Shown piece by piece: positions 1-64,000 of a DNA stretch of 64,000 nucleotides. Within the stretch, counting starts at the first letter, position 1; the number at the start of each line of letters is the position of its first letter. The DNA is taken from positions 55,984 through 119,983 of the forward strand of contig JAHDYR010000019.1 of the NCBI GenBank assembly GCA_019828565.1, written 5' to 3'. The notes beneath the pieces are model-generated. The model saw nothing but the letters and a program-made list of their open reading frames with translations, ran no database searches and was not told the origin of the DNA. This DNA is from Carpediemonas membranifera BICM. Its lineage: Eukaryota; Protista; Fornicata. The position numbers and the translations under genes are program-made.

Positions 1-2307
1 GGCTCTGCAATGCACCCCTAGGGTTCCAAAAGGCACGCAAAAGGCGTTCGCCCCGGTCCTCCACAAAGGAGTTGACATTTACATTGATGACCTTATGGTC
101 TACGCCAAGACAGAAGAGGAGTTCTTAGAGATCCTCGAGAAAGTCTTTGACATCTGCAAGGAGTATAGACTACGTCTGAAGGGCCCGAAATGTGTAATTG
201 GTACAGATCACATCGAGGCCGTGGGATATATTATCTCAGAAAAAGGGAAGCAACTTTCCCCCGAGAGGGTAGATGCCGTAAGAGCCATCCCCAGACCGGA
301 CACTCCGAAGCAGCTTCAGCGCACTCTAGGATCATTCAACTATGTCGCGCAGTTCGTACCGGACGCGTCGCGCCTCCTAAAGCCGCTTAATGACATGATT
401 AAAGCGTCAAAAGATCAACAGCTGATCACCTGGACCCAAGAGCAGGATGAAGCTTTCGAAGCTTTCAAGGAACGGCTATCATCCGACTTGATCCTGAGTT
501 TCCCCGACCTTTCTAAGAAATGGATCCTTGAGACGGACGCGTCTAACGAAGGACTCGGGGGTATTTTAGTCCAGGAGGACGAGTCCGGTAACCGGGAACT
601 CGTCTCACTGTTCTCTAAGAGCCACAGTGCCACCCAGTCCAGGTGGCCCACGTATGAACAAGAGCTTCATGCGATCATATACTGCCTGACGCGGCCCGAT
701 ATGGCCCAACTCTTTAGGTTGAAGGATGATATCCAGATTCATACGGATCACCGCAACTTGGTATATTTACTACAGAGGAAAGAGCTATCAAAGAAGCTCC
801 TTCGCTGGGTTACCGTCCTATCGGACTACACGTTCACCATTAGTCATATATCTGGTAACGCTAACGTCATGGCAGATATGCTGTCGCGGGTGCAGAGCAC
901 CTGCCGGGACTCACACTCCTTAAATCTGCTAGAAGCAGAGGAGAGCGAGGTGAGACCGTCCCTATGGGATATCAGCGAGGCCCAGGCCAGCCTCCCTGAG
1001 GAACATTGGATCGGTTGGGAAGGCCTAGACGGCTGCACCCTGGTGGACTCTACGTACTTCGTACAAGGAGTCCCGATCTTCCCGGACGGTAAGCTACGCG
1101 ACACCTTCCTGCAGTTGGCACATCAATTCCACACTGGCTCAAATGCCACGTATCAGATGCTGAAGAAGATGGTTTTTTGGCCTAGCTGAATGATGTCAGA
1201 CGAACCGTTAAGCGGTGCCCGATCTGCCTCAAGTCGAGAATAAGAAACTACATTGAGGTCGAAGCAGGATCCAGCCTTAGAGGCAAGCCATGGGAGACCG
1301 TGGCTGTGGACACCATTGGACCACTGCCCTTGGATAATCTGGGGGCACGATACCTCGTCACAGCAGTTGACATGTTCACTAGGTATACGGAGCTTATCCC
1401 CGTAGCCAGCGATGACGCACGCACAGTTGCACAGGCCCTATGGGACCGAGTATTTACGAGATACGGTGTCCCCCTCGAACTCCAATCTGATGGGGGTCCG
1501 GAATACGCAAACTCCATACTGGACGCGATGCTCACGGAGCTGAAGGTGCTTCGGCACTTCACGATCCCATATCACCCCCAGAGTAATGGGCTGGTGGAGA
1601 GGAGAAATGCAGAGATTGGCCGCCACTTAAGGTGGATGGTCCTCGCTATTGCGAGCCGAGACGAGTGGGCGACATTGGTGCCAACCGTTCAAATGATACT
1701 TAATGGCACGACAAACACTGCTACGCAGTTCTCCCCTCATGAATTAATATTCGGTCAGCCTCACAACCTATTTTCCACTGAGTGGGACGCGGCAGAGTGG
1801 GGCGACAAGAGGATTGTTGAGTTCAAGCAATCTATCCAGGAGGTCCTAAGGACACTGGAAGACTCGGTAAGGGAAGGCACATCCGCCAGGAGCCAGATCG
1901 AGACGAAGGGGGTAGAAGTAGGTGACTATGTCCTATGGAAACATGAAAACCCCAAGAAGCTCGACTGCCCGAACAGAGGCCCGTGGAAGATTCACGAGGT
2001 ACTGCCGAACCATAAGGTGAAGCTGCAATCTATTGTCACAGGAGACATTAGAGTTACCCACGTCGACAAACTGATGCCATTTGAGACTGATCTTGAAGAG
2101 ACTCAAATGAAGCAATTAGCCGAATCCGATAAGGAACAGTTTGAGATCGAAAAGATCGAGAAGATCGACTGGAAAACCGGTATGGTGACCATTAAGTGGA
2201 AAAACTATGCTGAACGCACGGAACGGCACCTAAGGTCTGTGTCCCACGTCGAAGAGGTTAAGCGCCGTGCTCGGAAGGCCCGTAAGAACCTTGCTAATTA
2301 CGTTTAA
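1..2307 (+). pseudogene. pol: pol of element A (RT-RNase H-integrase-chromodomain), broken by a stop/frameshift near 1187
   Basis: ORFs 95..1189 and 1300..2307; the HHCC cysteines (CPIC) lie in the shifted frame at ~1215. Confidence 0.9.
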
Positions 2308-2365
2308 GGTCCCTCTTTGGTTTCTTTTGCTCCCCAGGAGGGGTTTTCTTCCAAAGAGAGGGTAG

Positions 2366-2428
2366 TGTCACGGTAGTTTAGACCATTTTTACCTTTAGAC
2401 GGTTTACCTTTAAACAGTTCGCTTCACA
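2366..2428 (+). repeat. Putative 3' LTR of A (63 bp)
   Basis: TGTCA...TCACA directly after the PPT; unrelated pol sequence resumes at 2429. The partner LTR is not in the window. Confidence 0.7.
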
Positions 2429-2953
2429 GCATCGCGGATCTACAGGAGCTCACCGCACCCAAGACGGTCACAGACCTGCGCAGGATCGTTGGGAAGTTCA
2501 ACTACCTGCGGTCTTTCATCACTTTCAGTGCAACCCTTATGGAGCCCCTCACACGGCTTATGACTGGGCCAAAACAGGCTCAGATCGCATGGACAGAGGA
2601 ACAAGACGTGGCTCTTGAGCGTCTCAAGTCCACCATCGCCAGGGAGCTCGAGCTCACTCACCCAGACCCCTCACTCCCATGGGAAGTTTACACAGACGCC
2701 AGTGATTATTGCATTGGCGGTGTTATCTTCCAGGTCGACGGCGACAAGCGACAGATCCTTTCCTTCGTCAGCAGAAAGCTCTCAGGACCCCAGACGCGCT
2801 GGACCACTTATGAGAAAGAGCTGTATGTTATCCTCTTTACCATCACCCGCAAAGGTTGCGCGCTGGAGAATGATCTTATCTGACTACAACCCCACCATCG
2901 TTCACATCGAGGGAGCGACGAACGTGATTGCGGACACGCTATCTCGAGCGCTG
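2429..2953 (+). pseudogene. pol: Gypsy element 'C' pol fragment (RT connection/RNase H), internally deleted and interrupted by B
   Basis: GKFNYLR, VYTDAS, WTTYEKEL, NVIADTLSR. The frame continues after B as ALPRSTEEI at 7375. Confidence 0.88.
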
Positions 2954-3023
2954 TGCGGCGGCAAACGGAATTCTCTTTACATAAACTGCACTGACTCGAG
3001 CGCCGTCGTGTGTTACCACAACA
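2954..3023 (-). repeat. 3' LTR of B (70 bp)
   Basis: Identical to 7301-7370 and 12922-12991; TG...CA ends. Confidence 0.96.
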
Positions 3024-3025
3024 CT

Positions 3026-4219
3026 CTACCCCCTCGTCTTCTTCCAAGCGAGGGAGTTGTCATGGATGTAGCTGATAACAAATACATTGTCCCAGTTGTC
3101 GGGCCCGTATCTCTCCCAGGTGGGATTGGAATAGCCCACCCATTCTACTAAGATCTCCCGAACGCCACGCTTGATCCGGTGTTTCCGGACGGCTTGGACT
3201 TGGAACTCTTCTGAGTCTGTCGCGGCCAATCTCCTGCCCTCATCAAGGTCAGGGACGGTGACTCTGCTGAGTCGTGACACATGCACAACCCGCACACTGT
3301 CGTCGACTAGTGAGCCTATCTCGACAGCCTTATGCTCGAGGACTCTTAGTACCTTATAGGGTCCCTTGAGGCCATGTAGCTTCGATTTGTTCACTGGCCT
3401 CTCCAGGACGAAGTCCCCTGCGCTGAGTTGAGTCGCTTCAGTGTCATCCCTAAAGTGCTCGACGGCGAGGTGCTCATCTCGAATGACCTTCACCACGTCT
3501 TCCTGAAGGCGTCGGAGGTTGTCTAGGGCCGTCTTGACGTCCCTAGCCACATCAATCTTAGAGGGTGCCGCCGGCGGTGTCCTCCGCAGCTGGCCGATCT
3601 CCACGTAGCGCCCATACAGGACCTCGTTCGGCGAGAATCCTGTTGCTGTGTGGACAGCACTATTGAGGATGTGTTGAACATATGGCAGGGTCTCTTCCCA
3701 CCTGCTGAAGTCGTTCAATGCCAGTGTTAGCCATCTGACGTGTCTCATGACTTCGGCGTTGCGTCGCTCTACCACACCATTCGATTGAGGGTGGTAAGGC
3801 AGTGTCCTACGGTGGAACGTGTGCATGAGTGTCACGAGCTCCGAGATGACGCTGTTCACGTACTCTGGACCGTTGTCTGACTGAATTACTGTCGGCACGC
3901 CGTGTCGGCAGGCTAGCAGCCAGAGGGCCCTTGCAGCCTGCTGGCCCGTATTGACCTCGGCAGGCATCAGCTCAGTGTAACGACTGAACATGTCGGTCGC
4001 CACGAAGATGTAGTGGAAGCGCGACTCCTCGTGGATTGGTCCGATCGTGTCAATGGAGACGCACTCCCACGGCGCTGTCAGGCCGTCCGTGGTAGAGCTG
4101 TTCGTAGTCTGGATGAAGTCCCGCAGCCTGGTCTTTCTACAGACAATGCAGTCCTTGACATGGTTGGCAACGGCGGTAGCGCGTCCTCGCCAGAATGCCA
4201 CATCCTTGAGGGAGCTCAT
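3026..4219 (-). CDS. pol: Integrase + chromodomain of B
   Basis: CIVC, IDTIGP, SDNGPEY, NGVVERRN, GPY, chromo EFQVQAV...LVEWVGY...TWE; the stop lies in the PPT. Confidence 0.92.
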   Translation of the reverse strand: MSSLKDVAFWRGRATAVANHVKDCIVCRKTRLRDFIQTTNSSTTDGLTAPWECVSIDTIGPIHEESRFHYIFVATDMFSRYTELMPAEVNTGQQAARALWLLACRHGVPTVIQSDNGPEYVNSVISELVTLMHTFHRRTLPYHPQSNGVVERRNAEVMRHVRWLTLALNDFSRWEETLPYVQHILNSAVHTATGFSPNEVLYGRYVEIGQLRRTPPAAPSKIDVARDVKTALDNLRRLQEDVVKVIRDEHLAVEHFRDDTEATQLSAGDFVLERPVNKSKLHGLKGPYKVLRVLEHKAVEIGSLVDDSVRVVHVSRLSRVTVPDLDEGRRLAATDSEEFQVQAVRKHRIKRGVREILVEWVGYSNPTWERYGPDNWDNVFVISYIHDNSLAWKKTRG

Positions 4220-4328
4220 AGTTCCTGATCGTCCACTGTGACGGCGGTGGGCGTACTGGAGGAGCTCGTCCTTCAGTTCCGTCGCGCCTTCAGGTACGAT
4301 GGGAATGCCTTCGAACTTCCAGATTCCA

Positions 4329-5582
4329 TCATGGTCTCTCGAGTAGCCAGCCCTGACCCAGGTATCTCTCTCTCTCGTGCGCTGCTTGCGCCTTCATGAT
4401 TCTCTCGCTCCAGCTTAGCGTCTCCCCCGCTTGGGCTTCTACGCTGGACAGCTGGTCTGCGACTTGATTGTCTCGACCCGCGATGTGGAGGATACTGAAT
4501 TTGTAGTCACTCAGTATCAGAGACCACCTCATCAGCTTGTTGTTCAGGTCCCGCTTTCCCATAAGGTACATCAGATTTCTGTGATCAGATCTGATTGTGA
4601 GGTTGTGGTGCAGCTTAAACAGGGGCGACAGGTGACTGCTGGTAAGGCACGCCAGGATGGCGTACAACTCTTGTTCGTACGTACTCCACCGCTGTTGTGT
4701 TTCACTGAAGCTCCCGGCGAAGAAGGAGACAATCTCCCACTTCTCCTCGCTCTGCTGTTGGTAAAGTACACCTCCAAACCCGGTAGCGCTGGCGTCTGTG
4801 TGCAACTCCCACTTCTTGGAAGGGTCAGGGAACGCTAGCGACACAGCGTCTTTCACCTTCAGCTTGAAATTGTCGAACGCCTGCTGGTGCTCACTCGTCC
4901 AACTGACCGGTTGTCCAGGCTGCGAGTCCTTCCTCAGGCGATTCAGGGGGGTCAGCACTCTGCTGGAGTCGTCCACAAAGCGCGACACGTAGTTAAGGGA
5001 GCCTAGCGTCCGCTCTAAGGCCTTGTAGTTGGTCGGCGGTGGCATGTCTAGCACTGCCTCGATACGCGATGGGGCTAGTCGTTGCCCTTGCGCGTCCAGT
5101 ATGTACCCCACGACCTCAGCTTCGGCTGCCCCTATCGTACATTTCGGCGCCTTGAGTCGCAAGTTGAATTCGTCAGTTCTCTGGAAGACCCTCTCAAGGA
5201 TCTCTAAGAACTCTTCCTTCGAACGAGCGTAAACGAAGATATCGTCGATGTATACTGAGGTCCCCTTGTGTAGCAGTGGGGCATACACCCTGTCCATCTC
5301 CCGCTGGAAGCGGGATGGGGCATTGGTTAGCCCGAACGGGCAGCGCAAGAACTCCATGTAGTTGTCCGGGGTGATGAACGCTGTCTTATGTACGTCCTCC
5401 TCCGCCATGGAGAGCTGGTAGTACCCTTGACGCAAGTCAAGTGTCGCGTAGTACTTGCACCCTGCGGCCTCTCGCACGAACTCCTGGATGTTCGGCAGTG
5501 GGTAGTGGTCCTTCACTGTGATAGCGTTCAGACTCTTATAGTCTATGCATAATCGGATCTTGTCAGACCCCCTTGTGTCCAC
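4329..5582 (-). CDS. pol: RT + RNase H of B
   Basis: RLCIDY, LDLRQGYYQ, PFGLTNAP, YIDD, HTDAS, SDHRNL. Confidence 0.94.
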   Translation of the reverse strand: MDTRGSDKIRLCIDYKSLNAITVKDHYPLPNIQEFVREAAGCKYYATLDLRQGYYQLSMAEEDVHKTAFITPDNYMEFLRCPFGLTNAPSRFQREMDRVYAPLLHKGTSVYIDDIFVYARSKEEFLEILERVFQRTDEFNLRLKAPKCTIGAAEAEVVGYILDAQGQRLAPSRIEAVLDMPPPTNYKALERTLGSLNYVSRFVDDSSRVLTPLNRLRKDSQPGQPVSWTSEHQQAFDNFKLKVKDAVSLAFPDPSKKWELHTDASATGFGGVLYQQQSEEKWEIVSFFAGSFSETQQRWSTYEQELYAILACLTSSHLSPLFKLHHNLTIRSDHRNLMYLMGKRDLNNKLMRWSLILSDYKFSILHIAGRDNQVADQLSSVEAQAGETLSWSERIMKAQAAHERERYLGQGWLLERP

Positions 5583-6339
5583 CCGACACTACTACGACTG
5601 GGGAGGCAAACGGTCCGACACTCGGTCGCACTATCTCCTCCTTCTCCAGTCTTGCCACCTCCTCTTCCACTAGATGCCTCTTCTGAGCGTTCAAGGGGCG
5701 CGGGCCCACTCGAACTGTGGTGTCCTCAGTCAGCTCTATGGTCATAGGCTTCAGACCGTTGCTCTCCGGGAGGTGTGGGTCGAATATCTGCGCGTATTTC
5801 TCCGCTAGAGTTCTTATCTCGCCAGCTATCTCGGAGTCTGGGATGTTGATGAGGCTGACCTGGTCACTGCCTTCGTCCTCCACTGCACAAGCGAGGTACG
5901 GGTGGTCGAGCGCGATATCGTCGTCGCCGTCAGTCGCCTGCGAGGGCGTCTGCGGCTTATATATGTGTAGGCCTTCGTCGCTGAGCAGCCCGAGGGCTCT
6001 GAGAGCGCTACATCCGAGGAGCATGCGTCCCGATCCTGGGATCACAAGCATTCGGATCGTGACAATCAGGACGCGCGGTCCGATGTCTGGTAAGGTGATC
6101 GTGAGCTCTACGGCTGTCTTTCCTGTCACGATGGCCCCTCCCGCGACTCTTACTCTAAAGGTCGGACATGGGATTGTCTTGATGCCTGGGTCGTGCTCCT
6201 TCATCTCTCGTAGTGTGTTCTCGGGGATGAACGGATGAGTGGCCCCAGTGTCCACGACCATGATATAGTCTCTGCCATTTACAATGGCCTTCGTCGTCAG
6301 CGCCTCGTCTCCTGCCTCCATTGCTTCCGAAGGGTGCAA
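5563..6339 (-). CDS. pol: Aspartic protease and RT N-terminus of B
   Basis: VDTGA, LLG, GPFASPVVVV. Confidence 0.88.
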   Translation of the reverse strand: MHPSEAMEAGDEALTTKAIVNGRDYIMVVDTGATHPFIPENTLREMKEHDPGIKTIPCPTFRVRVAGGAIVTGKTAVELTITLPDIGPRVLIVTIRMLVIPGSGRMLLGCSALRALGLLSDEGLHIYKPQTPSQATDGDDDIALDHPYLACAVEDEGSDQVSLINIPDSEIAGEIRTLAEKYAQIFDPHLPESNGLKPMTIELTEDTTVRVGPRPLNAQKRHLVEEEVARLEKEEIVRPSVGPFASPVVVVSGGHKGV

Positions 6340-6372
6340 GGGTGTGGTCGCCGGTTCTCTTTGGGTACGTCT

Positions 6373-7281
6373 TCAACGGCGGGGCACTACGCTTATTGGA
6401 CTCTGGCTTGTTGACGCTGAGAGTGGGACACAGATTGTCGTAATGCATCTGTCCGCAGTGCCGGCAAGGGCGCATCTTTCTCTTGCCAGGCAGCACCGTG
6501 TAGGGCGTCTCTGATTTCTGGGTCTGTGGCGCGCTGCCCTTAAGACTGATGTTGTTATTAGGAGGCTCGCCCCCGCCGCTCGGGTCGGGGGTTGGGTGAG
6601 CCTCCTCGGCCTGGCAACAGCACGTGCCACCGCAACCAGAGAGGTAAGAGTCTTGGCCTCGCAGAGCTTGGACTCTAGATCAAGGCGCTCAAAGAGTGCC
6701 TTAGGCTTGATTCGCTTAAGGAAGATCTCCCGTGCAACCTTATCGAACTTGTCGGCGCGGAGGCGCGCGGCCTCTGCCACCGTGAACTGACGTTGGACCG
6801 TACGCTTCTTAGCGGTACCGTCTTCGTCGATAAAAGCCTCTTCGGCGGACTTAAGACCGTAAAGAGGGATCATGGCTCGAGTCGCGTCGTCATTGAGGGC
6901 GACGGTCTCGGCGAGCTCAGCAAGCTCCATGAAGTCAGCGATGAACTCGCGCACGCAAGTGGTGAGTGGGAGTTTGCTGATCGCTGTAGTGGAGCACTGA
7001 AGCTGCTTAAGCTGAGTTTTGAGGGCGCTCAAGCTCTTCGGCATGGACTCCTTCGTGAGGAAGTCGAAGACTTGTTCTTCGGAGAGATCTTCGGCTCTCT
7101 TGAGGCCGTAATGAATCTCAATCTCCTTTTGAAGGGAATCGCACAGTAGTAGAGCTATCTTGAAGTCAGGATGGCGCGTCTTAAAGACTCTCACTTCACG
7201 CTTGAAGGCACGAACGCGTTTTTGCGTAAGATCCTTTGCTTCGATGCTAGGGAATGAATAATCGATGCTCAAGCTTACCAT
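6373..7281 (-). CDS. gag: Gag of B (zinc knuckle CRHCGQMHYDNLC in a shifted frame near 6430-6470)
   Basis: First ORF after the 5' LTR; similar to gags of I and K; CCHC motif. Confidence 0.85.
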   Translation of the reverse strand: MVSLSIDYSFPSIEAKDLTQKRVRAFKREVRVFKTRHPDFKIALLLCDSLQKEIEIHYGLKRAEDLSEEQVFDFLTKESMPKSLSALKTQLKQLQCSTTAISKLPLTTCVREFIADFMELAELAETVALNDDATRAMIPLYGLKSAEEAFIDEDGTAKKRTVQRQFTVAEAARLRADKFDKVAREIFLKRIKPKALFERLDLESKLCEAKTLTSLVAVARAVARPRRLTQPPTRAAGASLLITTSVLRAARHRPRNQRRPTRCCLARERCALAGTADRCITTICVPLSASTSQSPISVVPRR

Positions 7282-7300
7282 TAAGCAAAGTAATTACTTA

Positions 7301-7370
7301 TGCGGCGGCAAACGGAATTCTCTTTACATAAACTGCACTGACTCGAGCGCCGTCGTGTGTTACCACAACA
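7301..7370 (-). repeat. 5' LTR of B
   Basis: Identical to the 3' LTR; adjacent palindrome AAGTAATTACTT at 7288-7299. Confidence 0.96.
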
Positions 7371-7374
7371 GCTG

Positions 7375-7730
7375 CCGCGTAGCACAGAAGAGATCGCTAG
7401 CCTCGAGGAGTCCCACCACACACTGATAGAAGCAGCCCACAACGACGCAGTTGGCCGCCATGGCGTGCGCCGCACACTGCTGACTCTTCGAGCCGCCGGC
7501 CACAAGTGGCCTGGGATGCAAGCTGAGATCAAGAACTTCGTCTCTCAGTGCCTCAGCTGCCAGTTCAAGCGCAAAGCCGACACCAAGGTACCCTACCACA
7601 GTACTCAGCCCTCGAACCCCTTTGAGGTAATCTTTATTGACGCTCTTGGCCCCCTACCCGAGTCACACGATGGGTCAAAATACATCATCGCGGCTGTAGA
7701 TGGTTTTAGCAAGCACCTCTCGCTTTTCCT
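7375..7730 (+). pseudogene. pol: Element C integrase N-terminal fragment (duplicated at ~12996-13352)
   Basis: HNDAVGRHG...WPGM...CLSC, IDALGPLP, VDGFSK. Confidence 0.88.
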
Positions 7731-7762
7731 ACGGGAACACAGGGGGAGTCCATCCCCGCCGC

Positions 7763-8361
7763 TGTGCTCCTACTGGAGGAGGGAAAGAACTTTAATAAAG
7801 AGAAAACCCAATGGTTGCAAATATGGTGTAATCTACAAGTCATAAACTATGTAAGTATTGGGTAAGACCCACTACACTGCCCCTTCAGTGCCCAAATGGG
7901 CACGACCTCAAGCGGTGTGACTGTACGGCTAGTGAGGATTTGTCGAAGAGTCAACTGCTTTGTTCACGGTTGCCACGCCGCTCGCGCCGCCGTCCATCTC
8001 ATTGGCAGTGAGATGGGCTATGTCTGACCTTCTAGTCGGTGTCGCTACGCGCACTGACAATGTCTCAAATCTTTTCCTGAGATTCAAATATTTTGTGTGG
8101 TACCACTGGATAAATAGCGCGCTGATGTAAAATGGATCCTTACCGGGGACACTGCCCCTCCACGGCCAGTATAGGCCGTCAAATGAAACAAACCAGTTTG
8201 AAACAATCAAACGGTGCACCTTTGGGTCAAACGACCTTCGGTTTCGTATTTTGCCCAACATGGGGACTTCTTCGCGTTCATTACATAGTACTGTCGAAAT
8301 ATGGCCATTAGAGGCTTCAACGAGGCTTCGTTGTCGAGTTCTGGTGCTTTTTTCTTCACAG
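7763..8361 (-). mobile_element. 3' LTR (7763-7876, 114 bp) and 3' UTR of family D within duplication copy 1
   Basis: Same sequence as 13385-13984. Confidence 0.92.
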
Positions 8362-8714
8362 TGTGCTCGAGAGGACGGAAAAACAACTTGGTGCTTTAGT
8401 CAAAGAGAAGTCGACACAACAGTGTCGACCGGAATGGCGGATCGAATCGCCAATCAAATAAAATATTTGATTGGCACACTGCCACACTACCTCCCCAGAG
8501 GCGGAGCCCGAGACCTTCAAGAGCGGTCAAAGCTCATTTCCGCCTGGCGACAGGCGCACAGCGGGTCCTGCAGCAGGACACGGGCGGACATCTTGGCCGG
8601 GCACACCTTCCCTCAAGGCTCTGACGGGTGGGAGAGTAGAGACAACTTGTACTAGCACGGATCGTTTATTTGTTTGGGCAGGACGCTGAACCAATGTCCT
8701 GCCTTGACAGTAGC

Positions 8715-10658
8715 TTAGAGTTGCCAGCCATTGCGGCGGCAGGCGGCCTCGACTGGCTGTCTCCATGAAGGGCTGACGTTGAGAAAGTCGTCGAGAGCGG
8801 CCATCTGGGCTGTCTCAGCGTTGAGCGTGACCTCCGAATCCTCTGCTGACTCGCACCCGGCCCAGTGGACTAGGAGGTATATGGTCTTCGATCTGGCTGG
8901 ACGACGGGCCGAGACGATGTGGTCTACGGCGTACTCCCCCTCTTGCTCGGCGACTAGGGTCTTGAGCTCGTCGAGGTCCGTGGAGCCAGTCCAGGCCTTG
9001 ATGCGGCGGTCGGAAACTTCCATGGTCTTATCGGTCGTGATGTGTTGGATGATCGACGACGACGTGTGGTCACCGCGGCGCAGATATCTGAACGGACCGC
9101 GCCAGTTTGCCTCGATCTTGGCGGACTTCGGGCGAAGGAGGAGTACGAGAGAGCCGGGCTCGTGCGTGGGGGGCACATTGGTGGGAATTGCAGCCTTCTT
9201 GGCGGCGTAGCGAGCGAGGGCTTCGCGGGCGGCCTTTAGGCGCGAAGGATCGGCCTTCCCTTCGGTGAATGGGAAGAGGATGTCCAGAGGAGAGGCCTTG
9301 GTGGACGAAACCTGCTTGGAATTGAGGATAAGCTCGACAGAGGGCAGATGTTCGTCCCAGGGTTGCATCGTAGCGGGCTTGATGATCTTTTCGATCTCGA
9401 AGTTGTACCTTTCCACAATGCCGTTGGACTGTGGGCTGTAAGGGGCGGAAAAGCGGTGATTCAACGAGAGTGCGCATGTAAGCTCATCTATTAGCTTCGC
9501 TGTGAACTGCGAGCCGTTGTCGGACTGGATCTCGCGAGGTACGCCGTAGGCACCGCAGTAAGCATAAAGCGCGCGAGCGGCCGCGAGGGCGTCAGTGGAC
9601 GTGGCTGGGAACAGTCTGATGTACCTGGAGAAGGTGTCCACGATCGAGATGATGTAGGAGTTTCCCGACGGCGTGGTGGGTAGGGGCCCAAGAGTGTCGA
9701 CCTGAACTCTGTGGAAAGGAGCGTCCGAGGAGGATGGGTGATACGCGATGGGGCACTCTCTGGCAGGGGCATGCAGCTGGCAGTGGGGGCAGGCCTTGAT
9801 CCAGCGTCTGATGTCTTTGTACATGCCAGGCCACGTGGTCTTGGCGGCTTTGACACGGCGAATGCACTCGTCGACGCCGAAGTGTCCGACCGCGTCATTG
9901 TGGACGGCGGAGAACTTGTCGAAGTGAGGCTCTTGGACGACAGCGTTGACTACAGGCGCGTCGGGGAGGATCCGGGAGAGGACGTCTGCAATGACGTTGT
10001 CGACGCCACGGACGTGCTGAATGGTGAAGCGAAACTCGGATAGTCGTAGGGCCCAGCGGAGAAGCTTTTTGACAGTCGGGGCCTTCCGTCTGAGTTGGAC
10101 GAGGTTGCTATGGTCGGTGTGGACATGTAGGTCAGACTTGATCTGGAAGAGGGGTTCGAAGACCTTGTTGGTGAGGACAGAGATCACGGCATGCAACTCT
10201 TGTTCGTATGTTGACCAATTCGACATGGTCTTGTCGTAGGTCTTCTGGAAACAGGCCAGAATTGAGCGAGTACCGTCCTCCTCATCTTGTATTAGCACGC
10301 CTCCTTCGCCAAGTGATGAAGCGTCGGTGTAAATGTGCCAGGGTCTATCGAGGTCTGGGTATGTTAGGCTGATGTGAAGCGCCAACTGGGACTTGATGTC
10401 GTCAAAAGCAGTCAGTTGTTCCTCGCCGAAGACGAACTCGCCGGCTCTGAGTGACCGGTTGAGTGTGGCGAGTGACTTGGTGGCGTCAGGCAGGAACTGT
10501 GCGATGTAGTTGATCTTTCCGAGGATTGACTTCAACTCAGACTGGTCCCGGGGGGCCTGAGGCTGACGATGGCCTGGATGCGGTCGGGGTCGACATGTAT
10601 GCCATTTCGGTCGACGATAAAGCCGACCGATCTGACCTCGGAGGCGCCGATGACGCAT
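8715..10658 (-). CDS. pol: RNase H-integrase-chromodomain of K
   Basis: IYTDAS, HNDAVGH...CPHC, VDTLGP, SDNGSQF, NGIVER, WRGPF, chromo EYAVDHI...LVHWAG. Confidence 0.92.
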   Translation of the reverse strand: MRHRRLRGQIGRLYRRPKWHTCRPRPHPGHRQPQAPRDQSELKSILGKINYIAQFLPDATKSLATLNRSLRAGEFVFGEEQLTAFDDIKSQLALHISLTYPDLDRPWHIYTDASSLGEGGVLIQDEEDGTRSILACFQKTYDKTMSNWSTYEQELHAVISVLTNKVFEPLFQIKSDLHVHTDHSNLVQLRRKAPTVKKLLRWALRLSEFRFTIQHVRGVDNVIADVLSRILPDAPVVNAVVQEPHFDKFSAVHNDAVGHFGVDECIRRVKAAKTTWPGMYKDIRRWIKACPHCQLHAPARECPIAYHPSSSDAPFHRVQVDTLGPLPTTPSGNSYIISIVDTFSRYIRLFPATSTDALAAARALYAYCGAYGVPREIQSDNGSQFTAKLIDELTCALSLNHRFSAPYSPQSNGIVERYNFEIEKIIKPATMQPWDEHLPSVELILNSKQVSSTKASPLDILFPFTEGKADPSRLKAAREALARYAAKKAAIPTNVPPTHEPGSLVLLLRPKSAKIEANWRGPFRYLRRGDHTSSSIIQHITTDKTMEVSDRRIKAWTGSTDLDELKTLVAEQEGEYAVDHIVSARRPARSKTIYLLVHWAGCESAEDSEVTLNAETAQMAALDDFLNVSPSWRQPVEAACRRNGWQL

Positions 10659-11251
10659 TTTGCGGGCGATAGCTTGAGGTTATGCTCCCGCAAGGCCATG
10701 AATATGGTGCGCAGGTCGTCGATGAACGTGTCATCTGAGTGGGCGGCCTCGAGGATGTCGTCGAGGTACGCCTTGCAGCGGCCGGTGGCAATGGCGGGTG
10801 CTATGACAGCCTGGATGGTACGCTGGAAGTACGAGGGCGCCGAGGCAAGGCCGAACGGGACGCGGGTGTACTGTAGGTAGTCGTCTGGCGTGACAAAGGC
10901 GGAGAGGGCTTGTGAATCTTCGTGGAGGGGAAGCTGGTGATATCCCTTGACGAGGTCAAGAGCAGCGAACCACTTCGCGCCGCGCATGGACATCAGAAAC
11001 TCTCTGATGTTAGGTAGCGGGAAGTGATCCTCCACGAGGTGCTTGTTCAGCTCCGAGTAGTCGACGCACATGCGTGTCTTGTCTTTCTGCTTGACGAGGA
11101 CGATAGGTGAGGCGAAAGGGCCTTTGGAGGGAGTGACGATGCCATTCTGGGCGAGCTCCGCTACGATCTCCTTCGTCTTCTTCCTGTTATCAGGCGAGAG
11201 GCGGCGCGGCTTAATCTGCACGAGGGTATCGTCCTTGACGTGCAAGACCAT
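10532..11251 (-). CDS. pol: RT of K
   Basis: GPFASP, RMCVDY, LDLVKGYHQ, PFGL, YLDD. Confidence 0.93.
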   Translation of the reverse strand: MVLHVKDDTLVQIKPRRLSPDNRKKTKEIVAELAQNGIVTPSKGPFASPIVLVKQKDKTRMCVDYSELNKHLVEDHFPLPNIREFLMSMRGAKWFAALDLVKGYHQLPLHEDSQALSAFVTPDDYLQYTRVPFGLASAPSYFQRTIQAVIAPAIATGRCKAYLDDILEAAHSDDTFIDDLRTIFMALREHNLKLSPAKCVIGASEVRSVGFIVDRNGIHVDPDRIQAIVSLRPPGTSLS

Positions 11252-12621
11252 GGGGGAACGTTGGCCGGTTCAGGACCGAGCGGCTCGAAGATGTCTGAGA
11301 ACTCTCGCAGAAGTGGCACGACGCGAGAGCGGAGCTCGTCCGAGGGTATTTGGACTGACTGCCAGCCCGAGCGGTAGTCTGCAAGGGCTGACTGTAGCCT
11401 TGATCCGGACACCGAGAACACTGGGAGGACGACGTCGTCAGCCGCTGGCGTAGAGTGTGTGAGCCCAAGCGATAGGCCGTCTGAAGTGAGAACGCCGAGG
11501 TCTCTGAGAGTGTCGCACCCGATTAGAGGACACTGGCGGCCAGGGAGGATGATGAAACGGACGGAGACAGCGACAGGGAATCCGGCGAGGCCTGTGAAGA
11601 GGATGGGCGCATCTACGGCCTGATTGACGGTGATTGAGCTGCCGTCGGCGAGAGTGACCGACACGGGGTCGATGCTGGTGCGGGGGAGCTGCCATATCTT
11701 TGCGTAACGATCACTCGTGCATGAGATTGCTGCGCCCGTGTCAATGATGGCTTGGAAGTGGGACGTGCCGCATGAGGCGGGCACCTTAAGGGCGTCGGCT
11801 CCGCGACTTTTCGCGAAGTTGACCTGTGTCTGGGGACCACGTGACTGACGAGAGGGGCAATCTCGGTCGAAGTGGTTGCCCTGACAGTGGCGACAGGGGC
11901 GTGCCGGCTGCCGGGTGTTGTCACCCGAGGGCCCGGTGTTGCCGTTATTGTTGGCTGGAGTGGAGCTCTGGGCGTAGTAGCCGTAGCGGAGAGCCTCCTC
12001 GCGGGCGTTGTCGTCGCGTTTGGCAACGCGGAGGGCAAGGCGCTGGAGATCATCCATGGCGGTGGGCTTGCGTTCAGCCTTCTTGAACTTCATGACCTCC
12101 TTGAAGGGCTTCGGACGTAGGTTGTCGGTGAAGATCCTCATACAGTCTTTCAGAAAGCCTGAGGGGGATTGAGGATCGGGATCGTCGTCATCAGGGGCAT
12201 CACCGTCGACGTGCCTTACAGGGACGATGGCTGCTTCTTCGTAGTCGCTGTCGGAGCTGCTGTCGGATTCGGAGTCGGAGTCGTTGTCGTCATCACGTTG
12301 TAGTACGGTGTGCAGGTTAAAAACCTCGTTGAAGCGGTGGATATAGTCTCGGACTAGAACGATTCTAGACTTCTTGTGCGTTGCGTCCACGGCACAGACA
12401 ATCTTATCGAGACGTTCCTTGAGTGAGAGTAGGTCTCTTGGAGCGATCAGACGCTCGATGAGGTGACCCACCTCTTCGTCAGTGAGCGTGTCCAGATCGG
12501 CATCGAACTGGAGCTCGAGGGCGTTGTAGAGGTCGTCGTCTAAAAACAGGGAGATCTTGGCCTCGGGGTAGTATACCTGGAACTTTCTGAATGAGCGCTT
12601 GGCGGCCCGCCAGGAGTCGCT
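11161..12621 (-). CDS. gag: Gag-protease of K (N-terminus truncated)
   Basis: CRHCQGNHFDRDC knuckle followed in frame by IDTGA. Confidence 0.88.
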   Translation of the reverse strand, partial: SDSWRAAKRSFRKFQVYYPEAKISLFLDDDLYNALELQFDADLDTLTDEEVGHLIERLIAPRDLLSLKERLDKIVCAVDATHKKSRIVLVRDYIHRFNEVFNLHTVLQRDDDNDSDSESDSSSDSDYEEAAIVPVRHVDGDAPDDDDPDPQSPSGFLKDCMRIFTDNLRPKPFKEVMKFKKAERKPTAMDDLQRLALRVAKRDDNAREEALRYGYYAQSSTPANNNGNTGPSGDNTRQPARPCRHCQGNHFDRDCPSRQSRGPQTQVNFAKSRGADALKVPASCGTSHFQAIIDTGAAISCTSDRYAKIWQLPRTSIDPVSVTLADGSSITVNQAVDAPILFTGLAGFPVAVSVRFIILPGRQCPLIGCDTLRDLGVLTSDGLSLGLTHSTPAADDVVLPVFSVSGSRLQSALADYRSGWQSVQIPSDELRSRVVPLLREFSDIFEPLGPEPANVPPWSCTSRTIPSCRLSRAASRLITGRRRRRS

Positions 12622-13984
12622 AGCTGCTTAAGCTGAGTTTTGAGGGCGCTCAAGCTCTTCGGCATGGACTCCTTCGTGAGGAAGTCGAAGACTTGTTCTT
12701 CGGAGAGATCTTCGGCTCTCTTGAGGCCGTAATGAATCTCAATCTCCTTTTGAAGGGAATCGCACAGTAGTAGAGCTATCTTGAAGTCAGGATGGCGCGT
12801 CTTAAAGACTCTCACTTCACGCTTGAAGGCACGAACGCGTTTTTGCGTAAGATCCTTTGCTTCGATGCTAGGGAATGAATAATCGATGCTCAAGCTTACC
12901 ATTAAGCAAAGTAATTACTTATGCGGCGGCAAACGGAATTCTCTTTACATAAACTGCACTGACTCGAGCGCCGTCGTGTGTTACCACAACAGCTGCCGCG
13001 TAGCACAGAAGAGATCGCTAGCCTCGAGGAGTCCCACCACACACTGATAGAAGCAGCCCACAACGACGCAGTTGGCCGCCATGGCGTGCGCCGCACACTG
13101 CTGACTCTTCGAGCCGCCGGCCACAAGTGGCCTGGGATGCAAGCTGAGATCAAGAACTTCGTCTCTCAGTGCCTCAGCTGCCAGTTCAAGCGCAAAGCCG
13201 ACACCAAGGTACCCTACCACAGTACTCAGCCCTCGAACCCCTTTGAGGTAATCTTTATTGACGCTCTTGGCCCCCTACCCGAGTCACACGATGGGTCAAA
13301 ATACATCATCGCGGCTGTAGATGGTTTTTAGCAAGCACCTCTCGCTTTTCCTACGGGAACACAGGGGGAGTCCATCCCCGCCGCTGTGCTCCTACTGGAG
13401 GAGGGAAAGAACTTTAATAAAGAGAAAACCCAATGGTTGCAAATATGGTGTAATCTACAAGTCATAAACTATGTAAGTATTGGGTAAGACCCACTACACT
13501 GCCCCCTTCAGTGCCCAAATGGGCACGACCTCAAGCGGTGTGACTGTACGGCTAGTGAGGATTTGTCGAAGAGTCAACTGCTTTGTTCACGGTTGCCACG
13601 CCGCTCGCGCCGCCGTCCATCTCATTGGCAGTGAGATGGGCTATGTCTGACCTTCTAGTCGGTGTCGCTACGCGCACTGACAATGTCTCAAATCTTTTCC
13701 TGAGATTCAAATATTTTGTGTGGTACCACTGGATAAATAGCGCGCTGATGTAAAATGGATCCTTACCGGGGACACTGCCCCTCCACGGCCAGTATAGGCC
13801 GTCAAATGAAACAAACCAGTTTGAAACAATCAAACGGTGCACCTTTGGGTCAAACGACCTTCGGTTTCGTATTTTGCCCAACATGGGGACTTCTTCGCGT
13901 TCATTACATAGTACTGTCGAAATATGGCCATTAGAGGCTTCAACGAGGCTTCGTTGTCGAGTTCTGGTGCTTTTTTCTTCACAG
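12622..13984. repeat. 1.36-kb direct duplication, copy 2 (B gag start, B LTR 12922-12991, C fragment, D LTR)
   Basis: Matches 7001-8361. Confidence 0.95.
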
Positions 13985-14138
13985 CCATTGCCGTCATCTG
14001 GTGCCTGCACCAATAACAATAACAACATCAAAATAGGTAATAAGGGGATAAATGGAGGTTATATGACGTTGTTTGGCAGCATTTTGGGGGAGTTTCGACG
14101 CGGAACTAAATTGTCAGATTTGGCATTTCGCTTTTCGC

Positions 14139-14879
14139 ATGCCAAAAGCGGGGGAAACGGTTTCTGCGTCGTCTATTGCCGATATCCGTTCGCAGCTCAT
14201 GGAGCTTGCTCCCGCTGAGCTTCAGGATCTTCTGGCCACGCTGCCTTCCGCTTCTTCTGCCGCTGCCGCTCCTTCTGGCGCGATCCGTAAGCGCGCTAGC
14301 CGCAAAACGGCCAAAAAGTAAGTAACAACATCAACCTAACGCTGATATAGCGCCACAATCACGACTGCCGTGCGCGAGAAGCTGTTGTCTTCTGTCCCCC
14401 TTGAGGGTTTTGAGTTACCGCCGTTCACCGAGTTCGACGGTGTGCTCACGCCGTTCGTCACTGAGCACGTCAACAACTACGTCAACTGGGTGGACTTCCC
14501 GTTTCAGTCGGTGTTTGACGCCATTGAGACTGGGGGGTTCGCCCAGTTTGACGTCGGTCCTCTGAAAACGCTGGCTCGACAGGTGCGCGACCTGCGCATT
14601 GACCACTCAGTCTTGAAGTCGATCGCGCTCTATTACAAGTTGGGTCCGGCTTCTGATCGTGACATCATGTCCCGCGCCTATGATGGCGACATGAGCATCA
14701 CCGGTACTGGAGCCTCCCATCGTTTGGTCAGCCCCGCACTGATTAAGTACCTCATGGGCGGACGGATTGGCGTCTCCGAGACTGAGCTTCGCTTGTCTCT
14801 CCACCGTCTGACCATTATGACCTTCGCCCCTGCCTACTACCGCCTCGTCGACGGTCTGCTGGAACTTGGCCTTGACTAG
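14139..14879 (+). CDS. Antisense accessory gene of D, C-terminally truncated, with a 33-nt intron 14318-14350 (second copy ~16569-17308)
   Basis: GTAAGT...CTAAC...TAG removal joins ORF 14139-14317 in frame with the ORF at 14370; shares motifs with antisense ORFs of G and H. Confidence 0.8.
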
Positions 14880-15797
14880 GGGAAGGTTAGCTGAGGAATG
14901 CATCTTCTGTAGTGAAAGAACGTAGAGGGGCTGTTTACCCCGGCAGAACTTCTCCAGGTGACCTTCCCGACCGCAGGCTGAACACTTATGCTTCGGGACT
15001 GGGCATTTGTGCCATGGGTGGCCCGACTTGCCACAGTTGAAACACGTGTAGGTGTCGAACTTCTTCTTGCGATCCGTGTGGTTGCGTGCGTCGAGTCGCT
15101 TCATGTCCTTCTTCGCTTCGGAATGTTGGTGGCTCTCATGGGTACCGTGGTTCAACGGTTGACTGTCACGTTTCGGCTTGTGTTGGTTAAAGCGTTGATG
15201 TTTGTTAGAGACAGGTTGATCGCCAAAGGCTTCGGTGATCTCCCTGCTCTCTTGAACATCGCGGCTCATGGCCAGGACCTTGGGCATGGCTTCGAGCAAC
15301 GCTTGGCCCTCGATCAGCTCTTTGACGCGGTACATTGTGCGGGAGCTAGAACCGAACTTGAAGCACCGCGCGTACGTCTCTCTCAGGACCTCTTCGGACG
15401 AGTCTGGCTGCACCACGGCTAAGAGCGTAGTGAACTTACGGTTGATCTTCACGACCTCGGCAGGGGAGAAGTTAGCGGCGCGCGCTCGGAACAGCTCTAG
15501 GCGCGCGATCTCCCTGGTGGGACGAAGTGTCCTACCCAAGCGTTTGACCACGAATAGGTCGCGAGCTTTGCGCTTCTGCTGAGATGCCTTCTTGACGATG
15601 AGAGGGACGCTCTCTTCGCCATCAGATTCGTCACCAATCGTGTCTGTGACGTAATCGCGAATGGTCTTATCCACAAGTAGATCAATGTCTTGTTTTCCGC
15701 CCAACGCCCGGTAGTCCGAGAGTTCGTCCACGAACTTGATCAACGCGGGCATCGTTGGAGCTTTCAACAACGGGGGAGTTACCTTTCTACTCTCCAT
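14876..15797 (-). CDS. gag: Gag of D unit 1 (two CCHC knuckles); reads across the deletion junction to 14607
   Basis: CFNCGKSGHPWHKC and CSACGREGHLEKFC; clearly similar to H gag. Confidence 0.9.
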
Positions 15798-17304
15798 AGG
15801 CTTGGATTAGATCTAATGTGCTCCTACTGGAGGAGGGAAAGAACTTTAATAAAGAGAAAACCCAATGGTTGCAAATATGGTGTAATCTACAAGTCATAAA
15901 CTATGTAAGTATTGGGTAAGACCCACTACACTGCCCCTTCAGTGCCCAAATGGGCACGACCTCAAGCGGTGTGACTGTACGGCTAGTGAGGATTTGTCGA
16001 AGAGTCAACTGCTTTGTTCACGGTTGCCACGCCGCTCGCGCCGCCGTCCATCTCATTGGCAGTGAGATGGGCTATGTCTGACCTTCTAGTCGGTGTCGCT
16101 ACGCGCACTGACAATGTCTCAAATCTTTTCCTGAGATTCAAATATTTTGTGTGGTACCACTGGATAAATAGCGCGCTGATGTAAAATGGATCCTTACCGG
16201 GGACACTGCCCCTCCACGGCCAGTATAGGCCGTCAAATGAAACAAACCAGTTTGAAACAATCAAACGGTGCACCTTTGGGTCAAACGACCTTCGGTTTCG
16301 TATTTTGCCCAACATGGGGACTTCTTCGCGTTCATTACATAGTACTGTCGAAATATGGCCATTAGAGGCTTCAACGAGGCTTCGTTGTCGAGTTCTGGTG
16401 CTTTTTCTTCACAGCCATTGCCGTCATCTGGTGCCTGCACCAATAACAATAACAACATCAAAATAGGTAATAAGGGGATAAATGTAGGTTATATGACGTT
16501 GTTTGGCAGCATTTTGGGGGAGTTTCGACGCGGAACTAAATTGTCAGATTTGGCATTTCGCTTTTCGCATGCCAAAAGCGGGGAAACGGTTTCTGCGTCG
16601 TCTATTGCCGATATCCGTTCGCAGCTCATGGAGCTTGCTCCCGCTGAGCTTCAGGATCTTCTGGCCACGCTGCCTTCCGCTTCTTCTGCCGCTGCCGCTC
16701 CTTCTGGCGCGATCCGTAAGCGCGCTAGCCGCAAAACGGCCAAAAAGTAAGTAAAAACATCAACCTAACGCTGATATAGCGCCACAATCACGACTGCCGT
16801 GCGCGAGAAGCTGTTGTCTTCTGTCCCCCTTGAGGGTTTTGGAGTTACCGCCGTTCACCGAGTTCGACGGTGTGCTCACGCCGTTCGTCACTGAGCACGT
16901 CAACAACTACGTCAACTGGGTGGACTTCCCGTTTCAGTCGGTGTTTGACGCCATTGAGACTGGGGGTTCGCCCAGTTTGACGTCGGTCCTCTGAAAACGC
17001 TGGCTCGACAGGTGCGCGACCTGCGCATTGACCACTCAGTCTTGAAGTCGATCGCGCTCTATTACAAGTTGGGTCCGGCTTCTGATCGTGACATCATGTC
17101 CCGCGCCTATGATGGCGACATGAGCATCACCGGTACTGGAGCCTCCCATCGTTTGGTCAGCCCCGCACTGATTAAGTACCTCATGGGCGGACGGATTGGC
17201 GTCTCCGAGACTGAGCTTCGCTTGTCTCTCCACCGTCTGACCATTATGACCTTCGCCCCTGCCTACTACCGCCTCGTCGACGGTCTGCTGGAACTTGGCC
17301 TTGA

Positions 17305-18226
17305 CTAGGGGAAGGTTAGCTGAGGAATGCATCTTCTGTAGTGAAAGAACGTAGAGGGGCTGTTTACCCCGGCAGAACTTCTCCAGGTGACCTTCCCGAC
17401 CGCAGGCTGAACACTTATGCTTCGGGACTGGGCATTTGTGCCATGGGTGGCCCGACTTGCCACAGTTGAAACACGTGTAGGTGTCGAACTTCTTCTTGCG
17501 ATCCGTGTGGTTGCGTGCGTCGAGTCGCTTCATGTCCTTCTTCGCTTCGGAATGTTGGTGGCTCTCATGGGTACCGTGGTTCAACGGTTGACTGTCACGT
17601 TTCGGCTTGTGTTGGTTAAAGCGTTGATGTTTGTTAGAGACAGGTTGATCGCCAAAGGCTTCGGTGATCTCCCTGCTCTCTTGAACATCGCGGCTCATGG
17701 CCAGGACCTTGGGCATGGCTTCGAGCAACGCTTGGCCCTCGATCAGCTCTTTGACGCGGTACATTGTGCGGGAGCTAGAACCGAACTTGAAGCACCGCGC
17801 GTACGTCTCTCTCAGGACCTCTTCGGACGAGTCTGGCTGCACCACGGCTAAGAGCGTAGTGAACTTACGGTTGATCTTCACGACCTCGGCAGGGGAGAAG
17901 TTAGCGGCGCGCGCTCGGAACAGCTCTAGGCGCGCGATCTCCCTGGTGGGACGAAGTGTCCTACCCAAGCGTTTGACCACGAATAGGTCGCGAGCTTTGC
18001 GCTTCTGCTGAGATGCCTTCTTGACGATGAGAGGGACGCTCTCTTCGCCATCAGATTCGTCACCAATCGTGTCTGTGACGTAATCGCGAATGGTCTTATC
18101 CACAAGTAGATCAATGTCTTGTTTTCCGCCCAACGCCCGGTAGTCCGAGAGTTCGTCCACGAACTTGATCAACGCGGGCATCGTTGGAGCTTTCAACAAC
18201 GGGGGAGTTACCTTTCTACTCTCCAT
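17305..18226 (-). CDS. gag: Gag of D unit 2
   Basis: Same translation as unit 1. Confidence 0.9.
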
Positions 18227-18363
18227 AGGCTTGGATTAGATCTAATGTGCTCCTACTGGAGGAGGGAAAGAACTTTAATAAAGAGAAAACCCAATGGTTG
18301 CAAATATGGTGTAATCTATAAGTCATAAACTATGTAAGTATTGGGTAAGACCCACTACACCGC

Positions 18364-18826
18364 CTTTGTTAACGATACAGGGACTCAGTGAAGTGTAGCG
18401 CGAGAGAACTGGGGTAAGGGGTAACAGGGACAACCGGGCCTAGCGCTTGGGGCTGCCGCTGACCCACGCCACCTAACCGGGGTAGACACCAGAGACTCGA
18501 CAACTTTCCCCGCCCTCGGGTTGGTCACTTAACAGGGCCGCAGGGGGCACGGATCCTCTGATCTGATCGGCTAGATGCCCTCACCTGGAGCCCCGGTGCG
18601 GACAGTTCGGGCACAAGTCCAACGAGTGCCCGCTGTAACAGGCTCCTAAGGTTTCATACATCCGAGTTCCACGGTGTGGAAAGAAAGGGCGACGATGGCA
18701 GGGTCAGAGGAGCTGTTCACGGACACGTACAGCGGGCCTACCACATTATCCCGCGGGATTGGGCTTCCGCACATGGGTCAGCTGTCCAGATGGGTCGGTT
18801 AGACTGACTTACCTTACCTTACTTAC
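18364..18826 (+). mobile_element. 3' end fragment of a LINE-like element with a (CTTAC)n tail; its 5' stub lies at ~13353-13384 and ~7731-7762
   Basis: Nucleotide similarity to the 3' UTR of the LINE at 56100-56300; tail CTTACCTTACCTTACTTAC 18808-18826; D is inserted in it. Confidence 0.72.
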
Positions 18827-18829
18827 AGG

Positions 18830-20099
18830 CTGCGATATACCTAGACGACATCATGCTGTATGCAAGGGATGGCGACTCCTTCATTGATGTTGTTAAACAC
18901 ACTCTAGAGATCTGCAGACAGTACAATCTGCGGCTCAAAGCACCGAAGTGCAGTTTAGGGACATCCGAAACCGAAGTTGTCGGCTATGTCCTGAATGGCG
19001 AAGGAATGAAGCTCGCAGAGGGCAGAATTAAGTCCATATTGGAACTACCACGACCACGTACCGTTAAGGAGCTGGAACGCCTCCTCGGTTCATTCAACTA
19101 CGTTTCGAAGTTCGTTCAAGACTCATCACGCCTTCTCAAGCCAATCTCATCGATGAAACAAACCAGCAGTGAGCGAGTTTGGGGGGATAAGCAAGAACAA
19201 GCCTTCAAAGAGTTCAAGAGGGAGGTGAAGAAGAACCTCGCCTACATTACCCCGACCTCAACGCGCCGTGGAGACTACAGACGGACGCAAGCGACGAGGG
19301 ATGGGGAGGCATACTGCTACAACAACACGGTGACGACTGGGAAGTCGTCTCATTCTTCTCAGGCTCGTTCAATGACACACAAAAGAACTGGAGCACCTAC
19401 GAGCAAGAATTATTCGCCATCCTGGCCTGCCTAACACGCCGGGACTTCAGCCCCCTCTTCAAGTTGAAAGGGGCTCCTTTCCTAGTGCAGACGGATTATC
19501 GTAACCTCACGTTCCTCAGCCGGAAGCGTGACATCAACGCGAAACTGCTCCGGTGGTCGCTGATTCTCCAGGACTATGACTTTGCCATCGAGCATATACC
19601 CGGCCGAGAGAATGTAGCGGCCGACATGCTGTCCCGAGTGGTCCCCTGCACCGCACTCCTCAGTGAGGTCGAAGACTTCACGCAGAACATCAAAGAGGCG
19701 CAGAAGAGAGCCTCGGCCGAGGAGCTATCTGAGTGGACAAGCACCGCTCAGACGACACGTGATCCAGATGGGCTGTACCGATACAAGGGGGTGCCGTGGG
19801 TGCCGAAAGACCCCGACCTCCGCGAGTCCTTGCTGATGCACGCCCACAGACGACACGAGGGACGTGACAAGACGTTAGAAGCACTGCGAGGACTGGGCTT
19901 TTGGGTCGGGCGGACGTCAGACGTCGCAGACTTCACAAGCCACTGCCCCATCTGCCTGAAGACAAGATTGAAAAACTTTGTCTCCACACAGCGCCTCTCA
20001 ACCAAGGCTGGCAAGCCCTGGGAAACGGTGGCCATCGACACGGTCGGGCCCATCACGCACGGACAGTGAGGGCAACAAGTTTATCTTCGTGATAACAGA
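18830..20099 (+). pseudogene. pol: M pol: RT C-terminus, RNase H, integrase HHCC (frameshifted)
   Basis: YLDD, QTDAS, TDYRNL, CPIC, IDTVGP. Confidence 0.88.
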
Positions 20100-20238
20100 T
20101 GTCGTGGATCTTTAGATCCATGCATATATTTATTCCTGATCTGATTACGATCTGGTCTTGATTTGTCTTTTATTTTTAAACACTTCGCATTGTTCGTTGT
20201 TGTTCTACCCCCGCGCGCCTACAACAGTAATATTACTG

Positions 20239-21093
20239 ATGAACATTGAGCAACTAACGAATTATTTCGCCCCATACATGTCGTCCACTAAGGCAAAGGT
20301 CTGGTACTCCTTCAGAGAAAGCTACTACCTTTACGCCGTTCGAGCACGCGATCCTGCGCCGATATACGAGTGCGTTGCACGCACTGTGCTTAAGACTTTC
20401 GCCCTTGAAAGTGAAGACGTTCGACGCTTGATGCGTTACGTAGCCCTCCGACGCCAACGCCCTCAGGCCCAGCCTCGAGATCCACTTCTCTTTCTTCCGC
20501 CTCCGGCAGAAGAACAAGCTCTCGACGACGACAGCTCCAGTGATTCTTCATCCTCCGCCTCTTCCTCTTCCTCCTCCGAAGCTCCTGACCACGTCTCCAT
20601 CGACTCTATCTTCTCCCACGAGTCCGACATGAACGATCCGACGATGCTTTTACGCTTCAGCCCAGCATCTCAACAAGTTCTTTATTGACGCCGTCAACCG
20701 TATCTTCAAGCCCCGTGACAAGCAGAGTGCCCTCGATCGCTTCAACGATATAAGCTTTTCGAAGGGCCGCGAGCTATACGAGAACATGATGCACTACTGT
20801 CTGCTGTACCGCCGTACCCTGCAAAACTGCTGTGACGTTCGCCCCAAGGAGTCTCATCTGGTAACCAAATTCCTATCGAACATCAGCGACGCCCGTCTGC
20901 GCCAAAGGTGCAAGACCGAGGCCGACAAGCGCAGTCTGCGCAAGACGATGCAGCTCTCCCTCACACAGGCCAAGGAGCAGGAACGCGTTCGGTACGAGAC
21001 CAAGGCAGAAGCTGAATTAAAAGATCAGCCCTGCCTTGAGTTGACTGAAGATTACCTGGACGCTATTGATGAAGCCCATTCGTGCACCGATGT
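20239..21093 (+). CDS. gag: Gag-position ORF of F (frameshift ~20650; cut by I)
   Basis: ATG 12 nt after the 5' LTR; continues to the protease after I; no zinc knuckle seen. Confidence 0.7.
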
Positions 21094-21566
21094 TGTGGCG
21101 ACAACAGTATTTACACATAACCTGCGAAGCAGGGGTGAGTGTGCCCGTAATTATAAATAGCAATAATAATAACTGAGGCACTGACACTACCCCCCTCGAG
21201 CTGTAAGTGGGGCGTATGAATGGTGCCGAAGATATGTTTTGATGTCATCAAATCTTTCGGTCAGATCTCGAGGATATTCTCCACGATATTCGCCAGGAGT
21301 CTGGGTTCGAGTCCCGGGATGGTCACTTTTGTCGAACAGCGGATCAATTGATGAGCGAGTTGTTCGTGATGACGGTATGATGTCCAGAATGAGCCTGGTG
21401 TGTTCGAAACGCGAAGGATACTTGTTAGAAAGTCCTTCTTTCCCCCCTTTTCCTGCTATCGGTTCTCGATGAGGGAATGCATGATGTTCCTGTTCGAACT
21501 GCGTTCGTTCGGATGAATGTTTGTACAATAAGCAACATCAACATGAGATTAGGATGGGCTGATGTT

Positions 21567-24500
21567 CTATAGTCGCTTTTCCAGCTTTGAGCGCTCGTCG
21601 GGCGGTAGCGTCAACAAGTAACTGTCTAATGCGACGAGCTGGCGGTTCTCTGCATCTAGAGGTTCCCACGTAGCCTCTGAGCGTTCGAATCCTGCCCAGA
21701 GAATCTTGATCAGGCCTGGTTCCTTCCTCAGGTCGTGATCCAGGATGGCTTCGACGACAAGTTCGTCGTGATCCAGGGCCGCCATTTTGAGGGCCGCCTC
21801 TGGGCTGACGGGCGCTGCGATCATGCGCTCCCCGTGGATGTGGACCACCCTCTTCGTAATGAGGTCCTTCAGTCGGTAGACGTTGGGGTCTTCGCCACGA
21901 CCCAGGACCTTAAGTGGTCCCCGGAGGAAGGGTGAGAGCTTCTGGGGCTTCCTGCTCGGGATGATAAACGCAAACTCGTGCGGCTTCCACCTGTGGGTGG
22001 TCTTGAAGTGATCTCCCCGGCGCTTAGCCGCGTTGTACTCCTCCACAGCATGCTTGCTCAGTGCGCGGATGCGGCCGAGGGCCTCGATGTGACTGGCGAG
22101 AGCTGTAGATGCGCGCTCGGGGTCGGTGTAGCTGCGTGGGGTCTTCAAGTGTCGAGGGCTGATGCCCAGTAAGGCCTCGAGGGGTGATATTCCCCCAAGA
22201 GAGCGATGTGGAGCGGAGGACGAGGAATTGGGCCATATAAAGCCATCGTTGCCATTCGTTGGACTCTGCTTCCATCATGAGTTTGCGTAGAGCGCGCACG
22301 GCCGTGCCATTCGCTCGCTCAACTATACCCGAGCTCTGTGGATGGTAGGCTGTAGCAATGTGGTGCTTGAGGGTCAATTCACTCGTAAGCTTCTCCATAA
22401 GCTTGTTGCGGTACTGGGATCCTCCATCGGTGTGGATCTCCTGAGGAATGCCGAAGCGGCCAGCGAATGCGAGTAGGGCCTGTGCGGCTGAGTCTGCCGA
22501 CGTGTCCCGGACTGGAACTAGGTCGACGTACTTGGTAAAGGAGTCAATGATGGTGATGATATATCGATTGCCCCGAGTGGATTCGGGCAGGGGCCCGATC
22601 GTGTCCAGCTGGACTGTCTCGAACGGCTCTACCCTCTGCGTGCTATGCCACGCGGTCTGGCGCGCTTGGATCTGTCGAGTCTTCAGACATGTCGGACAGG
22701 TCCGAACGAAGGCGTCGATGTAGGGGTCAATGGTCTCGCGTTGAGCTGGCGTTGCCAGCCTGCGGATGATTCTGGCTGATGGGTGGCCGGCGGATCCTCC
22801 ATGAAGGGTCCGGAGGATGGCGCGGGCGTCTTCTGGTATGTCGTCAGTGGTCAGGAAGCAGCAGCGACTAAGAGCGTCTGCCACAGCGTTGTCCTCCCCT
22901 GCCACATGTGATATCTCCGCGGGGAACTGCTGGAGGGTGATCCTCCAGCGCATTACCTTCGGTGAGCAGTCCGAGCGCTTCATGAGGTAGACGATATTGC
23001 GATGGTCCGTGTGGACGTGTAGGTCCGTGGCCATGGTGAACAGGGGCTGCATGTCTGATCTGGTGAGTGCACTAAGGATACCATACAGTTCCTTATCATA
23101 GGTGCACCAGCGGCGTTGCACATCAGTTAGTCTCTTGGAGAATAACGTGACGGGCTGATGTTGGCCGTCCGCAGCGATCTGGTATAGAATACCGCCGACC
23201 GCGTTGTCGGACGCGTCTGTATAGAGATGCCAGGGTAGACCCGGGTCCGGCTGGGTGAGGGTGATGGCCTCCGCTGTGGCCTCCTTGAGGCTCTGGAGGG
23301 CCTGTTCTTGTGGATCACCCCACTCCTCGGCCTTGATTGCGTCATAGAGCGGGCCAAGAAGCTCCTGTGCGCGCGGAAGGTGCTCAGCGATGTAATTGAA
23401 CATGCCAGCGATGCGTCGCATGTCCTTGACAGAGGTGGGAGATGTGATGTCGTTGAGGGCCTTGGCTCTCTCGGGGTCCACGCTGCGACCTTGCTCCGAG
23501 ATGTCGAAGCCGACGACCTTGACCTTACGGGAGGCGAACTTGCACTTCGCGAGGTTAAGTCTCAAGTCATGGCGATCGAGTAGCACTAAGGTGTGCTCTA
23601 GCGTCTGGAGGAATTCCTCCTGTGTCTTTGCGTGGATGAGGATGTCATCAATGTAGACCATAACACCCTTGTGAAGCACGGGTGCGAGGACTCCTTGCAT
23701 GACTCTTTGGAAGTGAGACGGCGCATTTGCTAGGCCGAATGGCACCCGCACGAACTCGTCATACGCGTCTGGGGTGATCATAGCCGTCTTGCGGACGTCG
23801 TCCGGGTGGACTGGGACTTGATGATACCCGGACGTGAGGTCCAGCGCCGCGAAGAAGCGTGAGCCGGATGCTTCCCGCACAAACGACTTCAAGTCGGGGA
23901 GGGGGAAGTGGTCCTTGACTGTGATCCTATTGAGAGCTGTATAGTCAATACACAGTCTGATGGCGCCGGATGCCTTGTCTACGACGACAATGGGAGAGGC
24001 AAACGGTCCCTGTGAGGCCCGTGTGATACCTGCCGATCGCAGGCGCTGCAGCTCTTCTCTGACTTGCTCACGGCGTCTGGGATTGAGGCGGCGGGGCTTG
24101 GCTTGCACGAGGTGCTGTTCGTCCACTAGCGGGATGCGCATGGCGGGCACCTTGGCTCCTCCGGGCGCCAGGCCGTCAAAAACGTGAGGGTGCTGCACCA
24201 ATATCGCTGTGATCGGTTGCTTAAGCTCCTCGATCTCAATGTTGGGCTGTACGTCGTCGGTCAGCAGTAATTCTTCTGCTGGTCTGAAAGGAATATCGTC
24301 CCCTTCGTCTGCTGCGGTTTCTTTCACGAGCTTAACAAAAAGGCCATCGGAAGTGAGGCATCCGAGGCTTCTCAGAATATCGCAGCCTATGAGGATCAGG
24401 GGGTTTTTCCCTGGTATGATGTCGAGGTTGGCAGTGAAGCGGGTCTCGTGGCCAGCTAGGGCCACTCGGAGGTCCGCGGAGGTCCGGCCATTAGCGGTGG

Positions 24501-24699
24501 CCACTGACTGGTCTGCCAGTAAATAATGCCGCGTAGGGCCCGTTGAATGGGGTAGGGCGAGATCCTTTGCTAGTCCCTCCGAAACTCCTGAACGTCTGGC
24601 GCATGAATCAATGTGGAACACGTACTCTTGGCCATTTATATGGCCCGTAGTCTTGAGCACGTCGTCCTCGGTGTCGATCTCGGCATCGTCAAGGATCAT
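21567..24699 (-). CDS. pol: pol of I (PR-RT-RH-INT-chromodomain), one frameshift near 22150-22210
   Basis: IDSCA protease, YIDD, YTDAS, CPTC, TDGGSQY, chromo ELVVEAIL...ILWAGF...TWEP. Confidence 0.93.
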
Positions 24700-24727
24700 G
24701 GCCTCGAACGGGGTCTTGGCCTTGAGC

Positions 24728-25591
24728 TCAGATTTGGCTCTGAGGCCGCCGCCCGACTCCCCTGGAGCGTGTCTTCTCTGAACGGGGACACTCGTTCCGC
24801 CAGTGATTGCCCTGGCAGATGGGGCAAGGGGTCTTCGGGGGCCTGTTGGTCGGATGGATGTCGTTCGGACGCGGCTTGGAGGTGGGAGCCGCTTCCTTGG
24901 CCTTGATGGGGAGGGCCTGCTTGGTGCTGGAGGATTCGTCAGTGTCGGGGTCGCTGTTAGCCTTGGTTCTGGCCTTCTTGGTGCGCACTAGATCGTAGCC
25001 GTAGCGCGTCATGTCCAGGCGAAGCTGGTCTTCAACCCGGGCGGCCTCGGTGATGAGTTTGTACACGTCCTCGAGCTTGGTTGGCTTTCGGAGGTCATAC
25101 TCCGTGCGGACGACACGTTGGAAAGCGTCAGGTGCCAGATGGGAGAGGCACAGCTTGGTGGCTTTTTCGATGACGGTATCGTCGTCGCGGGAGAGGTTCT
25201 CCTCTTCGGAGAATGTGCCCTTTGTGTAGAGCTGGAAGATGTCCTGGAATGCGTTGATGTACTTGCGCACAAGGACGGTGCGGGTGTTGAGGTCGGTGAT
25301 AGTGGATTCACAGCGGACCTTGCTCAGCTCGGCGAGCCATTGGCGGGATGTTTGAGGGCCGACGAGCTTGTCGAGGTGCTTGAAGAGCTCCTCTTCGGTG
25401 ATGGTTTCAGCGTTGAGGTCGAACTGTCGCTGAATGAGATCCGACAAGGCGTCGGTGAGGAAAAGGGAGGCTTTCGCGTCAGGTGCGAACACCTTGAGGC
25501 GTTGGACTTGCCTCTTGAAGGAGCGGACGCTCTCGCGGTCGAGGTTAATAGCGTCGAGCTCTGGAATTGTCATTTGGGTTTTGGCAAACAT
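24728..25591 (-). CDS. gag: Gag of I
   Basis: CPICQGNHWRNEC knuckle; first ORF after the LTR. Confidence 0.9.
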   Translation of the reverse strand: MFAKTQMTIPELDAINLDRESVRSFKRQVQRLKVFAPDAKASLFLTDALSDLIQRQFDLNAETITEEELFKHLDKLVGPQTSRQWLAELSKVRCESTITDLNTRTVLVRKYINAFQDIFQLYTKGTFSEEENLSRDDDTVIEKATKLCLSHLAPDAFQRVVRTEYDLRKPTKLEDVYKLITEAARVEDQLRLDMTRYGYDLVRTKKARTKANSDPDTDESSSTKQALPIKAKEAAPTSKPRPNDIHPTNRPPKTPCPICQGNHWRNECPRSEKTRSRGVGRRPQSQI

Positions 25592-25710
25592 GAGTCTGTA
25601 CTAGAATCGATTCTGTGGCGACAACAGTATTTACACATAACCTGCGAAGCAGGGGTGAGTGTGCCCGTAATTATAAATAGCAATAATAATAACTGAGGCA
25701 CTGACAATGT

Positions 25711-28700
25711 GCGTGATCGACCAATCTACCCAATTCACCTTGGGGACCACAAGGTCATGGCACTATACGACACTGGAGCCACCGCGAATTTCCTCAGCCT
25801 AGCCCTCGCGAAGTCAATCGGTGTCACGCTCAATCCAGAGCGCCATCGTATCAGGCTAGCCACCGGACAGATTGTTGTGTGCACCCATATCGCGCAACTC
25901 TCAGTCCACTTTCCCTCCGTGACAGGCCACGACCTGACAGCCGATATCAAGTTTATCATCCTCCCAAACCTTGATTTCGACGCCTTCATTGGCTTCCCCA
26001 CGTTACGGAACACAGGCCTTTTCGAGATCCCAGAGGTCTCCGACATCTCCATCCTGGATGACGAGGAGGACATGGAACTGGACGCCATGGCGGAAGAACC
26101 CGATGAGCCGCGGATCGAACTATTTAGAGAAGAGATCCAAAGGCTACTGAAGAAGTACGACGTCACCGGCGACATTTCGTCCCCATCTCTCCTATATCCC
26201 TTCACCATACGCACCAAGGATGCCCAAGTCATCAACCGTTATCCATACAGATACTCCGACTCCGTGATGAAAGAGATTCATCGTCAAACAGACACCCTAG
26301 AGTCTCTACGAGTCCTGGAGCCGTCTGACTCCCCATACAACAACCCTATTGTCATGGCTGGCAAACGCAACGGTGAAGCCAGGATGTGTCTGGACTTTCG
26401 GGAGCTCAACAAGGTCACCCTGGACCTTATACATCCCCTACCATTGATCGATGACCTCGTGTCTCATCTCGAGGGCATGCAGTTTTTCGCTGCCTTGGAC
26501 CTCACAAAAGCATTTCACCAGGTTGAGATTGACCCCCATTCTAGGCCTCTCACAGCTTTTTACAGCTGGAAAGAAAAAAGCTGCAATACTGCTGTATGCC
26601 CTTTGGGCTGAAAAACGCGCCTATTCACATGCAGCGGGCTCTTGAGAAGGCTATGGGTGGTGCACTCTACACTAAGTGCTTGGTCTACATCGATGATATA
26701 GTAGTTTTCGGCCGATCCAAAGAGGAATACCTCGCAAACCTTCAAGATGTGCTGTCTCGCCTTTCCAGGCATGGCCTGAAGCTCAATCTAGCGAAGTCTG
26801 TGTTCTCCGCCACGGAGATAGACTATCTGGGCTGGCACATTGACGCACACGGTAAGCGGGTCTCCTCTGATCGCCTCGACGCCATTAAGGCCCTACGCCC
26901 CGCGACATCTCTCACTGGTCTCCGCGCCCTCATTGGTCTAGCTAACTACTTCCGCGCTCTCCTACCCGACTACGCAACGAGGATGGAACCCCTTATCTCA
27001 CTCACGAGGGCATCCAAGTTTGACTGGGGACAGGAGCAGGACGCTGCCTTAACCTGGATCAAGGACCGCCTCTTGAACGAGGAAGTCCTAGTCCACCCAC
27101 GTCCCGGAGAGGCACTGCATTTATTTACAGACGCTTCTGACGTCGGGATAGGCGGTGTGCTGACCAACTCCGAGGGAAAACCCGTCGCATATTTTGCCAA
27201 GACTCTCTCGTCGACACAAAGACGATGGAGCACTATCGAGAAAGAGTGCTTCGCAATATTCCACGGCATTACGAAGCTTAGGCGCTACCTAGCCGGCATA
27301 GTGTTTGAAATCCACACGGACCACCGCAATTTGACTTACATGCACCACAGTATCAACGCGAAGGTCATGCGCTGGGCCATGGCACTCTCCGAGTACGACT
27401 ACAGCATCAGCCACGTCGCTGGGGTCGATAACGGCGCTGCCGACGCTCTCTCTCGACTATTCACTTTGGACGACGTCCCTGACGAACGTTTCACCACCTT
27501 CCAAGCTCACCACAATGGCTCAGTAGGCCATCTTGGCCGTGACGCCACCTGCCGGAAAATCGCTCAAGCCGGTCTCTCATGGCCCGGCATGAAGTCCGAC
27601 GTCCGTCGGTTCATTGGCGAATGCCCGGTTTGCCAGCTGGTGCGCTCTAAGCGATCCACTATCCCGTCGGAACGCCACTCTCTCATGGGGAGCTATCCCT
27701 TTGAAGTGGTCCAGGCTGACTCGATCGGCCCCATGGACGTCCCCGGGTGCCACTCTTACGGCCTTGTCGTGGTGGACACCTTCTCCCGTTTGACACAGGT
27801 TTATCCCACCACCGATACAACCTCATCCGAGGCTATCCGCGTCCTGTCGTCTTGGAGACAACACTACGGCACCCCTGCCACTCTGATCACTGATGGAGCC
27901 TCGCAGTTCTGTTCTGAGGAGTTCAAGTCCTTCTGCAACCAGTCTAGCATTATTCACAAGGTCGGGACACCCTACCACCCAGCTGGGCAAGGATCCGTAG
28001 AAAGGCAGAATGAGGAGGTTAAGCGCCACCTGCGCGCATATCTCTTGGAGAATGATGGTACGTGGGAGGAGGGTGTGAACCAAATCACATCAATTATCAA
28101 CAACGCCCCTCTCAGCACGTCTCAGCTATCGCCGAACCAGGTTTTATTCGGGAAGGAAGTACCGATACCTGCAGGCTCTCTCTCCATGGAGCTCTTCTAC
28201 TCCACACTCCAGGCTTTGAGGTCCGAACAGCTCAAAATGACCTCCCGGCAATCCCCTACAGCAACGCACGCAGCGGAGCACCTCGTGGGTCAGGGCGTGA
28301 TAGTTCGCAGGAACACTACCGGCCACGTGATCACACGCGGTCCTTGTCGGATCATCCGCAAGGCCGAGCGGCCGAATGTGTACATTGTTCGTGACTTCAC
28401 GCTCAACAAGGACTTCGAAGCTCATGCTGACTCGCTAACTCACTTCAGGGGCACCTACACCGACAAAGAGCTTGCCGACTGGGCCGCCCGTCACCAAGGT
28501 GAGTACCTAGTCCGGTCCATCCTTGCTCACCGGGTCCGAGCTGGACGGCTGCAACTGTCCGTCGCGTATGAGGGGTACGATGACGCCGACTCCACATGGA
28601 ACGAGTTCGATAAGTCTATGGATCAGCTCGAGGCGTTCGACGCGTACCTTGCCGCTCACCCCAGGCTCAAGAAGAACTTAAGACGGTACAAGTGGTGGCT

Positions 28701-28716
28701 TAAGCCATCATCATAG
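25711..28716 (+). CDS. pol: pol of F (PR-RT-RH-INT-chromodomain); frameshift in the A-run near 26570
   Basis: YDTGA, LDLTKAFHQ, MPFGL, YIDD, FTDAS, CPVC, TDGASQF, chromo EYLVRSIL. Confidence 0.94.
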
Positions 28717-30375
28717 CCGCAACATGTCCATACTGCACGTAAATGGACCTCTGTTTCTTCGTTCTCTACCGCTTTCACCGCCACCATCCGGAAACTAACT
28801 AATTTGAACATAACTAAGTAACTGGTGGTGGATACCGCTTCTATACGGCTAACTACTTGATATTGATTACTTATATGGCTCGTCGTTGAGATCTTAGGCG
28901 GCTACGAGCTCGAACGGAGGGAAGAAAGCGAAAATAGCGAGAACTCGCCATTGAGGCCTCGTTGGGCCTTCAAAGGGCCATTTTCGCGCTCTTGTTGGGA
29001 TCGTGCTCATTCAACTGGCATTACTTCCAGCAATAGGAAAACTCGTTGGATGTCGTCATCAATTGATTGCTGACGAGATTTTTGATCCTGATTTCCCCCT
29101 TAGAGCATCCCGAGGGAGCAACTGGGCTCACCATAGCTCAGTGGCGCCCAATTACTGACCATGGGAGGGAAGTGTCGTGGATCTTTAGATCCATGCATAT
29201 ATTTATTCCTGATCTGATTACGATCTGGTCTTGATTTGTCTTTTATTTTTAAACACTTCGCATTGTTCGTTGTTGTTCTACCCCCGCGCGCCTACAACAA
29301 CAGACACGTTCTCGAAGTATACCGAGCTCTATCCCGCACCAGCGAACAACTCAGATGAAGCAGCAAGAGCGTTGTGGCTCGCAGCAGCCCGCCACGGGGT
29401 CCCGCAGACAATACGGTCCGACAACAGCAGTGAATATGTCAACCGCACTGTCAAGAAGTTCCTCGAACAGCTGAACACATACCACCAGAGGACACTACCC
29501 TACCATCCTGAGTCTAACGGCGTAGTAGAGCGTCGAAATGGGGAGGAGGCACGACACCTACGCTGGCTCACACTTACAACACAGCAGTATGACAGCTGGT
29601 CAGACATCCTACCTTATATACAGCACATACTCAACTCTACGACCAACTCAGACACTCTACTGATCCCAAGCGAGATCATATTTGGCCACAGGATTGAGAT
29701 CGGAGGGAGGTGGGAAGAGAGCGAGACGGGCGGCGACGAGCTCCTCACCCCAGCCGACAGAGCGATGCAGCACAGAGACGACCTGACCCGAATGCAGCGT
29801 GACTTAGTCCAACTTTTGAGCGAAGCAGAACTACCATCAGCCCGGGAGTCGGGCCTGAAAGCCGGGGACCTGGTGTTGCTTAATCCAGTCCGGAAGTCAA
29901 AGCTCCACGGTCTGCTAGGCCCGTATAAGGTCGTCAGGACACTGAAGCACAAAACAGTCGAGATCGCCTCGCTGATCAGCGATCAAGTGAAGATTGTCCA
30001 TGAAGACAGACTCATGGTCATCCCCGAGAACCTGGAGCTGGACCGAACACGCCAGCTTCAGGCCACCGACGAGGAGGAGTACGTTGTGGAGGCTATCCTG
30101 GGCCATAACACGAAGAACAAGACACTTCAAGTCAAATGGCTCGACTACACGACGCCGACGTGGGAGCCCTGGCTCAACCTACGACAGGTAGAGCTCGCTC
30201 AGCTGTATGCTCGCGACCATCGACTGCGGTGGGCCACTTCCCCGGGAGGGAGGTAGTGTGTCGCAGGCTCCTTTATATATATCGACCATATTCACCTGAG
30301 AGGGTTTTTTTCTCGTATTAAATAGTTCCGATACAGTCGCCCTGGAGCAGCTCAGTGGTCATGCTGCGAAAGAAG
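28491..30375. repeat. 1.88-kb direct duplication, copy 1 (copy 2 = 36050-37004 + 58008-58936, split by H)
   Basis: Near-identical sequence; the copies flank element G. Confidence 0.95.
29305..30256 (+). CDS. pol: Integrase core + chromodomain of M
   Basis: SDNSSEY, NGVVERRN, GPY, EYVVEAILGH...VKWLDY...TWEP. Confidence 0.92.
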
Positions 30376-30814
30376 TTAAGATATGGGTTCAGGAGCTCCT
30401 GTATAAGTATAAAAAGGACGTACCACAGCCCCGCCCCCTCGCGGGCACTCTGGGGCTCGCGCTCGGCTCGGGAATTCTCGCCCCGAGCATTTTTAGGCAT
30501 TTCGCCATCGCTCATACTGAAAGTTCCGTAGTACGTTAGGCTGATCCGCCCCATTCTTACACAGCGCCCGAAAAAGGGGTTTTGAGGCCCCAATTCGGCT
30601 TCGTTGGCAAGTTCTGGCTCTTTTTTGTTCTGCGCTGCATCGAAACCTAATCAACATCAGTAACACTGCTCCACGGACGACAGAAGTCTCGTGGACTGTG
30701 TTTGAGGTATAAATATTGAGAATGGTCTATCATGGGGATCATTATGGGCACTTCCCATCGTCTTTCGGGAAAAGTGCAGGATATGTCGCTTTTTCCTGAG
30801 AAAAAGCGGCCAAA

Positions 30815-31906
30815 CATGGAGGATACGCGCGCCCTCGATAAGATTCGCGAGCTTTCAGGCGAATTAGCCGATGCTGATTACCGTAAGGTACTCGATAACG
30901 CCTTAGCGACGATCGCTCGTTGTCAGCGTCATAAGGCCCGATCCCTGAGCGCTCTTCGACAGAAGGCTATCCGTAAGCGCTATGGAGATGCGTCGAAGAA
31001 CCCCCTGAAACGGTTTGTGCACCTCCGGTCCTCTTACACAGCTCGATCGTAGTGCCGGCAACTTCCGCCAGAGATCTCTGTCGGGTGCCTGCGGGCGGTG
31101 CCATGCAGGGTTGCTTCACCCACCGCGACCCTCTGCTGTCCGCTGTGGTGCGTGATTGCCTTGCGGGGTATGTCAACTTCGTTGAGGTGCCCCTTGAGGC
31201 CATCTTCGACCATCTATCCACCGGCACGCTCTGGAGCGGGGATGCGGGCGCCCTCCTCGACATCTCGGCCACTCTGCTGGTGCAGCTCCAGAGGGAGCAC
31301 CGCGCCTTGCGCTTTCTCCGTGAGCGCTCCGGCAGCCGGGGTCAGACCGACTCGGACATCGTCCGCGCCGCCATTTCCGCCGGCGTGTTCCACCTGAAGA
31401 GTGACGGTACCTCCAACCAGTACGTCAGCCCCCAGGTCCTGTCAGCGCTCGGCCGTGCACTCGGCTGTGGCTCCAGCATGGCTCGCCAGACCCTCTACCG
31501 CGTGGTCGTCCTGGCTCTCGCGCCGGAGTACTACCGTCTGTTCCTCCACGGCGAGCGCTCCGATCACGTCTCGGTGACCCAAGCCCATTGGGCCGCCCTG
31601 GTAGCCAACCTCCGCCTCATGGACGAGCTCCCATCCCTGCCGCAACGCCTCGGCCTGGCCCTGCAGGTCTCTGACCCTGAGCGTGAGTATGACGTCCTGG
31701 ACGTGTTAGGTCATGAAATCCTGACCGCTGGCCCTGACCGTCGCCTCATCCTACATGTGCAGTACGAGGGCTACACCGCCCCCACGTGCACTGGTCTGGA
31801 CTCAACCCTTGCTGCGGTCACCGTGGTCCGCGAGTACCTGGTGGACTTCGGGCTTGAGGACTGGATCAACGGTCCTGACGACGAATCCGATGACGACTAT
31901 CAATAA
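30815..31906 (+). CDS. Antisense accessory gene of G with C-terminal chromodomain-like module; 29-nt intron 31013-31041 (start codon uncertain, 30732-30815)
   Basis: GTTTGT...TTACACAG removal joins the two ORFs in frame; EYDVLDVLGH...LHVQYEGY chromo-like motif; homologous to D and H antisense ORFs. Confidence 0.8.
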
Positions 31907-31925
31907 ATCTTGACTGAGAATCCGT

Positions 31926-34900
31926 TTACTGCCTGGAGTGCGCAGCACGGTGTAAGCCTCTCTGCTCAAGAAAGTCTTCAAACTTGTCACAGCCATCGAC
32001 ATTCTCGAATGGTTCCCACGACGCCTCGTCTGGCTCATAGCCCTGCCACTCGACCAGGTATTCGCGACTCTCGACCGGACCAGACTCGGGCCGGGACTTC
32101 ACGATCTTGCTCGGTACGTACTCGGCCGCCACTGTGTTAGCCAAGCGAGCAACTTGCTCCAAGGACATGTCGCCGTGATCGAATGGGAGGACCCGGGAGG
32201 CGTCGACTCGGAACTGCTTCAGTGATTCAAGGTCTCGCACAGTATAGGCAACAACTTTGTTGTACTCCTGGTGCACAGACACTAACGCCATTGGGCCACG
32301 CAGCCCGGCGGCGAATTTGTCGGGAGGTCTGTCGGGGTAAGCCACCAGGACGTAGGGAGTCGAGACAGTAGCGCGGGTGTCCGGCCTATACTGTTGTAGT
32401 AACCGCTTGCTCTTAATACGCTCGGCAGCCATGAGCCGGTACGCCTTGGCCTCAGACAGCCAGTCCTCCTGTTGGTCGACGATATATGTCTCGCTCGGCG
32501 CGATGAAGGTGATGTCCTTCGGCACCCGCATCTCGGTACCATACAGGATCTCGGCTGGGGAGAGTCGAGTAGGGACTCGAGGGGTCGAGTTAACAAGGTA
32601 CTGAGCAATCGGTAAGCTGTGGACCCAATCATTGGATCTAAACTGGTAACGACGCGCTGTCAGGATGGACTTCACCGAAACATTCGCTCGCTCAACTAAA
32701 CCATTCGACTGAGGGTGGTGAGCCGTCGTCTTCCTCGTCGTGAACCCGAGTCGGGCACTCAGGTCGTTAAAGACCGCGTTGACGAATTGGGATCCCCCAT
32801 CCGTCTGCAGTACCTTTGGTACGCCATACCGGAGGACCCAGTTATTGACGAACGCCCTAGACGTCTCGACCGCTCGGGTAGTCTGGAGCGGAATCAGCTC
32901 AGTCCAACGTGAGCACATGTCTATGACGACGAGGACATACTTATAGGTCGTACCGTCGACCGTGCACGGGGTGGCGGACATAGTGTCCATGGCCACTCGG
33001 TCGAAGGGATGTTCGACCGCGGTGTGCAAACCCGCGTCGGATGAGGCTGGGGGCTTACGCCTTAACTGGCATATTGGGCACTTGGCGATGTAGTCGTCCA
33101 CATCCTTCTGGCGGACGCGCACGCCCCAGTCTCGAAGAAGGTTCTTGGTCGCCCAGGCGGATAAGTGGGCCCCGGCAAAGTGGTGCGCCTTCTGCAGCTT
33201 GTCCGCGACTTGGGTATCGAGGGTGTTAGCGAACACGCGAGAGAGGCCGTCTGCTGCCCCGTTGTCAACCCCCGGAACGTGACGTATGGTAAAATCGAGG
33301 TCAGCCAGTTGGTCGTACCATCGACGGACCTTGGGGTTGATGGACTTGGCCATGAACAGCAGGTTGCGATGATCAGTACGGATGGTAAAGTGAGTCCACG
33401 AGAGGAATTTCCGCCAACGCTGGACTGCCAGGATGATTGCGTAGGCTTCCTGCTCTGTGGTACTCCACCTAGTCTGGACCGCGGAGAATGCGTGGGACAT
33501 GAAAGCGATCGGCTGCCCGTCCTGTAGTAATACGGCGCCGCATCCCACGTCTGAGGCATCGGTCATGAGGACATGTGTCGCGTCCGTCTTGAAGTGAACG
33601 AGGGAGACCCGCTTAAGGAGCTCGGCGATAACGTCGCCCAGGGCCGCTTGCTGACCCGGCCCACCGGGTTCGGCCTTGCCAGCCGACACCTGCAACAGAG
33701 GATGAGCTCGGGACGCGAAGTTGGGCACGAAGTCACGGAAATAATTGAGGAAACCGACGAGTGCCTGTGCGGACCGCTTGCTGGTCGGTAGTTTCAGCTT
33801 CTTAATGTCGTCAATGCGGTCTTCGGCAATCCTCACGGTGTCTCCGGACACGAGTCGACCCAGGAACTCGACCTCAGCCGCGGCGAAGACACACTTGTCG
33901 CGGCCTAAGTGTAGGTCATACTCTTGGCAGCGTTTCAGGACGTCCCATAGGTTCCTTATGTACGAAGGCTCATCCCGACCCATGACAATAATGTCATCGA
34001 TGTAAATCAGGCACTTGCCCGCCGAGATCAGGTCGGAGAAAGCCTGCTCCATGGCCCACTGGAAATGTGAGCCAGCGTTACGCAGACCGAAGGGCATAGT
34101 CGTGTACTCAAACCGTCCGAGGGGGGTCCCGAAAGCGGTCAGGGGACGGGAACGGTCCGTCAGTGCCACCTGATGGTAGCCTGCCTTACAGTCGAGCGTA
34201 GCAAAGATGGTATTACCCCTAAGCCTAGCAAGGCAATCCTCTATGATCGGGATAGGGTAGTTGAATGGGGGAGTCTTCGCGTTGACCAAACGGAAGTCGA
34301 TAACGAACCGGGTACGGTCCTTCCCCTTTGGGACCAAGAATGCCGGTGAGGAGTAAGCCGATGCTGATGGCTGGATGAAGCCATGCCGGGATAGGTCGTC
34401 AAGGTGTTCCTGGAGAAGTGTCTTCTTCTCCGGCGGCATGAAGAACTCGCGGCTAAAGACGGGTTCATCATCAGACAAGACTAGATCGTAAGGGATGAGC
34501 TTACTCGGACGCCCTACTCTGTCCTCGAACAGGCCGTCAAACCGCGCGAGCAGTCTGTCCTGAAGGGAAGATGACTTGTCAGACAAGGTGAATAGGCTCA
34601 GCTTCTGGGGAGTAATGACCGTTGAGACGTCTTCAGCCTGCTCGGCGTCTTGGGTGTCAGACCCCTCGCAGTCGTCAATCTGTGGGAGGATCCCTAGGGT
34701 GACCATATCAGGGTATCCAATGATTAAATCATACTCTGAGGGTAGAAGATACGCACGGGTAGTGAAGGTGCACCCACGGGGGACAAGAGCTGACTTAGCA
34801 AAGGTTACTTCGATCGGAACAGTCTGGTCGACTGTGATGACTCCAGCCGGTGTCGTCACCTCGACCGGGTCACAATGCAGGATCTTTTCGCCGGACTTCT

Positions 34901-35947
34901 CGGCCACCTGCGGCGATATGAAGGTTGCTGACGCGCCACAGTCGAATAACATCGACTCTGTGCTGGTCCTGTATATAGATCCGGATACAATCGGTAGAGC
35001 CTGCGCCCTGCGTTTGCTAGACGCCGCGAAACAAGACAAATAAGAATAGTTCTGGACCTTTATACGGTCACAGAACTCTCTCTTGTGGCCCTCGCGCCCG
35101 CACTTCTCGCACTTGACCTTGGGCTTCCGGCACTCGGGACTAAAATGGCCCTTGCCCCCGCAGTTGTAGCAGGTCGGCATGGTGCTGGTGGGGCGAGCCC
35201 GATCGCGGGACCGCTTGTCTGGGCGATCTTGGCGGTGGCGGTCATACGGGCGGTCACGACGGTCGTATGGGCGGTCGCGCCGGTCACGGCTGTCCGCACG
35301 TTGGGGTTGGGCGCCTGGCACAGGAGCTGCCGGGCGGCGCGGCTGGTCGGGATGAATGGCCTCAGCGAACGGAGCGAGGTACTCCGCGGACTCGACTACG
35401 TCGCGCGCCGTCTTCATGGCATACTGCTGGGTCTCAGCAAGTGAGCGCCCCTCAGTCTGCTCCTTCAGTCTGAAGTAAAGGGACTGGCCCTTCACGGCGA
35501 ACGCCCGCAAGTATGTGCTTCACGAATAGTGTCGTCCTCGACCAGGTCAAGGCACTCGAACAAGGTGTTGAACTGCGAGTTCAGTCTCGAAACCTCGAGT
35601 GGCGTGAATGCCGCGATGCGGAGCCTGATGAGGTTCAGACATTGCTCCTTCCTGGTGGGACGCAAGGCAGCAGCGAGCCGCTGCATAATAGTCCTCTCTT
35701 TGACCTTGCGTGATGTTGTGGAAGGTTGGTCGCCCTGTTGATCACCCTGAGGAAGCGGGACGTCCTCGAGGGCCTCTAAGCCTAACACCTGGCATACGTA
35801 GGACTGTATCTCCGGACTGATGAGCTTCCGGAGCTTCGCCTTGCCACCTCTGGCCTTGAAGTCACGCAATGATGTAGTAAACGTCACGAAAGCCCTGAAA
35901 GTAGCTTCCTTGAGTAGTGGTGCTTGGTTCTTCCCGTCTCTATCCAT
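31926..35947 (-). CDS. gag-pol: Gag-Pol of G (single frameshift ~35510)
   Basis: Two CCHC knuckles, FDCGA protease, YIDD, MTDAS, CPIC, TDGGSQF, canonical chromodomain EYLVEWQGY...SWEP. Confidence 0.95.
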
Positions 35948-36049
35948 CGGGAAAGTACTAGTACTGTAGTCTTGGAAGAGATAGGTTTTACAAGTAAAAA
36001 GAGGTTTGGACCATCCCGGGGATATTGGTAGATATTAATATTGACTACA

Positions 36050-37004
36050 TCACCAAGGTGAGTACCTAGTCCGGTCCATCCTTGCTCACCGGGTCCGAGC
36101 TGGACGGCTGCAACTGTCCGTCGCGTATGAGGGGTACGATGACGCCGACTCCACATGGAACGAGTTCGATAAGTCTATGGATCAGCTCGAGGCGTTCGAC
36201 GCGTACCTTGCCGCTCACCCCAGGCTCAAGAAGAACTTAAGACGGTACAAGTGGTGGCTTAAGCCATCATCATAGCCGCAACATGTCCATACTGCACGTA
36301 AATGGACCTCTGTTTCTTCGTTCTCTACCGCTTTCACCGCCACCATCCGGAAACTAACTAATTTGAACATAACTAAGTAACTGGTGGTGGATACCGCTTC
36401 TATACGGCTAACTACTTGATATTGATTACTTATATGGCTCGTCGTTGAGATCTTAGGCGGCTACGAGCTCGAACGGAGGGAAGAAAGCGAAAATAGCGAG
36501 AACTCGCCATTGAGGCCTCGTTGGGCCTTCAAAGGGCCATTTTCGCGCTCTTGTTGGGATCGTGCTCATTCAACTGGCATTACTTCCAGCAATAGGAAAA
36601 CTCGTTGGATGTCGTCATCAATTGATTGCTGACGAGATTTTGATCCTGATTTCCCCCTTAGAGCATCCCGAGGGAGCAACTGGGCTCACCATAGCTCAGT
36701 GGCGCCCAATTACTGACCATGGGAGGGAAGTGTCGTGGATCTTTAGATCCATGCATATATTTATTCCTGATCTGATTACGATCTGGTCTTGATTTGTCTT
36801 TTATTTTTAAACACTTCGCATTGTTCGTTGTTGTTCTACCCCCGCGCGCCTACAACAACAGACACGTTCTCGAAGTATACCGAGCTCTATCCCGCACCAG
36901 CGAACAACTCAGATGAAGCAGCAAGAGCGTTGTGGCTCGCAGCAGCCCGCCACGGGGTCCCGCAGACAATACGGTCCGACAACAGCAGTGAATATGTCAA
37001 CCGC
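36050..37004. repeat. Duplication copy 2, left part (F 3' end, F LTR 36731-36857, M integrase)
   Basis: Matches 28491-29446. Confidence 0.95.
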
Positions 37005-37936
37005 TGTAGCCTTATGGCTAGGGAAAGATTGTTTAATATAAGAAAACCCATGATGTGGTGAATATGGTCAATACTATATAAATCTATGAAATGGTAATCC
37101 TATGTAACATTGGGTAAGACCCACTGCACTGCCCCTCCAGTGCCTGCAAGGCACGACCTCAAGCAACGCATATATATGGTCGGCAATAGCCGATGAGGAT
37201 TAGTGAAGTGACAACCGCTTCGAACGTACGAGAGCCACCAAGTACGATCGAAACAGTCTACTCTATTGGCGGTAGAGTAGGCTATGTCTGCCCTTCAGGC
37301 CTTGATCTACGATCTTAGCCAGTATTATGTAAAGATATGGTTGATACTATTATTCGAATCTGTATCTATAAAAATCTTGTGGTACCACTATATAAACGCG
37401 CGCGCTAAGTTAGGTATAGGGTATCTTACATGTCCCTGCCCCTCCACGGCCGGAATACGGCCGTGATTGTGGCGGTTTGGTTCGGCTGTGCATTTTATGG
37501 CACAATGAACCGCGGTTTCGAAAGTTTCACTATACGCGGTATGCAAAGCGCTAGCCAGCGTATAGTTGTCAAAAATGGGGTTTTCAGCCCTCAACGACGC
37601 TTCGTTGGCGAGTTCTCGACGTTTTTTTCTTTTCGGTGCCGAATGAAGGTGCTGCTCTGCGCTACGTGTGTCCTTCATGAATAACAACATCAATACTTAG
37701 TAAAAGCCTTCGTTGCTGCACTGTTTGTGGGATATTGAGGAGTATCTTCACGATTCTCCTCAAGGCTTCATGAGCGTCATCGAATCGACCTCCTGCGCCC
37801 AGGCTCCGGTCATGATCATGGCTGCTATGGTCTGCGGGTTAGTCAGCTAGGTTGCAGTAGTTCCCATAAAGTACGATAATTACGTCAATGCATGTAAATG
37901 CTGCTTTGAAGGATTTCAAAGCAGCCGTTTGAGGAT

Positions 37937-39177
37937 ATGGAGAATTATACCGCCGCAATGAAGGCTATAATCGAGGAACTAAGCGATGACGATGACATTG
38001 CCGCCCTCAATCGCGTCTTCCGCCACGTTATTCGCAAGCGTGCTCGTCGACGCGTTGGATCTACCGCCAACTCCGACAACACGACTAATCAGTCCTCCAT
38101 TGATGCTTCAACAACCGCTACGGGCTCAACAGTCAACGATCAGGAGCGCCAGCCCGATTCCAGCGTGGTTCCGGCAACCGTCGTCGGCGATTCGCGTCCG
38201 TCTCGCCGTGCTAGAGGCAAGCGCCGTATCGGCGTCCGTGATCGAGTTCTCCCGCCGGCAGTCACGGGCGCGGACGTGGTGTTCGAGCCTCCCCGCATTG
38301 ATCGCGCCACACGGCTGCGGGGTGAGCTCGATCACGTCATCTCGACGGTCACGGCGACGTTATCGACATTCTCATCGCATCTAGAGCTGTCAGTGCAGCC
38401 GTTCCTCGATGTGTTGATGAGCGGTGCGCTTAACCAGGCATCGCTGACCTCCGTTCAGCGCCTCGACGGTGGCGTCATCGCTCTGTCTGGGGCAGTCGAT
38501 GACTACTATCTGCTTGTCGGCTTCCGCAAGTACTTCGATCTTGGCTCCGGTGTCAGCGACCGGGAGATCATGAACCAGGTATTCAACGGTCGCCGTGCCG
38601 GCGATATCCGCCGGGAGGTCCTGGATGAGGCGGCACGCCTTCTTGCCGTTGGGGTCGACACGGCACGTAGCCACGTCCGCCGGCTCTATCTTCTTACGCA
38701 TCATGTTCCGTATTATGCAGTGCTACAGCACGCGATCTGGAGCCGGGTGCTGCAGGGCCGGCAGTGCCTGTATCGATTTGCCAATGACTGCTACGCCCTT
38801 GCCTGCGCCGAGGAGCTGCCGACCCTCAGCCTCCCCCCCGGTAGGTACCCCGGTTTCTTCGTCTTACACAGGATATGACCCGCTTTCAGGTCTACGAGCG
38901 CGACCGGTATTATCGCGTGCTGGCTGTGCGTGGTCACTGGTGGCTGTTCGTTGAGCAGGCCTACCGTGGTCGCGCTGGCTCCTTCTTGCTCCTTGTCGCC
39001 TACGACGGGTTCCCTGAAGCAAGTCTGACGCCGGTTAACGCAGACCTTGTCCGCGTGGCTGTGGTCAACCAGTACCTCAGGGCTCATTCCGAGCTCTGGG
39101 ACGTTCTGCCTGAGTCCCTGCAGGTAGAGTTGGAAGAAGTGGTGACCAGTGACGAGGAGTCTGCCGGTGACGAGTAA
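37937..39177 (+). CDS. Antisense accessory gene of H (ORFs 37937-38878 and 38875-39177; probable short intron 38841-38871); chromodomain-like C-terminus
   Basis: IRKR, SDREIM and PYY motifs shared with D and G; YRVLAVRGH...LLVAYDGF aligns with the G chromo-like module. Confidence 0.78.
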
Positions 39178-39239
39178 ATGTTCTGATGATCTTGGTTAGC
39201 GCCTTGATAGTCCGTTATTTACACGGCTATGTACAAGGG

Positions 39240-42011
39240 CTATCCGTCTGTATTGTTCGCCAGGAAGATGTCGAGAGCTGCGCAGTCCTTAACGTTCTTA
39301 TATGGTTCCCACGTGGCTTCTTCGTCCTCAAATCCGGCCCAGTGCACGAGGTACTTCTTCTGCGACATGGTACCTGACCCGCGTGCTGCTGAAATGCGGT
39401 CGACCAACCACTCGTCCCTGCTAGTTGCAGCGAGTTGCTGGATCTGGTCGTCAGTTAGTGTACCGGGGTTGAACCTTCGCACTCGTGCGGCATCGACCTT
39501 GATGGTCTTACCATTCGTGGGTGACTCTGCCATGTCTTGGACTTCATATGCCACGGTGACGCCTGATTGCTTGATGCTCTTAACGCGCCTCATCGGGCCT
39601 CTCCACCCTGGTGATAGTTTGTCAGGTGGGCGAGAGGGGTACTTGACCAAGACGTAACGACTCAGGATCTCCGTACGCGACGAGACGGCCTTCGACCACG
39701 CGTCCTCCTTCATCGCTTGGATGCGAGCCTTCGCCAGCTGAATTGCCGCGTCGGCGGCTGCCCGGTGTGACTGCTTGGCGCTCGCTGATGCTTGCTTGGT
39801 AACGTATATTGAGCTAGGCACGGTGAGGTTATATCCCAGGACGATCTCAGCCGGTGATAGGCGGGTTGGGACTCGCGGCGTGGCGTTGATGATAAAGCTC
39901 GCGACAGGCAGGTGATGTATCCAGTTAGAGTCTCTTATGTGGAACTTGCGTGCCTTCAAGATGCGTAACACCTCCTTGTTGGCTCGCTCCACCATCCCGT
40001 TTGACTGTGGATGGTGGGCCGTAGTGATGTGCGTATCAAAGCCCAACTCCTTGGACAACCGTTGGAATAGCTTGTTGTTAAACTCTGGCCCTCCATCGGA
40101 CTGTAACACCTCTGGGCACCCGAAGCGCAGTACCCAGTTGTTGACGAATGCGTCAGCTGCTGCTTCGGCTGTGGTCCCGGAGACGGCAACCAGCTCGGTC
40201 CACCGTGAGCACATGTCGACCATGACCGTAATGTGCGTCATACCGTCCCGCGTTGGGAATGGCCCCATAGTGTCGATCGCTACGCGTTTGAACGGGGTCT
40301 CTACAGCCGTATGTAACCCGGCCACAGTCTGCTCGGGTGGTCGTTCTAGCACTTGGCACGTGGGGCAATGAGAGATGAACTCGTCCACAGCTGAGCGGGA
40401 TACGCTCAACCCGTCGGCTCTCAGTCTGTCGATTGTCTGTCTTCTCGAGAAATGAGCGCCTGCCATCTCGTGTGCCTTCTTAATCTGATCAGTGGTCGCC
40501 TGGGAGCGTACGGTGAAAACTCTCGATAGTCCGTCGGCTCCGGCGTTGTCTAAACCTGCAACATGCTCAATACCGAAGTCTAAGTCGGACAGGGTGTCAG
40601 CCCATCGCTTGACCTTGGCGTTAACGCTCCGGAACATGAACAGGAGGTTCCTGTGGTCGGTCAGGATTGTGAAATGGCCCCAACTGAGGAACTTGCGCCA
40701 GCGTTGCACGGCAGCTATAATGGCGTACGCCTCCTTCTCACTGGTAGACCATCTCGACTGCACCTCATTAAAGGCCTTACTCATATAGCATACTGGCCTA
40801 CCCTCTTGGAGGAGTACTGCACCGTAGCCGAGCCCTGAGGCATCGGTCATAATAGTGTGCTCCTTAGTCGCGTCGAAGATGGCGAGTGCGTCCGCCGATG
40901 TGAGAGCATCCTTGATCTTCTTCAGCGCTGCGTCCTGTTCAGGCTGGCCGATAGGCCTGCGCCCGGCCATTGCCTCAGTCAAGGGGAGGGCGATCTCGGC
41001 GAAACGGTCCACGTGATCTCTGAAATAGTTCAGAAAGCCTACTAAGCCCTGCATCCCACGGACGCTCTTGGGCAACTGGAGCTCTGCAATGTCGGCTACC
41101 CGGTCGGGGGGCGATGTGTTTCTGCCCCTCGGAGATTACCCAACCTAGGAACTCGACCTCGGCACGGCCAAACTGGCACTTCTCCCTATTGAGCTGTAAC
41201 TTTGTCTCGCGTGCGCGAAGGAGGACCTTGCGGAGATTCTGGAGATATTCCTCTTCGCTTGCCCCGAAGATGATGATGTCGTCAATGTATATATAACAGG
41301 CTGTGCCGACCAGCCCCCGGAAGGCGGACTCCATAGCCCGCTGGAAATGGGCTCCAGCATTGCGTAGCCCAAAGGGCATCCGACAGTACTCGTACTGCCC
41401 CAGAGCCGTAGTAAATGCGGTGTACTGGCGGCAGCGCTCGGTCAGCTCGACTTGGTGGTAACCGGCGGAGAGGTCGAGGGTTGCGAAGACCTTCTTCCCC
41501 GCTAGCTGGGAGATAACCTCGTCAATACGAGGTATGGGGTAGTTGAAAGGTTCGGTGATGTCGTTAATTTGTCTGAAGTCAACTACGAATCGGGACTTAC
41601 CCCCTTTCTTGGGTACTGTCATCGCGGGCGAAGCGTAAGGCGATTGACAGGCACGGATAAATCTCTTCGCCAGGAGAGCGTCAATGTGCTCCTTGACGAC
41701 GGCTACCTTCGCCGGGGGGATGTAGTATGGTCGCGCGTTCACGACCCTGTCACTCTTCAGGATCAAGTCGTACGGTTCGAGCTTGCTTGGCTCGTTGCGA
41801 TCTTCGAACACTGCGCTGAACTCCTTGAGAATCTTGGCCTGTGTATCGCTCGTAGTGGGGTTCAACTGGTAGACGGCAGCGTCGAACTTGGCGGGCGACG
41901 GAATGTCCAGCTCGTCGCTACCCTCCTTGTTCCACTCAGCCTGAGGGAGTATACCCAACTCAACCATATGGGGGTACCCTAGGATCAGGTCGAAGTCGGT
42001 GTCGAGTAGAA
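39240..42011 (-). CDS. pol: pol of H (RT-RH-INT-chromodomain), frameshift in a homopolymer run near 41105
   Basis: LDLSAGYHQ, YIDD, MTDAS, CPTC, SDGGPEF, KYLVHWAGF...TWEP. Confidence 0.94.
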
Positions 42012-42486
42012 TCAGTTCACCAATGATTTCAGCAAAGTGGAAACACTTCGATCATGGATGGACAAGGACCAACAGGCCTGGCCTATATGGATAGGGCAGT
42101 GCCCCATGGAGCTCAGAAGGAGCGGCCTTGGCCTCCTGTCTGAACATTCAAGGGTTGCTATCAGGGCATACCGCTGGGCGCGAGTGGGAGCTCCACGCCC
42201 ATACCAAGGAATCAAAGTGTCTTCATGGAACGTATGTTTACAAGGAAAAGGAAAACAACCGTCGAGGGCCAGTGCTAGCACCGGCGGCTACATGGTTTTG
42301 TCAAGACCACAAGGAAGGAAGGGCAGCACAAAAGGGAAACAGGGGCCGTCGATAGAGGCTAAAAAGGAGACTACGAACAAAGCAACAACAACTACACAGA
42401 AAGGCCCCGCTACTCAGAAAAGGGCGACGCATTTTTAGGACCGCGCCTTTTTGAAAGAATGGCCTATATAGTACGGAGCATGGACA

Positions 42487-43443
42487 ATGGGAGAAACTGG
42501 AAGGCCTGGACGGAGACCTCACCCGGATATGTACATGTGGCCCGACTTTCGGACCCAAAAATTCCGACCCAGTTTATGGACTAGGAAAAGGGGAGAAATT
42601 TTGCACTCAACAATGCAGGTAGAAATACCGACAAGGATCAGGGATTCCACGCAGAAGCAGTGGGAGGACATCAGGGAACTACTGGACAGCTTCCTCGCTG
42701 AAAGGAACGATTCAAGGACTCTACTTCTTCGTAGAACAGGCAAGTTTACAGGAAAGTCGCTCAATGCGAACTCCAAAGGACGCAAGGAAGTAATCATGAA
42801 CGCCAGACGCATCCTCTTCGCAACCGGCGTCACTGACAACAAGGACATCATCCTCAGGAACCCATGCGGCATCCACGGCCTCCGCGACCTTTTCTACATG
42901 CTCACAGAGGCGCTCAACCCCAGAGACGAGGAAGCAAAGGACATGGCACAGGCACTGGAGCCCAAGACGCTGAAAGCGGGCTTCACTGGCATGGCAAGAT
43001 GGCCATCTGAGAAGGACATCGAGACGGCGATCCTCAAGCCGAAGGAAGATGGGCCCATCGAATGGGATGTAGACAGGGACAGCGTCAAGAAGGCCGAAGG
43101 GTCGTTCATACTGGTATCAGGGGCTCATGGAGACGAGGCCGTAGAAGGCGTGCCTTACGACAAGGTATGGGATCCGGCAAACCAAGGCCCGGTCACCAGA
43201 GTGGCCTACGAGCAAGAGGACGGCAAGTACAGGGTCATCCTAGAGCTAAGCGACACGTCAGCATGGTCCATCAGCCGCTTCATGGAGGAGGCTAGGGACA
43301 TCCTCAGGCTTCAGGCACCGGAGGCCCCGGCCATATGGCAGGCAGCATGGAACAAGTCAGGGATCTACCTGAAGGGCAGAACCAATATCCTGGGCGAAGG
43401 GGAGGAGACCCCCTTAGCAACGAGCCGCCGTTCCGGAAGGTGA
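42487..43443 (+). CDS. LINE ORF1-region segment, unknown function
   Basis: 318-aa ORF overlapping neighbours; probably part of one long frameshifted ORF ~42020-45989. Confidence 0.55.
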   Translation: MGETGRPGRRPHPDMYMWPDFRTQKFRPSLWTRKRGEILHSTMQVEIPTRIRDSTQKQWEDIRELLDSFLAERNDSRTLLLRRTGKFTGKSLNANSKGRKEVIMNARRILFATGVTDNKDIILRNPCGIHGLRDLFYMLTEALNPRDEEAKDMAQALEPKTLKAGFTGMARWPSEKDIETAILKPKEDGPIEWDVDRDSVKKAEGSFILVSGAHGDEAVEGVPYDKVWDPANQGPVTRVAYEQEDGKYRVILELSDTSAWSISRFMEEARDILRLQAPEAPAIWQAAWNKSGIYLKGRTNILGEGEETPLATSRRSGR

Positions 43444-44828
43444 GGCTGGAAGTGCTCAAGGCCACCTCGGTCCGCAGCAATAGGGACGAACATGCCGATC
43501 TGGACAGGTCGTCCGCTAGCACGGTCATCGACGGAGACGAGGAGCAACATGTCAAGGACAAGGAGGAACGACGCCAGCAGGCCACCATGCCCGGCAGAAG
43601 AAGCCTCGACGACAGCCTCCTGGAAGTGAACAAGGACATGGTCGGGGCCAACCAAGGCAAGATCGACCAGGACGAGGAGGTCGACTCAAACAAGGTCAGC
43701 AGCCAGCCGCCGAGGATGCCTAGAAAGGACAAGGAGAAACGGCTGGTGATCGGAGCCATCGACTTCGAGTGCGCAGACCCTGGCGTCAAGAAGGCAGGGA
43801 TCCCTGCCATCCCGGTTGAGGGCGGGATCGTACTCTTTGACCTCAGCACTGGGGACATTCTTGGACACGGGCATGGCCTGTATTACCAGGACATACCGGC
43901 AGCAAGCATGGACCAAGCGAGGTACACGGCATGGGCAGTGACGGGGCTGCCGCCGGCCACCTTCGTGGAGGTCGGGACGGGGCGGCCGCCGATCGAGTAT
44001 GAGAAGCACATACATACTTTCAGGGACTGGGCCAACCGCCTGGCGGCTCAGCTGGCAAGGATCGAAAGGTCGGAGGGCTGGAAGATAATCATGTATGCAA
44101 AGGGGGTGGAGATGGAAAGCTTCCTCCTCACGAACCCCACAAATGGACTGGAGCAAGGAACCAGGGAATTCTTCCAAGCTAGGCTGGTGGACGAGAAGAA
44201 GCTACCAGAGATCCTGGAGAACAACGGCAAGGAGGAGGCTGGCCAAAACCTCAGGGACAACCTCGACAAGGCCAACTACCTGGAAGCAGTAACAACATGG
44301 TCAAATGGATGGCAGAACAGGAGCGAGCCCAAGGGAGTCTGTCCGTACCACAGACACACCGCGGGTTGCTACCACTGTGGGTTGGCGGATACAGTAGTCT
44401 TCACAGCCAGGATCAGGGCCCTATGCAAGGAGAGGATGAGCACCCCAGACGTCTACCACTACATGGGTAAGGCACTCGACAAGACCATGGAAGCAGTCGG
44501 GAAGGCGGAGCCGGGCATGGATATCATGGGAGGCCCGGAATTCGCGACAAGGAGGGACACCTTTGAGATCTTCGGCACGTACCCGATCGGGGACGCAAGG
44601 GACGTCAGCAGGGAAGTCGGCGACAGGATCCTCGTAGTCCCGGACAACGGACACCGCTTCGGCATCGGCTTCGGGTTCGGGGAGGTTCTGTTGGGCATGA
44701 AGGGCATCTTACTGGCCCCCCTCACAATCATGGACAACGAAGGAGTGCTGGAGAGAAGCCCACTATGGACCATCATGGAAGAGCCACGGCTAACCAGCTC
44801 CGCATGGTACGCGTCAGGAAGGGCCTAG
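43335..44828 (+). CDS. LINE ORF1-region segment with Maelstrom-like / arenavirus NP-like DEDDh nuclease domain (ECHC Zn site)
   Basis: IDFE...IPVEGGIVLFDLSTG...H...TGLPP...KGVEME...CPYH...HCGLAD. Confidence 0.78.
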   Translation: MAGSMEQVRDLPEGQNQYPGRRGGDPLSNEPPFRKVRLEVLKATSVRSNRDEHADLDRSSASTVIDGDEEQHVKDKEERRQQATMPGRRSLDDSLLEVNKDMVGANQGKIDQDEEVDSNKVSSQPPRMPRKDKEKRLVIGAIDFECADPGVKKAGIPAIPVEGGIVLFDLSTGDILGHGHGLYYQDIPAASMDQARYTAWAVTGLPPATFVEVGTGRPPIEYEKHIHTFRDWANRLAAQLARIERSEGWKIIMYAKGVEMESFLLTNPTNGLEQGTREFFQARLVDEKKLPEILENNGKEEAGQNLRDNLDKANYLEAVTTWSNGWQNRSEPKGVCPYHRHTAGCYHCGLADTVVFTARIRALCKERMSTPDVYHYMGKALDKTMEAVGKAEPGMDIMGGPEFATRRDTFEIFGTYPIGDARDVSREVGDRILVVPDNGHRFGIGFGFGEVLLGMKGILLAPLTIMDNEGVLERSPLWTIMEEPRLTSSAWYASGRA

Positions 44829-45038
44829 GGGCAGCAAGGGAGGAGGACATCATAACCATGGCCATGCTATACGAGTGGTGGCCCTCGAAGGAGGCTACGG
44901 CTCATCAAGGAGTCTGGGGCTGCGACGACCTAGCAGAGAGCCTCAGGGACTATGAGAAGGTCATAGTCAACGTCAAGGCCCCCAGGAACAGGGGGTAGGA
45001 TCACCCTAGGGGCGAGCTTCATCCCGAGAGACTGGGGC

Positions 45039-45989
45039 ATGGTCAGGGTCAGCGAGGCTGGGACCATCCTAAGCCGCATGCGCAAGGAAGGGGCCAGACT
45101 AGTCTCGGCAGCTATCCCGGACGAGCCCAGAGCCAACACAGTCAATGTCCCAGGCATCACGTATGTCCCCACCATCGACGGAAAGTCCGAACAGCCATAC
45201 CAAAGTAGGTTCTTCGACAACGGCCTGGAGGAAAAGGCGAGGCGGATTAGCACCAGGATGGTGGGCAGGCACTTCGGCCAGGACGCGGATCAAGGACATC
45301 ACGACCAGCATGGAGACAGGGAAGAGGACAGAAGGGTAGGACACGGAGCCGGCGGTAGAGCTGGTGTCAGAGCTGACGACAGAACCGGCGACAGAGCTGG
45401 TAACATGAACAGGACCTCGGATCGTAACCACGGAGGAGACGACAGGGAGAGACAGGACAACACGGGAACGCAGATGAGAGGCTCGTTCAGCGGGAACACC
45501 TGGGCCGGTAGAGGCTCAGAGGGAGGCATGGACAACAGCAAGGATCACTCTTCCTCCACGACGCTCAAGCGCAAGGAGGGCAGCACGAGTAGGATCATGG
45601 ACTCGGACAGCGGAAAGAGAAGCAGGCACGAAGAGGACATGGACTGGGAGTCTGGAAGCAGACAGGCAACCGGCATGGACTCGGAGAAGCTGCGGCTCCG
45701 AAAGCAGTTGGCAGAGGCGCAACAAGAGATCTCAGCGCTCAAGGCTGCCCGACTCATGCAAGAGCAAGGCCACGGAAGGTTGGTGCTCTCCGGCGTCGCG
45801 ACTAAGCCCAGCAAGGAGAAGCCCACGATCCCCCGGCACAAGCACAAGAAGGCTAAGAAGGCCAAGCAGATCTCACCCATGGACCTGATGACCCAGTTCA
45901 TCACGGTAATGCAGAGTCTACAAGGACAGCAAGTGAGGCAGGCCGAGGACAGCTGCAGCGGCAGTGGGGAGTCCACGGAGGAGGAGTAA
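45039..45989 (+). CDS. LINE ORF1-region C-terminal segment (low complexity, coiled coil, basic patch)
   Basis: 316-aa ORF; LRKQLAEAQQEISALK heptads; KHKKAKKAK. Confidence 0.55.
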   Translation: MVRVSEAGTILSRMRKEGARLVSAAIPDEPRANTVNVPGITYVPTIDGKSEQPYQSRFFDNGLEEKARRISTRMVGRHFGQDADQGHHDQHGDREEDRRVGHGAGGRAGVRADDRTGDRAGNMNRTSDRNHGGDDRERQDNTGTQMRGSFSGNTWAGRGSEGGMDNSKDHSSSTTLKRKEGSTSRIMDSDSGKRSRHEEDMDWESGSRQATGMDSEKLRLRKQLAEAQQEISALKAARLMQEQGHGRLVLSGVATKPSKEKPTIPRHKHKKAKKAKQISPMDLMTQFITVMQSLQGQQVRQAEDSCSGSGESTEEE

Positions 45990-46321
45990 GGACATGGTAA
46001 AGCAGTATTCTTTCAAGGAACAAGCAACATTTTCTTTATAATTCACAAGCCCTGGCTCCCACCCAGGGCCCGGCATTAGCTGAAACGCACTGCCGGTAGG
46101 CTGTAGCGGCAGCCAAAGGGGGGGTCACGTCATATCGTCCCCCTCCTAAGTACCCTGCCCGAAGAATGGAAGGTCACCAGGTGGTAACAAGGTTGGCCTG
46201 ACAAGGGTCACCGAGACCGGCATCTAGGCCCCTTGTCAGGACAAGGATAGCAGGAGAGGAGCGGGAAGCTGGGGCTCCCAAATTCTGGGAATTCGCAGGA
46301 TAAGGAAACAGGACAAAGGCA

Positions 46322-46947
46322 ATGGTAACCTACAAGATACTTAGTCTGAACACAGAGGGACACATAGGAAGAGGAAAGGACTTCACGGCGTCTATGGCAA
46401 CGGCGATTCAGCTAAGGTTGAAGGACATAGAGGCAGTACTCATACAAGAGACATGGAGAACGGCGAATACGAGGGTTCATTGCTTCATGGACCTTGACTA
46501 CGCACTAGCAGGGAGGGAGACGGAAGAGGACCTGGTCTTAGCCAACGAAAAACGAAAGGCGGATGTCAAAAGTCAGCACCGCATCAACCGACAACTAGGC
46601 ATAGCAGGCAATGACGAACCTGCGCCAAGATGGAAGGGAACAAGGGAAGGCATCGGCACGATAGTGAGCCCACACGCAACTGCAAAGTGGGACATCGGCA
46701 TATCGGACAGCCTATCGGGAAGAGTGCAAGCCAGCATAATGAGAACCGGCAGGGACATACTAGTCATCAACGTGTATGGCCCTCCATCCGGCCACAGCAA
46801 GCAGGAGAAGGATGGATTCAGGGACACTATACAGAAGATCATGGACATGAAAGGGAGCATGGAGGCCATAATTATGGGAGACTGGAACATCGACCCAGGC
46901 CAGATGGAAAGATCCACCCGGTGGAAGGATATGATGGAGAAGCACAG
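46322..46947 (+). CDS. APE-type endonuclease of LINE ORF2, N-part (interrupted by J)
   Basis: ILSLN, LIQETW, INVYGP, IIMGDWN. Confidence 0.9.
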
Positions 46948-47045
46948 TGTGAGCAGTTTAGGGTACCAACTACACGTGCGAACCCTATAAACAGTTTGTT
47001 TTGAAACCTTTAACCTCGACAAGATCACAGTGTACACTCATCTAA

Positions 47046-50000
47046 TGTCCGACTACATACCAAGACCTTTCTTACTAACACTAGAAGAACAGGCGTTCAC
47101 CAAGTTCCGATCGTCCTACCGTGCGTACCGAGCTCAACGCCTTGACGATCCTCTTCTCCATCCGACTGCCCTGATGGATCCTACGCCTCTTCTTCTCATC
47201 ACACGCCGTCTCAACGACAATCCGGCCGATCTTCCGGCGGATACTGTCTTGGACACAGTCTACCAAACATTCTATAGCCCCCGCAGTAACGTTCAAGCAC
47301 TAGCCAAGCTGAAGTCGCTGCGGTGCGCCCGAACGGGCCCCTTATCAACGCCTGCACAGCTTCTCAACCATATCGAACGCTTCGAAACTATCCGGAGCTC
47401 GTTCACAGCCGACGTCACACCACCAGAGAAGCTAATGGTGAAGGCATACCTGCAGGCACTTCCAGATCCTCTTGCGGAGCGTATCCGCATGGAGCAGCCA
47501 GATGACGTCGCAGAGGCGCAGGACCACGCCATTGATGAACTGGAGGAACTCCTTAACCTCCAGTCGCTCCTGCAGCCGGAACCGGCCCAGCCAGCTGGTA
47601 AGCGCCCGACTCCCGGCGCCGCCGCTGGGGCTAGACTACCCCAACGATCGTCTGCCCCTGCCACGGCTGTGGCCATACGGGCCACATCCGCCCCAACTGT
47701 CCCTATCAAGGACACAGAGATTTCTTCCGCTCTGGCGTGCGCAAGACTCCCATCCAGGGTCCGCCAGTCAAGCGCGAAAAGGCGAATCTGGCCGCCACTG
47801 ATCACGACGGCCTCATCTGTCGCCAAGCCACTCTCTATGTTCCCATCAACGAGAGTACTGCCACAGAGGTCTGTGCAGTACTTGATACTGGTGCAACTAT
47901 TGACCTCATCTCCCCCACGATAGCCGAATCATTTATCCAACGTGGCGCTCTTCCAGCCGTCGCTAACGTTCGTTTGGATACCGCGAACGGTCCAGTTTTC
48001 ATCAAGAGAGCTGTGTTCCTTGCCATGCTCATTGATGGCGTTCGCTCCATTCGGCCATTCTACATCCTCCCCTCTATGTCGGAGGATCTGATCCTCTCAA
48101 ACTCCACTATCCAAGATCTCTCCCTCTCCTTGGCCCCCAACGGCCGATGAGGAGACGATCGATGAGGATCACGCACCCGTCACTCGCCTAGATGAAGGAG
48201 AGCAGCTCCCTGACGTAGGTTCAACCGCGTCTGCCCTCCCGCCAGCCATCAGAGCCGTCTATGATGAGTATGCCGAAGTCTTCACCAGCCGTCCCCACCC
48301 AGACGGAGCAGACGTTCCCCCTATGGAGATAGAGCTGCTTGAGGGCGCCACACCGGCTGCTCAACCGCCGCGTCGTCTATCCCCTGCAATCCAGCAGGAG
48401 GTTGATGACCAGGTGAACGAGCTCCTTGCTCAAGGAATCGTCCGCCCCTCACGCTCTCCCTGGGCTGCACCCGTCTTTACTGTCCCCAAAAAGGGCGGTG
48501 CCCGCCGCCTCGTCGTGGACTACCGTCAGGCGAATGATCGCATCAAGCAAGTCAGTTTCCCACTTGCACACCAAGAAGAGCTGATGTCGCATCTCGCAGG
48601 CCAACGTTGCTTTGCGACGTTAGATCTCGTTAGTGGATACCACAAGATCCCACTGTCCGAAAGTTCCATTCCGATAACCGCGTTTTCAACTCCAACCGGC
48701 CTTTATGAGTATACGCGCGTTCCATTTGGCGTCAAAACGGCTCCTGCTACCTTCCAGGCCATCATGACCCAATTGCTCTCCAAGTTTGTCGGAACTACGT
48801 GCGAGGTCTTCATAGACGACATCATCATTCACGCATCAACCACGGACGAACTAGCTACACGCCTAGCTGAGATCCTTGCCGTTCTCAAGGAACATCGCTT
48901 CGTCCTTCATCCCAGCAAGTGCTGTCTGTACGCTGAGCAGGTGGAATACCTCGGCCATATCATCTCCCCCGAGGGAATCCGCATGTCCCCCGCCCGGGTC
49001 AAGGCCGTTCAGGCCATGGCTCCTCCTAAGGACATCAAGACCACGCGGGCCTTCTGTGGAGCGATGAATTATTTCCGTAGGTTCATCCCCAACCTCAGCT
49101 CGATCCTACAGCCACTATACGCCCCTCACCTCTGGGAAGGTCCGGTGGAAATGGACAAAGGAGGCCCAGACTGCTTTCGAAGAGAGCAAGAACCTCGCCG
49201 CCCACACGCCGTGTTTAGCCTTCCTGGACTACTCTGCCCCAATTATCGTTCGCACCGATGCTAGCGACATTGGCTGTGGAGGCGTGCTCCTCAACGTCAA
49301 GGATGGCGTTGAACACGTAGTCTCCTACTGTAGCCACGCATTCACCACCGCAGAGCGCAACTGGGCTGTCATCGAAAAGGAAGCCTTCGGCATCTTCTTC
49401 GCGGTTGTCGAGAAGTACTCCCCCTATCTCCTCGGCCACTCGTTCGCTATACAGACAGACCACCGTAACCTAGTTTATATGCGCCGTTCTACCACACCCA
49501 AGGTCGTCCGCTGGAACCTCAGACTCCAAGAGTTCGACTTTGTCGTTGAACACATCTCTGGCGTCTCCAACACCCTCACTGATGGCATATCCAGGTGCTT
49601 CATCGTCCAACCCCCGAGAATGCCCCTACACTCCAGCGACTTATCATAGCCTCTGTCCACAATGCCGTCGAGGGACACCTCGGCCGAGAGGCTACACTCC
49701 GCCTCCTTAAGGAACGAAACCTTGACTTCCGTGGAATGAGCAACGCTGTCGCCGAGTATATCAAGGCTTGCCCGATATGTCAGAAGAACGCCAGACTTCC
49801 CAAGCGCCTTCAGACAGGCCTCCGCCCTACCATGGGCGTCACCCCACGCTCCTGCTGGGCGTTTGATACGGTCGGGCCTTATCCTGCAGACTCCAACGGA
49901 TGCCGCTACGTTATCACCTTCATTGACACCTTCACACGCTTCGTAGAGCTGGTCCCATGCAAGGATGCTTCTTCTGCAGAGGCCCTTCGCGCTCTTATCT

Positions 50001-50881
50001 CCGTCACGGGACGCTACGGTACTCCGTCTTCTTTCCGAAGTGATCGCGGTTCTCAGTACCTTGCCACCGCTTTCCAACAGCTCATTAAGCTCTTCGGCGC
50101 CCAACACGTTGTCTCTCTTCCATACCACCCCAGAGCCAACGGGCTCGTCGAAAGAGCTAACGCCGAGCTCTCACGACACCTACGTACCATCACTCAGGAG
50201 CTGCGCGACGTTAACAACTGGTCCCTTTACCTCCCAGTCGTCCAGCGGATCATGAACACCACGATATGTGCCACCACGGGCATTGCCCCCGCACAGCTCA
50301 TGTTCGCTTCACAGAACGTCACCCCCTTCCTGTCGTCCGACGCCCACGTTGAGGAGGAGAAGAGTGAATACGGCCGCTTCTTTAGCCGTGTTCTCCAGGC
50401 CCAGCCCAAGCTCATTGAGACAGCACGCCAGCACCAAGAGAACGTCCTCTCGAAACGTCCGGCTTTCGGCGACGAGCCCCTTCCTATTGGCTCGAAGGTG
50501 CTTGTCACGCGCCCTTCGAAGCGCCCCACCAAGCTGTCTACTAAGCTCGTTGGCCCATACACGATCACTGACCGCGAGCACGACATCTACACCGTACACA
50601 ACCCCACTGCCGGCGCCACCTTCCAGTATCACGGTTCCCGGCTCGTGGAGTACGACGACTCCCTGGCCTTCGATGACATCACCGTCGCCTCCCTTGACGA
50701 CGACACCTACGAAGTCGAGGCCATCACCCGCCACCGTGGTGGCCCCACGAAGTCTACCCTCGAATTCCTCGTCGCCTGGGATGGCTACCCAGGCGCCGAT
50801 GAGTGGCTCCCGTACCACGAGGTCCGCGACCTCGAAGCCCTCGACATTTATGCCGAGGCTCACCCGGAGCTGCACCTTTAG
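47046..50881 (+). pseudogene. gag-pol: gag-pol of J unit 1 (several frameshifts)
   Basis: Knuckle CHGCGHTGHIRPNC, LDTGA, FIDD, RTDAS, CPIC, SDRGSQY, chromo YEVEAI...FLVAWDGY. Confidence 0.93.
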
Positions 50882-50987
50882 AGGGGAAGTGTGAGCAGTT
50901 TAGGGTACCAACTACACGTGCGAACCCTATAAACAGTTTGTTTTGAAACCTTTAACCTCGACAAGATCACAGTGTACACTCATCTAA

Positions 50988-53900
50988 TGTCCGACTACAT
51001 ACCAAGACCTTTCTTACTAACACTAGAAGAACAGGCGTTCACCAAGTTCCGATCGTCCTACCGTGCGTACCGAGCTCAACGCCTTGACGATCCTCTTCTC
51101 CATCCGACTGCCCTGATGGATCCTACGCCTCTTCTTCTCATCACACGCCGTCTCAACGACAATCCGGCCGATCTTCCGGCGGATACTGTCTTGGACACAG
51201 TCTACCAAACATTCTATAGCCCCCGCAGTAACGTTCAAGCACTAGCCAAGCTGAAGTCGCTGCGGTGCGCCCGAACGGGCCCCTTATCAACGCCTGCACA
51301 GCTTCTCAACCATATCGAACGCTTCGAAACTATCCGGAGCTCGTTCACAGCCGACGTCACACCACCAGAGAAGCTAATGGTGAAGGCATACCTGCAGGCA
51401 CTTCCAGATCCTCTTGCGGAGCGTATCCGCATGGAGCAGCCAGATGACGTCGCAGAGGCGCAGGACCACGCCATTGATGAACTGGAGGAACTCCTTAACC
51501 TCCAGTCGCTCCTGCAGCCGGAACCGGCCCAGCCAGCTGGTAAGCGCCCGACTCCCGGCGCCGCCGCTGGGGCTAGACTACCCCAACGATCGTCTGCCCC
51601 TGCCACGGCTGTGGCCATACGGGCCACATCCGCCCCAACTGTCCCTATCAAGGACACAGAGATTTCTTCCGCTCTGGCGTGCGCAAGACTCCCATCCAGG
51701 GTCCGCCAGTCAAGCGCGAAAAGGCGAATCTGGCCGCCACTGATCACGACGGCCTCATCTGTCGCCAAGCCACTCTCTATGTTCCCATCAACGAGAGTAC
51801 TGCCACAGAGGTCTGTGCAGTACTTGATACTGGTGCAACTATTGACCTCATCTCCCCCACGATAGCCGAATCATTTATCCAACGTGGCGCTCTTCCAGCC
51901 GTCGCTAACGTTCGTTTGGATACCGCGAACGGTCCAGTTTTCATCAAGAGAGCTGTGTTCCTTGCCATGCTCATTGATGGCGTTCGCTCCATTCGGCCAT
52001 TCTACATCCTCCCCTCTATGTCGGAGGATCTGATCCTCTCAAACTCCACTATCCAAGATCTCTCCCTCTCCTTGGCCCCCAACGGCCGATGAGGAGACGA
52101 TCGATGAGGATCACGCACCCGTCACTCGCCTAGATGAAGGAGAGCAGCTCCCTGACGTAGGTTCAACCGCGTCTGCCCTCCCGCCAGCCATCAGAGCCGT
52201 CTATGATGAGTATGCCGAAGTCTTCACCAGCCGTCCCCACCCAGACGGAGCAGACGTTCCCCCTATGGAGATAGAGCTGCTTGAGGGCGCCACACCGGCT
52301 GCTCAACCGCCGCGTCGTCTATCCCCTGCAATCCAGCAGGAGGTTGATGACCAGGTGAACGAGCTCCTTGCTCAAGGAATCGTCCGCCCCTCACGCTCTC
52401 CCTGGGCTGCACCCGTCTTTACTGTCCCCAAAAAGGGCGGTGCCCGCCGCCTCGTCGTGGACTACCGTCAGGCGAATGATCGCATCAAGCAAGTCAGTTT
52501 CCCACTTGCACACCAAGAAGAGCTGATGTCGCATCTCGCAGGCCAACGTTGCTTTGCGACGTTAGATCTCGTTAGTGGATACCACAAGATCCCACTGTCC
52601 GAAAGTTCCATTCCGATAACCGCGTTTTCAACTCCAACCGGCCTTTATGAGTATACGCGCGTTCCATTTGGCGTCAAAACGGCTCCTGCTACCTTCCAGG
52701 CCATCATGACCCAATTGCTCTCCAAGTTTGTCGGAACTACGTGCGAGGTCTTCATAGACGACATCATCATTCACGCATCAACCACGGACGAACTAGCTAC
52801 ACGCCTAGCTGAGATCCTTGCCGTTCTCAAGGAACATCGCTTCGTCCTTCATCCCAGCAAGTGCTGTCTGTACGCTGAGCAGGTGGAATACCTCGGCCAT
52901 ATCATCTCCCCCGAGGGAATCCGCATGTCCCCCGCCCGGGTCAAGGCCGTTCAGGCCATGGCTCCTCCTAAGGACATCAAGACCACGCGGGCCTTCTGTG
53001 GAGCGATGAATTATTTCCGTAGGTTCATCCCCAACCTCAGCTCGATCCTACAGCCACTATACGCCCTCACCTCTGGGAAGGTCCGGTGGAAATGGACAAA
53101 GGAGGCCCAGACTGCTTTCGAAGAGAGCAAGAACCTCGCCGCCCACACGCCGTGTTTAGCCTTCCTGGACTACTCTGCCCCAATTATCGTTCGCACCGAT
53201 GCTAGCGACATTGGCTGTGGAGGCGTGCTCCTCAACGTCAAGGATGGCGTTGAACACGTAGTCTCCCTACTGTAGCCACGCATTCACCACCGCAGAGCGC
53301 AACTGGGCTGTCATCGAAAAGGAAGCCTTCGGCATCTTCTTCGCGGTTGTCGAGAAGTACTCCCCCTATCTCCTCGGCCACTCGTTCGCTATACAGACAG
53401 ACCACCGTAACCTAGTTTATATGCGCCGTTCTACCACACCCAAGGTCGTCCGCTGGAACCTCAGACTCCAAGAGTTCGACTTTGTCGTTGAACACATCTC
53501 TGGCGTCTCCAACACCCTCACTGATGGCATATCCAGGTGCTTCATCGTCCAACCCCCGAGAATGCCCCTACACTCCAGCGACTTATCATAGCCTCTGTCC
53601 ACAATGCCGTCGAGGGACACCTCGGCCGAGAGGCTACACTCCGCCTCCTTAAGGAACGAAACCTTGACTTCCGTGGAATGAGCAACGCTGTCGCCGAGTA
53701 TATCAAGGCTTGCCCGATATGTCAGAAGAACGCCAGACTTCCCAAGCGCCTTCAGACAGGCCTCCGCCCTACCATGGGCGTCACCCCACGCTCCTGCTGG
53801 GCGTTTGATACGGTCGGGCCTTATCCTGCAGACTCCAACGGATGCCGCTACGTTATCACCTTCATTGACACCTTCACACGCTTCGTAGAGCTGGTCCCAT

Positions 53901-54823
53901 GCAAGGATGCTTCTTCTGCAGAGGCCCTTCGCGCTCTTATCTCCGTCACGGGACGCTACGGTACTCCGTCTTCTTTCCGAAGTGATCGCGGTTCTCAGTA
54001 CCTTGCCACCGCTTTCCAACAGCTCATTAAGCTCTTCGGCGCCCAACACGTTGTCTCTCTTCCATACCACCCCAGAGCCAACGGGCTCGTCGAAAGAGCT
54101 AACGCCGAGCTCTCACGACACCTACGTACCATCACTCAGGAGCTGCGCGACGTTAACAACTGGTCCCTTTACCTCCCAGTCGTCCAGCGGATCATGAACA
54201 CCACGATATGTGCCACCACGGGCATTGCCCCCGCACAGCTCATGTTCGCTTCACAGAACGTCACCCCCTTCCTGTCGTCCGACGCCCACGTTGAGGAGGA
54301 GAAGAGTGAATACGGCCGCTTCTTTAGCCGTGTTCTCCAGGCCCAGCCCAAGCTCATTGAGACAGCACGCCAGCACCAAGAGAACGTCCTCTCGAAACGT
54401 CCGGCTTTCGGCGACGAGCCCCTTCCTATTGGCTCGAAGGTGCTTGTCACGCGCCCTTCGAAGCGCCCCACCAAGCTGTCTACTAAGCTCGTTGGCCCAT
54501 ACACGATCACTGACCGCGAGCACGACATCTACACCGTACACAACCCCACTGCCGGCGCCACCTTCCAGTATCACGGTTCCCGGCTCGTGGAGTACGACGA
54601 CTCCCTGGCCTTCGATGACATCACCGTCGCCTCCCTTGACGACGACACCTACGAAGTCGAGGCCATCACCCGCCACCGTGGTGGCCCCACGAAGTCTACC
54701 CTCGAATTCCTCGTCGCCTGGGATGGCTACCCAGGCGCCGATGAGTGGCTCCCGTACCACGAGGTCCGCGACCTCGAAGCCCTCGACATTTATGCCGAGG
54801 CTCACCCGGAGCTGCACCTTTAG
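50988..54823 (+). pseudogene. gag-pol: gag-pol of J unit 2
   Basis: Near-identical to unit 1; the differences seen are homopolymer indels. Confidence 0.93.
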
Positions 54824-54917
54824 AGGGGAAGTGTGAGCAGTTTAGGGTACCAACTACACGTGCGAACCCTATAAACAGTTTGTTTTGAAACCTTTAACCT
54901 CGACAAGATCACAACAG

Positions 54918-55800
54918 GCTCAAAGCCATCATACCCAAGTCTGGGACACTCACATCAGGAACATCAACCCCGGACTTTGCAGTGACAACACCAGGAATCC
55001 AGGGGGCGGAGATTGAGGTGGTAGAGTCTCAGAAGGTCGGGGTATGGGGCTCAGCACACAATGGAATCACACTAGCATGGAAGGAACAACGGTACTATGG
55101 CAGAAGTGAGCGAGACGTGGCTCTGGCCATACCCGAGGTGCACACCTGGCCCATGAAAAAGAAGGAGGGGCCAGTCACAGTCTCAAAGCTGAACAGGATC
55201 AAGAGCTCGGACCAATGGGAAGAGACTATAAGAGCATGCATGGGCGACCCAGTGAACAACAGGGGAGCAAAGGCAAGGGACAAAGTGTTCGGGAACGGAG
55301 TGTGGAGCGAACTCCAGCGAACCCCATGGACAGAAATAGGCAACAGGACCTATGAGAGCCATCACAGAGCTGGCCCAAGGCGCTGACCTGAAGAGAGAAA
55401 TTAGCAGACTATGCCCCCTATGCTCGGAGGAGTCGGAGGTGAGCCTGTTCTACAGGATCATTAGGGAAAAGCCAGGACCAGCAAGGAAGCAGGAAATGAT
55501 CAGGGGAGTGGGCAGAGGGCCAGAGGCTAGGATCGGCAGCGCACATAATCTGTGAATGCCCGGCAGTAGACAGGGGAGAAGCTTGGACAAAGCTGTGGAC
55601 AGCAGCGAAGCACAAAACTAAGGACTTGGAAGTAAGGCAGGGCCCCCAGGGCGAATGGTACCAGGAAAGACCCATCCTAGAATTACAGCAACTAATAATA
55701 TGGGGCTCGGAGGACATTTGGGAAGGCCTCACGGCAGGACTACGGGAACTGGCAAAGGTTTACAACAGCTTCAAGGTGGAATAGAAGCATGTCATGAACC
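54918..55800 (+). pseudogene. LINE ORF2 remainder: APE C-terminus joined to C-terminal Cys/His domain, RT missing
   Basis: TPDFAV...SAH (SDH-like), then CPLC...HIICEC within ~0.6 kb; no YADD or other RT motif found. Confidence 0.75.
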
Positions 55801-56697
55801 CCTGACTCCAGGACCGGGAAGGGATGGACAAGGAATCAGCCATGGACCACCCTCGCTGGTGCTAAGCTCCTGGGATCAGTGAGGAAAGGCCCCACGTATC
55901 CCGGTAGCCAGGAACCAAAGCAAGGGAAGGAACGACTGCAAGGAAATAACAGGAAGGACAGACCAGAAATAAGAAAGAAAGGACATGCGACAAGGACAGA
56001 GCAAGGATAAGGTCAAGGAAATCCATATTCATATGGTTGCACCACTCGTTGGGACCCCAAGGAAACTGCAGGGACTGGCCACGGGGGTCGGAGGGGCACA
56101 GGTGCCCCTGCCGCCCTTGTTAACGACATGGGAAACCAAGGACATGTAGTGCAAGCGAAATGTTGTAAGGGGTAACAGGACAACCAGGCCTAGTGCCTGG
56201 GGCTGCCGCTGACCCACGCCACCTAACCGGGGTAGACAGCATGGACTTAGTCACTTTCCCCGCCTTCGGGTAGGCTTCTTAACAGAGTCGAGGGGGCATG
56301 GAATTGGGGAACCGGACAGACGAGAGGGTGCCGTGGCTGAACGGCTCTGCAAGGACTGCAGGGAAGCAAGGAGTGTCATAGTCAAGGTTCTGCAGGACGA
56401 TCCTGCCTGTCAATGCCCCGAGGACAGACCCCCAGGCTCCCCGGATAGTTGCCGGACTTTCAGGGAGACAGGAAAGCATATTTGCACGGAGATGGCCGCA
56501 GGGCCTCTGGGGCGATTGGAATCGGCTTTCCGCGGAGACAGTAGCACCGAAAGCCCAAGGCAAACGCTGCTGACCAGTTTGCCACGGGAAATAGGCAGTA
56601 CCCCGGGGCACTCAGCTCCAAGACAACGGGAAACAAGCTCAGTCCGGGGTCAGAATCCAAGCACCATAAATTTCTTTCTTTCTGGTGTCGAGTAGAA

Positions 56698-57859
56698 GTA
56701 GCTCGGCGTTAAATGTACAAGTGCGCGGGGTGAACGATGATGGTTGCAGCTTAATCGTAGCGTTGACTCGACCCTGTGACTGTTTCTCGCCGCCTGCTGT
56801 TGCGACACGCTCCTGCGTGGTGGAGATGACCTCGAGCTTGGCTGCGTGGCGAGGGTGGATGCTTGACACGTTAGCTCCCGAGTCTAATAACGCTGTCAGC
56901 TTCTGCTTGCCTACTGAAACCGGAACGAGTGGTAGGTTGATCTTGGACTTGGACTGATCTGCACTGATAGAGAGAGAATATTGCGGAGATTTATCCCGAC
57001 AATATCTCTCCAGGTGACCAGTCTTCTTGCAGATCGAGCACGTGTGCTTCGGCTTGGGGCACTTGTGCCATGCGTGCTTGCCGCCGCAGTTCCAGCAGGT
57101 GTAGTCGCGCTTCTTGTCAGTGCTACTGGGATGGGGCTTACGCTCTGACTTATCCCGGTTCAGCGTCTTGTTGCTTCCCTCCTCAGACGGCAGCGGCTGG
57201 CGATAAGGATGGCCGTTGCGGCCTGCTCTCTTTCTGTTACCGCTAGGATGGCCGCCTGTCGGGTGAATGCTCTTGGGGTGCTTCTGTCCGTCTCCTAGGT
57301 ACGCTTCTCTCAGCTCTTCGCCGTCCCGCAGCTCGGTGCTAATGGCGAGTACCTGAGGCATGGCATCACTCAGAGTGGAATCTTCGATCAACTCTTGAAT
57401 GCGGTACATAGTTCTGCCTGTTCCCTGCTTGAAGCAGCGGGCGTACGTCTTACACAGTGTCTCCTGTGATGACTCGGGTTGCAGAATAGCCAGCAATGTC
57501 TGAAAGCGCTTGTTGATGCGTACCACCTCGCTAGGCGTGAAGGATGTGGCGTTCAAGCGGAAGTATTCAAGCCTTGCTACCTCGTGGCGTGGTCTAAAGG
57601 CCTTGCCGAGACGCTTGACACAAGCGATGTCTTGTTCGCGCCGGCGTGTAGTCTTGGTCTTGATGAGCGCCACGGGAGGATCGTTGTCGTCCGTGCCGAG
57701 TACTCCGTCAACGTAGTCACGGACGCAGCTGTCTATTAGGCGGTCTGAGCGCTGTTTTCCGCCGAGTGCTCGATAATCTTGGAGCGCTTCCACGAACGTG
57801 ACTAATTCAGCCACGGACGTGCCCTTTAGTATCGGCGCTTTGGCCTTCCCGTATACCAT
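56698..57859 (-). CDS. gag: Gag-protease N-part of H
   Basis: CWNCGGKHAWHKC, CSICKKTGHLERYC, LLDSGA; the frame continues (LLDTDFDLILG) at 41997. Confidence 0.93.
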
Positions 57860-58007
57860 GTTGGTGGGATTAGTACTAATGTAGCCTTATGGCTAGGGAA
57901 AGATTGTTTAATATAAGAAAACCCATGATGTGGTGAATATGGTCAATACTATATAAATCTATGAAATGGTAATCCTATGTAACATTGGGTAAGACCCACT
58001 GCACCGC

Positions 58008-58936
58008 ACTGTCAAGAAGTTCCTCGAACAGCTGAACACATACCACCAGAGGACACTACCCTACCATCCTGAGTCTAACGGCGTAGTAGAGCGTCGAAAT
58101 GGGGAGGAGGCACGACACCTACGCTGGCTCACACTTACAACACAGCAGTATGACAGCTGGTCAGACATCCTACCTTATATACAGCACATACTCAACTCTA
58201 CGACCAACTCAGACACTCTACTGATCCCAAGCGAGATCATATTTGGCCACAGGATTGAGATCGGAGGGAGGTGGGAAGAGAGCGAGACGGGCGGCGACGA
58301 GCTCCTCACCCCAGCCGACAGAGCGATGCAGCACAGAGACGACCTGACCCGAATGCAGCGTGACTTAGTCCAACTTTTGAGCGAAGCAGAACTACCATCA
58401 GCCCGGGAGTCGGGCCTGAAAGCCGGGGACCTGGTGTTGCTTAATCCAGTCCGGAAGTCAAAGCTCCACGGTCTGCTAGGCCCGTATAAGGTCGTCAGGA
58501 CACTGAAGCACAAAACAGTCGAGATCGCCTCGCTGATCAGCGATCAAGTGAAGATTGTCCATGAAGACAGACTCATGGTCATCCCCGAGAACCTGGAGCT
58601 GGACCGAACACGCCAGCTTCAGGCCACCGACGAGGAGGAGTACGTTGTGGAGGCTATCCTGGGCCATAACACGAAGAACAAGACACTTCAAGTCAAATGG
58701 CTCGACTACACGACGCCGACGTGGGAGCCCTGGCTCAACCTACGACAGGTAGAGCTCGCTCAGCTGTATGCTCGCGACCATCGACTGCGGTGGGCCACTT
58801 CCCCGGGAGGGAGGTAGTGTGTCGCAGGCTCCTTTATATATATCGACCATATTCACCTGAGAGGGTTTTTTTCTCGTATTAAATAGTTCCGATACAGTCG
58901 CCCTGGAGCAGCTCAGTGGTCATGCTGCGAAAGAAG
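58008..58936. repeat. Duplication copy 2, right part (M integrase-chromodomain, M 3' LTR 58818-58896)
   Basis: Matches 29447-30375. Confidence 0.95.
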
Positions 58937-60190
58937 ACCGGTACGTGACGGCTGTGATGGAGTACTCGCCGCTGATCGAGGCCCTGGCGTCAATGACCGA
59001 GCACGACTTGTTGTTGACCGAAGAGCTGATCGGTGGTCCGGTCTTGATCGGTCCTGAGACTCGGAGTGAGTCGAGTCGGGATAAACTCGCGAGCCCGAAA
59101 TACCGCCAGGTTCCACTTTTTATGACTGATCAGCAGGCTACAGAGAGCACAGAGTCGGGAGCGATGTTTGCCCTAATGCGCCAGGCGATGCAGGCCACAG
59201 GTCAGGAGGAGAGTGCACTCAGACTCATTGAGAGTACAAGAAGGCTCCAGGCCATCAACAAGGCCAAGGCTAGCACGGACCTTGGGATCGAGCCCGAGGA
59301 CGATCCGGGGTCACGAACAAGAATCTCAAGAACGTGTTCTACCGAACATCATTCTTCGCGGCGGATCTCTTAATCCTACTGAGAGACTCACTGGGCCTCG
59401 ACGCGGCCAAGGGGGCGGTGGCTCGACCTTCCAAAGTCAAGAGTCTGAGGGAAAACAAGCACTTCGCCGCACTTGACCTCAGCAAGGCATTCCATCCGGC
59501 CCCAGTGCACCCGGACACGCAGGAGTACCTGGCGTTCACCTACTCCAAGGGCACTACACCAATACAACGATGCCGTTCGGCCTTTCCACCGCGGCTGGTC
59601 ATATGCAAAAGGCCTTAGAGGAGGCCCTGGCTGCCATGCTAGGCACGGCGTGCCTTGTGTATGTTGACGATATCGTCTATGGGTCGACTTGACCAGTCCA
59701 ACCTTACACGAGTGATGCGGCAGCCGAAGATTTGGCGGCCCAATCGCAGGATCGCGTGCGTATCGGAGGGAGTCGCGCGGAGTCATCAGCGCTTTGGAGC
59801 CCCGAAACAGACCCAGTTTTTTTTCTTGGCTCATGGTCTTCGACATGTTCTCCGCGTTCATCTCGACCAAGTTGTCCAACGATGACGCCCATGTGCTGTC
59901 TCGCACCGAGGGAAAGACCCTTACGAAACCCAATTGGGATTCTGCGGGTGAGACGGCTGAAGCTTATCCCTCTCCGCTCGAGGGCATCCGCAGACTCCAA
60001 CTGTGGTTAATGCTCGACATCTTCGCCCTCATGGGCACACGCCCAACCTACGACGATGAGGGGGACGACAAGATCTCCCCCTGCAAGTAGTGTGCAAACG
60101 CTGATCCGCAGGCGATTTGGACGGGTGCGAGAGAAGAGGCTGAAGCTCAACAAGGACAAGTGCTTCTTTACTCTAAACCAAGCCCACGCC
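58897..60190 (+). pseudogene. Old degenerate Gypsy RT relic 'N' with unrelated interruptions
   Basis: Scattered motifs SPWSSSVVMLRKK, HFAALDLSKAFH, MPFGLS, LVYVDD, LKLNKDKC in broken frames. Confidence 0.7.
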
Positions 60191-60196
60191 CTCCAC

Positions 60197-62998
60197 TCAT
60201 CTTCCGTGAGACAACTCATGGAATAAATCATGCATGTACCCAACCCACACAGACGTGGACTTGAGGCCCCATGCGTGGTGGTGTACCCTCACACCGATAG
60301 CATAGGTCACGCCCTCCGTAGTGCAGTCGAGAATGCCCGTATGAGTCAGGAACTCGACAGCCTCAATGGGGTTGCCTGTCTTGATGTAGAACGGCCGGCC
60401 GTACCACAAGGTGTGGGGTGGGAGCCGCTGCATTATGTCGGCGTTGTACGGGTGCAGGACGAGGCTGCGTTCGTTCCTACGCCAGCACCGCTCCACAGAG
60501 GGCACCACGTCGTTCAGGTAGCGGCACACGGGCCGGTGCCAGCGTGTCTCCTCAACAAATAGTTCTCGCCGCCTGTACTCGTTGATCAGCTGGACTATGG
60601 CGACTGTGTCCCTCTCTGCCGTGCCCTCGCCGGCATTGCCCGTGGGAATGGGCCGCTTAAGCTGCACCGGTGGACCCCACCAGCATCCAGGGACGCCCGA
60701 CTGGGATAGGGCCTCGGGGCCGAGGAAAGGGCGCCAGTAGTCGCGGGTGGAGAGATCGATGGCCATCTCGTCGAGCAGATCGTATCTCTGGACGTTGGTG
60801 TACATCTCAGTGGCGTTGATGAGCATGCCCAGCCTGGTATAGGGGAATGATGAGGCGTGGATGTCGATGTACTGCTTACCTGTGCCCACGTCCCAGTGGA
60901 CGGCGATGCACCGCTCGCCCTTGAGGTTCTTTGAATTGATGAAACTCCGCGCGGTCCGCTGGGTAACAATCCTAGAAATGTTTCTCTGGGTGTCGTAGCC
61001 TGTCGCCAGATCCTTTCGAGACGACCTGTCGATGCCCGTGAGGTCCAGTGTGGGTAGACTCATCCTGTTTCCCTGCCCGAGGTCTGCCGCACTAGCCAGA
61101 GCCGACCCGCTCACGGTGTCGTCCTCAGAGTCTGATCCGGCGTCGAGGAAATTCTCCTCCAGCGCCCGGCCGCCCATGCCGGCCCGGAGGAGGGATTTGA
61201 TGTCTGTCTTGCGGTGGCGGACAGACCGTCTGCCCGTCGTGAGGACCGAGTCGTGCTGGTACTCGGACGCGCGGAGGTCAAAGGCGAGGGTCCGGGTCTT
61301 CTCAGGCGCCACAAAGAGCTTGGAAATCTGCTGGACTCGGGAGCTTTCCTTCGCAGACTCGCCGCCCGAGTCCTCGAAGGGCAGGCCCCTCTCCTCCCTC
61401 TCGGCGGGGGTCTCAAACGTCACCACCCACACCGTCCTACGTCTGTTGCTGTGCCCGAGCGCCACGTACGCATCCACGCCCTGGCCCAGCAGCAGGGAGC
61501 ACAGGAGGATGGCCCGCTCCCAGAGTGTCCCCTTTTGGGCAGTGAGGACCATCGCCGGATTCGCGGTGGACTCGATCGAGAGGGCCGACGGCATATGTGG
61601 GAATAGCGGGCCCGAGTCTCGGATCCGGGCCACATTTAGCGCGATCTCCTTAATATCCTTGAGGGGGGACCTGACGGCGTTGACGTGGGTGCAGGCGGGT
61701 CGGAAAATGCCGTCCTCGTCGGGCTGGACGAATCTCAAGTGGCGGCGCTTGAACTGGTGCCGCAGCTGCTTGTATTGGCGGTTGTAAATCTTGAAAAAGT
61801 TGAACTGAGAGGTGGGATCCCGGAGGATATGGCTGGGCGCGTGGGCGATATCGGCGGGCCCGTTCGGCTCCTGATAACGGACGTGAATTGGATCAGCCTG
61901 CACACACAGGCAAAATGTGGACAGATGCTCCTCCAGCTCGGTTCTGTGGCGAGTGAACCATATATCTTCGTTTGATCTGAAATACTCGAAGATGCCGTCG
62001 TTTTCGCACTGAATGATGGCCTCAAGCACCATGGGCGGAGTCTTGGGTGGAAGCAGGTACGGCGTGGACATCAGCAGCAGGTGCGGCACAGCGGTGGGGG
62101 CGTTGGCAAGGGCGGATACGAGTGGGATGTAGGAATAGCCGATGAGCTCGCTGTGGCCTGATCTGCCCATGGAGTAGCGGTCCCAGACGGTGAAGGAGAT
62201 GTACTGGTCCATCATCCAGCGGCACATGTCGGCCGTGTTGCTCGTTGGGAAGTTGACCTTAAGCTGCACCCTCGTCTCCCACATGGGGTTGTTATCGTGC
62301 ACGAGAATGGCCGTCTCGGCGGTGGAGTTGCCGCAGCGGACTGTGATATAGGGGTCGAAACCATCGAAGTGCACCCCAGCCTGCCCGACTGCCTTGGGCC
62401 GTGAGTAGAAGGCGGCGTTGTAAGCGCCCTTGATGAGGATCGAAATCACACGGAAGTGAGGCGCCGGAAGGTTTTCGGGGATCTGGATATCGTCAAAGAT
62501 GTCCTGCACATGAGAGAAGTCTGCCAATACGTTCTGTTGGGTGATATGATCGCGCCCCTTGTAGTAAATGCGGACAACCTGCGTCAGCTCCTCCGACGTC
62601 AGCGCCATCTGGCCAGTCTTCAGGATACGGACGAATGTCTCGCGGTCTAGCGCACGGCCGTACTTGTTCTTGAAATGCTCGAAGGAGGACCTACATCGAA
62701 CCTTCTCCTTCTCGAGCAGCATCTCGTATTCGCCGACAAGCTGAAGGAAATCCTCGAAATCGAGCATGTCATCTCCATCTCGGTCATACTGCCGAATGAG
62801 ATCGAGCGCTTCGTCCATCGTCTTGTATGGGCCAAGGAAAGGAACCATTCGGTACAAATCTTCTGTGGTCAGCAGAGATGTTCCCCTGCGCGTGAACTGA
62901 TCAAATAGTAGGTAAAAGCGATTCACCTGATAGTAAGAGAGATGCGACATCTCGGGTATTCCACCAGGCGGATCGTTGTGTTGCCATAAACTGCACAT
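60197..62998 (-). CDS. Host gene: EF-hand + C2 + CEP76/CC2D2A-type transglutaminase-like domain protein
   Basis: EF-hand DRDGDDMLDFEDF; C2 (DPYITV...NPMWE...FTVWDR...ELIG); AILLCSLLLGQGVDAYVALG, WVVT, HWDVGTG, FPY...YTNVQ. Start codon uncertain. Confidence 0.82.
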   Translation of the reverse strand: MCSLWQHNDPPGGIPEMSHLSYYQVNRFYLLFDQFTRRGTSLLTTEDLYRMVPFLGPYKTMDEALDLIRQYDRDGDDMLDFEDFLQLVGEYEMLLEKEKVRCRSSFEHFKNKYGRALDRETFVRILKTGQMALTSEELTQVVRIYYKGRDHITQQNVLADFSHVQDIFDDIQIPENLPAPHFRVISILIKGAYNAAFYSRPKAVGQAGVHFDGFDPYITVRCGNSTAETAILVHDNNPMWETRVQLKVNFPTSNTADMCRWMMDQYISFTVWDRYSMGRSGHSELIGYSYIPLVSALANAPTAVPHLLLMSTPYLLPPKTPPMVLEAIIQCENDGIFEYFRSNEDIWFTRHRTELEEHLSTFCLCVQADPIHVRYQEPNGPADIAHAPSHILRDPTSQFNFFKIYNRQYKQLRHQFKRRHLRFVQPDEDGIFRPACTHVNAVRSPLKDIKEIALNVARIRDSGPLFPHMPSALSIESTANPAMVLTAQKGTLWERAILLCSLLLGQGVDAYVALGHSNRRRTVWVVTFETPAEREERGLPFEDSGGESAKESSRVQQISKLFVAPEKTRTLAFDLRASEYQHDSVLTTGRRSVRHRKTDIKSLLRAGMGGRALEENFLDAGSDSEDDTVSGSALASAADLGQGNRMSLPTLDLTGIDRSSRKDLATGYDTQRNISRIVTQRTARSFINSKNLKGERCIAVHWDVGTGKQYIDIHASSFPYTRLGMLINATEMYTNVQRYDLLDEMAIDLSTRDYWRPFLGPEALSQSGVPGCWWGPPVQLKRPIPTGNAGEGTAERDTVAIVQLINEYRRRELFVEETRWHRPVCRYLNDVVPSVERCWRRNERSLVLHPYNADIMQRLPPHTLWYGRPFYIKTGNPIEAVEFLTHTGILDCTTEGVTYAIGVRVHHHAWGLKSTSVWVGYMHDLFHELSHGR

Positions 62999-63660
62999 TG
63001 CAAAATTCTTCTAACTAACGACTGTGCCGATACTGGCGCCTCTTCGGGGCTCTGCAGCATCATACGCGCCAGACTTCTCGTACTTCCGACCTGCACTGGC
63101 TGCCGACAGGTCTGAGGTGGTATGGTCCGATGGACATAAATGGCTCATGCATATAAAGCTATAAATTCACGCAAGTGTTGCCTCGGTCATACAGGCACTA
63201 GACTGAGCTAGCGGACGACATTGCTGGGTGGTCTCGCGTGCAGGTTGCGGAGCGGTGGGAAATTCCTCAGCGGAAGCGCCAGTCTCTGGCTGTGCCTCTC
63301 CGGGGCTTCCTGAGGAGGGCGATGGCGAGGGGCCTGGATTGGTGCCGGCGTGACCGGGACCCTCGAAGCGAGGATGGACATATGCTCGTTAAACGCAACC
63401 TCACGACTATTCTGGCGTGGATTCAAAGCCATGGGGAGCAATCTCGGCGTCATCAACGGTTTGGATGAGGACGGCTTTGTTGTAAATCCTCTGACGACCC
63501 CTGGCCGTTGGCGGCGAGCGCCCGACCGGTGAGCCCGTCCCCGAGCATTCTTCTGACTCGGAGGAGCACACAGCTGAAGACTGGCGCCCCATCCCCCGCC
63601 AATAGTTGACCATCACCACTACCATAAACTATAAACGCCTCATGTATTTACCCCGCCCCC

Positions 63661-64000
63661 TCACTTGGGCAGGCATCCCTCGCACATGAGTCTGCCATCG
63701 ACGACGGCGACATCCGCATGGAAGATTCCCGCCTCATCCGGGACCAGCGGGAGCTCCTTGCCGCACACGGAGCACTCAATCGCGATGACATCGTCAGTAC
63801 ACAGGCCCTGCCCTACCAAAGAGGGCAGCGAGTGCCGCGACACCGTAGGCTTGTCCTCAACAGCTGCGGCGACCTTGCGGGCGGGCACGTCGTCCGGCTG
63901 AGTGCGACTAACCCAGTCGTCGTAGTCCGGGATGACGGTGGCGGCCTCATACGACGTGTGGCCCCGAACATCGAGGTCATGTTGCTCGAGACAGATGTCA
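63661..64000 (-). CDS. 3' end of a host gene with two CxxC pairs (continues beyond the window)
   Basis: Frame open from the window edge to the stop at 63661; CSVC...CEGC. Confidence 0.5.
   Translation of the reverse strand, partial: DICLEQHDLDVRGHTSYEAATVIPDYDDWVSRTQPDDVPARKVAAAVEDKPTVSRHSLPSLVGQGLCTDDVIAIECSVCGKELPLVPDEAGIFHADVAVVDGRLMCEGCLPK

Follow-up and report, generated by a model that had tools for sequence, protein, structure and literature searches.

Palindromes in the primer-binding position of compact Ty3/gypsy retrotransposons from Carpediemonas membranifera and environmental microbes: a candidate system for priming without host tRNA

Priming of reverse transcription without a host tRNA is already known among LTR retrotransposons. 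In the self-priming of Tf1 (summarized in PMC5445492 and PMC5006619), two cis elements, the first 11 nt of the transcript and a complementary primer-binding site (PBS), form an RNA-RNA duplex of 11 bp at the U5 border, and priming in trans between co-packaged RNAs is on record as well (Haag, Lin & Levin 2000, as cited in reference 57 of PMC7235257). The fungal Copia element GalEa has no PBS, and right after its 5' LTR lies a Conserved Hairpin Site, a 9-bp sequence that becomes palindromic only if the LTR's last A is counted (Donnart et al. 2017, PMC5445492). The authors of that study excluded a Tf1-type complement and left the priming mechanism unexplained. The Skipper elements of dictyostelids, also protist chromoviruses, have lost the TGG PBS and lack a complement in the LTR (PMC5006619). 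Finally, retroviral dimer initiation sites (DIS) and the PAL sequence of Ty1 are short palindromes that pair two genomic RNAs (PMC5454406, PMC4974528). An earlier note on the DNA analyzed here knew of no description of palindrome-based priming; as these sources present them, the GalEa palindrome and Tf1 trans priming precede it.

Here we describe palindromes in the PBS position of seven families of retrotransposons in a 64,000-nucleotide stretch of C. membranifera DNA (the window). As the earlier note had recognized, the carriers are Ty3/gypsy elements; they are young, intact, chromovirus-like and very compact, with 4-bp target site duplications (TSDs) and LTRs of 70-127 nt, far below the usual gypsy length, within which the positions of R and U5 are assumed (Table 1). 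Like the Tf1/sushi-type chromoviruses (Tf1, Tf2, Maggy, Skippy, Cft-1 and the Tcn1 clade), they combine a chromodomain in the integrase with the lack of a PBS for tRNA, and we propose that here, too, the element's own RNA is the minus-strand primer, acting in trans through an RNA-RNA duplex at the U5 border. Whereas Tf1 uses two cis elements, the site here is complementary only to itself. Its geometry is that of the GalEa site (ACTGATCAGT or ACTAATTAGT), but GalEa belongs to a different superfamily, is 5.4-7 kb long, has essentially two sequence variants where we find at least 33, and carries a further conserved segment, CHSeq2, which lies 12-41 bp downstream, can pair with the first site apart from an invariant A/A mismatch, and has no counterpart here. 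Skipper differs in having a polypyrimidine stretch after the LTR instead of a palindrome.

Table 1. Positions of palindromes, LTRs, coding regions and related features in the window
Family	Feature	Position	Strand	Remarks
B	Palindrome AAGTAATTACTT	7288..7299	-	PBS position; perfect 12-mer
B	5' LTR	7301..7370	-	70 nt, TG..CA; 3' LTR 2954-3023; TSD CAGC
B	ORFs	gag 6373-7281; PR 5563-6339; RT-RH 4329-5582; IN 3026-4219	-	
B	Palindrome, second copy	12909..12920	-	adjoins LTR 12922-12991
B-type	Second 5' LTR	12922-12991	-	next to second B palindrome
	Segmental duplication, 1363 nt	12622-13984 = 7001-8361		contains second B palindrome copy
D	Palindrome ATTAGATCTAAT	15806..15817	-	shares terminal A of LTR 15817-15930
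D	Palindrome, second array unit	18235..18246	-	LTR 18246-18359
D	LTRs	15817-15930, 18246-18359	-	114 nt, four copies, TSD GCGG
D	Tandem array	13385-18359	-	gag 14607-15797 (unit of LTR 15817-15930); gag 17036-18226 (second unit)
F	Palindrome CAGTAATATTACTG	20225..20238	+	shares terminal CA of 5' LTR 20100-20226; ATG immediately after
F	LTRs	5' 20100-20226; 3' 29173-29299	+	127 nt, TSD ACAG(A); 3' LTR duplicate at 36731-36857
I	Palindrome AGAATCGATTCT	25603..25614	-	shares terminal A of 5' LTR 25614-25706
I	LTRs	5' 25614-25706; 3' 21094-21186	-	93 nt, TSD ACAT
I	ORFs	gag 24728-25591; pol 22024-24699	-	complete element, nested within F
G	Palindrome AGTACTAGTACT	35954..35965	-	shares terminal A of 5' LTR 35965-36049
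G	5' LTR	35965-36049	-	~85 nt; 5' LTR only, 3' LTR not seen
G	Polyprotein	31926-35510	-	zinc knuckle, PR, RT, RH, IN, chromodomain
J	Palindrome AGTGTACACT	47029..47038	+	shares terminal A of LTR 46948-47029
J	Palindrome, second unit	50971..50980	+	shares terminal A of LTR 50890-50971
J	Tandem array	46948-54913	+	LTR 82 nt x3 (46948-47029, 50890-50971, 54832-54913), two internal parts, TSD ACAG
H	Palindrome ATTAGTACTAAT	57869..57880	-	shares terminal A of 5' LTR 57880-58003
H	LTRs	5' 57880-58003; 3' 37005-37128	-	124 nt, TSD GCGG
H	ORFs	gag-PR 56639-57859; RT 40975-41967; RH-IN-chromo 39240-41075	-	
H	Empty-site paralogue	29300-30375		

All ten perfect palindromes that the earlier note had listed are present. 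We set the LTR ends without reference to them, by comparing 5' with 3' copies together with the flanking DNA, and these ends agree with the claimed overlap: the palindrome begins at the terminal A of the LTR in families D, H, I, G and J and at its CA in F. In B it starts 1 nt past the LTR, and pairing runs on over the LTR-terminal GCA given one bulged T (GCA-T-AAGTAATTACTT-TGC). The gag ATG follows 0-11 nt downstream, and the palindrome fills the interval of 12-25 nt between LTR and ATG. No palindrome follows any 3' LTR; the third J LTR, for example, is followed by flank. At the base composition of the window, the probability of finding a 12-nt palindrome at one given position is ~2.7e-4, or ~1e-3 if a few offsets are tolerated, so its presence in 7/7 families cannot be coincidence. 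The window as a whole contains 28 palindromes of at least 12 nt where ~16 are expected, and nine of the 28 are among the sites described here.

The palindrome in the PBS position is a trait of the whole compact Ty3/gypsy lineage, in C. membranifera and in environmental microbes. A count over 80 related metagenome loci returned 46 palindromes of at least 12 nt in the AC|A...T context on the sense strand vs 4 in the mirror orientation, with long gag or polyprotein ORFs downstream. In six loci (L008, L015, L016, L039, L062 and L072) the LTR ends could be fixed from two copies and the palindrome is present; window families and metagenome loci together, it stands at 12/12 independently defined 5' LTR ends. 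The carriers group together in a single clade of the RT tree (77 rows, SH-aLRT 99), with the palindrome in 67/77, and the remaining ten rows are mostly contigs with the 5' end missing.

What could prime at such a site? As had been claimed, neither TGG nor any other tRNA-type PBS occurs in the first nucleotides after any LTR, and the LTRs of the seven families hold no Tf1-type complement, the longest reverse-complement match being 4-6 nt (shuffle P 0.3-1.0). Across 47 sites, no second complementary segment was found within 90 nt upstream and downstream, and match lengths followed the shuffled distribution. A site with no complement in the LTR or the 90 nt downstream can pair only with its counterpart on another copy of the RNA, and the position at the LTR-terminal CA, where the 3' end of the primer must sit, identifies the palindrome as the candidate PBS. 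Judging from these sequences, the elements probably start reverse transcription from their own RNA. We see about an even chance that the palindrome is a minus-strand PBS that works without host tRNA and is primed by a paired partner RNA; priming by such an RNA after its cleavage is the candidate mechanism with the best support.

Annealing of two RNAs, which the earlier note had proposed, is favored by the symmetric center of the palindromes together with their computed energies: hairpins of 0 to -2.6 kcal/mol against homoduplexes of about -11 to -17 kcal/mol (-10.8 to -16.6). In 40-nt contexts the gain from dimerization is -11 to -16 kcal/mol vs ~-7 +/- 3 in shuffles. A favorable homoduplex and family-specific self-complementarity would equally suit a dimerization or packaging signal and nothing more, like a linear version of the palindromic retroviral DIS or Ty1 PAL, with another, unrecognized primer at work. 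This is unlikely. No more than a few nucleotides may separate an annealed minus-strand primer from U5, but there is no space for another primer site, as the palindrome overlaps the LTR end and fills the gap to the ATG, and neither a TGG or tRNA-like site nor a complement in the LTR or downstream is present. Moreover, known DIS palindromes lie in hairpin loops and supplement a PBS (PMC5445492). DIS and Ty1 PAL sequences as a group, located in such loops or at other leader sites, accompany a tRNA PBS, whereas the palindrome here is in the PBS position itself.

The pattern of sequence change bears on a second alternative, that the palindrome is a DNA-level dyad site for a dimeric host or element protein, perhaps controlling transcription from the 5' LTR only. 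Perfect Watson-Crick symmetry without G-T positions would suit DNA, as would some half-site preference for A-R-T-R-W-W, with no C at positions 2-4, and the recurrence of identical palindromes in distant branches of the tree. However, there are 33 distinct palindromes, at least eight of them within one host genome, and lengths range from 10 to 18 nt with insertions at the center. In at least eight sister pairs (L056/L066, L015/L017, L042/L045, L011/L012, L033/L035, L038/L062, L040/L050 and D/H), all differences are mirrored double changes, as expected where bases pair with each other but not where a protein contact is conserved. Such paired changes had been claimed from two examples. The central AT to TA exchange between D and H (gag identity 43%) is truly paired, but the sister relationship claimed for F and G does not hold: their pol identity is 34% vs 49% for G and H. 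Anchoring at the LTR-terminal CA also fits the geometry of priming, not a promoter element, and under this reading the element would lack any primer site. We consider this alternative quite improbable.

We give slightly less credence still to priming in cis, in which the RNA would fold back on the palindrome as a hairpin and a nick would yield a 3' end priming the same molecule. Folding of this kind has been loosely suggested for the nearest published analogue, CHSeq1/CHSeq2 of GalEa, which is drawn as a hairpin (PMC5445492), and one relative, L087, whose LTR end could not be fixed, has a stem of 9 bp, capped by a 4-nt loop that is not symmetric, where the site should lie. But a second complementary segment is absent within 90 nt downstream, the palindrome alone hardly folds, and the nucleotides of a loop would vary freely, yet the central 2-4 nt are symmetric in 33/33 palindromes. 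A host tRNA, tRNA half or other small RNA that matches by chance is very unlikely as the primer, although tRNA priming is the Ty3/gypsy default and some Copia elements use internal tRNA regions (PMC6317226): TGG follows no LTR, the window yielded no hit to a tRNA or an Rfam family, and, each site being its own reverse complement, at least eight families in one genome would each need a tRNA with a different contiguous perfect palindrome of 10-18 nt, which, as a structural argument, misfits the cloverleaf. Classical Tf1-type self-priming, in which the start of the transcript, lying within the 5' LTR, would fold back onto the site, would suit chromodomain-bearing gypsy elements and is a mode widespread among the Tf1/sushi and Tcn1 groups (PMC6317226), but is highly improbable because matches between the reverse-complemented site and the LTR reach only 4-6 nt in 7/7 families and equal shuffles at 47 sites.

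In the partner-RNA mechanism that we favor, two co-packaged genomic RNAs would anneal via their palindromes into an A/U-rich homoduplex of 10-18 bp. Cleavage of one strand would follow, at the palindrome's 3' edge or close to it, the likeliest nuclease being the RT-RNase H of the element itself, by analogy with Tf1. The 3'-OH of the cut strand would lie base-paired where U5 of the other RNA ends and would prime minus-strand strong-stop DNA. Plus-strand strong-stop DNA would copy the primer palindrome and so provide homology for the second strand transfer. Several points speak against this scheme. The duplexes are short, with a GC content of 21%, and a duplex edge alone does not define a cut site; no conserved cleavage motif was found 3' of the palindrome, where there is a mild A/AG preference, and L087 has its non-symmetric loop. 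Because the palindrome extends 1-4 nt into U5, varying by family, the sequence does not reveal where the cut would fall. The whole 5' fragment (R-U5-palindrome) would also need trimming, or else plus-strand strong-stop DNA would continue into it.

If partner-RNA priming proves true, a single short cis element would combine the functions of primer, PBS and dimer linkage. Since the plus strand would include a copy of the primer palindrome, a change at position k would reappear at the mirror position, n+1-k, in the progeny heteroduplex, and compensated double changes like those observed could arise quickly.

All ten palindromes that the earlier note had described in seven LTR retrotransposon families (B, D, F, G, H, I and J) are present in the window (10/10). 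We set the LTR ends without using the palindromes, from a self-comparison of the window and from the flanks of each copy. With the ends so placed, the palindrome overlaps the LTR-terminal A in six families, as had been proposed, starting on the last A in D, H, I, G and J and on the terminal CA in F. The offset of one nucleotide proposed for B was also recovered: a perfect 12-mer starts one base after the LTR end, and with one bulged T the pairing runs on over the LTR-terminal GCA. Depending on the family, the palindrome extends 1-4 nt into U5 (the LTR part adjoining the primer-binding site, PBS), and the gag ATG lies 0-11 nt downstream. A tRNA-type PBS is indeed absent, as no 5' LTR is followed by TGG and the palindrome occupies that place; among the 3' LTRs of the window, a palindrome never follows. 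Given the base composition of the window, a 12-nt palindrome is expected at a given position about once per 3,700 tries, so its occurrence in 7/7 families is far beyond chance. The window holds 28 palindromes of 12 nt or longer, 9 of which are at these sites.

The window DNA is eukaryotic, with 55% G+C, and belongs to Carpediemonas membranifera, a free-living metamonad; one pol ORF in it matches an annotated protein of this species at 100% identity. Most of it consists of nested LTR retrotransposons, in which Pfam matches give the domain order gag-PR-RT-RNase H-IN, often with a C-terminal chromodomain. RT precedes IN, which is not the Copia order, and among solved structures the Ty3 Gag-Pol polyprotein matches best (E 3e-79). 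The chromodomain (PF00385) lies at the integrase C terminus of G (7.7e-10) and H (5e-9), is matched weakly in F and J, and is found in many relatives as well. A polypurine tract of the type GAGGGG(N)AG stands directly 5' of every 3' LTR, all LTRs are of the form TG..CA, and paired LTRs that are identical or nearly so, together with 4-bp target-site duplications (TSDs), are found in B, D, F, H, I and J. Altogether, the features of Ty3/gypsy elements and chromoviruses are found here, except for the tRNA PBS. Since identity within LTR pairs is 98-100% and the ORFs of several elements are intact, the window elements are young copies. A bacterial or synthetic construct, which restriction-site-like palindromes and many 100% repeats might suggest, is ruled out by the Pfam gag-PR-RT-RH-IN matches and the LTR TSDs.

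The elements of the window are complete and have 4-bp TSDs despite exceptionally short LTRs (70-127 nt); in relatives, LTR length is 80-180 nt. Standard LTR finders at default minimum lengths probably miss such miniature LTRs. A (G/T)TAAA motif lies within an A/T-rich stretch of all seven LTRs, 16-47 nt upstream of the LTR end, for example, GTAAAG (B), ATAAAC (J), GTAAAT (I), TTAAAG (D) and TTAAAC (H and F). This motif could be a promoter/initiator or a poly(A) signal, and with either role R and U5 must together be only a few tens of nucleotides.

The nest itself records several rearrangements. The 3' end of F and its flank are duplicated; one of the two copies is continuous, and the 21-kb H with its nested insertions interrupts the second. 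This empty-site paralogue confirms the ends of H and its GCGG duplication, and places the H insertion later than the duplication. D is a 2.4-kb non-autonomous element with a gag ORF only; its gag is closest to that of H (43% identical), and over parts of its length its LTR shares 83-87% identity with the H LTR. J and D form tandem arrays (LTR-internal-LTR-internal-LTR), and a tandem or circularly permuted layout is also suggested in several metagenome relatives (e.g., loci L060 and L012). The arrays may result from unequal exchange between the 82-114-nt LTRs, concatemer integration or assembly collapse. A segmental duplication includes the 3' internal part of D with its LTR, a piece of integrase from an older element in antisense orientation, a 5' LTR of B type followed by the B palindrome, and ~94 codons from the start of B gag. 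The result is a chimeric unit whose internal part lacks DNA-level similarity to B. In addition, B, D and F each sit in integrase-coding parts of older elements, two of them near the D..FSK motif, which may be chance within the nest or a target preference. A host gene borders the nest.

Features of the window, with positions, strand and length where recorded
Feature	Position	Strand	Length	Remark
B LTRs	2954-3023, 7301-7370		70 nt	
J LTR	46948-47029		82 nt	
G LTR	35965-36049		about 85 nt	
I LTR	25614-25706		93 nt	
D LTR	15817-15930		114 nt	
H LTR	57880-58003		124 nt	
F LTR	20100-20226		127 nt	
D gag ORF, two copies	14607-15797, 17036-18226		396 aa	
U5 hairpin, H	57881-57900	-		TAGCC-ATAA-GGCTA
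U5 hairpin, D	15818-15840	-		CTCC-AGTA-GGAG
Tandem array, J	46948-54913			single TSD ACAG
Tandem array, D	13385-18359			single TSD GCGG
Segmental duplication	7001-8361, 12622-13984		1363 nt	99.85% identical
Chimeric unit	12991 to 7763			B-type 5' LTR, D-type 3' LTR
Empty-site paralogue of H insertion	29300-30375			uninterrupted
Copy interrupted by H	36858-37004 and 58004-58936			
Integrase-coding parts around B, D, F	7371-7762, 12992-13384, 20080-20099/29300-29330			older elements
Host gene, CEP76-like	60197-62998	-		C2, EF-hand, CEP76 peptidase-like domains

Through proteins 33-43% identical to the window pol, we reached contigs of the public assembly GCA_002919055.1 as well as metagenome contigs with the same arrangement and with palindromes of other sequences (e.g., AATTTCGAAATT, AGAAACGTTTCT, AGTGTACACT, CAGTTCGCGAACTG and AATATTAATATT). 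A second C. membranifera locus, on contig JAHDYR010000002.1, has the palindrome AGTGAATTCACT. The nearest relatives outside C. membranifera (loci L010-L023, L025, L028, L029, L031 and L071) all come from GCA_002919055.1 (PPCM01..., 52-60% G+C), which may hold a Carpediemonas-like protist. Scanning metagenome contigs with a pol alignment gave a set of 80 related loci, at 27-51% identity. The palindrome enrichment that the earlier note had suggested looking for is evident in this set: palindromes of at least 12 nt in the context AC/A...T occur 46 times on the pol strand and 4 times in the mirror orientation (A...T/GT), a control for which chance predicts equal counts both ways. We avoided counting pairs on a fixed structure, because lengths differ (10-18 nt) and sites selected as palindromes would make the count circular, and relied instead on the mirror control and on independent LTR ends. 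In 46 loci, a long gag or polyprotein ORF follows the palindrome within ~100 nt, and a palindrome was recognised on inspection in a dozen further loci, some with an offset of 0-2 nt. Where both LTR copies have differing flanks, the 5' LTR end carries the palindrome in 12/12 cases, i.e., six window families plus L008, L015, L016, L039, L062 and L072; many automatic metagenome LTR pairs are assembly overlaps or circular permutations and were excluded from the definition of LTR ends. The curated set comprises 33 distinct palindromes of 10-18 nt, mostly 12 nt, with 21% G+C and a half-site preference of A-R-T-R-W-W.

The carriers fall into one clade of 77 rows (SH-aLRT 99) in a maximum-likelihood tree of the RT-RNase H region, obtained by a quick search with no bootstrap and with six plant, insect, fish and apicomplexan proteins as the only outgroups. 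The palindrome is present in 67 of the 77 rows, counting 15 added by eye, four of which are doubtful. The other 10 rows adjoin carriers, most of them on contigs with the 5' end missing. No palindrome was recorded in the nine metagenome loci outside the clade within the palindrome screen, which covered the metagenome loci. The trait marks a large clade of miniature-LTR gypsy elements that is apparently undescribed.

A few loci depart from the common form. L087, whose LTR end is not fixed, has at the presumed site (557-578) a 9-bp stem beginning on ACA, with a non-symmetric 4-nt loop. In L042, L045 and L048, 10-nt palindromes (TTGATATCAA or TTGAATTCAA) start right after CACA, not on A, and lie ~45 nt before gag, while the palindrome of L028 (54-65) is offset by 2 nt.

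The symmetry is kept by paired changes, as the earlier note had held. Eight pairs of close relatives differ solely by mirrored double changes: AAATATATATTT/AAATACGTATTT, AAAGTAATTACTTT/AAAGTATATACTTT, TTGATATCAA/TTGAATTCAA, AGAATCGATTCT/AGAAACGTTTCT, AGTGAATTCACT/AGTGACGTCACT, AATAGTCGACTATT/AATAATCGATTATT, AATAATTAATTATT/AATATTTAAATATT and, for D and H, ATTAGATCTAAT/ATTAGTACTAAT, in which the D palindrome differs from that of H by a central AT to TA swap. Such mirrored double changes are the signature of base pairing between one half-site and the other. The proposal that F and G are sister families was not upheld, as their pol identity is 34%, versus 49% for G and H.

What, then, does the palindrome pair with? 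A host tRNA would be the usual partner of a primer site. We found no tRNA genes and no Rfam families within the window, and only one tRNA gene in 30 related loci, an uninformative tRNA-Val adjoining L062. A single host genome harbours at least eight different palindromes, and a contiguous perfect palindrome does not fit the tRNA cloverleaf; it is on this structural argument and the absence of TGG that the case against a tRNA primer rests. Folding of the palindrome on itself is a second option. In a hairpin, the central bases form a free loop. The central two to four bases are self-complementary in 33/33 sequences, folding of a single palindrome yields 0 to -2.6 kcal/mol and pairing of two copies -10.8 to -16.6 kcal/mol, which makes a hairpin not credible; the gain on dimerisation in 40-nt contexts also exceeds that of shuffles. 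A complement elsewhere in the element fares no better. The earlier note had seen no Tf1-type complement in the LTR, and in all seven families the longest exact match amounts to just 4-6 nt, a length that shuffled LTRs also reach. At 47 non-redundant sites, matches in the 90 nt upstream or the 90 nt downstream are at the shuffled level, and with no excess downstream, a second complementary box of the type known from GalEa elements is ruled out. Because there is no loop and no other partner, pairing would take place between two molecules.

The earlier note knew of no similar arrangement, but a palindrome at the 5' LTR end has already been published for the fungal GalEa elements, Copia elements without a PBS (Donnart et al. 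2017, PMC5445492). GalEa elements have a 9-bp sequence that forms a palindrome together with the last A of the 5' LTR, and a complementary box 12-41 bp downstream; the authors detected no complement of the Tf1 type and did not settle on a mechanism (PMC5445492). The window elements are alike in that the post-LTR sequence is palindromic with the LTR's final A included. However, two of the three GalEa features are lacking: the complementary second box, CHSeq2, 12-41 bp downstream, is absent from the gypsy elements here, and the superfamily differs, since GalEa is Copia, with IN before RT, and the elements here have RT before IN. Full-text literature searches turned up no account of a palindromic primer site for Ty3/gypsy elements, nor any of these Carpediemonas elements. 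In Tf1 and sushi elements, the PBS is complementary to a segment of the 5' LTR, namely the ~11 nt with which the transcript starts; no such complement is present here. The palindrome of a retroviral DIS sits in the loop of a stem-loop, apart from the PBS, whereas here it lies at the U5 border with no separate PBS, and dimer folds pair it as a linear duplex. Judged from the sequences, this is a putative new variant of tRNA-independent priming. We also observed a small hairpin in U5 of H and another in U5 of D, each directly 5' of the terminal ACA; the remaining families show no obvious counterpart. These hairpins are reminiscent of the U5 stem that adjoins the primer site in retroviruses and Tf1.

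Minus-strand synthesis requires a primer annealed no more than a few bases from U5, and as the interval from U5 to gag holds only the palindrome, this is the likely PBS. With at least eight family-specific palindromes in one host and the cloverleaf argument, the element's own RNA is the only candidate primer in view. A self-complementary, tRNA-independent primer site pairing in trans is well supported by sequence patterns, and cleavage and priming by the partner RNA, which the earlier note had proposed, are plausible by analogy. In Tf1, the primer is released when the RNase H of the element cuts an 11-bp RNA-RNA duplex located at the U5 border. Trans priming between packaged Tf1 RNAs is reported (Haag et al. 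2000, cited in PMC7235257). Here, two genomic RNAs would pair via the palindrome, one would be cut at or near the palindrome's 3' edge, and its 3'-OH would prime on the partner. Plus-strand strong-stop DNA would copy the primer's palindrome, allowing the second transfer, and the 5' part of the primer would need trimming. Through primer copying, a single mutation would also appear in mirror form in the opposite half-site of the progeny heteroduplex, which would speed up the compensated changes that we observe.

It is tempting to see in this a third mode of minus-strand priming beside tRNA and Tf1 fold-back, symmetric and dimer-dependent, in which one 10-18-nt palindrome would serve as primer, PBS and dimer linkage, each of the two packaged RNAs could be primed by its partner, and primer sites would evolve by mirrored mutation. 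It would define a large unrecognised clade of miniature-LTR protist gypsy elements, and may have arisen independently in the fungal GalEa Copia elements. We regard this full reading as a serious possibility that falls a little short of probable. Direct tests are feasible, since C. membranifera can be cultured and its genome holds young, intact copies.

Priming of reverse transcription is a defining step for every retroelement, and few solutions are known. The sequence signature of what may be another is clade-wide and statistically unambiguous. It is simple enough to be built into LTR annotation tools, which now score such elements as lacking a PBS and probably overlook those with 70-130-nt LTRs entirely. 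If dimer-dependent self-priming proves true, RNA dimerisation would be tied directly to the start of DNA synthesis, which would explain the independence of these elements from host tRNAs and their spread across very different hosts, and would offer an explanation for the Conserved Hairpin Site of the fungal GalEa elements.

What the first reader, a model, noticed from the sequence alone, without database searches (positions are those of the whole stretch)
37571..37628. Conserved ~60-bp quasi-palindromic motif in 3' regions of four divergent LTR families
Seen: consensus about AAAATGG..TTT.AGGCC.CAACGAGGCTTCGTTGGCGAGTTCT.G...TTTT at D (8296-8353, 13919-13976, ~16350-16405), G (30570-30626), H (37571-37628) and, reverse-complemented, F (28931-28984; copy 36490-36543). 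The orientation relative to the element is always the same. The core is a near-palindromic 16-mer CAACGAGG/CYTCGTTG, and AACATCA follows ~30-55 nt later in D, G and H. It lies ~160-310 nt upstream of the antisense ATG, yet F keeps it without any antisense ORF. Inference: a binding site or promoter, possibly for the antisense chromo-like protein with F using it in trans, or a packaging signal replacing the missing 5' leader.
Basis: partly seen in the sequence, partly recalled or inferred. Interest (0 to 1): 0.72.

Follow-up and report, generated by a model that had tools for sequence, protein, structure and literature searches.

The report
Helically phased motif in protist retrotransposons
Four distantly related jumping genes of a free-living protist share a 56-letter DNA motif set in a 400-letter stretch whose A/T and G/C runs repeat once per helical turn, which likely positions nucleosomes at a backwards-facing promoter inside each element.

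Summary
The motif is real. Seven sites reduce to four independent Ty3/Gypsy families (D, G, H, F), in the same orientation, between pol and the 3' LTR. The host is most likely Carpediemonas membranifera. The copies align without gaps at 67-76% identity against 24-46% in the flanks, although the F integrase is only 31% identical to G's.

The motif is the core of a ~10.0-bp WW/SS helical periodicity. That periodicity continues in phase with the motif centre for about ±200 bp through largely dissimilar flanks in all four families (0 of 1000 shuffles). The 13 most periodic 147-bp windows of the 64 kb all lie in these regions.

An RNA packaging signal is not supported: there is no covariation, and elements with equally short leaders lack the motif. 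Best reading (inferred, 0.5): a host-read DNA anchor for positioned nucleosomes at an internal antisense promoter. It would drive a spliced chromo-like gene in D/G/H and perhaps a non-coding antisense RNA in F. No chromatin or transcription-start data were available, and only four families could be examined.

The parts
37571..37626 (+). Motif, family H copy (dyad centre 37599/37600)
30570..30625 (+). Motif, family G copy
13920..13975 (+). Motif, family D copy (non-autonomous tandem element)
16351..16405 (+). Motif, second tandem D unit (duplicate)
8297..8352 (+). Motif, D copy in duplicated segment, cut 9 nt downstream by element K
28930..28985 (-). Motif, family F copy
36489..36544 (-). Motif, duplicate of the F copy
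37400..37800 (.). H: ~10.0-bp WW/SS periodic tract in phase with the motif centre; a further periodic block at 37891-38037
30400..30867 (.). G: periodic tract; most periodic 147-bp window of the 64 kb at 30721-30867
13750..14177 (.). D: periodic tract
28651..29172 (.). F: periodic tract spanning pol end to 3' LTR
30783..31906 (+). G antisense gene, two exons (predicted intron ~31014-31042), C-terminal chromo-like segment; multi-copy in C. membranifera annotation
37937..39177 (+). H antisense ORFs (313 aa + 100 aa; the latter matches the G C-terminus)
14140..14621 (+). D antisense gene remnant (short exon, predicted intron ~14320-14352, exon 2 resembling G by eye, truncated)
37376..37470 (+). 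Second D/H shared block upstream of the motif: TATA-like run, PPT-like GCCCCTCC, 8-bp hairpin (D 8104-8180 and copies)
36599..36610 (-). Ends of two putative cDNA contigs of one sample, one carrying a 5' adaptor: possible antisense RNA 5' end 84-95 nt before the F dyad (weak)
37005..37128 (-). H 3' LTR (5' LTR 57880-58007); LTR edge 471 nt from the dyad

Best explanation
The motif is a gap-free 56-bp element shared by four LTR retrotransposon families at the centre of a ~400-bp tract with 10.0-bp WW/SS periodicity, and it likely anchors rotationally positioned nucleosomes at an internal antisense promoter. SHOWN: conservation, orientation, phasing in core and flanks, and a spliced antisense gene model downstream in D/G/H. 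INFERRED: (1) the periodicity reflects DNA wrapping on histones. SS steps lie at the centre and WW steps near ±5, ±15 and ±25, over a length close to the H3-H4 tetramer footprint (geometry recalled). (2) The invariant letters (CAA, GC.TC..TG.C.AGTTCT, flanking A and T runs) are read by a conserved host factor that fixes the register of two or three wraps, with best-fit centres near -139, -21 and +88 to +160. (3) This architecture keeps an antisense transcription unit active inside a repeat nest, producing the chromo-like accessory protein in D/G/H and a non-coding antisense RNA over the pol end in F. Whether the motif lies in the +1 nucleosome (RNA start near -95, F hint) or just upstream of the start (Inr-like AACATCA at +55 to +87) is unresolved.
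For: Gap-free 67-76% identity against 24-46% in flanks, across families with 31% integrase identity and F outside the G/H clade. All four cores rank in the top 0.4% of window positions for phase score with the centre fixed at the palindrome. The 13 top-ranked of 25 listed 147-bp windows (8 distinct sequences) are all in D/F/G/H 3' regions. Region z = 3.5-6.4 against -1.5 to 2.1 in 13 control regions. Flanks alone (core ±32 masked) peak at 9.9-9.95 bp in phase with the core: 0 of 2000 random placements, and 0 of 1000 dinucleotide shuffles at ±130 and ±180. The signal holds without D or without H (0-4 of 1000) and with ±73 masked (0 of 1000). It also persists against a synonymous-codon null in G exon 1 (5 of 1000). 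The antisense gene is multi-copy with a spliced model. One adaptor-marked cDNA end is antisense to F. Precedents: 10-bp WW at +1/-1 nucleosomes of promoters (PMC7706728, abstract); 10.1- and 120.9-nt periodicities starting at transcript 5' ends in Trichomonas and ~132 nt in Giardia (PMC2577358, passages). The AA-TT skew here peaks at 110-120 nt (no null run).
Against: There are no chromatin data and no mapped transcription starts. The RNA hint is one contig end from one sample whose RNA status is a tool guess, and the same adaptor also ends a contig inside an unrelated coding-like repeat. Periodicity is centred about 20 bp left of the palindrome, so the dyad is not simply the nucleosome dyad. 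Flank phasing is weak at ±100 (31-293 of 1000 in 6 subsets), and the -200..+260 range was chosen after viewing the profile. Wrap spacings of 110-120 bp are shorter than a canonical nucleosome. W/S-preserving substitutions are only marginally enriched (11 of 23 vs 72 of 275, p = 0.049; 1 of 4 single controls significant). F has no antisense ORF over 51 aa between motif and pol. n = 4 families, two of them (D, H) related in the left flank.
Confidence: 0.5

Rival explanations
1. The motif is the target of the element-encoded antisense (chromo-like) protein, a VANC-like anti-silencing or targeting system, with F using the protein in trans; the phased flanks help the protein wrap or spread.
For: The motif sits 185-340 nt upstream of the antisense gene in 3 of 4 families, has dyad symmetry (22-28 of 56 self-matches against a null mean of 14), and the non-autonomous D keeps it. 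Precedent: VANDAL/VANC (PMC5735166, search listing only).
Against: The DNA is equally conserved between all family pairs while the antisense proteins are barely alignable outside the C-terminus. The protein has no Pfam or PDB match and no recognisable DNA-binding domain.
Confidence: 0.15
2. The tract is a PATC-like mechanical element: phased A/T runs bend DNA, disturb ordinary nucleosome packing and insulate the element against silencing, rather than positioning nucleosomes at a promoter.
For: The AA/TT-only signal is periodic in core and flanks (0 of 2000). The elements lie in a 59-kb repeat nest. PATC-like periodicity is reported in Helitron-derived DNA and L1 (bioRxiv 10.64898/2026.08.08.743475, abstract and section 13).
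Against: The coherent peak is at 9.9-10.0 bp rather than the ~10.5 bp of free DNA (free-DNA value recalled). SS steps contribute too. PATCs are described there as extended elements rather than short motifs, whereas this tract is locked to a conserved 56-bp sequence.
Confidence: 0.12
3. The motif and its phased tract are a nucleation site for centromeric histone (CenpA) particles, so the elements seed or mark centromere-like chromatin.
For: Dense nest of chromodomain-bearing LTR elements. Tetramer-sized dyad. Short 110-120 bp spacing. The host has a CenpA candidate but lacks CenpC and many kinetochore parts (PMC8516963, passages). AA/TT 10-bp periodicity positions CENH3 on maize CentC (PMC3053214, abstract).
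Against: Nothing shows this window is centromeric. The CENP-B box core is absent from the motif. Maize CRM retrotransposons lack the AA/TT periodicity (PMC3053214, abstract). The fixed position upstream of an antisense gene is explained more simply by a promoter.
Confidence: 0.08
4. The motif is an RNA signal on the sense genomic RNA (packaging or dimerisation hairpin) replacing the missing 5' leader.
For: 5' leaders are ~12-25 nt. 20 of 24 cells of the central hairpin pair. The F copy folds better than shuffles (z -2.5 and -2.9).
Against: 0 of 6 pairs show two-sided change and 3 of 6 depart only by mispairs. RNAalifold covariation terms are unfavourable on both strands (+0.19, +1.38). There are no indels. 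The loop is self-complementary only in F. No pairing over 9 nt with the element's own 5' end. B, E and J lack the motif with equally short leaders. A 10.0-bp phase in the flanks is a DNA property.
Confidence: 0.07
5. Residual homology or a recently exchanged fragment with no function.
For: D and H share further 3' sequence by descent; F, J, G and H group together in RT and RNase H trees.
Against: Identity falls to background at both edges, is equal among all pairs, and is tied to phased flanks of unrelated sequence.
Confidence: 0.03

Closest known systems
[quoted passage not shown]
   Same: Gypsy elements with a long pol-3'LTR spacer carrying antisense accessory genes of likely regulatory role.
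   Different: Here the lineage is chromodomain-bearing with 70-130 nt LTRs. The antisense gene is spliced and chromo-like with no TRP28 hit. The spacer holds a single conserved dyad with phased flanks rather than tandem arrays.
10-bp WW periodic +1/-1 nucleosomes of C. elegans germline and ubiquitous promoters (PMC7706728, abstract)
   Same: 10-bp WW periodicity at a presumed promoter.
   Different: That signal is statistical across many promoters. Here it is visible in single copies, is locked to a conserved 56-bp sequence, and lies inside a retrotransposon.
Trichomonas 120.9-nt and Giardia ~132-nt transcript-anchored periodicities (PMC2577358, passages); Giardia nucleosome with 125 bp visible DNA (PMC8421212, passages)
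   Same: Metamonad relatives; 10.1-nt period plus a 110-130 nt unit tied to transcript 5' ends.
   Different: Those are genome averages over host genes; no sequence motif anchors them.
PATCs and PATC-like signatures in Helitrons and L1 (bioRxiv 10.64898/2026.08.08.743475, abstract and section 13; PMC4947018, listing)
   Same: Transposon-borne ~10-bp A/T periodicity proposed to counter silencing.
   Different: This tract is short (~400 bp), ~50% GC, includes phased SS steps and has a conserved dyad core.
VANDAL/VANC sequence-specific anti-silencing (PMC5735166, listing)
   Same: A transposon accessory gene next to a non-coding cis motif.
   Different: DNA transposons. Their motifs are short and family-specific (recalled), whereas this one is shared across very divergent families.
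CENP-B box and CENH3-positioning satellites (CentC; PMC3053214, abstract)
   Same: A 9-nt resemblance (CTTCGTTGG; box sequence recalled) and 10-bp AA/TT phasing.
   Different: The essential CENP-B core pattern does not match the motif; not a tandem satellite.

Membership tests
Ty3/Gypsy chromovirus-like LTR retrotransposon (host elements) | PR-RT-RH-IN order with C-terminal chromodomain, LTRs, PPT | tested here: met
   Pfam hits for G, H, F; LTR pairs for D, F, H; D is a gag-only derivative; G lacks its 3' LTR
Nucleosome-positioning sequence | ~10-bp WW/SS anti-phased periodicity over 100-150 bp | tested here: met
Nucleosome-positioning sequence | Signal symmetric about the motif dyad | tested here: not met
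   Best-fit centres -11 to -51, sum -21
Nucleosome-positioning sequence | Positioned histone particle in vivo or in vitro | not testable with these tools
   Needs MNase-seq or reconstitution
Internal antisense promoter | Antisense gene downstream | tested here: met
   3 of 4 families; F has none
Internal antisense promoter | Mapped antisense transcription start near the motif | tested here: inconclusive
   One adaptor-marked contig end in F, one sample
Structured RNA packaging/dimer signal | Conserved structure with compensatory changes | tested here: not met
   (only 4 sequences)
Known RNA family (Rfam, tRNA) | Covariance-model match | tested here: not met
   0 Rfam hits at E<=1; 0 tRNA
CENP-B box | Core TTCG....A..CGGG (recalled) | tested here: not met
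   13 one-mismatch hits against 15.7 expected, none at the motif
cPPT/central termination sequence | A-tract terminator downstream of an internal PPT on the sense strand (recalled) | tested here: not met
   The motif lies upstream of the internal PPT-like site in the sense direction in D and H
VANC-like cis target | Bound by the element-encoded protein | not testable with these tools
   Needs EMSA or ChIP
Generic host promoter element | Present upstream of host genes | tested here: inconclusive
   Absent at the single host gene in the window; no whole genome available
PATC | Extended phased An/Tn clusters that bend DNA and disrupt nucleosomes | tested here: inconclusive
   AA/TT phasing present; curvature and PATC score not computed

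The most novel reading that the evidence does not exclude
The 56-bp dyad is a sequence-encoded loading site for a histone (CenpA or H3-H4) tetramer that nucleates a phase-locked, short-spaced (~115-bp) particle array. It would let these retrotransposons carry their own centromere-like or silencing-proof chromatin seed in a protist that lacks CenpC and much of the kinetochore.
Probability: 0.08. Interest if true: 0.88.

Novelty: new variant of a known kind. Interest (0 to 1): 0.56.

Why it matters
Non-coding sequence in retrotransposons usually loses all similarity long before integrases fall to ~30% identity, so a gap-free 56-bp element kept across such families points to a conserved reader, probably a host one. 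Its coupling to a single-copy-visible, phase-locked helical signal makes it a natural nucleosome-positioning element and a ready probe for promoter and chromatin rules in fornicates, whose chromosome machinery is highly reduced. In 10 full-text searches of the held library (four aimed at this combination) I found no description of Carpediemonas LTR elements with this motif. Subscription journals and repeat databases were not searchable.

Tried and rejected
No whole genome was held, so inside-versus-outside counts could not be made.

Exact degenerate scans found 0 hits in metagenome contigs and 0 in viral contigs. The 5 hits in genome contigs score 27 bits or less (3 of 5 above 10); 2 of 5 were read and lie in a bacterial glmM-like ORF, so they are taken as chance.

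Protein-led locus searches found none in viral contigs and 15 of 131 candidates in metagenomes at 24-39% identity. 0 of 15 carry the motif (best 15.8 bits), and the three closest have no pol-LTR spacer.

Sequencing runs: no listed holder is on record as RNA. G and H were not covered and D was not covered; this is no evidence either way.

Rfam, tRNA, CENP-B box, cPPT/CTS, hammerhead-like and motif-to-PBS pairing ideas were rejected (by inspection).

The single-sequence AlphaFold model of the spliced antisense protein was unusable (pLDDT 36). The ESM Atlas gave no usable hit. The representative-protein search never ran because the queue was full. The chromo-like call rests on a weak profile match (HHalign probability 38%, E 3e-4).

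The first PWM had D and F off register by one base and was redone.

Four look-ups of earlier findings returned nothing. bioRxiv supplements were closed and none were read.

Full report
SETTING. The first 59 kb of the window is a nest of Ty3/Gypsy elements with very short LTRs (70-130 nt), a LINE-like insert, and one CEP76-like host gene at 60197-62998. The closest named relatives of H pol, and a protein identical to G pol over the aligned part, are labelled Carpediemonas membranifera. The host is therefore most likely that free-living fornicate (inference). No whole genome was available.

OBSERVATION. The core pattern matches at 7 places (13 strand-matches; chance mean 1.2; 0 of 100 shuffles). 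Duplications reduce these to four independent families, D, G, H and F. Anchored on the core, the copies align without a gap. Identity is 0.67-0.76 over 58 columns against 0.29-0.46 upstream and 0.24-0.32 downstream, and 0 of 200 shuffles reach the score in each of 6 pairs. 29 of 56 columns are invariant. Leave-one-out scores are 46-52 bits against 11-14 elsewhere. The spacers of E and K lack the motif, and A, B, C and J have almost no spacer. Orientation is constant relative to pol. The palindrome is perfect only in D and H.

DEPTH OF CONSERVATION. G and H form a clade (55% integrase identity). F is 31% identical to G and falls outside that clade on a long branch. RT and RNase H trees group F, J, G and H (98-99 support, long branches). 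The motif is thus either ancestral to that group and lost in J, or was exchanged long ago. Its equal divergence in all pairs argues against recent transfer.

NOT A CONSERVED RNA STRUCTURE. Folding z-scores are -2.9 to +0.65, and only the two F strands are below -2. Consensus folds have unfavourable covariation terms on both strands. The central hairpin has 0 of 6 pairs with two-sided change. Rfam and ARAGORN give nothing. With four sequences this test is weak, but B, E and J have equally short leaders and no motif, which removes the argument for a substitute packaging signal.

THE PROPERTY THAT WAS MISSED. Within the motif, WW steps fall near -26, -17, -6, +6, +14 and +24, with SS steps between them and at the centre. 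Each copy is in the top 0.4% of window positions for this phase. An unanchored scan of 147-bp windows ranks 13 windows from the D/F/G/H 3' regions first (8 distinct sequences). The four regions have z 3.5-6.4 against dinucleotide shuffles, and 13 control regions have -1.5 to 2.1. With the core masked, the flanks, unrelated in sequence except for the D/H left side, still peak at 9.9-9.95 bp in phase with the core: 0 of 2000 random placements, and 0 of 1000 shuffles at ±130 and ±180. This holds on dropping D or H (0-4 of 1000) and on masking ±73 (0 of 1000). It is weak at ±100 (31-293 of 1000). The signal persists against a synonymous-codon null in G exon 1 (5 of 1000). A matched filter puts best centres at -21, +88, +159 and -139 in the sum, with -138 to -140 found separately in D, H and F. 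AA-versus-TT skew peaks at 110-120 nt (no null). W/S-preserving substitutions are marginally enriched (p = 0.049).

THE ANTISENSE UNIT. Downstream of the motif, G carries a two-exon gene. A 364-aa public model at another locus joins the two ORFs, and the family has at least 6 members in two clusters. D keeps a truncated version with a short GT-AG intron (likeness to G judged by eye). H has two ORFs, the second matching the G C-terminus (34% over 65 aa), which weakly resembles the pol chromodomain. F has no such ORF. Two contigs of one sample cover the F motif and stop at 36610 and 36599. One ends in a string published as a 5' RNA adaptor (PMC3025573 and PMC4176332, passages). This would place an antisense RNA 5' end 95 nt before the dyad. 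It is one contig, the RNA label is a guess, and the adaptor also ends a contig inside an unrelated repeat, so it is a hint only.

MECHANISM. The most economical reading is a DNA element read on both strands: a sequence-specific anchor of tetramer-footprint size (geometry recalled) that sets the rotational register of two or three histone wraps at an internal antisense promoter. Conservation, phasing and gene context are shown. Rivals are an element-protein target (0.15), a PATC-like insulator (0.12), a CenpA seed (0.08), an RNA signal (0.07) and no function (0.03).

COMPARISON. Antisense genes in pol-3'LTR spacers are known (Retand; PMC11963269, passages). So are 10-bp WW promoters (PMC7706728, abstract), transcript-anchored periodicities in metamonads (PMC2577358, passages), a 125-bp visible wrap in Giardia (PMC8421212, passages), AA/TT phasing on CentC but not on CRM elements (PMC3053214, abstract), and transposon-borne periodic insulators (bioRxiv 10.64898/2026.08.08.743475, abstract and section 13). 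It is not a CENP-B box. The combination of a conserved dyad with a phase-locked tract inside LTR elements did not appear in my searches. No copy was found outside the window: 0 of 15 distant metagenomic relatives carry it.

VERDICT. A real feature under selection, better described as a helically phased DNA element than as a palindrome. It is a new variant of known kinds; interest 0.56.

Noticed in passing
window 7288-7299 (B), 18235-18246 (D), 57869-57880 (H), 35954-35965 (G), 20225-20238 (F), 25603-25614 (E); L001 2782, L002 184, L003 2835: A perfect 12-14 bp palindrome occupies the primer-binding position at the 5' LTR end in 6 of 7 elements examined (J has only 8 bp) and in three metagenomic relatives (CAGAAATTTCTG); gag starts ~12-25 nt later. 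Only 15 of 2133 30-nt windows hold such a palindrome. This suggests a tRNA-independent, possibly intermolecular priming mode and may deserve its own follow-up.
   Followed up: partly
window 30376-36049 (G) and 8362-12621 (K): Two one-ended elements, each with a single LTR, lie between large direct duplications of the target (about 1.9 kb: 28491-30375 = 36050-37004 + 58003-58936; 1363 bp: 7001-8361 = 12622-13984). Aberrant one-ended integration, recombination or assembly artefact.
   Followed up: no
window 13385-18364 (D) and 46946-54913 (J): Tandem elements sharing a middle LTR, >99.6% identical; D is a 2.4-kb gag-only non-autonomous derivative related to H.
   Followed up: no
window 37376-37470 and 8104-8180: Second D/H conserved block: GTGGTACCAC palindrome, TATA-like run, an internal copy of the PPT-like sequence and a G+C hairpin; could be a relic PPT/LTR duplication or upstream promoter elements.
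   Followed up: partly
window 21187-21620 (E 3' spacer): B-box/T-loop-like GGGTTCGAGTCCC near 21308 followed by a T run, not called as tRNA; the region also shows a weaker 10.0-bp period (z 2.0) without the motif.
   Followed up: no
window 30783-31906, 37937-39177, 14140-14621: Spliced antisense accessory gene of no known family with a C-terminal chromo-like segment, inside an LTR retrotransposon; multi-copy in public annotation.
   Followed up: partly
window ~42000-46945 and 54914-56600: Purine-rich LINE-like insert with an endonuclease ORF (46322-46990) inside H pol, itself interrupted by the J tandem; 18360-18553 resembles 56111-56302 at 80%.
   Followed up: no
window 60197-62998: Intronless-looking 933-aa host ORF with EF-hand, C2 and CEP76-like domains; one relative at 54%.
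   Followed up: no

Follow-up and report, generated by a model that had tools for sequence, protein, structure and literature searches.

A predicted DEDDh-type nuclease domain with Maelstrom-like features in ORF1 of a LINE family from Carpediemonas membranifera

We analysed a window of 64,000 nucleotides from Carpediemonas membranifera BICM (GCA_019828565.1, JAHDYR010000019.1:55984-119983), counting positions from the first letter of this stretch, and found that a predicted DEDDh-fold nuclease is the central ORF1 domain of an APE-type LINE family and is conserved across divergent subfamilies. As far as full-text literature searches reach, a conserved nuclease in a LINE ORF1 appears to be a new architecture: in the openly searchable full-text literature we found no LINE ORF1 reported to contain a nuclease of the Maelstrom or DEDD type, and no such report among papers on Carpediemonas retrotransposons. 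Exchange of RNA-binding modules is already known for LINE ORF1 proteins, some of which carry an esterase. The domain described here would place a Maelstrom-like domain on the transposon side of the silencing conflict, and would add a third setting for the DEDDh-plus-ECHC design to the two known from host piRNA factors and arenavirus nucleoproteins.

The LINE, its insertion site and its ORF1

The LINE-derived element (42012-56683, plus strand; 6.7 kb without a nested gypsy element) is bounded by a 14-bp target-site duplication, as initially annotated, with copies at 41998-42011 and 56684-56697 (plus strand), the left one lying within a minus-strand Ty3/gypsy pol. Flanking gypsy ORFs at 40975-42051 and 56639-57886 place the insertion of the LINE in this pol. 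AT skew is +0.33 in the element versus −0.11 and −0.22 in the flanks. Along with the duplication, the window shows the LINE hallmark of a simple-repeat 3′ end, (TTTC)3T at 56671-56683 and not poly(A), which closes a 3′ untranslated region at 55785-56683 (plus strand). There were zero Rfam matches in the two arms of the element.

ORF2 opens with an APE endonuclease and closes with a CCHC-type knuckle. The N-terminal part of the endonuclease (46322-46947, plus strand) matched PF14529 (E = 2e-4) and PF03372 (E = 2e-3), which is under the curated Pfam cut-off because the domain is interrupted by a nested tandem Ty3/gypsy element; its uninterrupted twin, protein P0007, passes that cut-off. The nested element (46948-54913, plus strand) is foreign to the LINE and consists of two 3,942-bp units with three identical LTRs and a 4-bp duplication, and its empty site is present both in an X1 read contig and in P0007 (99% identical protein). 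It is of the chromodomain type, and its LTRs are only 82 bp long. Beyond it, the end of the APE domain and a linker (54918-55347, plus strand; 100% identical to P0007 209-349 and 51% to P0008 209-352) halt at a deletion, and are followed by the frameshifted C-terminal domain of ORF2 with its CPLC..H..C knuckle (55346-55784, plus strand), which is 61% identical to P0022.

Reverse transcriptase (RT) is absent from the window copy: the APE linker runs straight into the C-terminal domain at about 55346, and we therefore conclude that the RT has been deleted and that this copy is a non-autonomous deletion derivative. A protein of a sister subfamily (P0023) retains an RT remnant: it starts with FVDD, matches RVT_1 weakly (E = 0.052, which is below cut-off), and its C-terminal knuckle domain is 48% identical to that of the window. 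The gene model of P0007, which probably includes a predicted intron, shares its final 27 residues with the window, suggesting a second RT-less copy. ORF1, APE and RT were found together in none of the records examined.

The initial annotation had named an ORF at 43335-44828, which is not a separate gene. The stop-to-stop frame concerned (43296-44828, 510 codons) proved to be the middle fragment of a longer ORF1. Two homologs, P0002 and P0005 (849 aa), run as one protein from the upstream frame through this one into the beginning of the third; P0003, P0006 and P0024 (863 aa) are continuous from the nuclease to the C-terminus; and P0012 is a single ORF of 1,129 aa in locus L001. As homologs join the three frame pieces of the window, ORF1 here spans 42613-45989, roughly 1,125 codons, and is broken near 43415, 44780 and 44985; a stand-alone ORF of 497 aa was ruled out because homologs read through it.

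Assembly error is the likely cause of these breaks, real decay being the alternative. C-runs lie at two of the three, and at the first P0001, which is 99% identical, reads across in one frame. At the second an X1 read contig has one extra A behind 44778, at a depth of 3.8 and itself fallible; the X1 read contigs leave out 43352-44157 and the RT-deletion junction. An internal control is provided by the two 3,942-bp gypsy units, which have no substitutions between them and are identical but for two single-base indels, each in a C-run. In locus L002 there is an ORF1 frameshift within the nuclease at a run of seven C (2465-2475), and both halves keep all nine key residues.

The reconstructed ORF1 can be divided into five parts, all on the plus strand. 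The N-terminal domain (42613-43419) begins with MQVEIP, has the first frame break at its C-run (about 43410-43420) and is 58.5% identical to P0002 1-270, compared with 52% for the nuclease. A charged and little conserved linker follows (43420-43742; 33% identity to P0002), then the predicted DEDDh-fold nuclease domain (43743-44426) and a conserved region with no assigned fold (44427-44996), which has frame breaks at about 44780 and 44985. The C-terminal part (44997-45989) contains an FIPR(D/E)WG motif, an R/D-rich low-complexity region and a short predicted coiled coil, the latter called by eye and from weak coiled-coil Pfam matches in homologs. Both of the conserved regions around the nuclease, 42613-43419 and 44427-45030, are without a family match. 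The database name of P0003, 'Splicing factor U2AF', was rejected, as this protein is an ORF1 fragment with the R/D-rich region.

The spacers between ORF1 and ORF2 in the window (45990-46150), L001 (5250-5400) and L002 (4650-4810) all carry GGTAAAG 6-22 bases past the stop codon of ORF1. Next comes a pyrimidine-rich tract, which is long in L001 and L002 and weak in the window, and then a GGGGGT run and a C-run; these motifs could represent a processing signal, an ORF2 translation element or a short intron.

Several other features of the window should also be noted. An isolated stretch of 194 bp at 18360-18553 is 80% identical to part of the 3′ untranslated region of the element (56111-56302), and some 45 bases at its core are nearly identical; Rfam gave no match for either. 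We read the stretch as a piece of a related element and as a candidate cis-acting RNA. A frame of 160 codons at 56213-56695 has several Cys pairs, and an X1 contig has a 10-base insertion near its start. Three unannotated ORFs (37910-38878, 38845-39177 and 30977-31906; 322, 110 and 309 codons) lie beside gypsy elements on the strand opposite to their pol and are possibly LTR-element accessory genes; the first has no significant Pfam match and the last ends in a stretch which is chromodomain-like by eye. Of the long ORFs listed, just one is obviously not from a transposon, an unbroken, host-like gene of 937 codons (60197-63010, minus strand) with stretches resembling EF-hand and C2 domains by eye.

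Motifs and predicted fold of the nuclease domain

All of the motifs initially reported in the domain were found in one plus-strand frame, at the positions given for them: IDFE (43758-43769), IPVE (43809-43820), FDLSTG (43836-43853), TGLPP (43941-43955), YAKGVEME (44094-44117), CPYH (44340-44351) and HCGLAD (44373-44390). Within these, the predicted catalytic residues are D 43761, E 43767, E 44115, H 44373 and D 44388, and the predicted zinc ligands are E 43818, C 44340, H 44349 and C 44376. Across all six frames, the window has a single C-x2-H..HC-x3-D motif. The looser order D.E..E..CxxH..HC...D was found in none of 200,000 shuffles of the domain; this pattern was written after seeing the sequence, which overstates its significance, and a stricter version does not match even the domain itself, so that conservation in homologs is the stronger test.

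In an alignment of 13 rows with 26-51% identity to the window, the expected residue was present in 8 of the 9 rows covering the column for ExoI D, 9/10 for ExoI E, 9/9 for the zinc-site E and 11/11 for the ExoII E, followed by 11/11 for C, 11/11 for H, 10/11 for the ExoIII H, 11/11 for the second C and 11/11 for the final D. The single miss for ExoI E is a row with a non-homologous N-terminus; the other exceptions are a Tyr for the first Asp in P0010 and a Leu for the general-base His in P0014. The seven full-length domains agree without exception in 27 of the first 235 columns. The ExoII candidate, assigned by its position, is a Glu and not an Asp, and lies where the helix that follows strand 4 begins. 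The H-x4-D spacing of ExoIII is conserved and equals that of Lassa H528/D533. In model numbering, C202, H205, C214 and D218 are separated by steps of +3, +9 and +4, and the spacing of 9 from H to C was found in all 12 sequences covering it (P0016 being read from its second Cys).

The residue set of MAEL is reportedly EHHCHC (Zhang 2008). A His precedes G47 in 9 of 10 rows, and 3 of 10 have another one at the T/H-GLPP column; these may correspond to the two further conserved His of that set.

An AlphaFold model built from a 17-row alignment had a pTM of 0.80 and an overall pLDDT of 77; most of the domain scored 85-98, residues 51-90 being a weaker stretch. Its predicted strands at 2-14, 25-34, 41-49, 115-121 and 150-152, with flanking helices, would form an RNase H-like DnaQ core. 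In a VIA search against 48,161 chains the best 26 rows were all DEDD-fold proteins (Z 8.2-10.4), headed by Maelstrom at Z 10.4 and 10.3 (192 residues aligned) and followed by ESRP1, ERI1, RNase T and REXO2 at 10.0-10.2, with LCMV NP at 9.3 and Lassa NP at 9.1. A second structural comparison gave Z 10.7 for Bombyx MAEL (201 aligned, rmsd 4.2) and 10.6 for RNase T. Taken overall, the top Maelstrom rows (Z 10.3-10.7, 187-201 residues, rmsd 3.8-4.2, 9-13% identity) were the longest alignments, reaching model residue 248-252. Maelstrom is first by Z, yet its lead over RNase T, ERI1, Orn and the ESRP1 domain is less than 1, which amounts to a tie.

In Foldseek, which the initial annotation had proposed as a check, oligoribonucleases came first and Drosophila MAEL (4ybg) ninth by E-value, with the top TM-by-query (0.39) among the matches listed. 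In the Atlas search, models of the RNase_T family reached TM 0.57-0.63, and the language-model score (0.89) made arenavirus NP a lead. A single-sequence model (pLDDT 44, no clear Foldseek match, best VIA Z of 5.8, to Maelstrom) was not relied on.

Structural alignments begin with model residue 2 on Bombyx 115 and on Lassa 382, and if strand 1 is ungapped, model D9/E11 falls on Bombyx D122/N124 and Lassa D389/E391. The zinc ligands of Bombyx MAEL are given as E137, C290, H293 and C302, and its catalytic positions as D122, N124 and R306 (PMC4408791); the numbering D389/E391 and H528/D533 for Lassa NP follows PMC3675627.

There were no Maelstrom or arenavirus family matches in Pfam, PHROGs, NCBIfam or PDB sequences; even with an E-value limit of 10, neither the window nor 8 aligned members matched the Pfam Maelstrom profile, and Arena_nucleocap gave no match either. 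The domain is therefore called Maelstrom-like and not a proven member of the family. We regard the fold assignment as firm, with a DEDDh fold very probable on the basis of the model and a zinc site predicted at E28-C202-H205-C214. The assignment to a subfamily rests on this zinc motif, from which the domain is probably true kin of the MAEL/NP clade; membership of the Maelstrom family itself is not established. Of the initial description as a domain of Maelstrom/arenavirus-NP type, the DEDDh fold and the ECHC residue set were thus borne out, and specific Maelstrom kinship, with its tied Z-scores and lack of Pfam or PDB matches, was not.

Copies of the domain, linkage to APE and selection

A profile of three sequences was compared with 1.84 billion representatives and identified 13 proteins at E ≤ 0.001, of which seven are from Carpediemonas membranifera and the other six lie on contigs of 3.8-10.8 kb. 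With cluster members included, 11 C. membranifera proteins on at least 8 contigs contain part or all of the domain, which is a dispersed multi-copy family. Pattern scans, which reach close relatives only, found none in viral contigs (99 candidate stretches), metagenome contigs (252), prokaryote genomes (293) or phages. A tree of the domain used 12 of 14 rows (P0017 and P0020 were left out as short) and has no outgroup, so that it is silent on origin.

In the window, ORF1 lies directly upstream of the APE endonuclease. At the two loci of another assembly, L001 and L002, the start of APE follows within about 370 bases after ORF1 (tblastn E = 1e-9 and 2e-8; no Pfam match for these APE fragments), and the adjacent locus tags J8273_5906 (ORF1) and J8273_5907 (APE start fused to gypsy) are a further case of the linkage. 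The linkage to APE and RT which had been sought in other copies was thus confirmed for APE and not for RT, which is absent here and has no joint record with ORF1. The APE gene of J8273_5907 (P0009), from a sister subfamily, is also interrupted by gypsy, at another position; these LINEs sit in nested transposon clusters.

The nuclease dN/dS was 0.27 between L001 and L002 (bootstrap 0.17-0.41; 213 codons), in agreement with purifying selection, which the initial annotation had proposed to check, and was 0.34 between the window and L001, where synonymous sites are near saturation. Between L001 and L002 the remaining ORF1 gave 0.33-0.39 and APE 0.11. The nuclease domain is thus under purifying selection, though not clearly more than the rest of ORF1. 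A one-off chimera with a host mRNA, which the initial annotation had named as a way in which it could fail, is excluded by the many copies and by this selection; nor does its other such condition apply, the lack of any profile or structural match to the DEDD/Maelstrom fold. Its suggestion that a retrotransposon had captured or retained a nuclease holds insofar as the domain lies inside a retrotransposon; the nuclease is an integral ORF1 module and not a stand-alone captured gene.

Possible roles and comparison with known systems

The one protist MAEL tested, that of Entamoeba, carries both the DEDD and the ECHC residues and is described as an active exoribonuclease which degrades single-stranded RNA (PMC4408791), and because of this analogy the element domain is also quite likely to be catalytically active. 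A nuclease borne by ORF1 would probably travel with the element's own RNA and may degrade strands paired to it, such as antisense or double-stranded RNA, and the removal of such duplexes could damp host silencing. ORF1 proteins coat their own single-stranded RNA, and a resident exonuclease would for this reason be easiest tolerated if it preferred duplexes, as arenavirus NP does. To our knowledge such an enzyme is dispensable for the transposition of most LINEs, among them those with simple-repeat tails, and this points to an accessory function related to conflict.

In arenavirus NP, RNA coating is combined with a nuclease that prefers double-stranded RNA, at least 10-fold in the report on Lassa NP (PMC3675627). 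Against a duplex-RNA role, the tested protist MAEL degrades single-stranded RNA. By analogy with NP, we tentatively consider that the domain may destroy duplex RNA, a role which we put at slightly short of an even chance. The reading as a whole, that of an active, zinc-stabilised DEDDh 3′-5′ exoribonuclease of the MAEL/NP type which degrades RNA paired to the element RNA and so damps silencing, is offered as possible with the same reserve. Related diplomonads are described as variable in their silencing genes, with Dicer and Argonaute in Giardia and not found in others (PMC11437800).

It is more doubtful whether, as a broader statement, these LINEs encode their own RNA-silencing suppressor by joining ORF1 to a dsRNA-destroying exonuclease of the MAEL/NP clade and so converge on the design of arenavirus NP. 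If this were true, an active nuclease would represent a mobile-element reservoir of the fold which animals made into the anti-transposon factor Maelstrom. With a domain of 230 residues and clear catalytic residues, enzymatic RNA defence by LINEs and the origin of the MAEL fold become testable.

It is unlikely, though worth weighing before other alternatives, that the nuclease serves replication, either by trimming the 3′ end of read-through transcripts to (TTTC)n for target-primed reverse transcription or by clearing RNA:DNA hybrids. RNase T and ERI1, which share the tied top Z-scores, are 3′-end trimmers; the tail of the element is a simple repeat and not poly(A); and the domain is retained in every subfamily found, as a core step would predict. 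The transposition of most LINEs without the domain, as noted above, counts against such a step, and the fold is that of a DnaQ-type exonuclease and not of RNase H. The same role has been proposed for the DEDDy ORFs of rotifers (PMC5408684), and C. membranifera is reported to be without eukaryotic RNase H1, with two prokaryotic-type copies present (PMC8516963).

An RNA-binding or scaffold module, as in metazoan Maelstrom, which replaces RRMs or zinc knuckles and in which catalysis is weak or incidental, is improbable. No ORF1 homolog scanned has an RRM or zinc-knuckle Pfam match, Bombyx MAEL is described as binding ssRNA without cutting it (PMC4408791), and a catalytic residue is lost in two homologs (P0010 and P0014). 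However, almost every homolog, even at 26% identity, retains all five catalytic positions, whereas metazoan MAEL is reported to have lost them (PMC4408791), and the ORF1 tail, which is R/K-rich, could by its composition bind RNA instead. A DEDDh exonuclease of a generic kind, perhaps derived from a giant virus or a phage, with a convergent Cys/His motif and possibly acting on DNA flaps at insertion, is the least probable, for although the nearest language-model clusters are bacterial and Nucleocytoviricota exonucleases (scores 0.91-0.94), the best viral fold match is a Catovirus exonuclease (E = 1e-4) and the Z-scores are tied, the domain has four extra invariant residues in Maelstrom order and spacing, its longest structural alignments are to Maelstrom chains, and the ECHC site is described as confined to Maelstrom and arenavirus among the structures compared (PMC7968707).

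We compared the element domain, read as a MAEL/NP-type nuclease, with systems which have previously been described. MAEL is reported from animals and protists and has been linked to arenavirus NP (PMC2628886, PMC7968707), and the relevant passages of these papers make no mention of copies in mobile elements. The protist MAEL nucleases (Entamoeba EHI_192630; Zhang 2008, Chen 2015) resemble the element domain in having a DEDD-type set together with the E..CxxH..C set in one DnaQ-fold domain, and Bombyx MAEL has an identical C-x2-H-x8-C-x3 spacing (H293-C302 = 9). In contrast to protist MAEL, the element domain lies inside a retrotransposon ORF1 and not in a host gene, has a Glu at ExoII and has no HMG box. 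The exonuclease of arenavirus NP (Lassa, LCMV) is alike in its DEDDh residues, ECHC-type site and H-x4-D ending, and in both cases the nuclease is fused to a protein that coats RNA or, for ORF1, is expected to coat the RNA of the element. The element differs in that it has neither the NP core domain nor a sequence match to NP, and in that its host is a free-living protist without interferon.

A precedent for a DEDD exonuclease carried by a retroelement is provided by the LTR elements of bdelloid rotifers (Juno, Vesta) and the Athena/Terminon elements, for which DEDDy exonuclease ORFs with a DEED variant, and in Vesta2/5 a Cys-His-Cys motif, have been described (PMC5408684, Rodriguez 2017). By that description these enzymes are set apart as RNase D-like, DEDDy and encoded by separate ORFs of LTR or Penelope-like elements, whereas the domain described here is DEDDh and lies within the ORF1 of an APE-type LINE. 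Esterase ORF1s are reported in CR1, L2 and RTEX LINEs (PMC5408684), and in CR1, L2 (ZfL2) and RTEX, as in Carpediemonas, the enzyme is part of a gag-like ORF1 with a coiled coil upstream of an APE-RT ORF2; the enzyme of those elements is an SGNH hydrolase (esterase), while that of the Carpediemonas LINE is a predicted nuclease.
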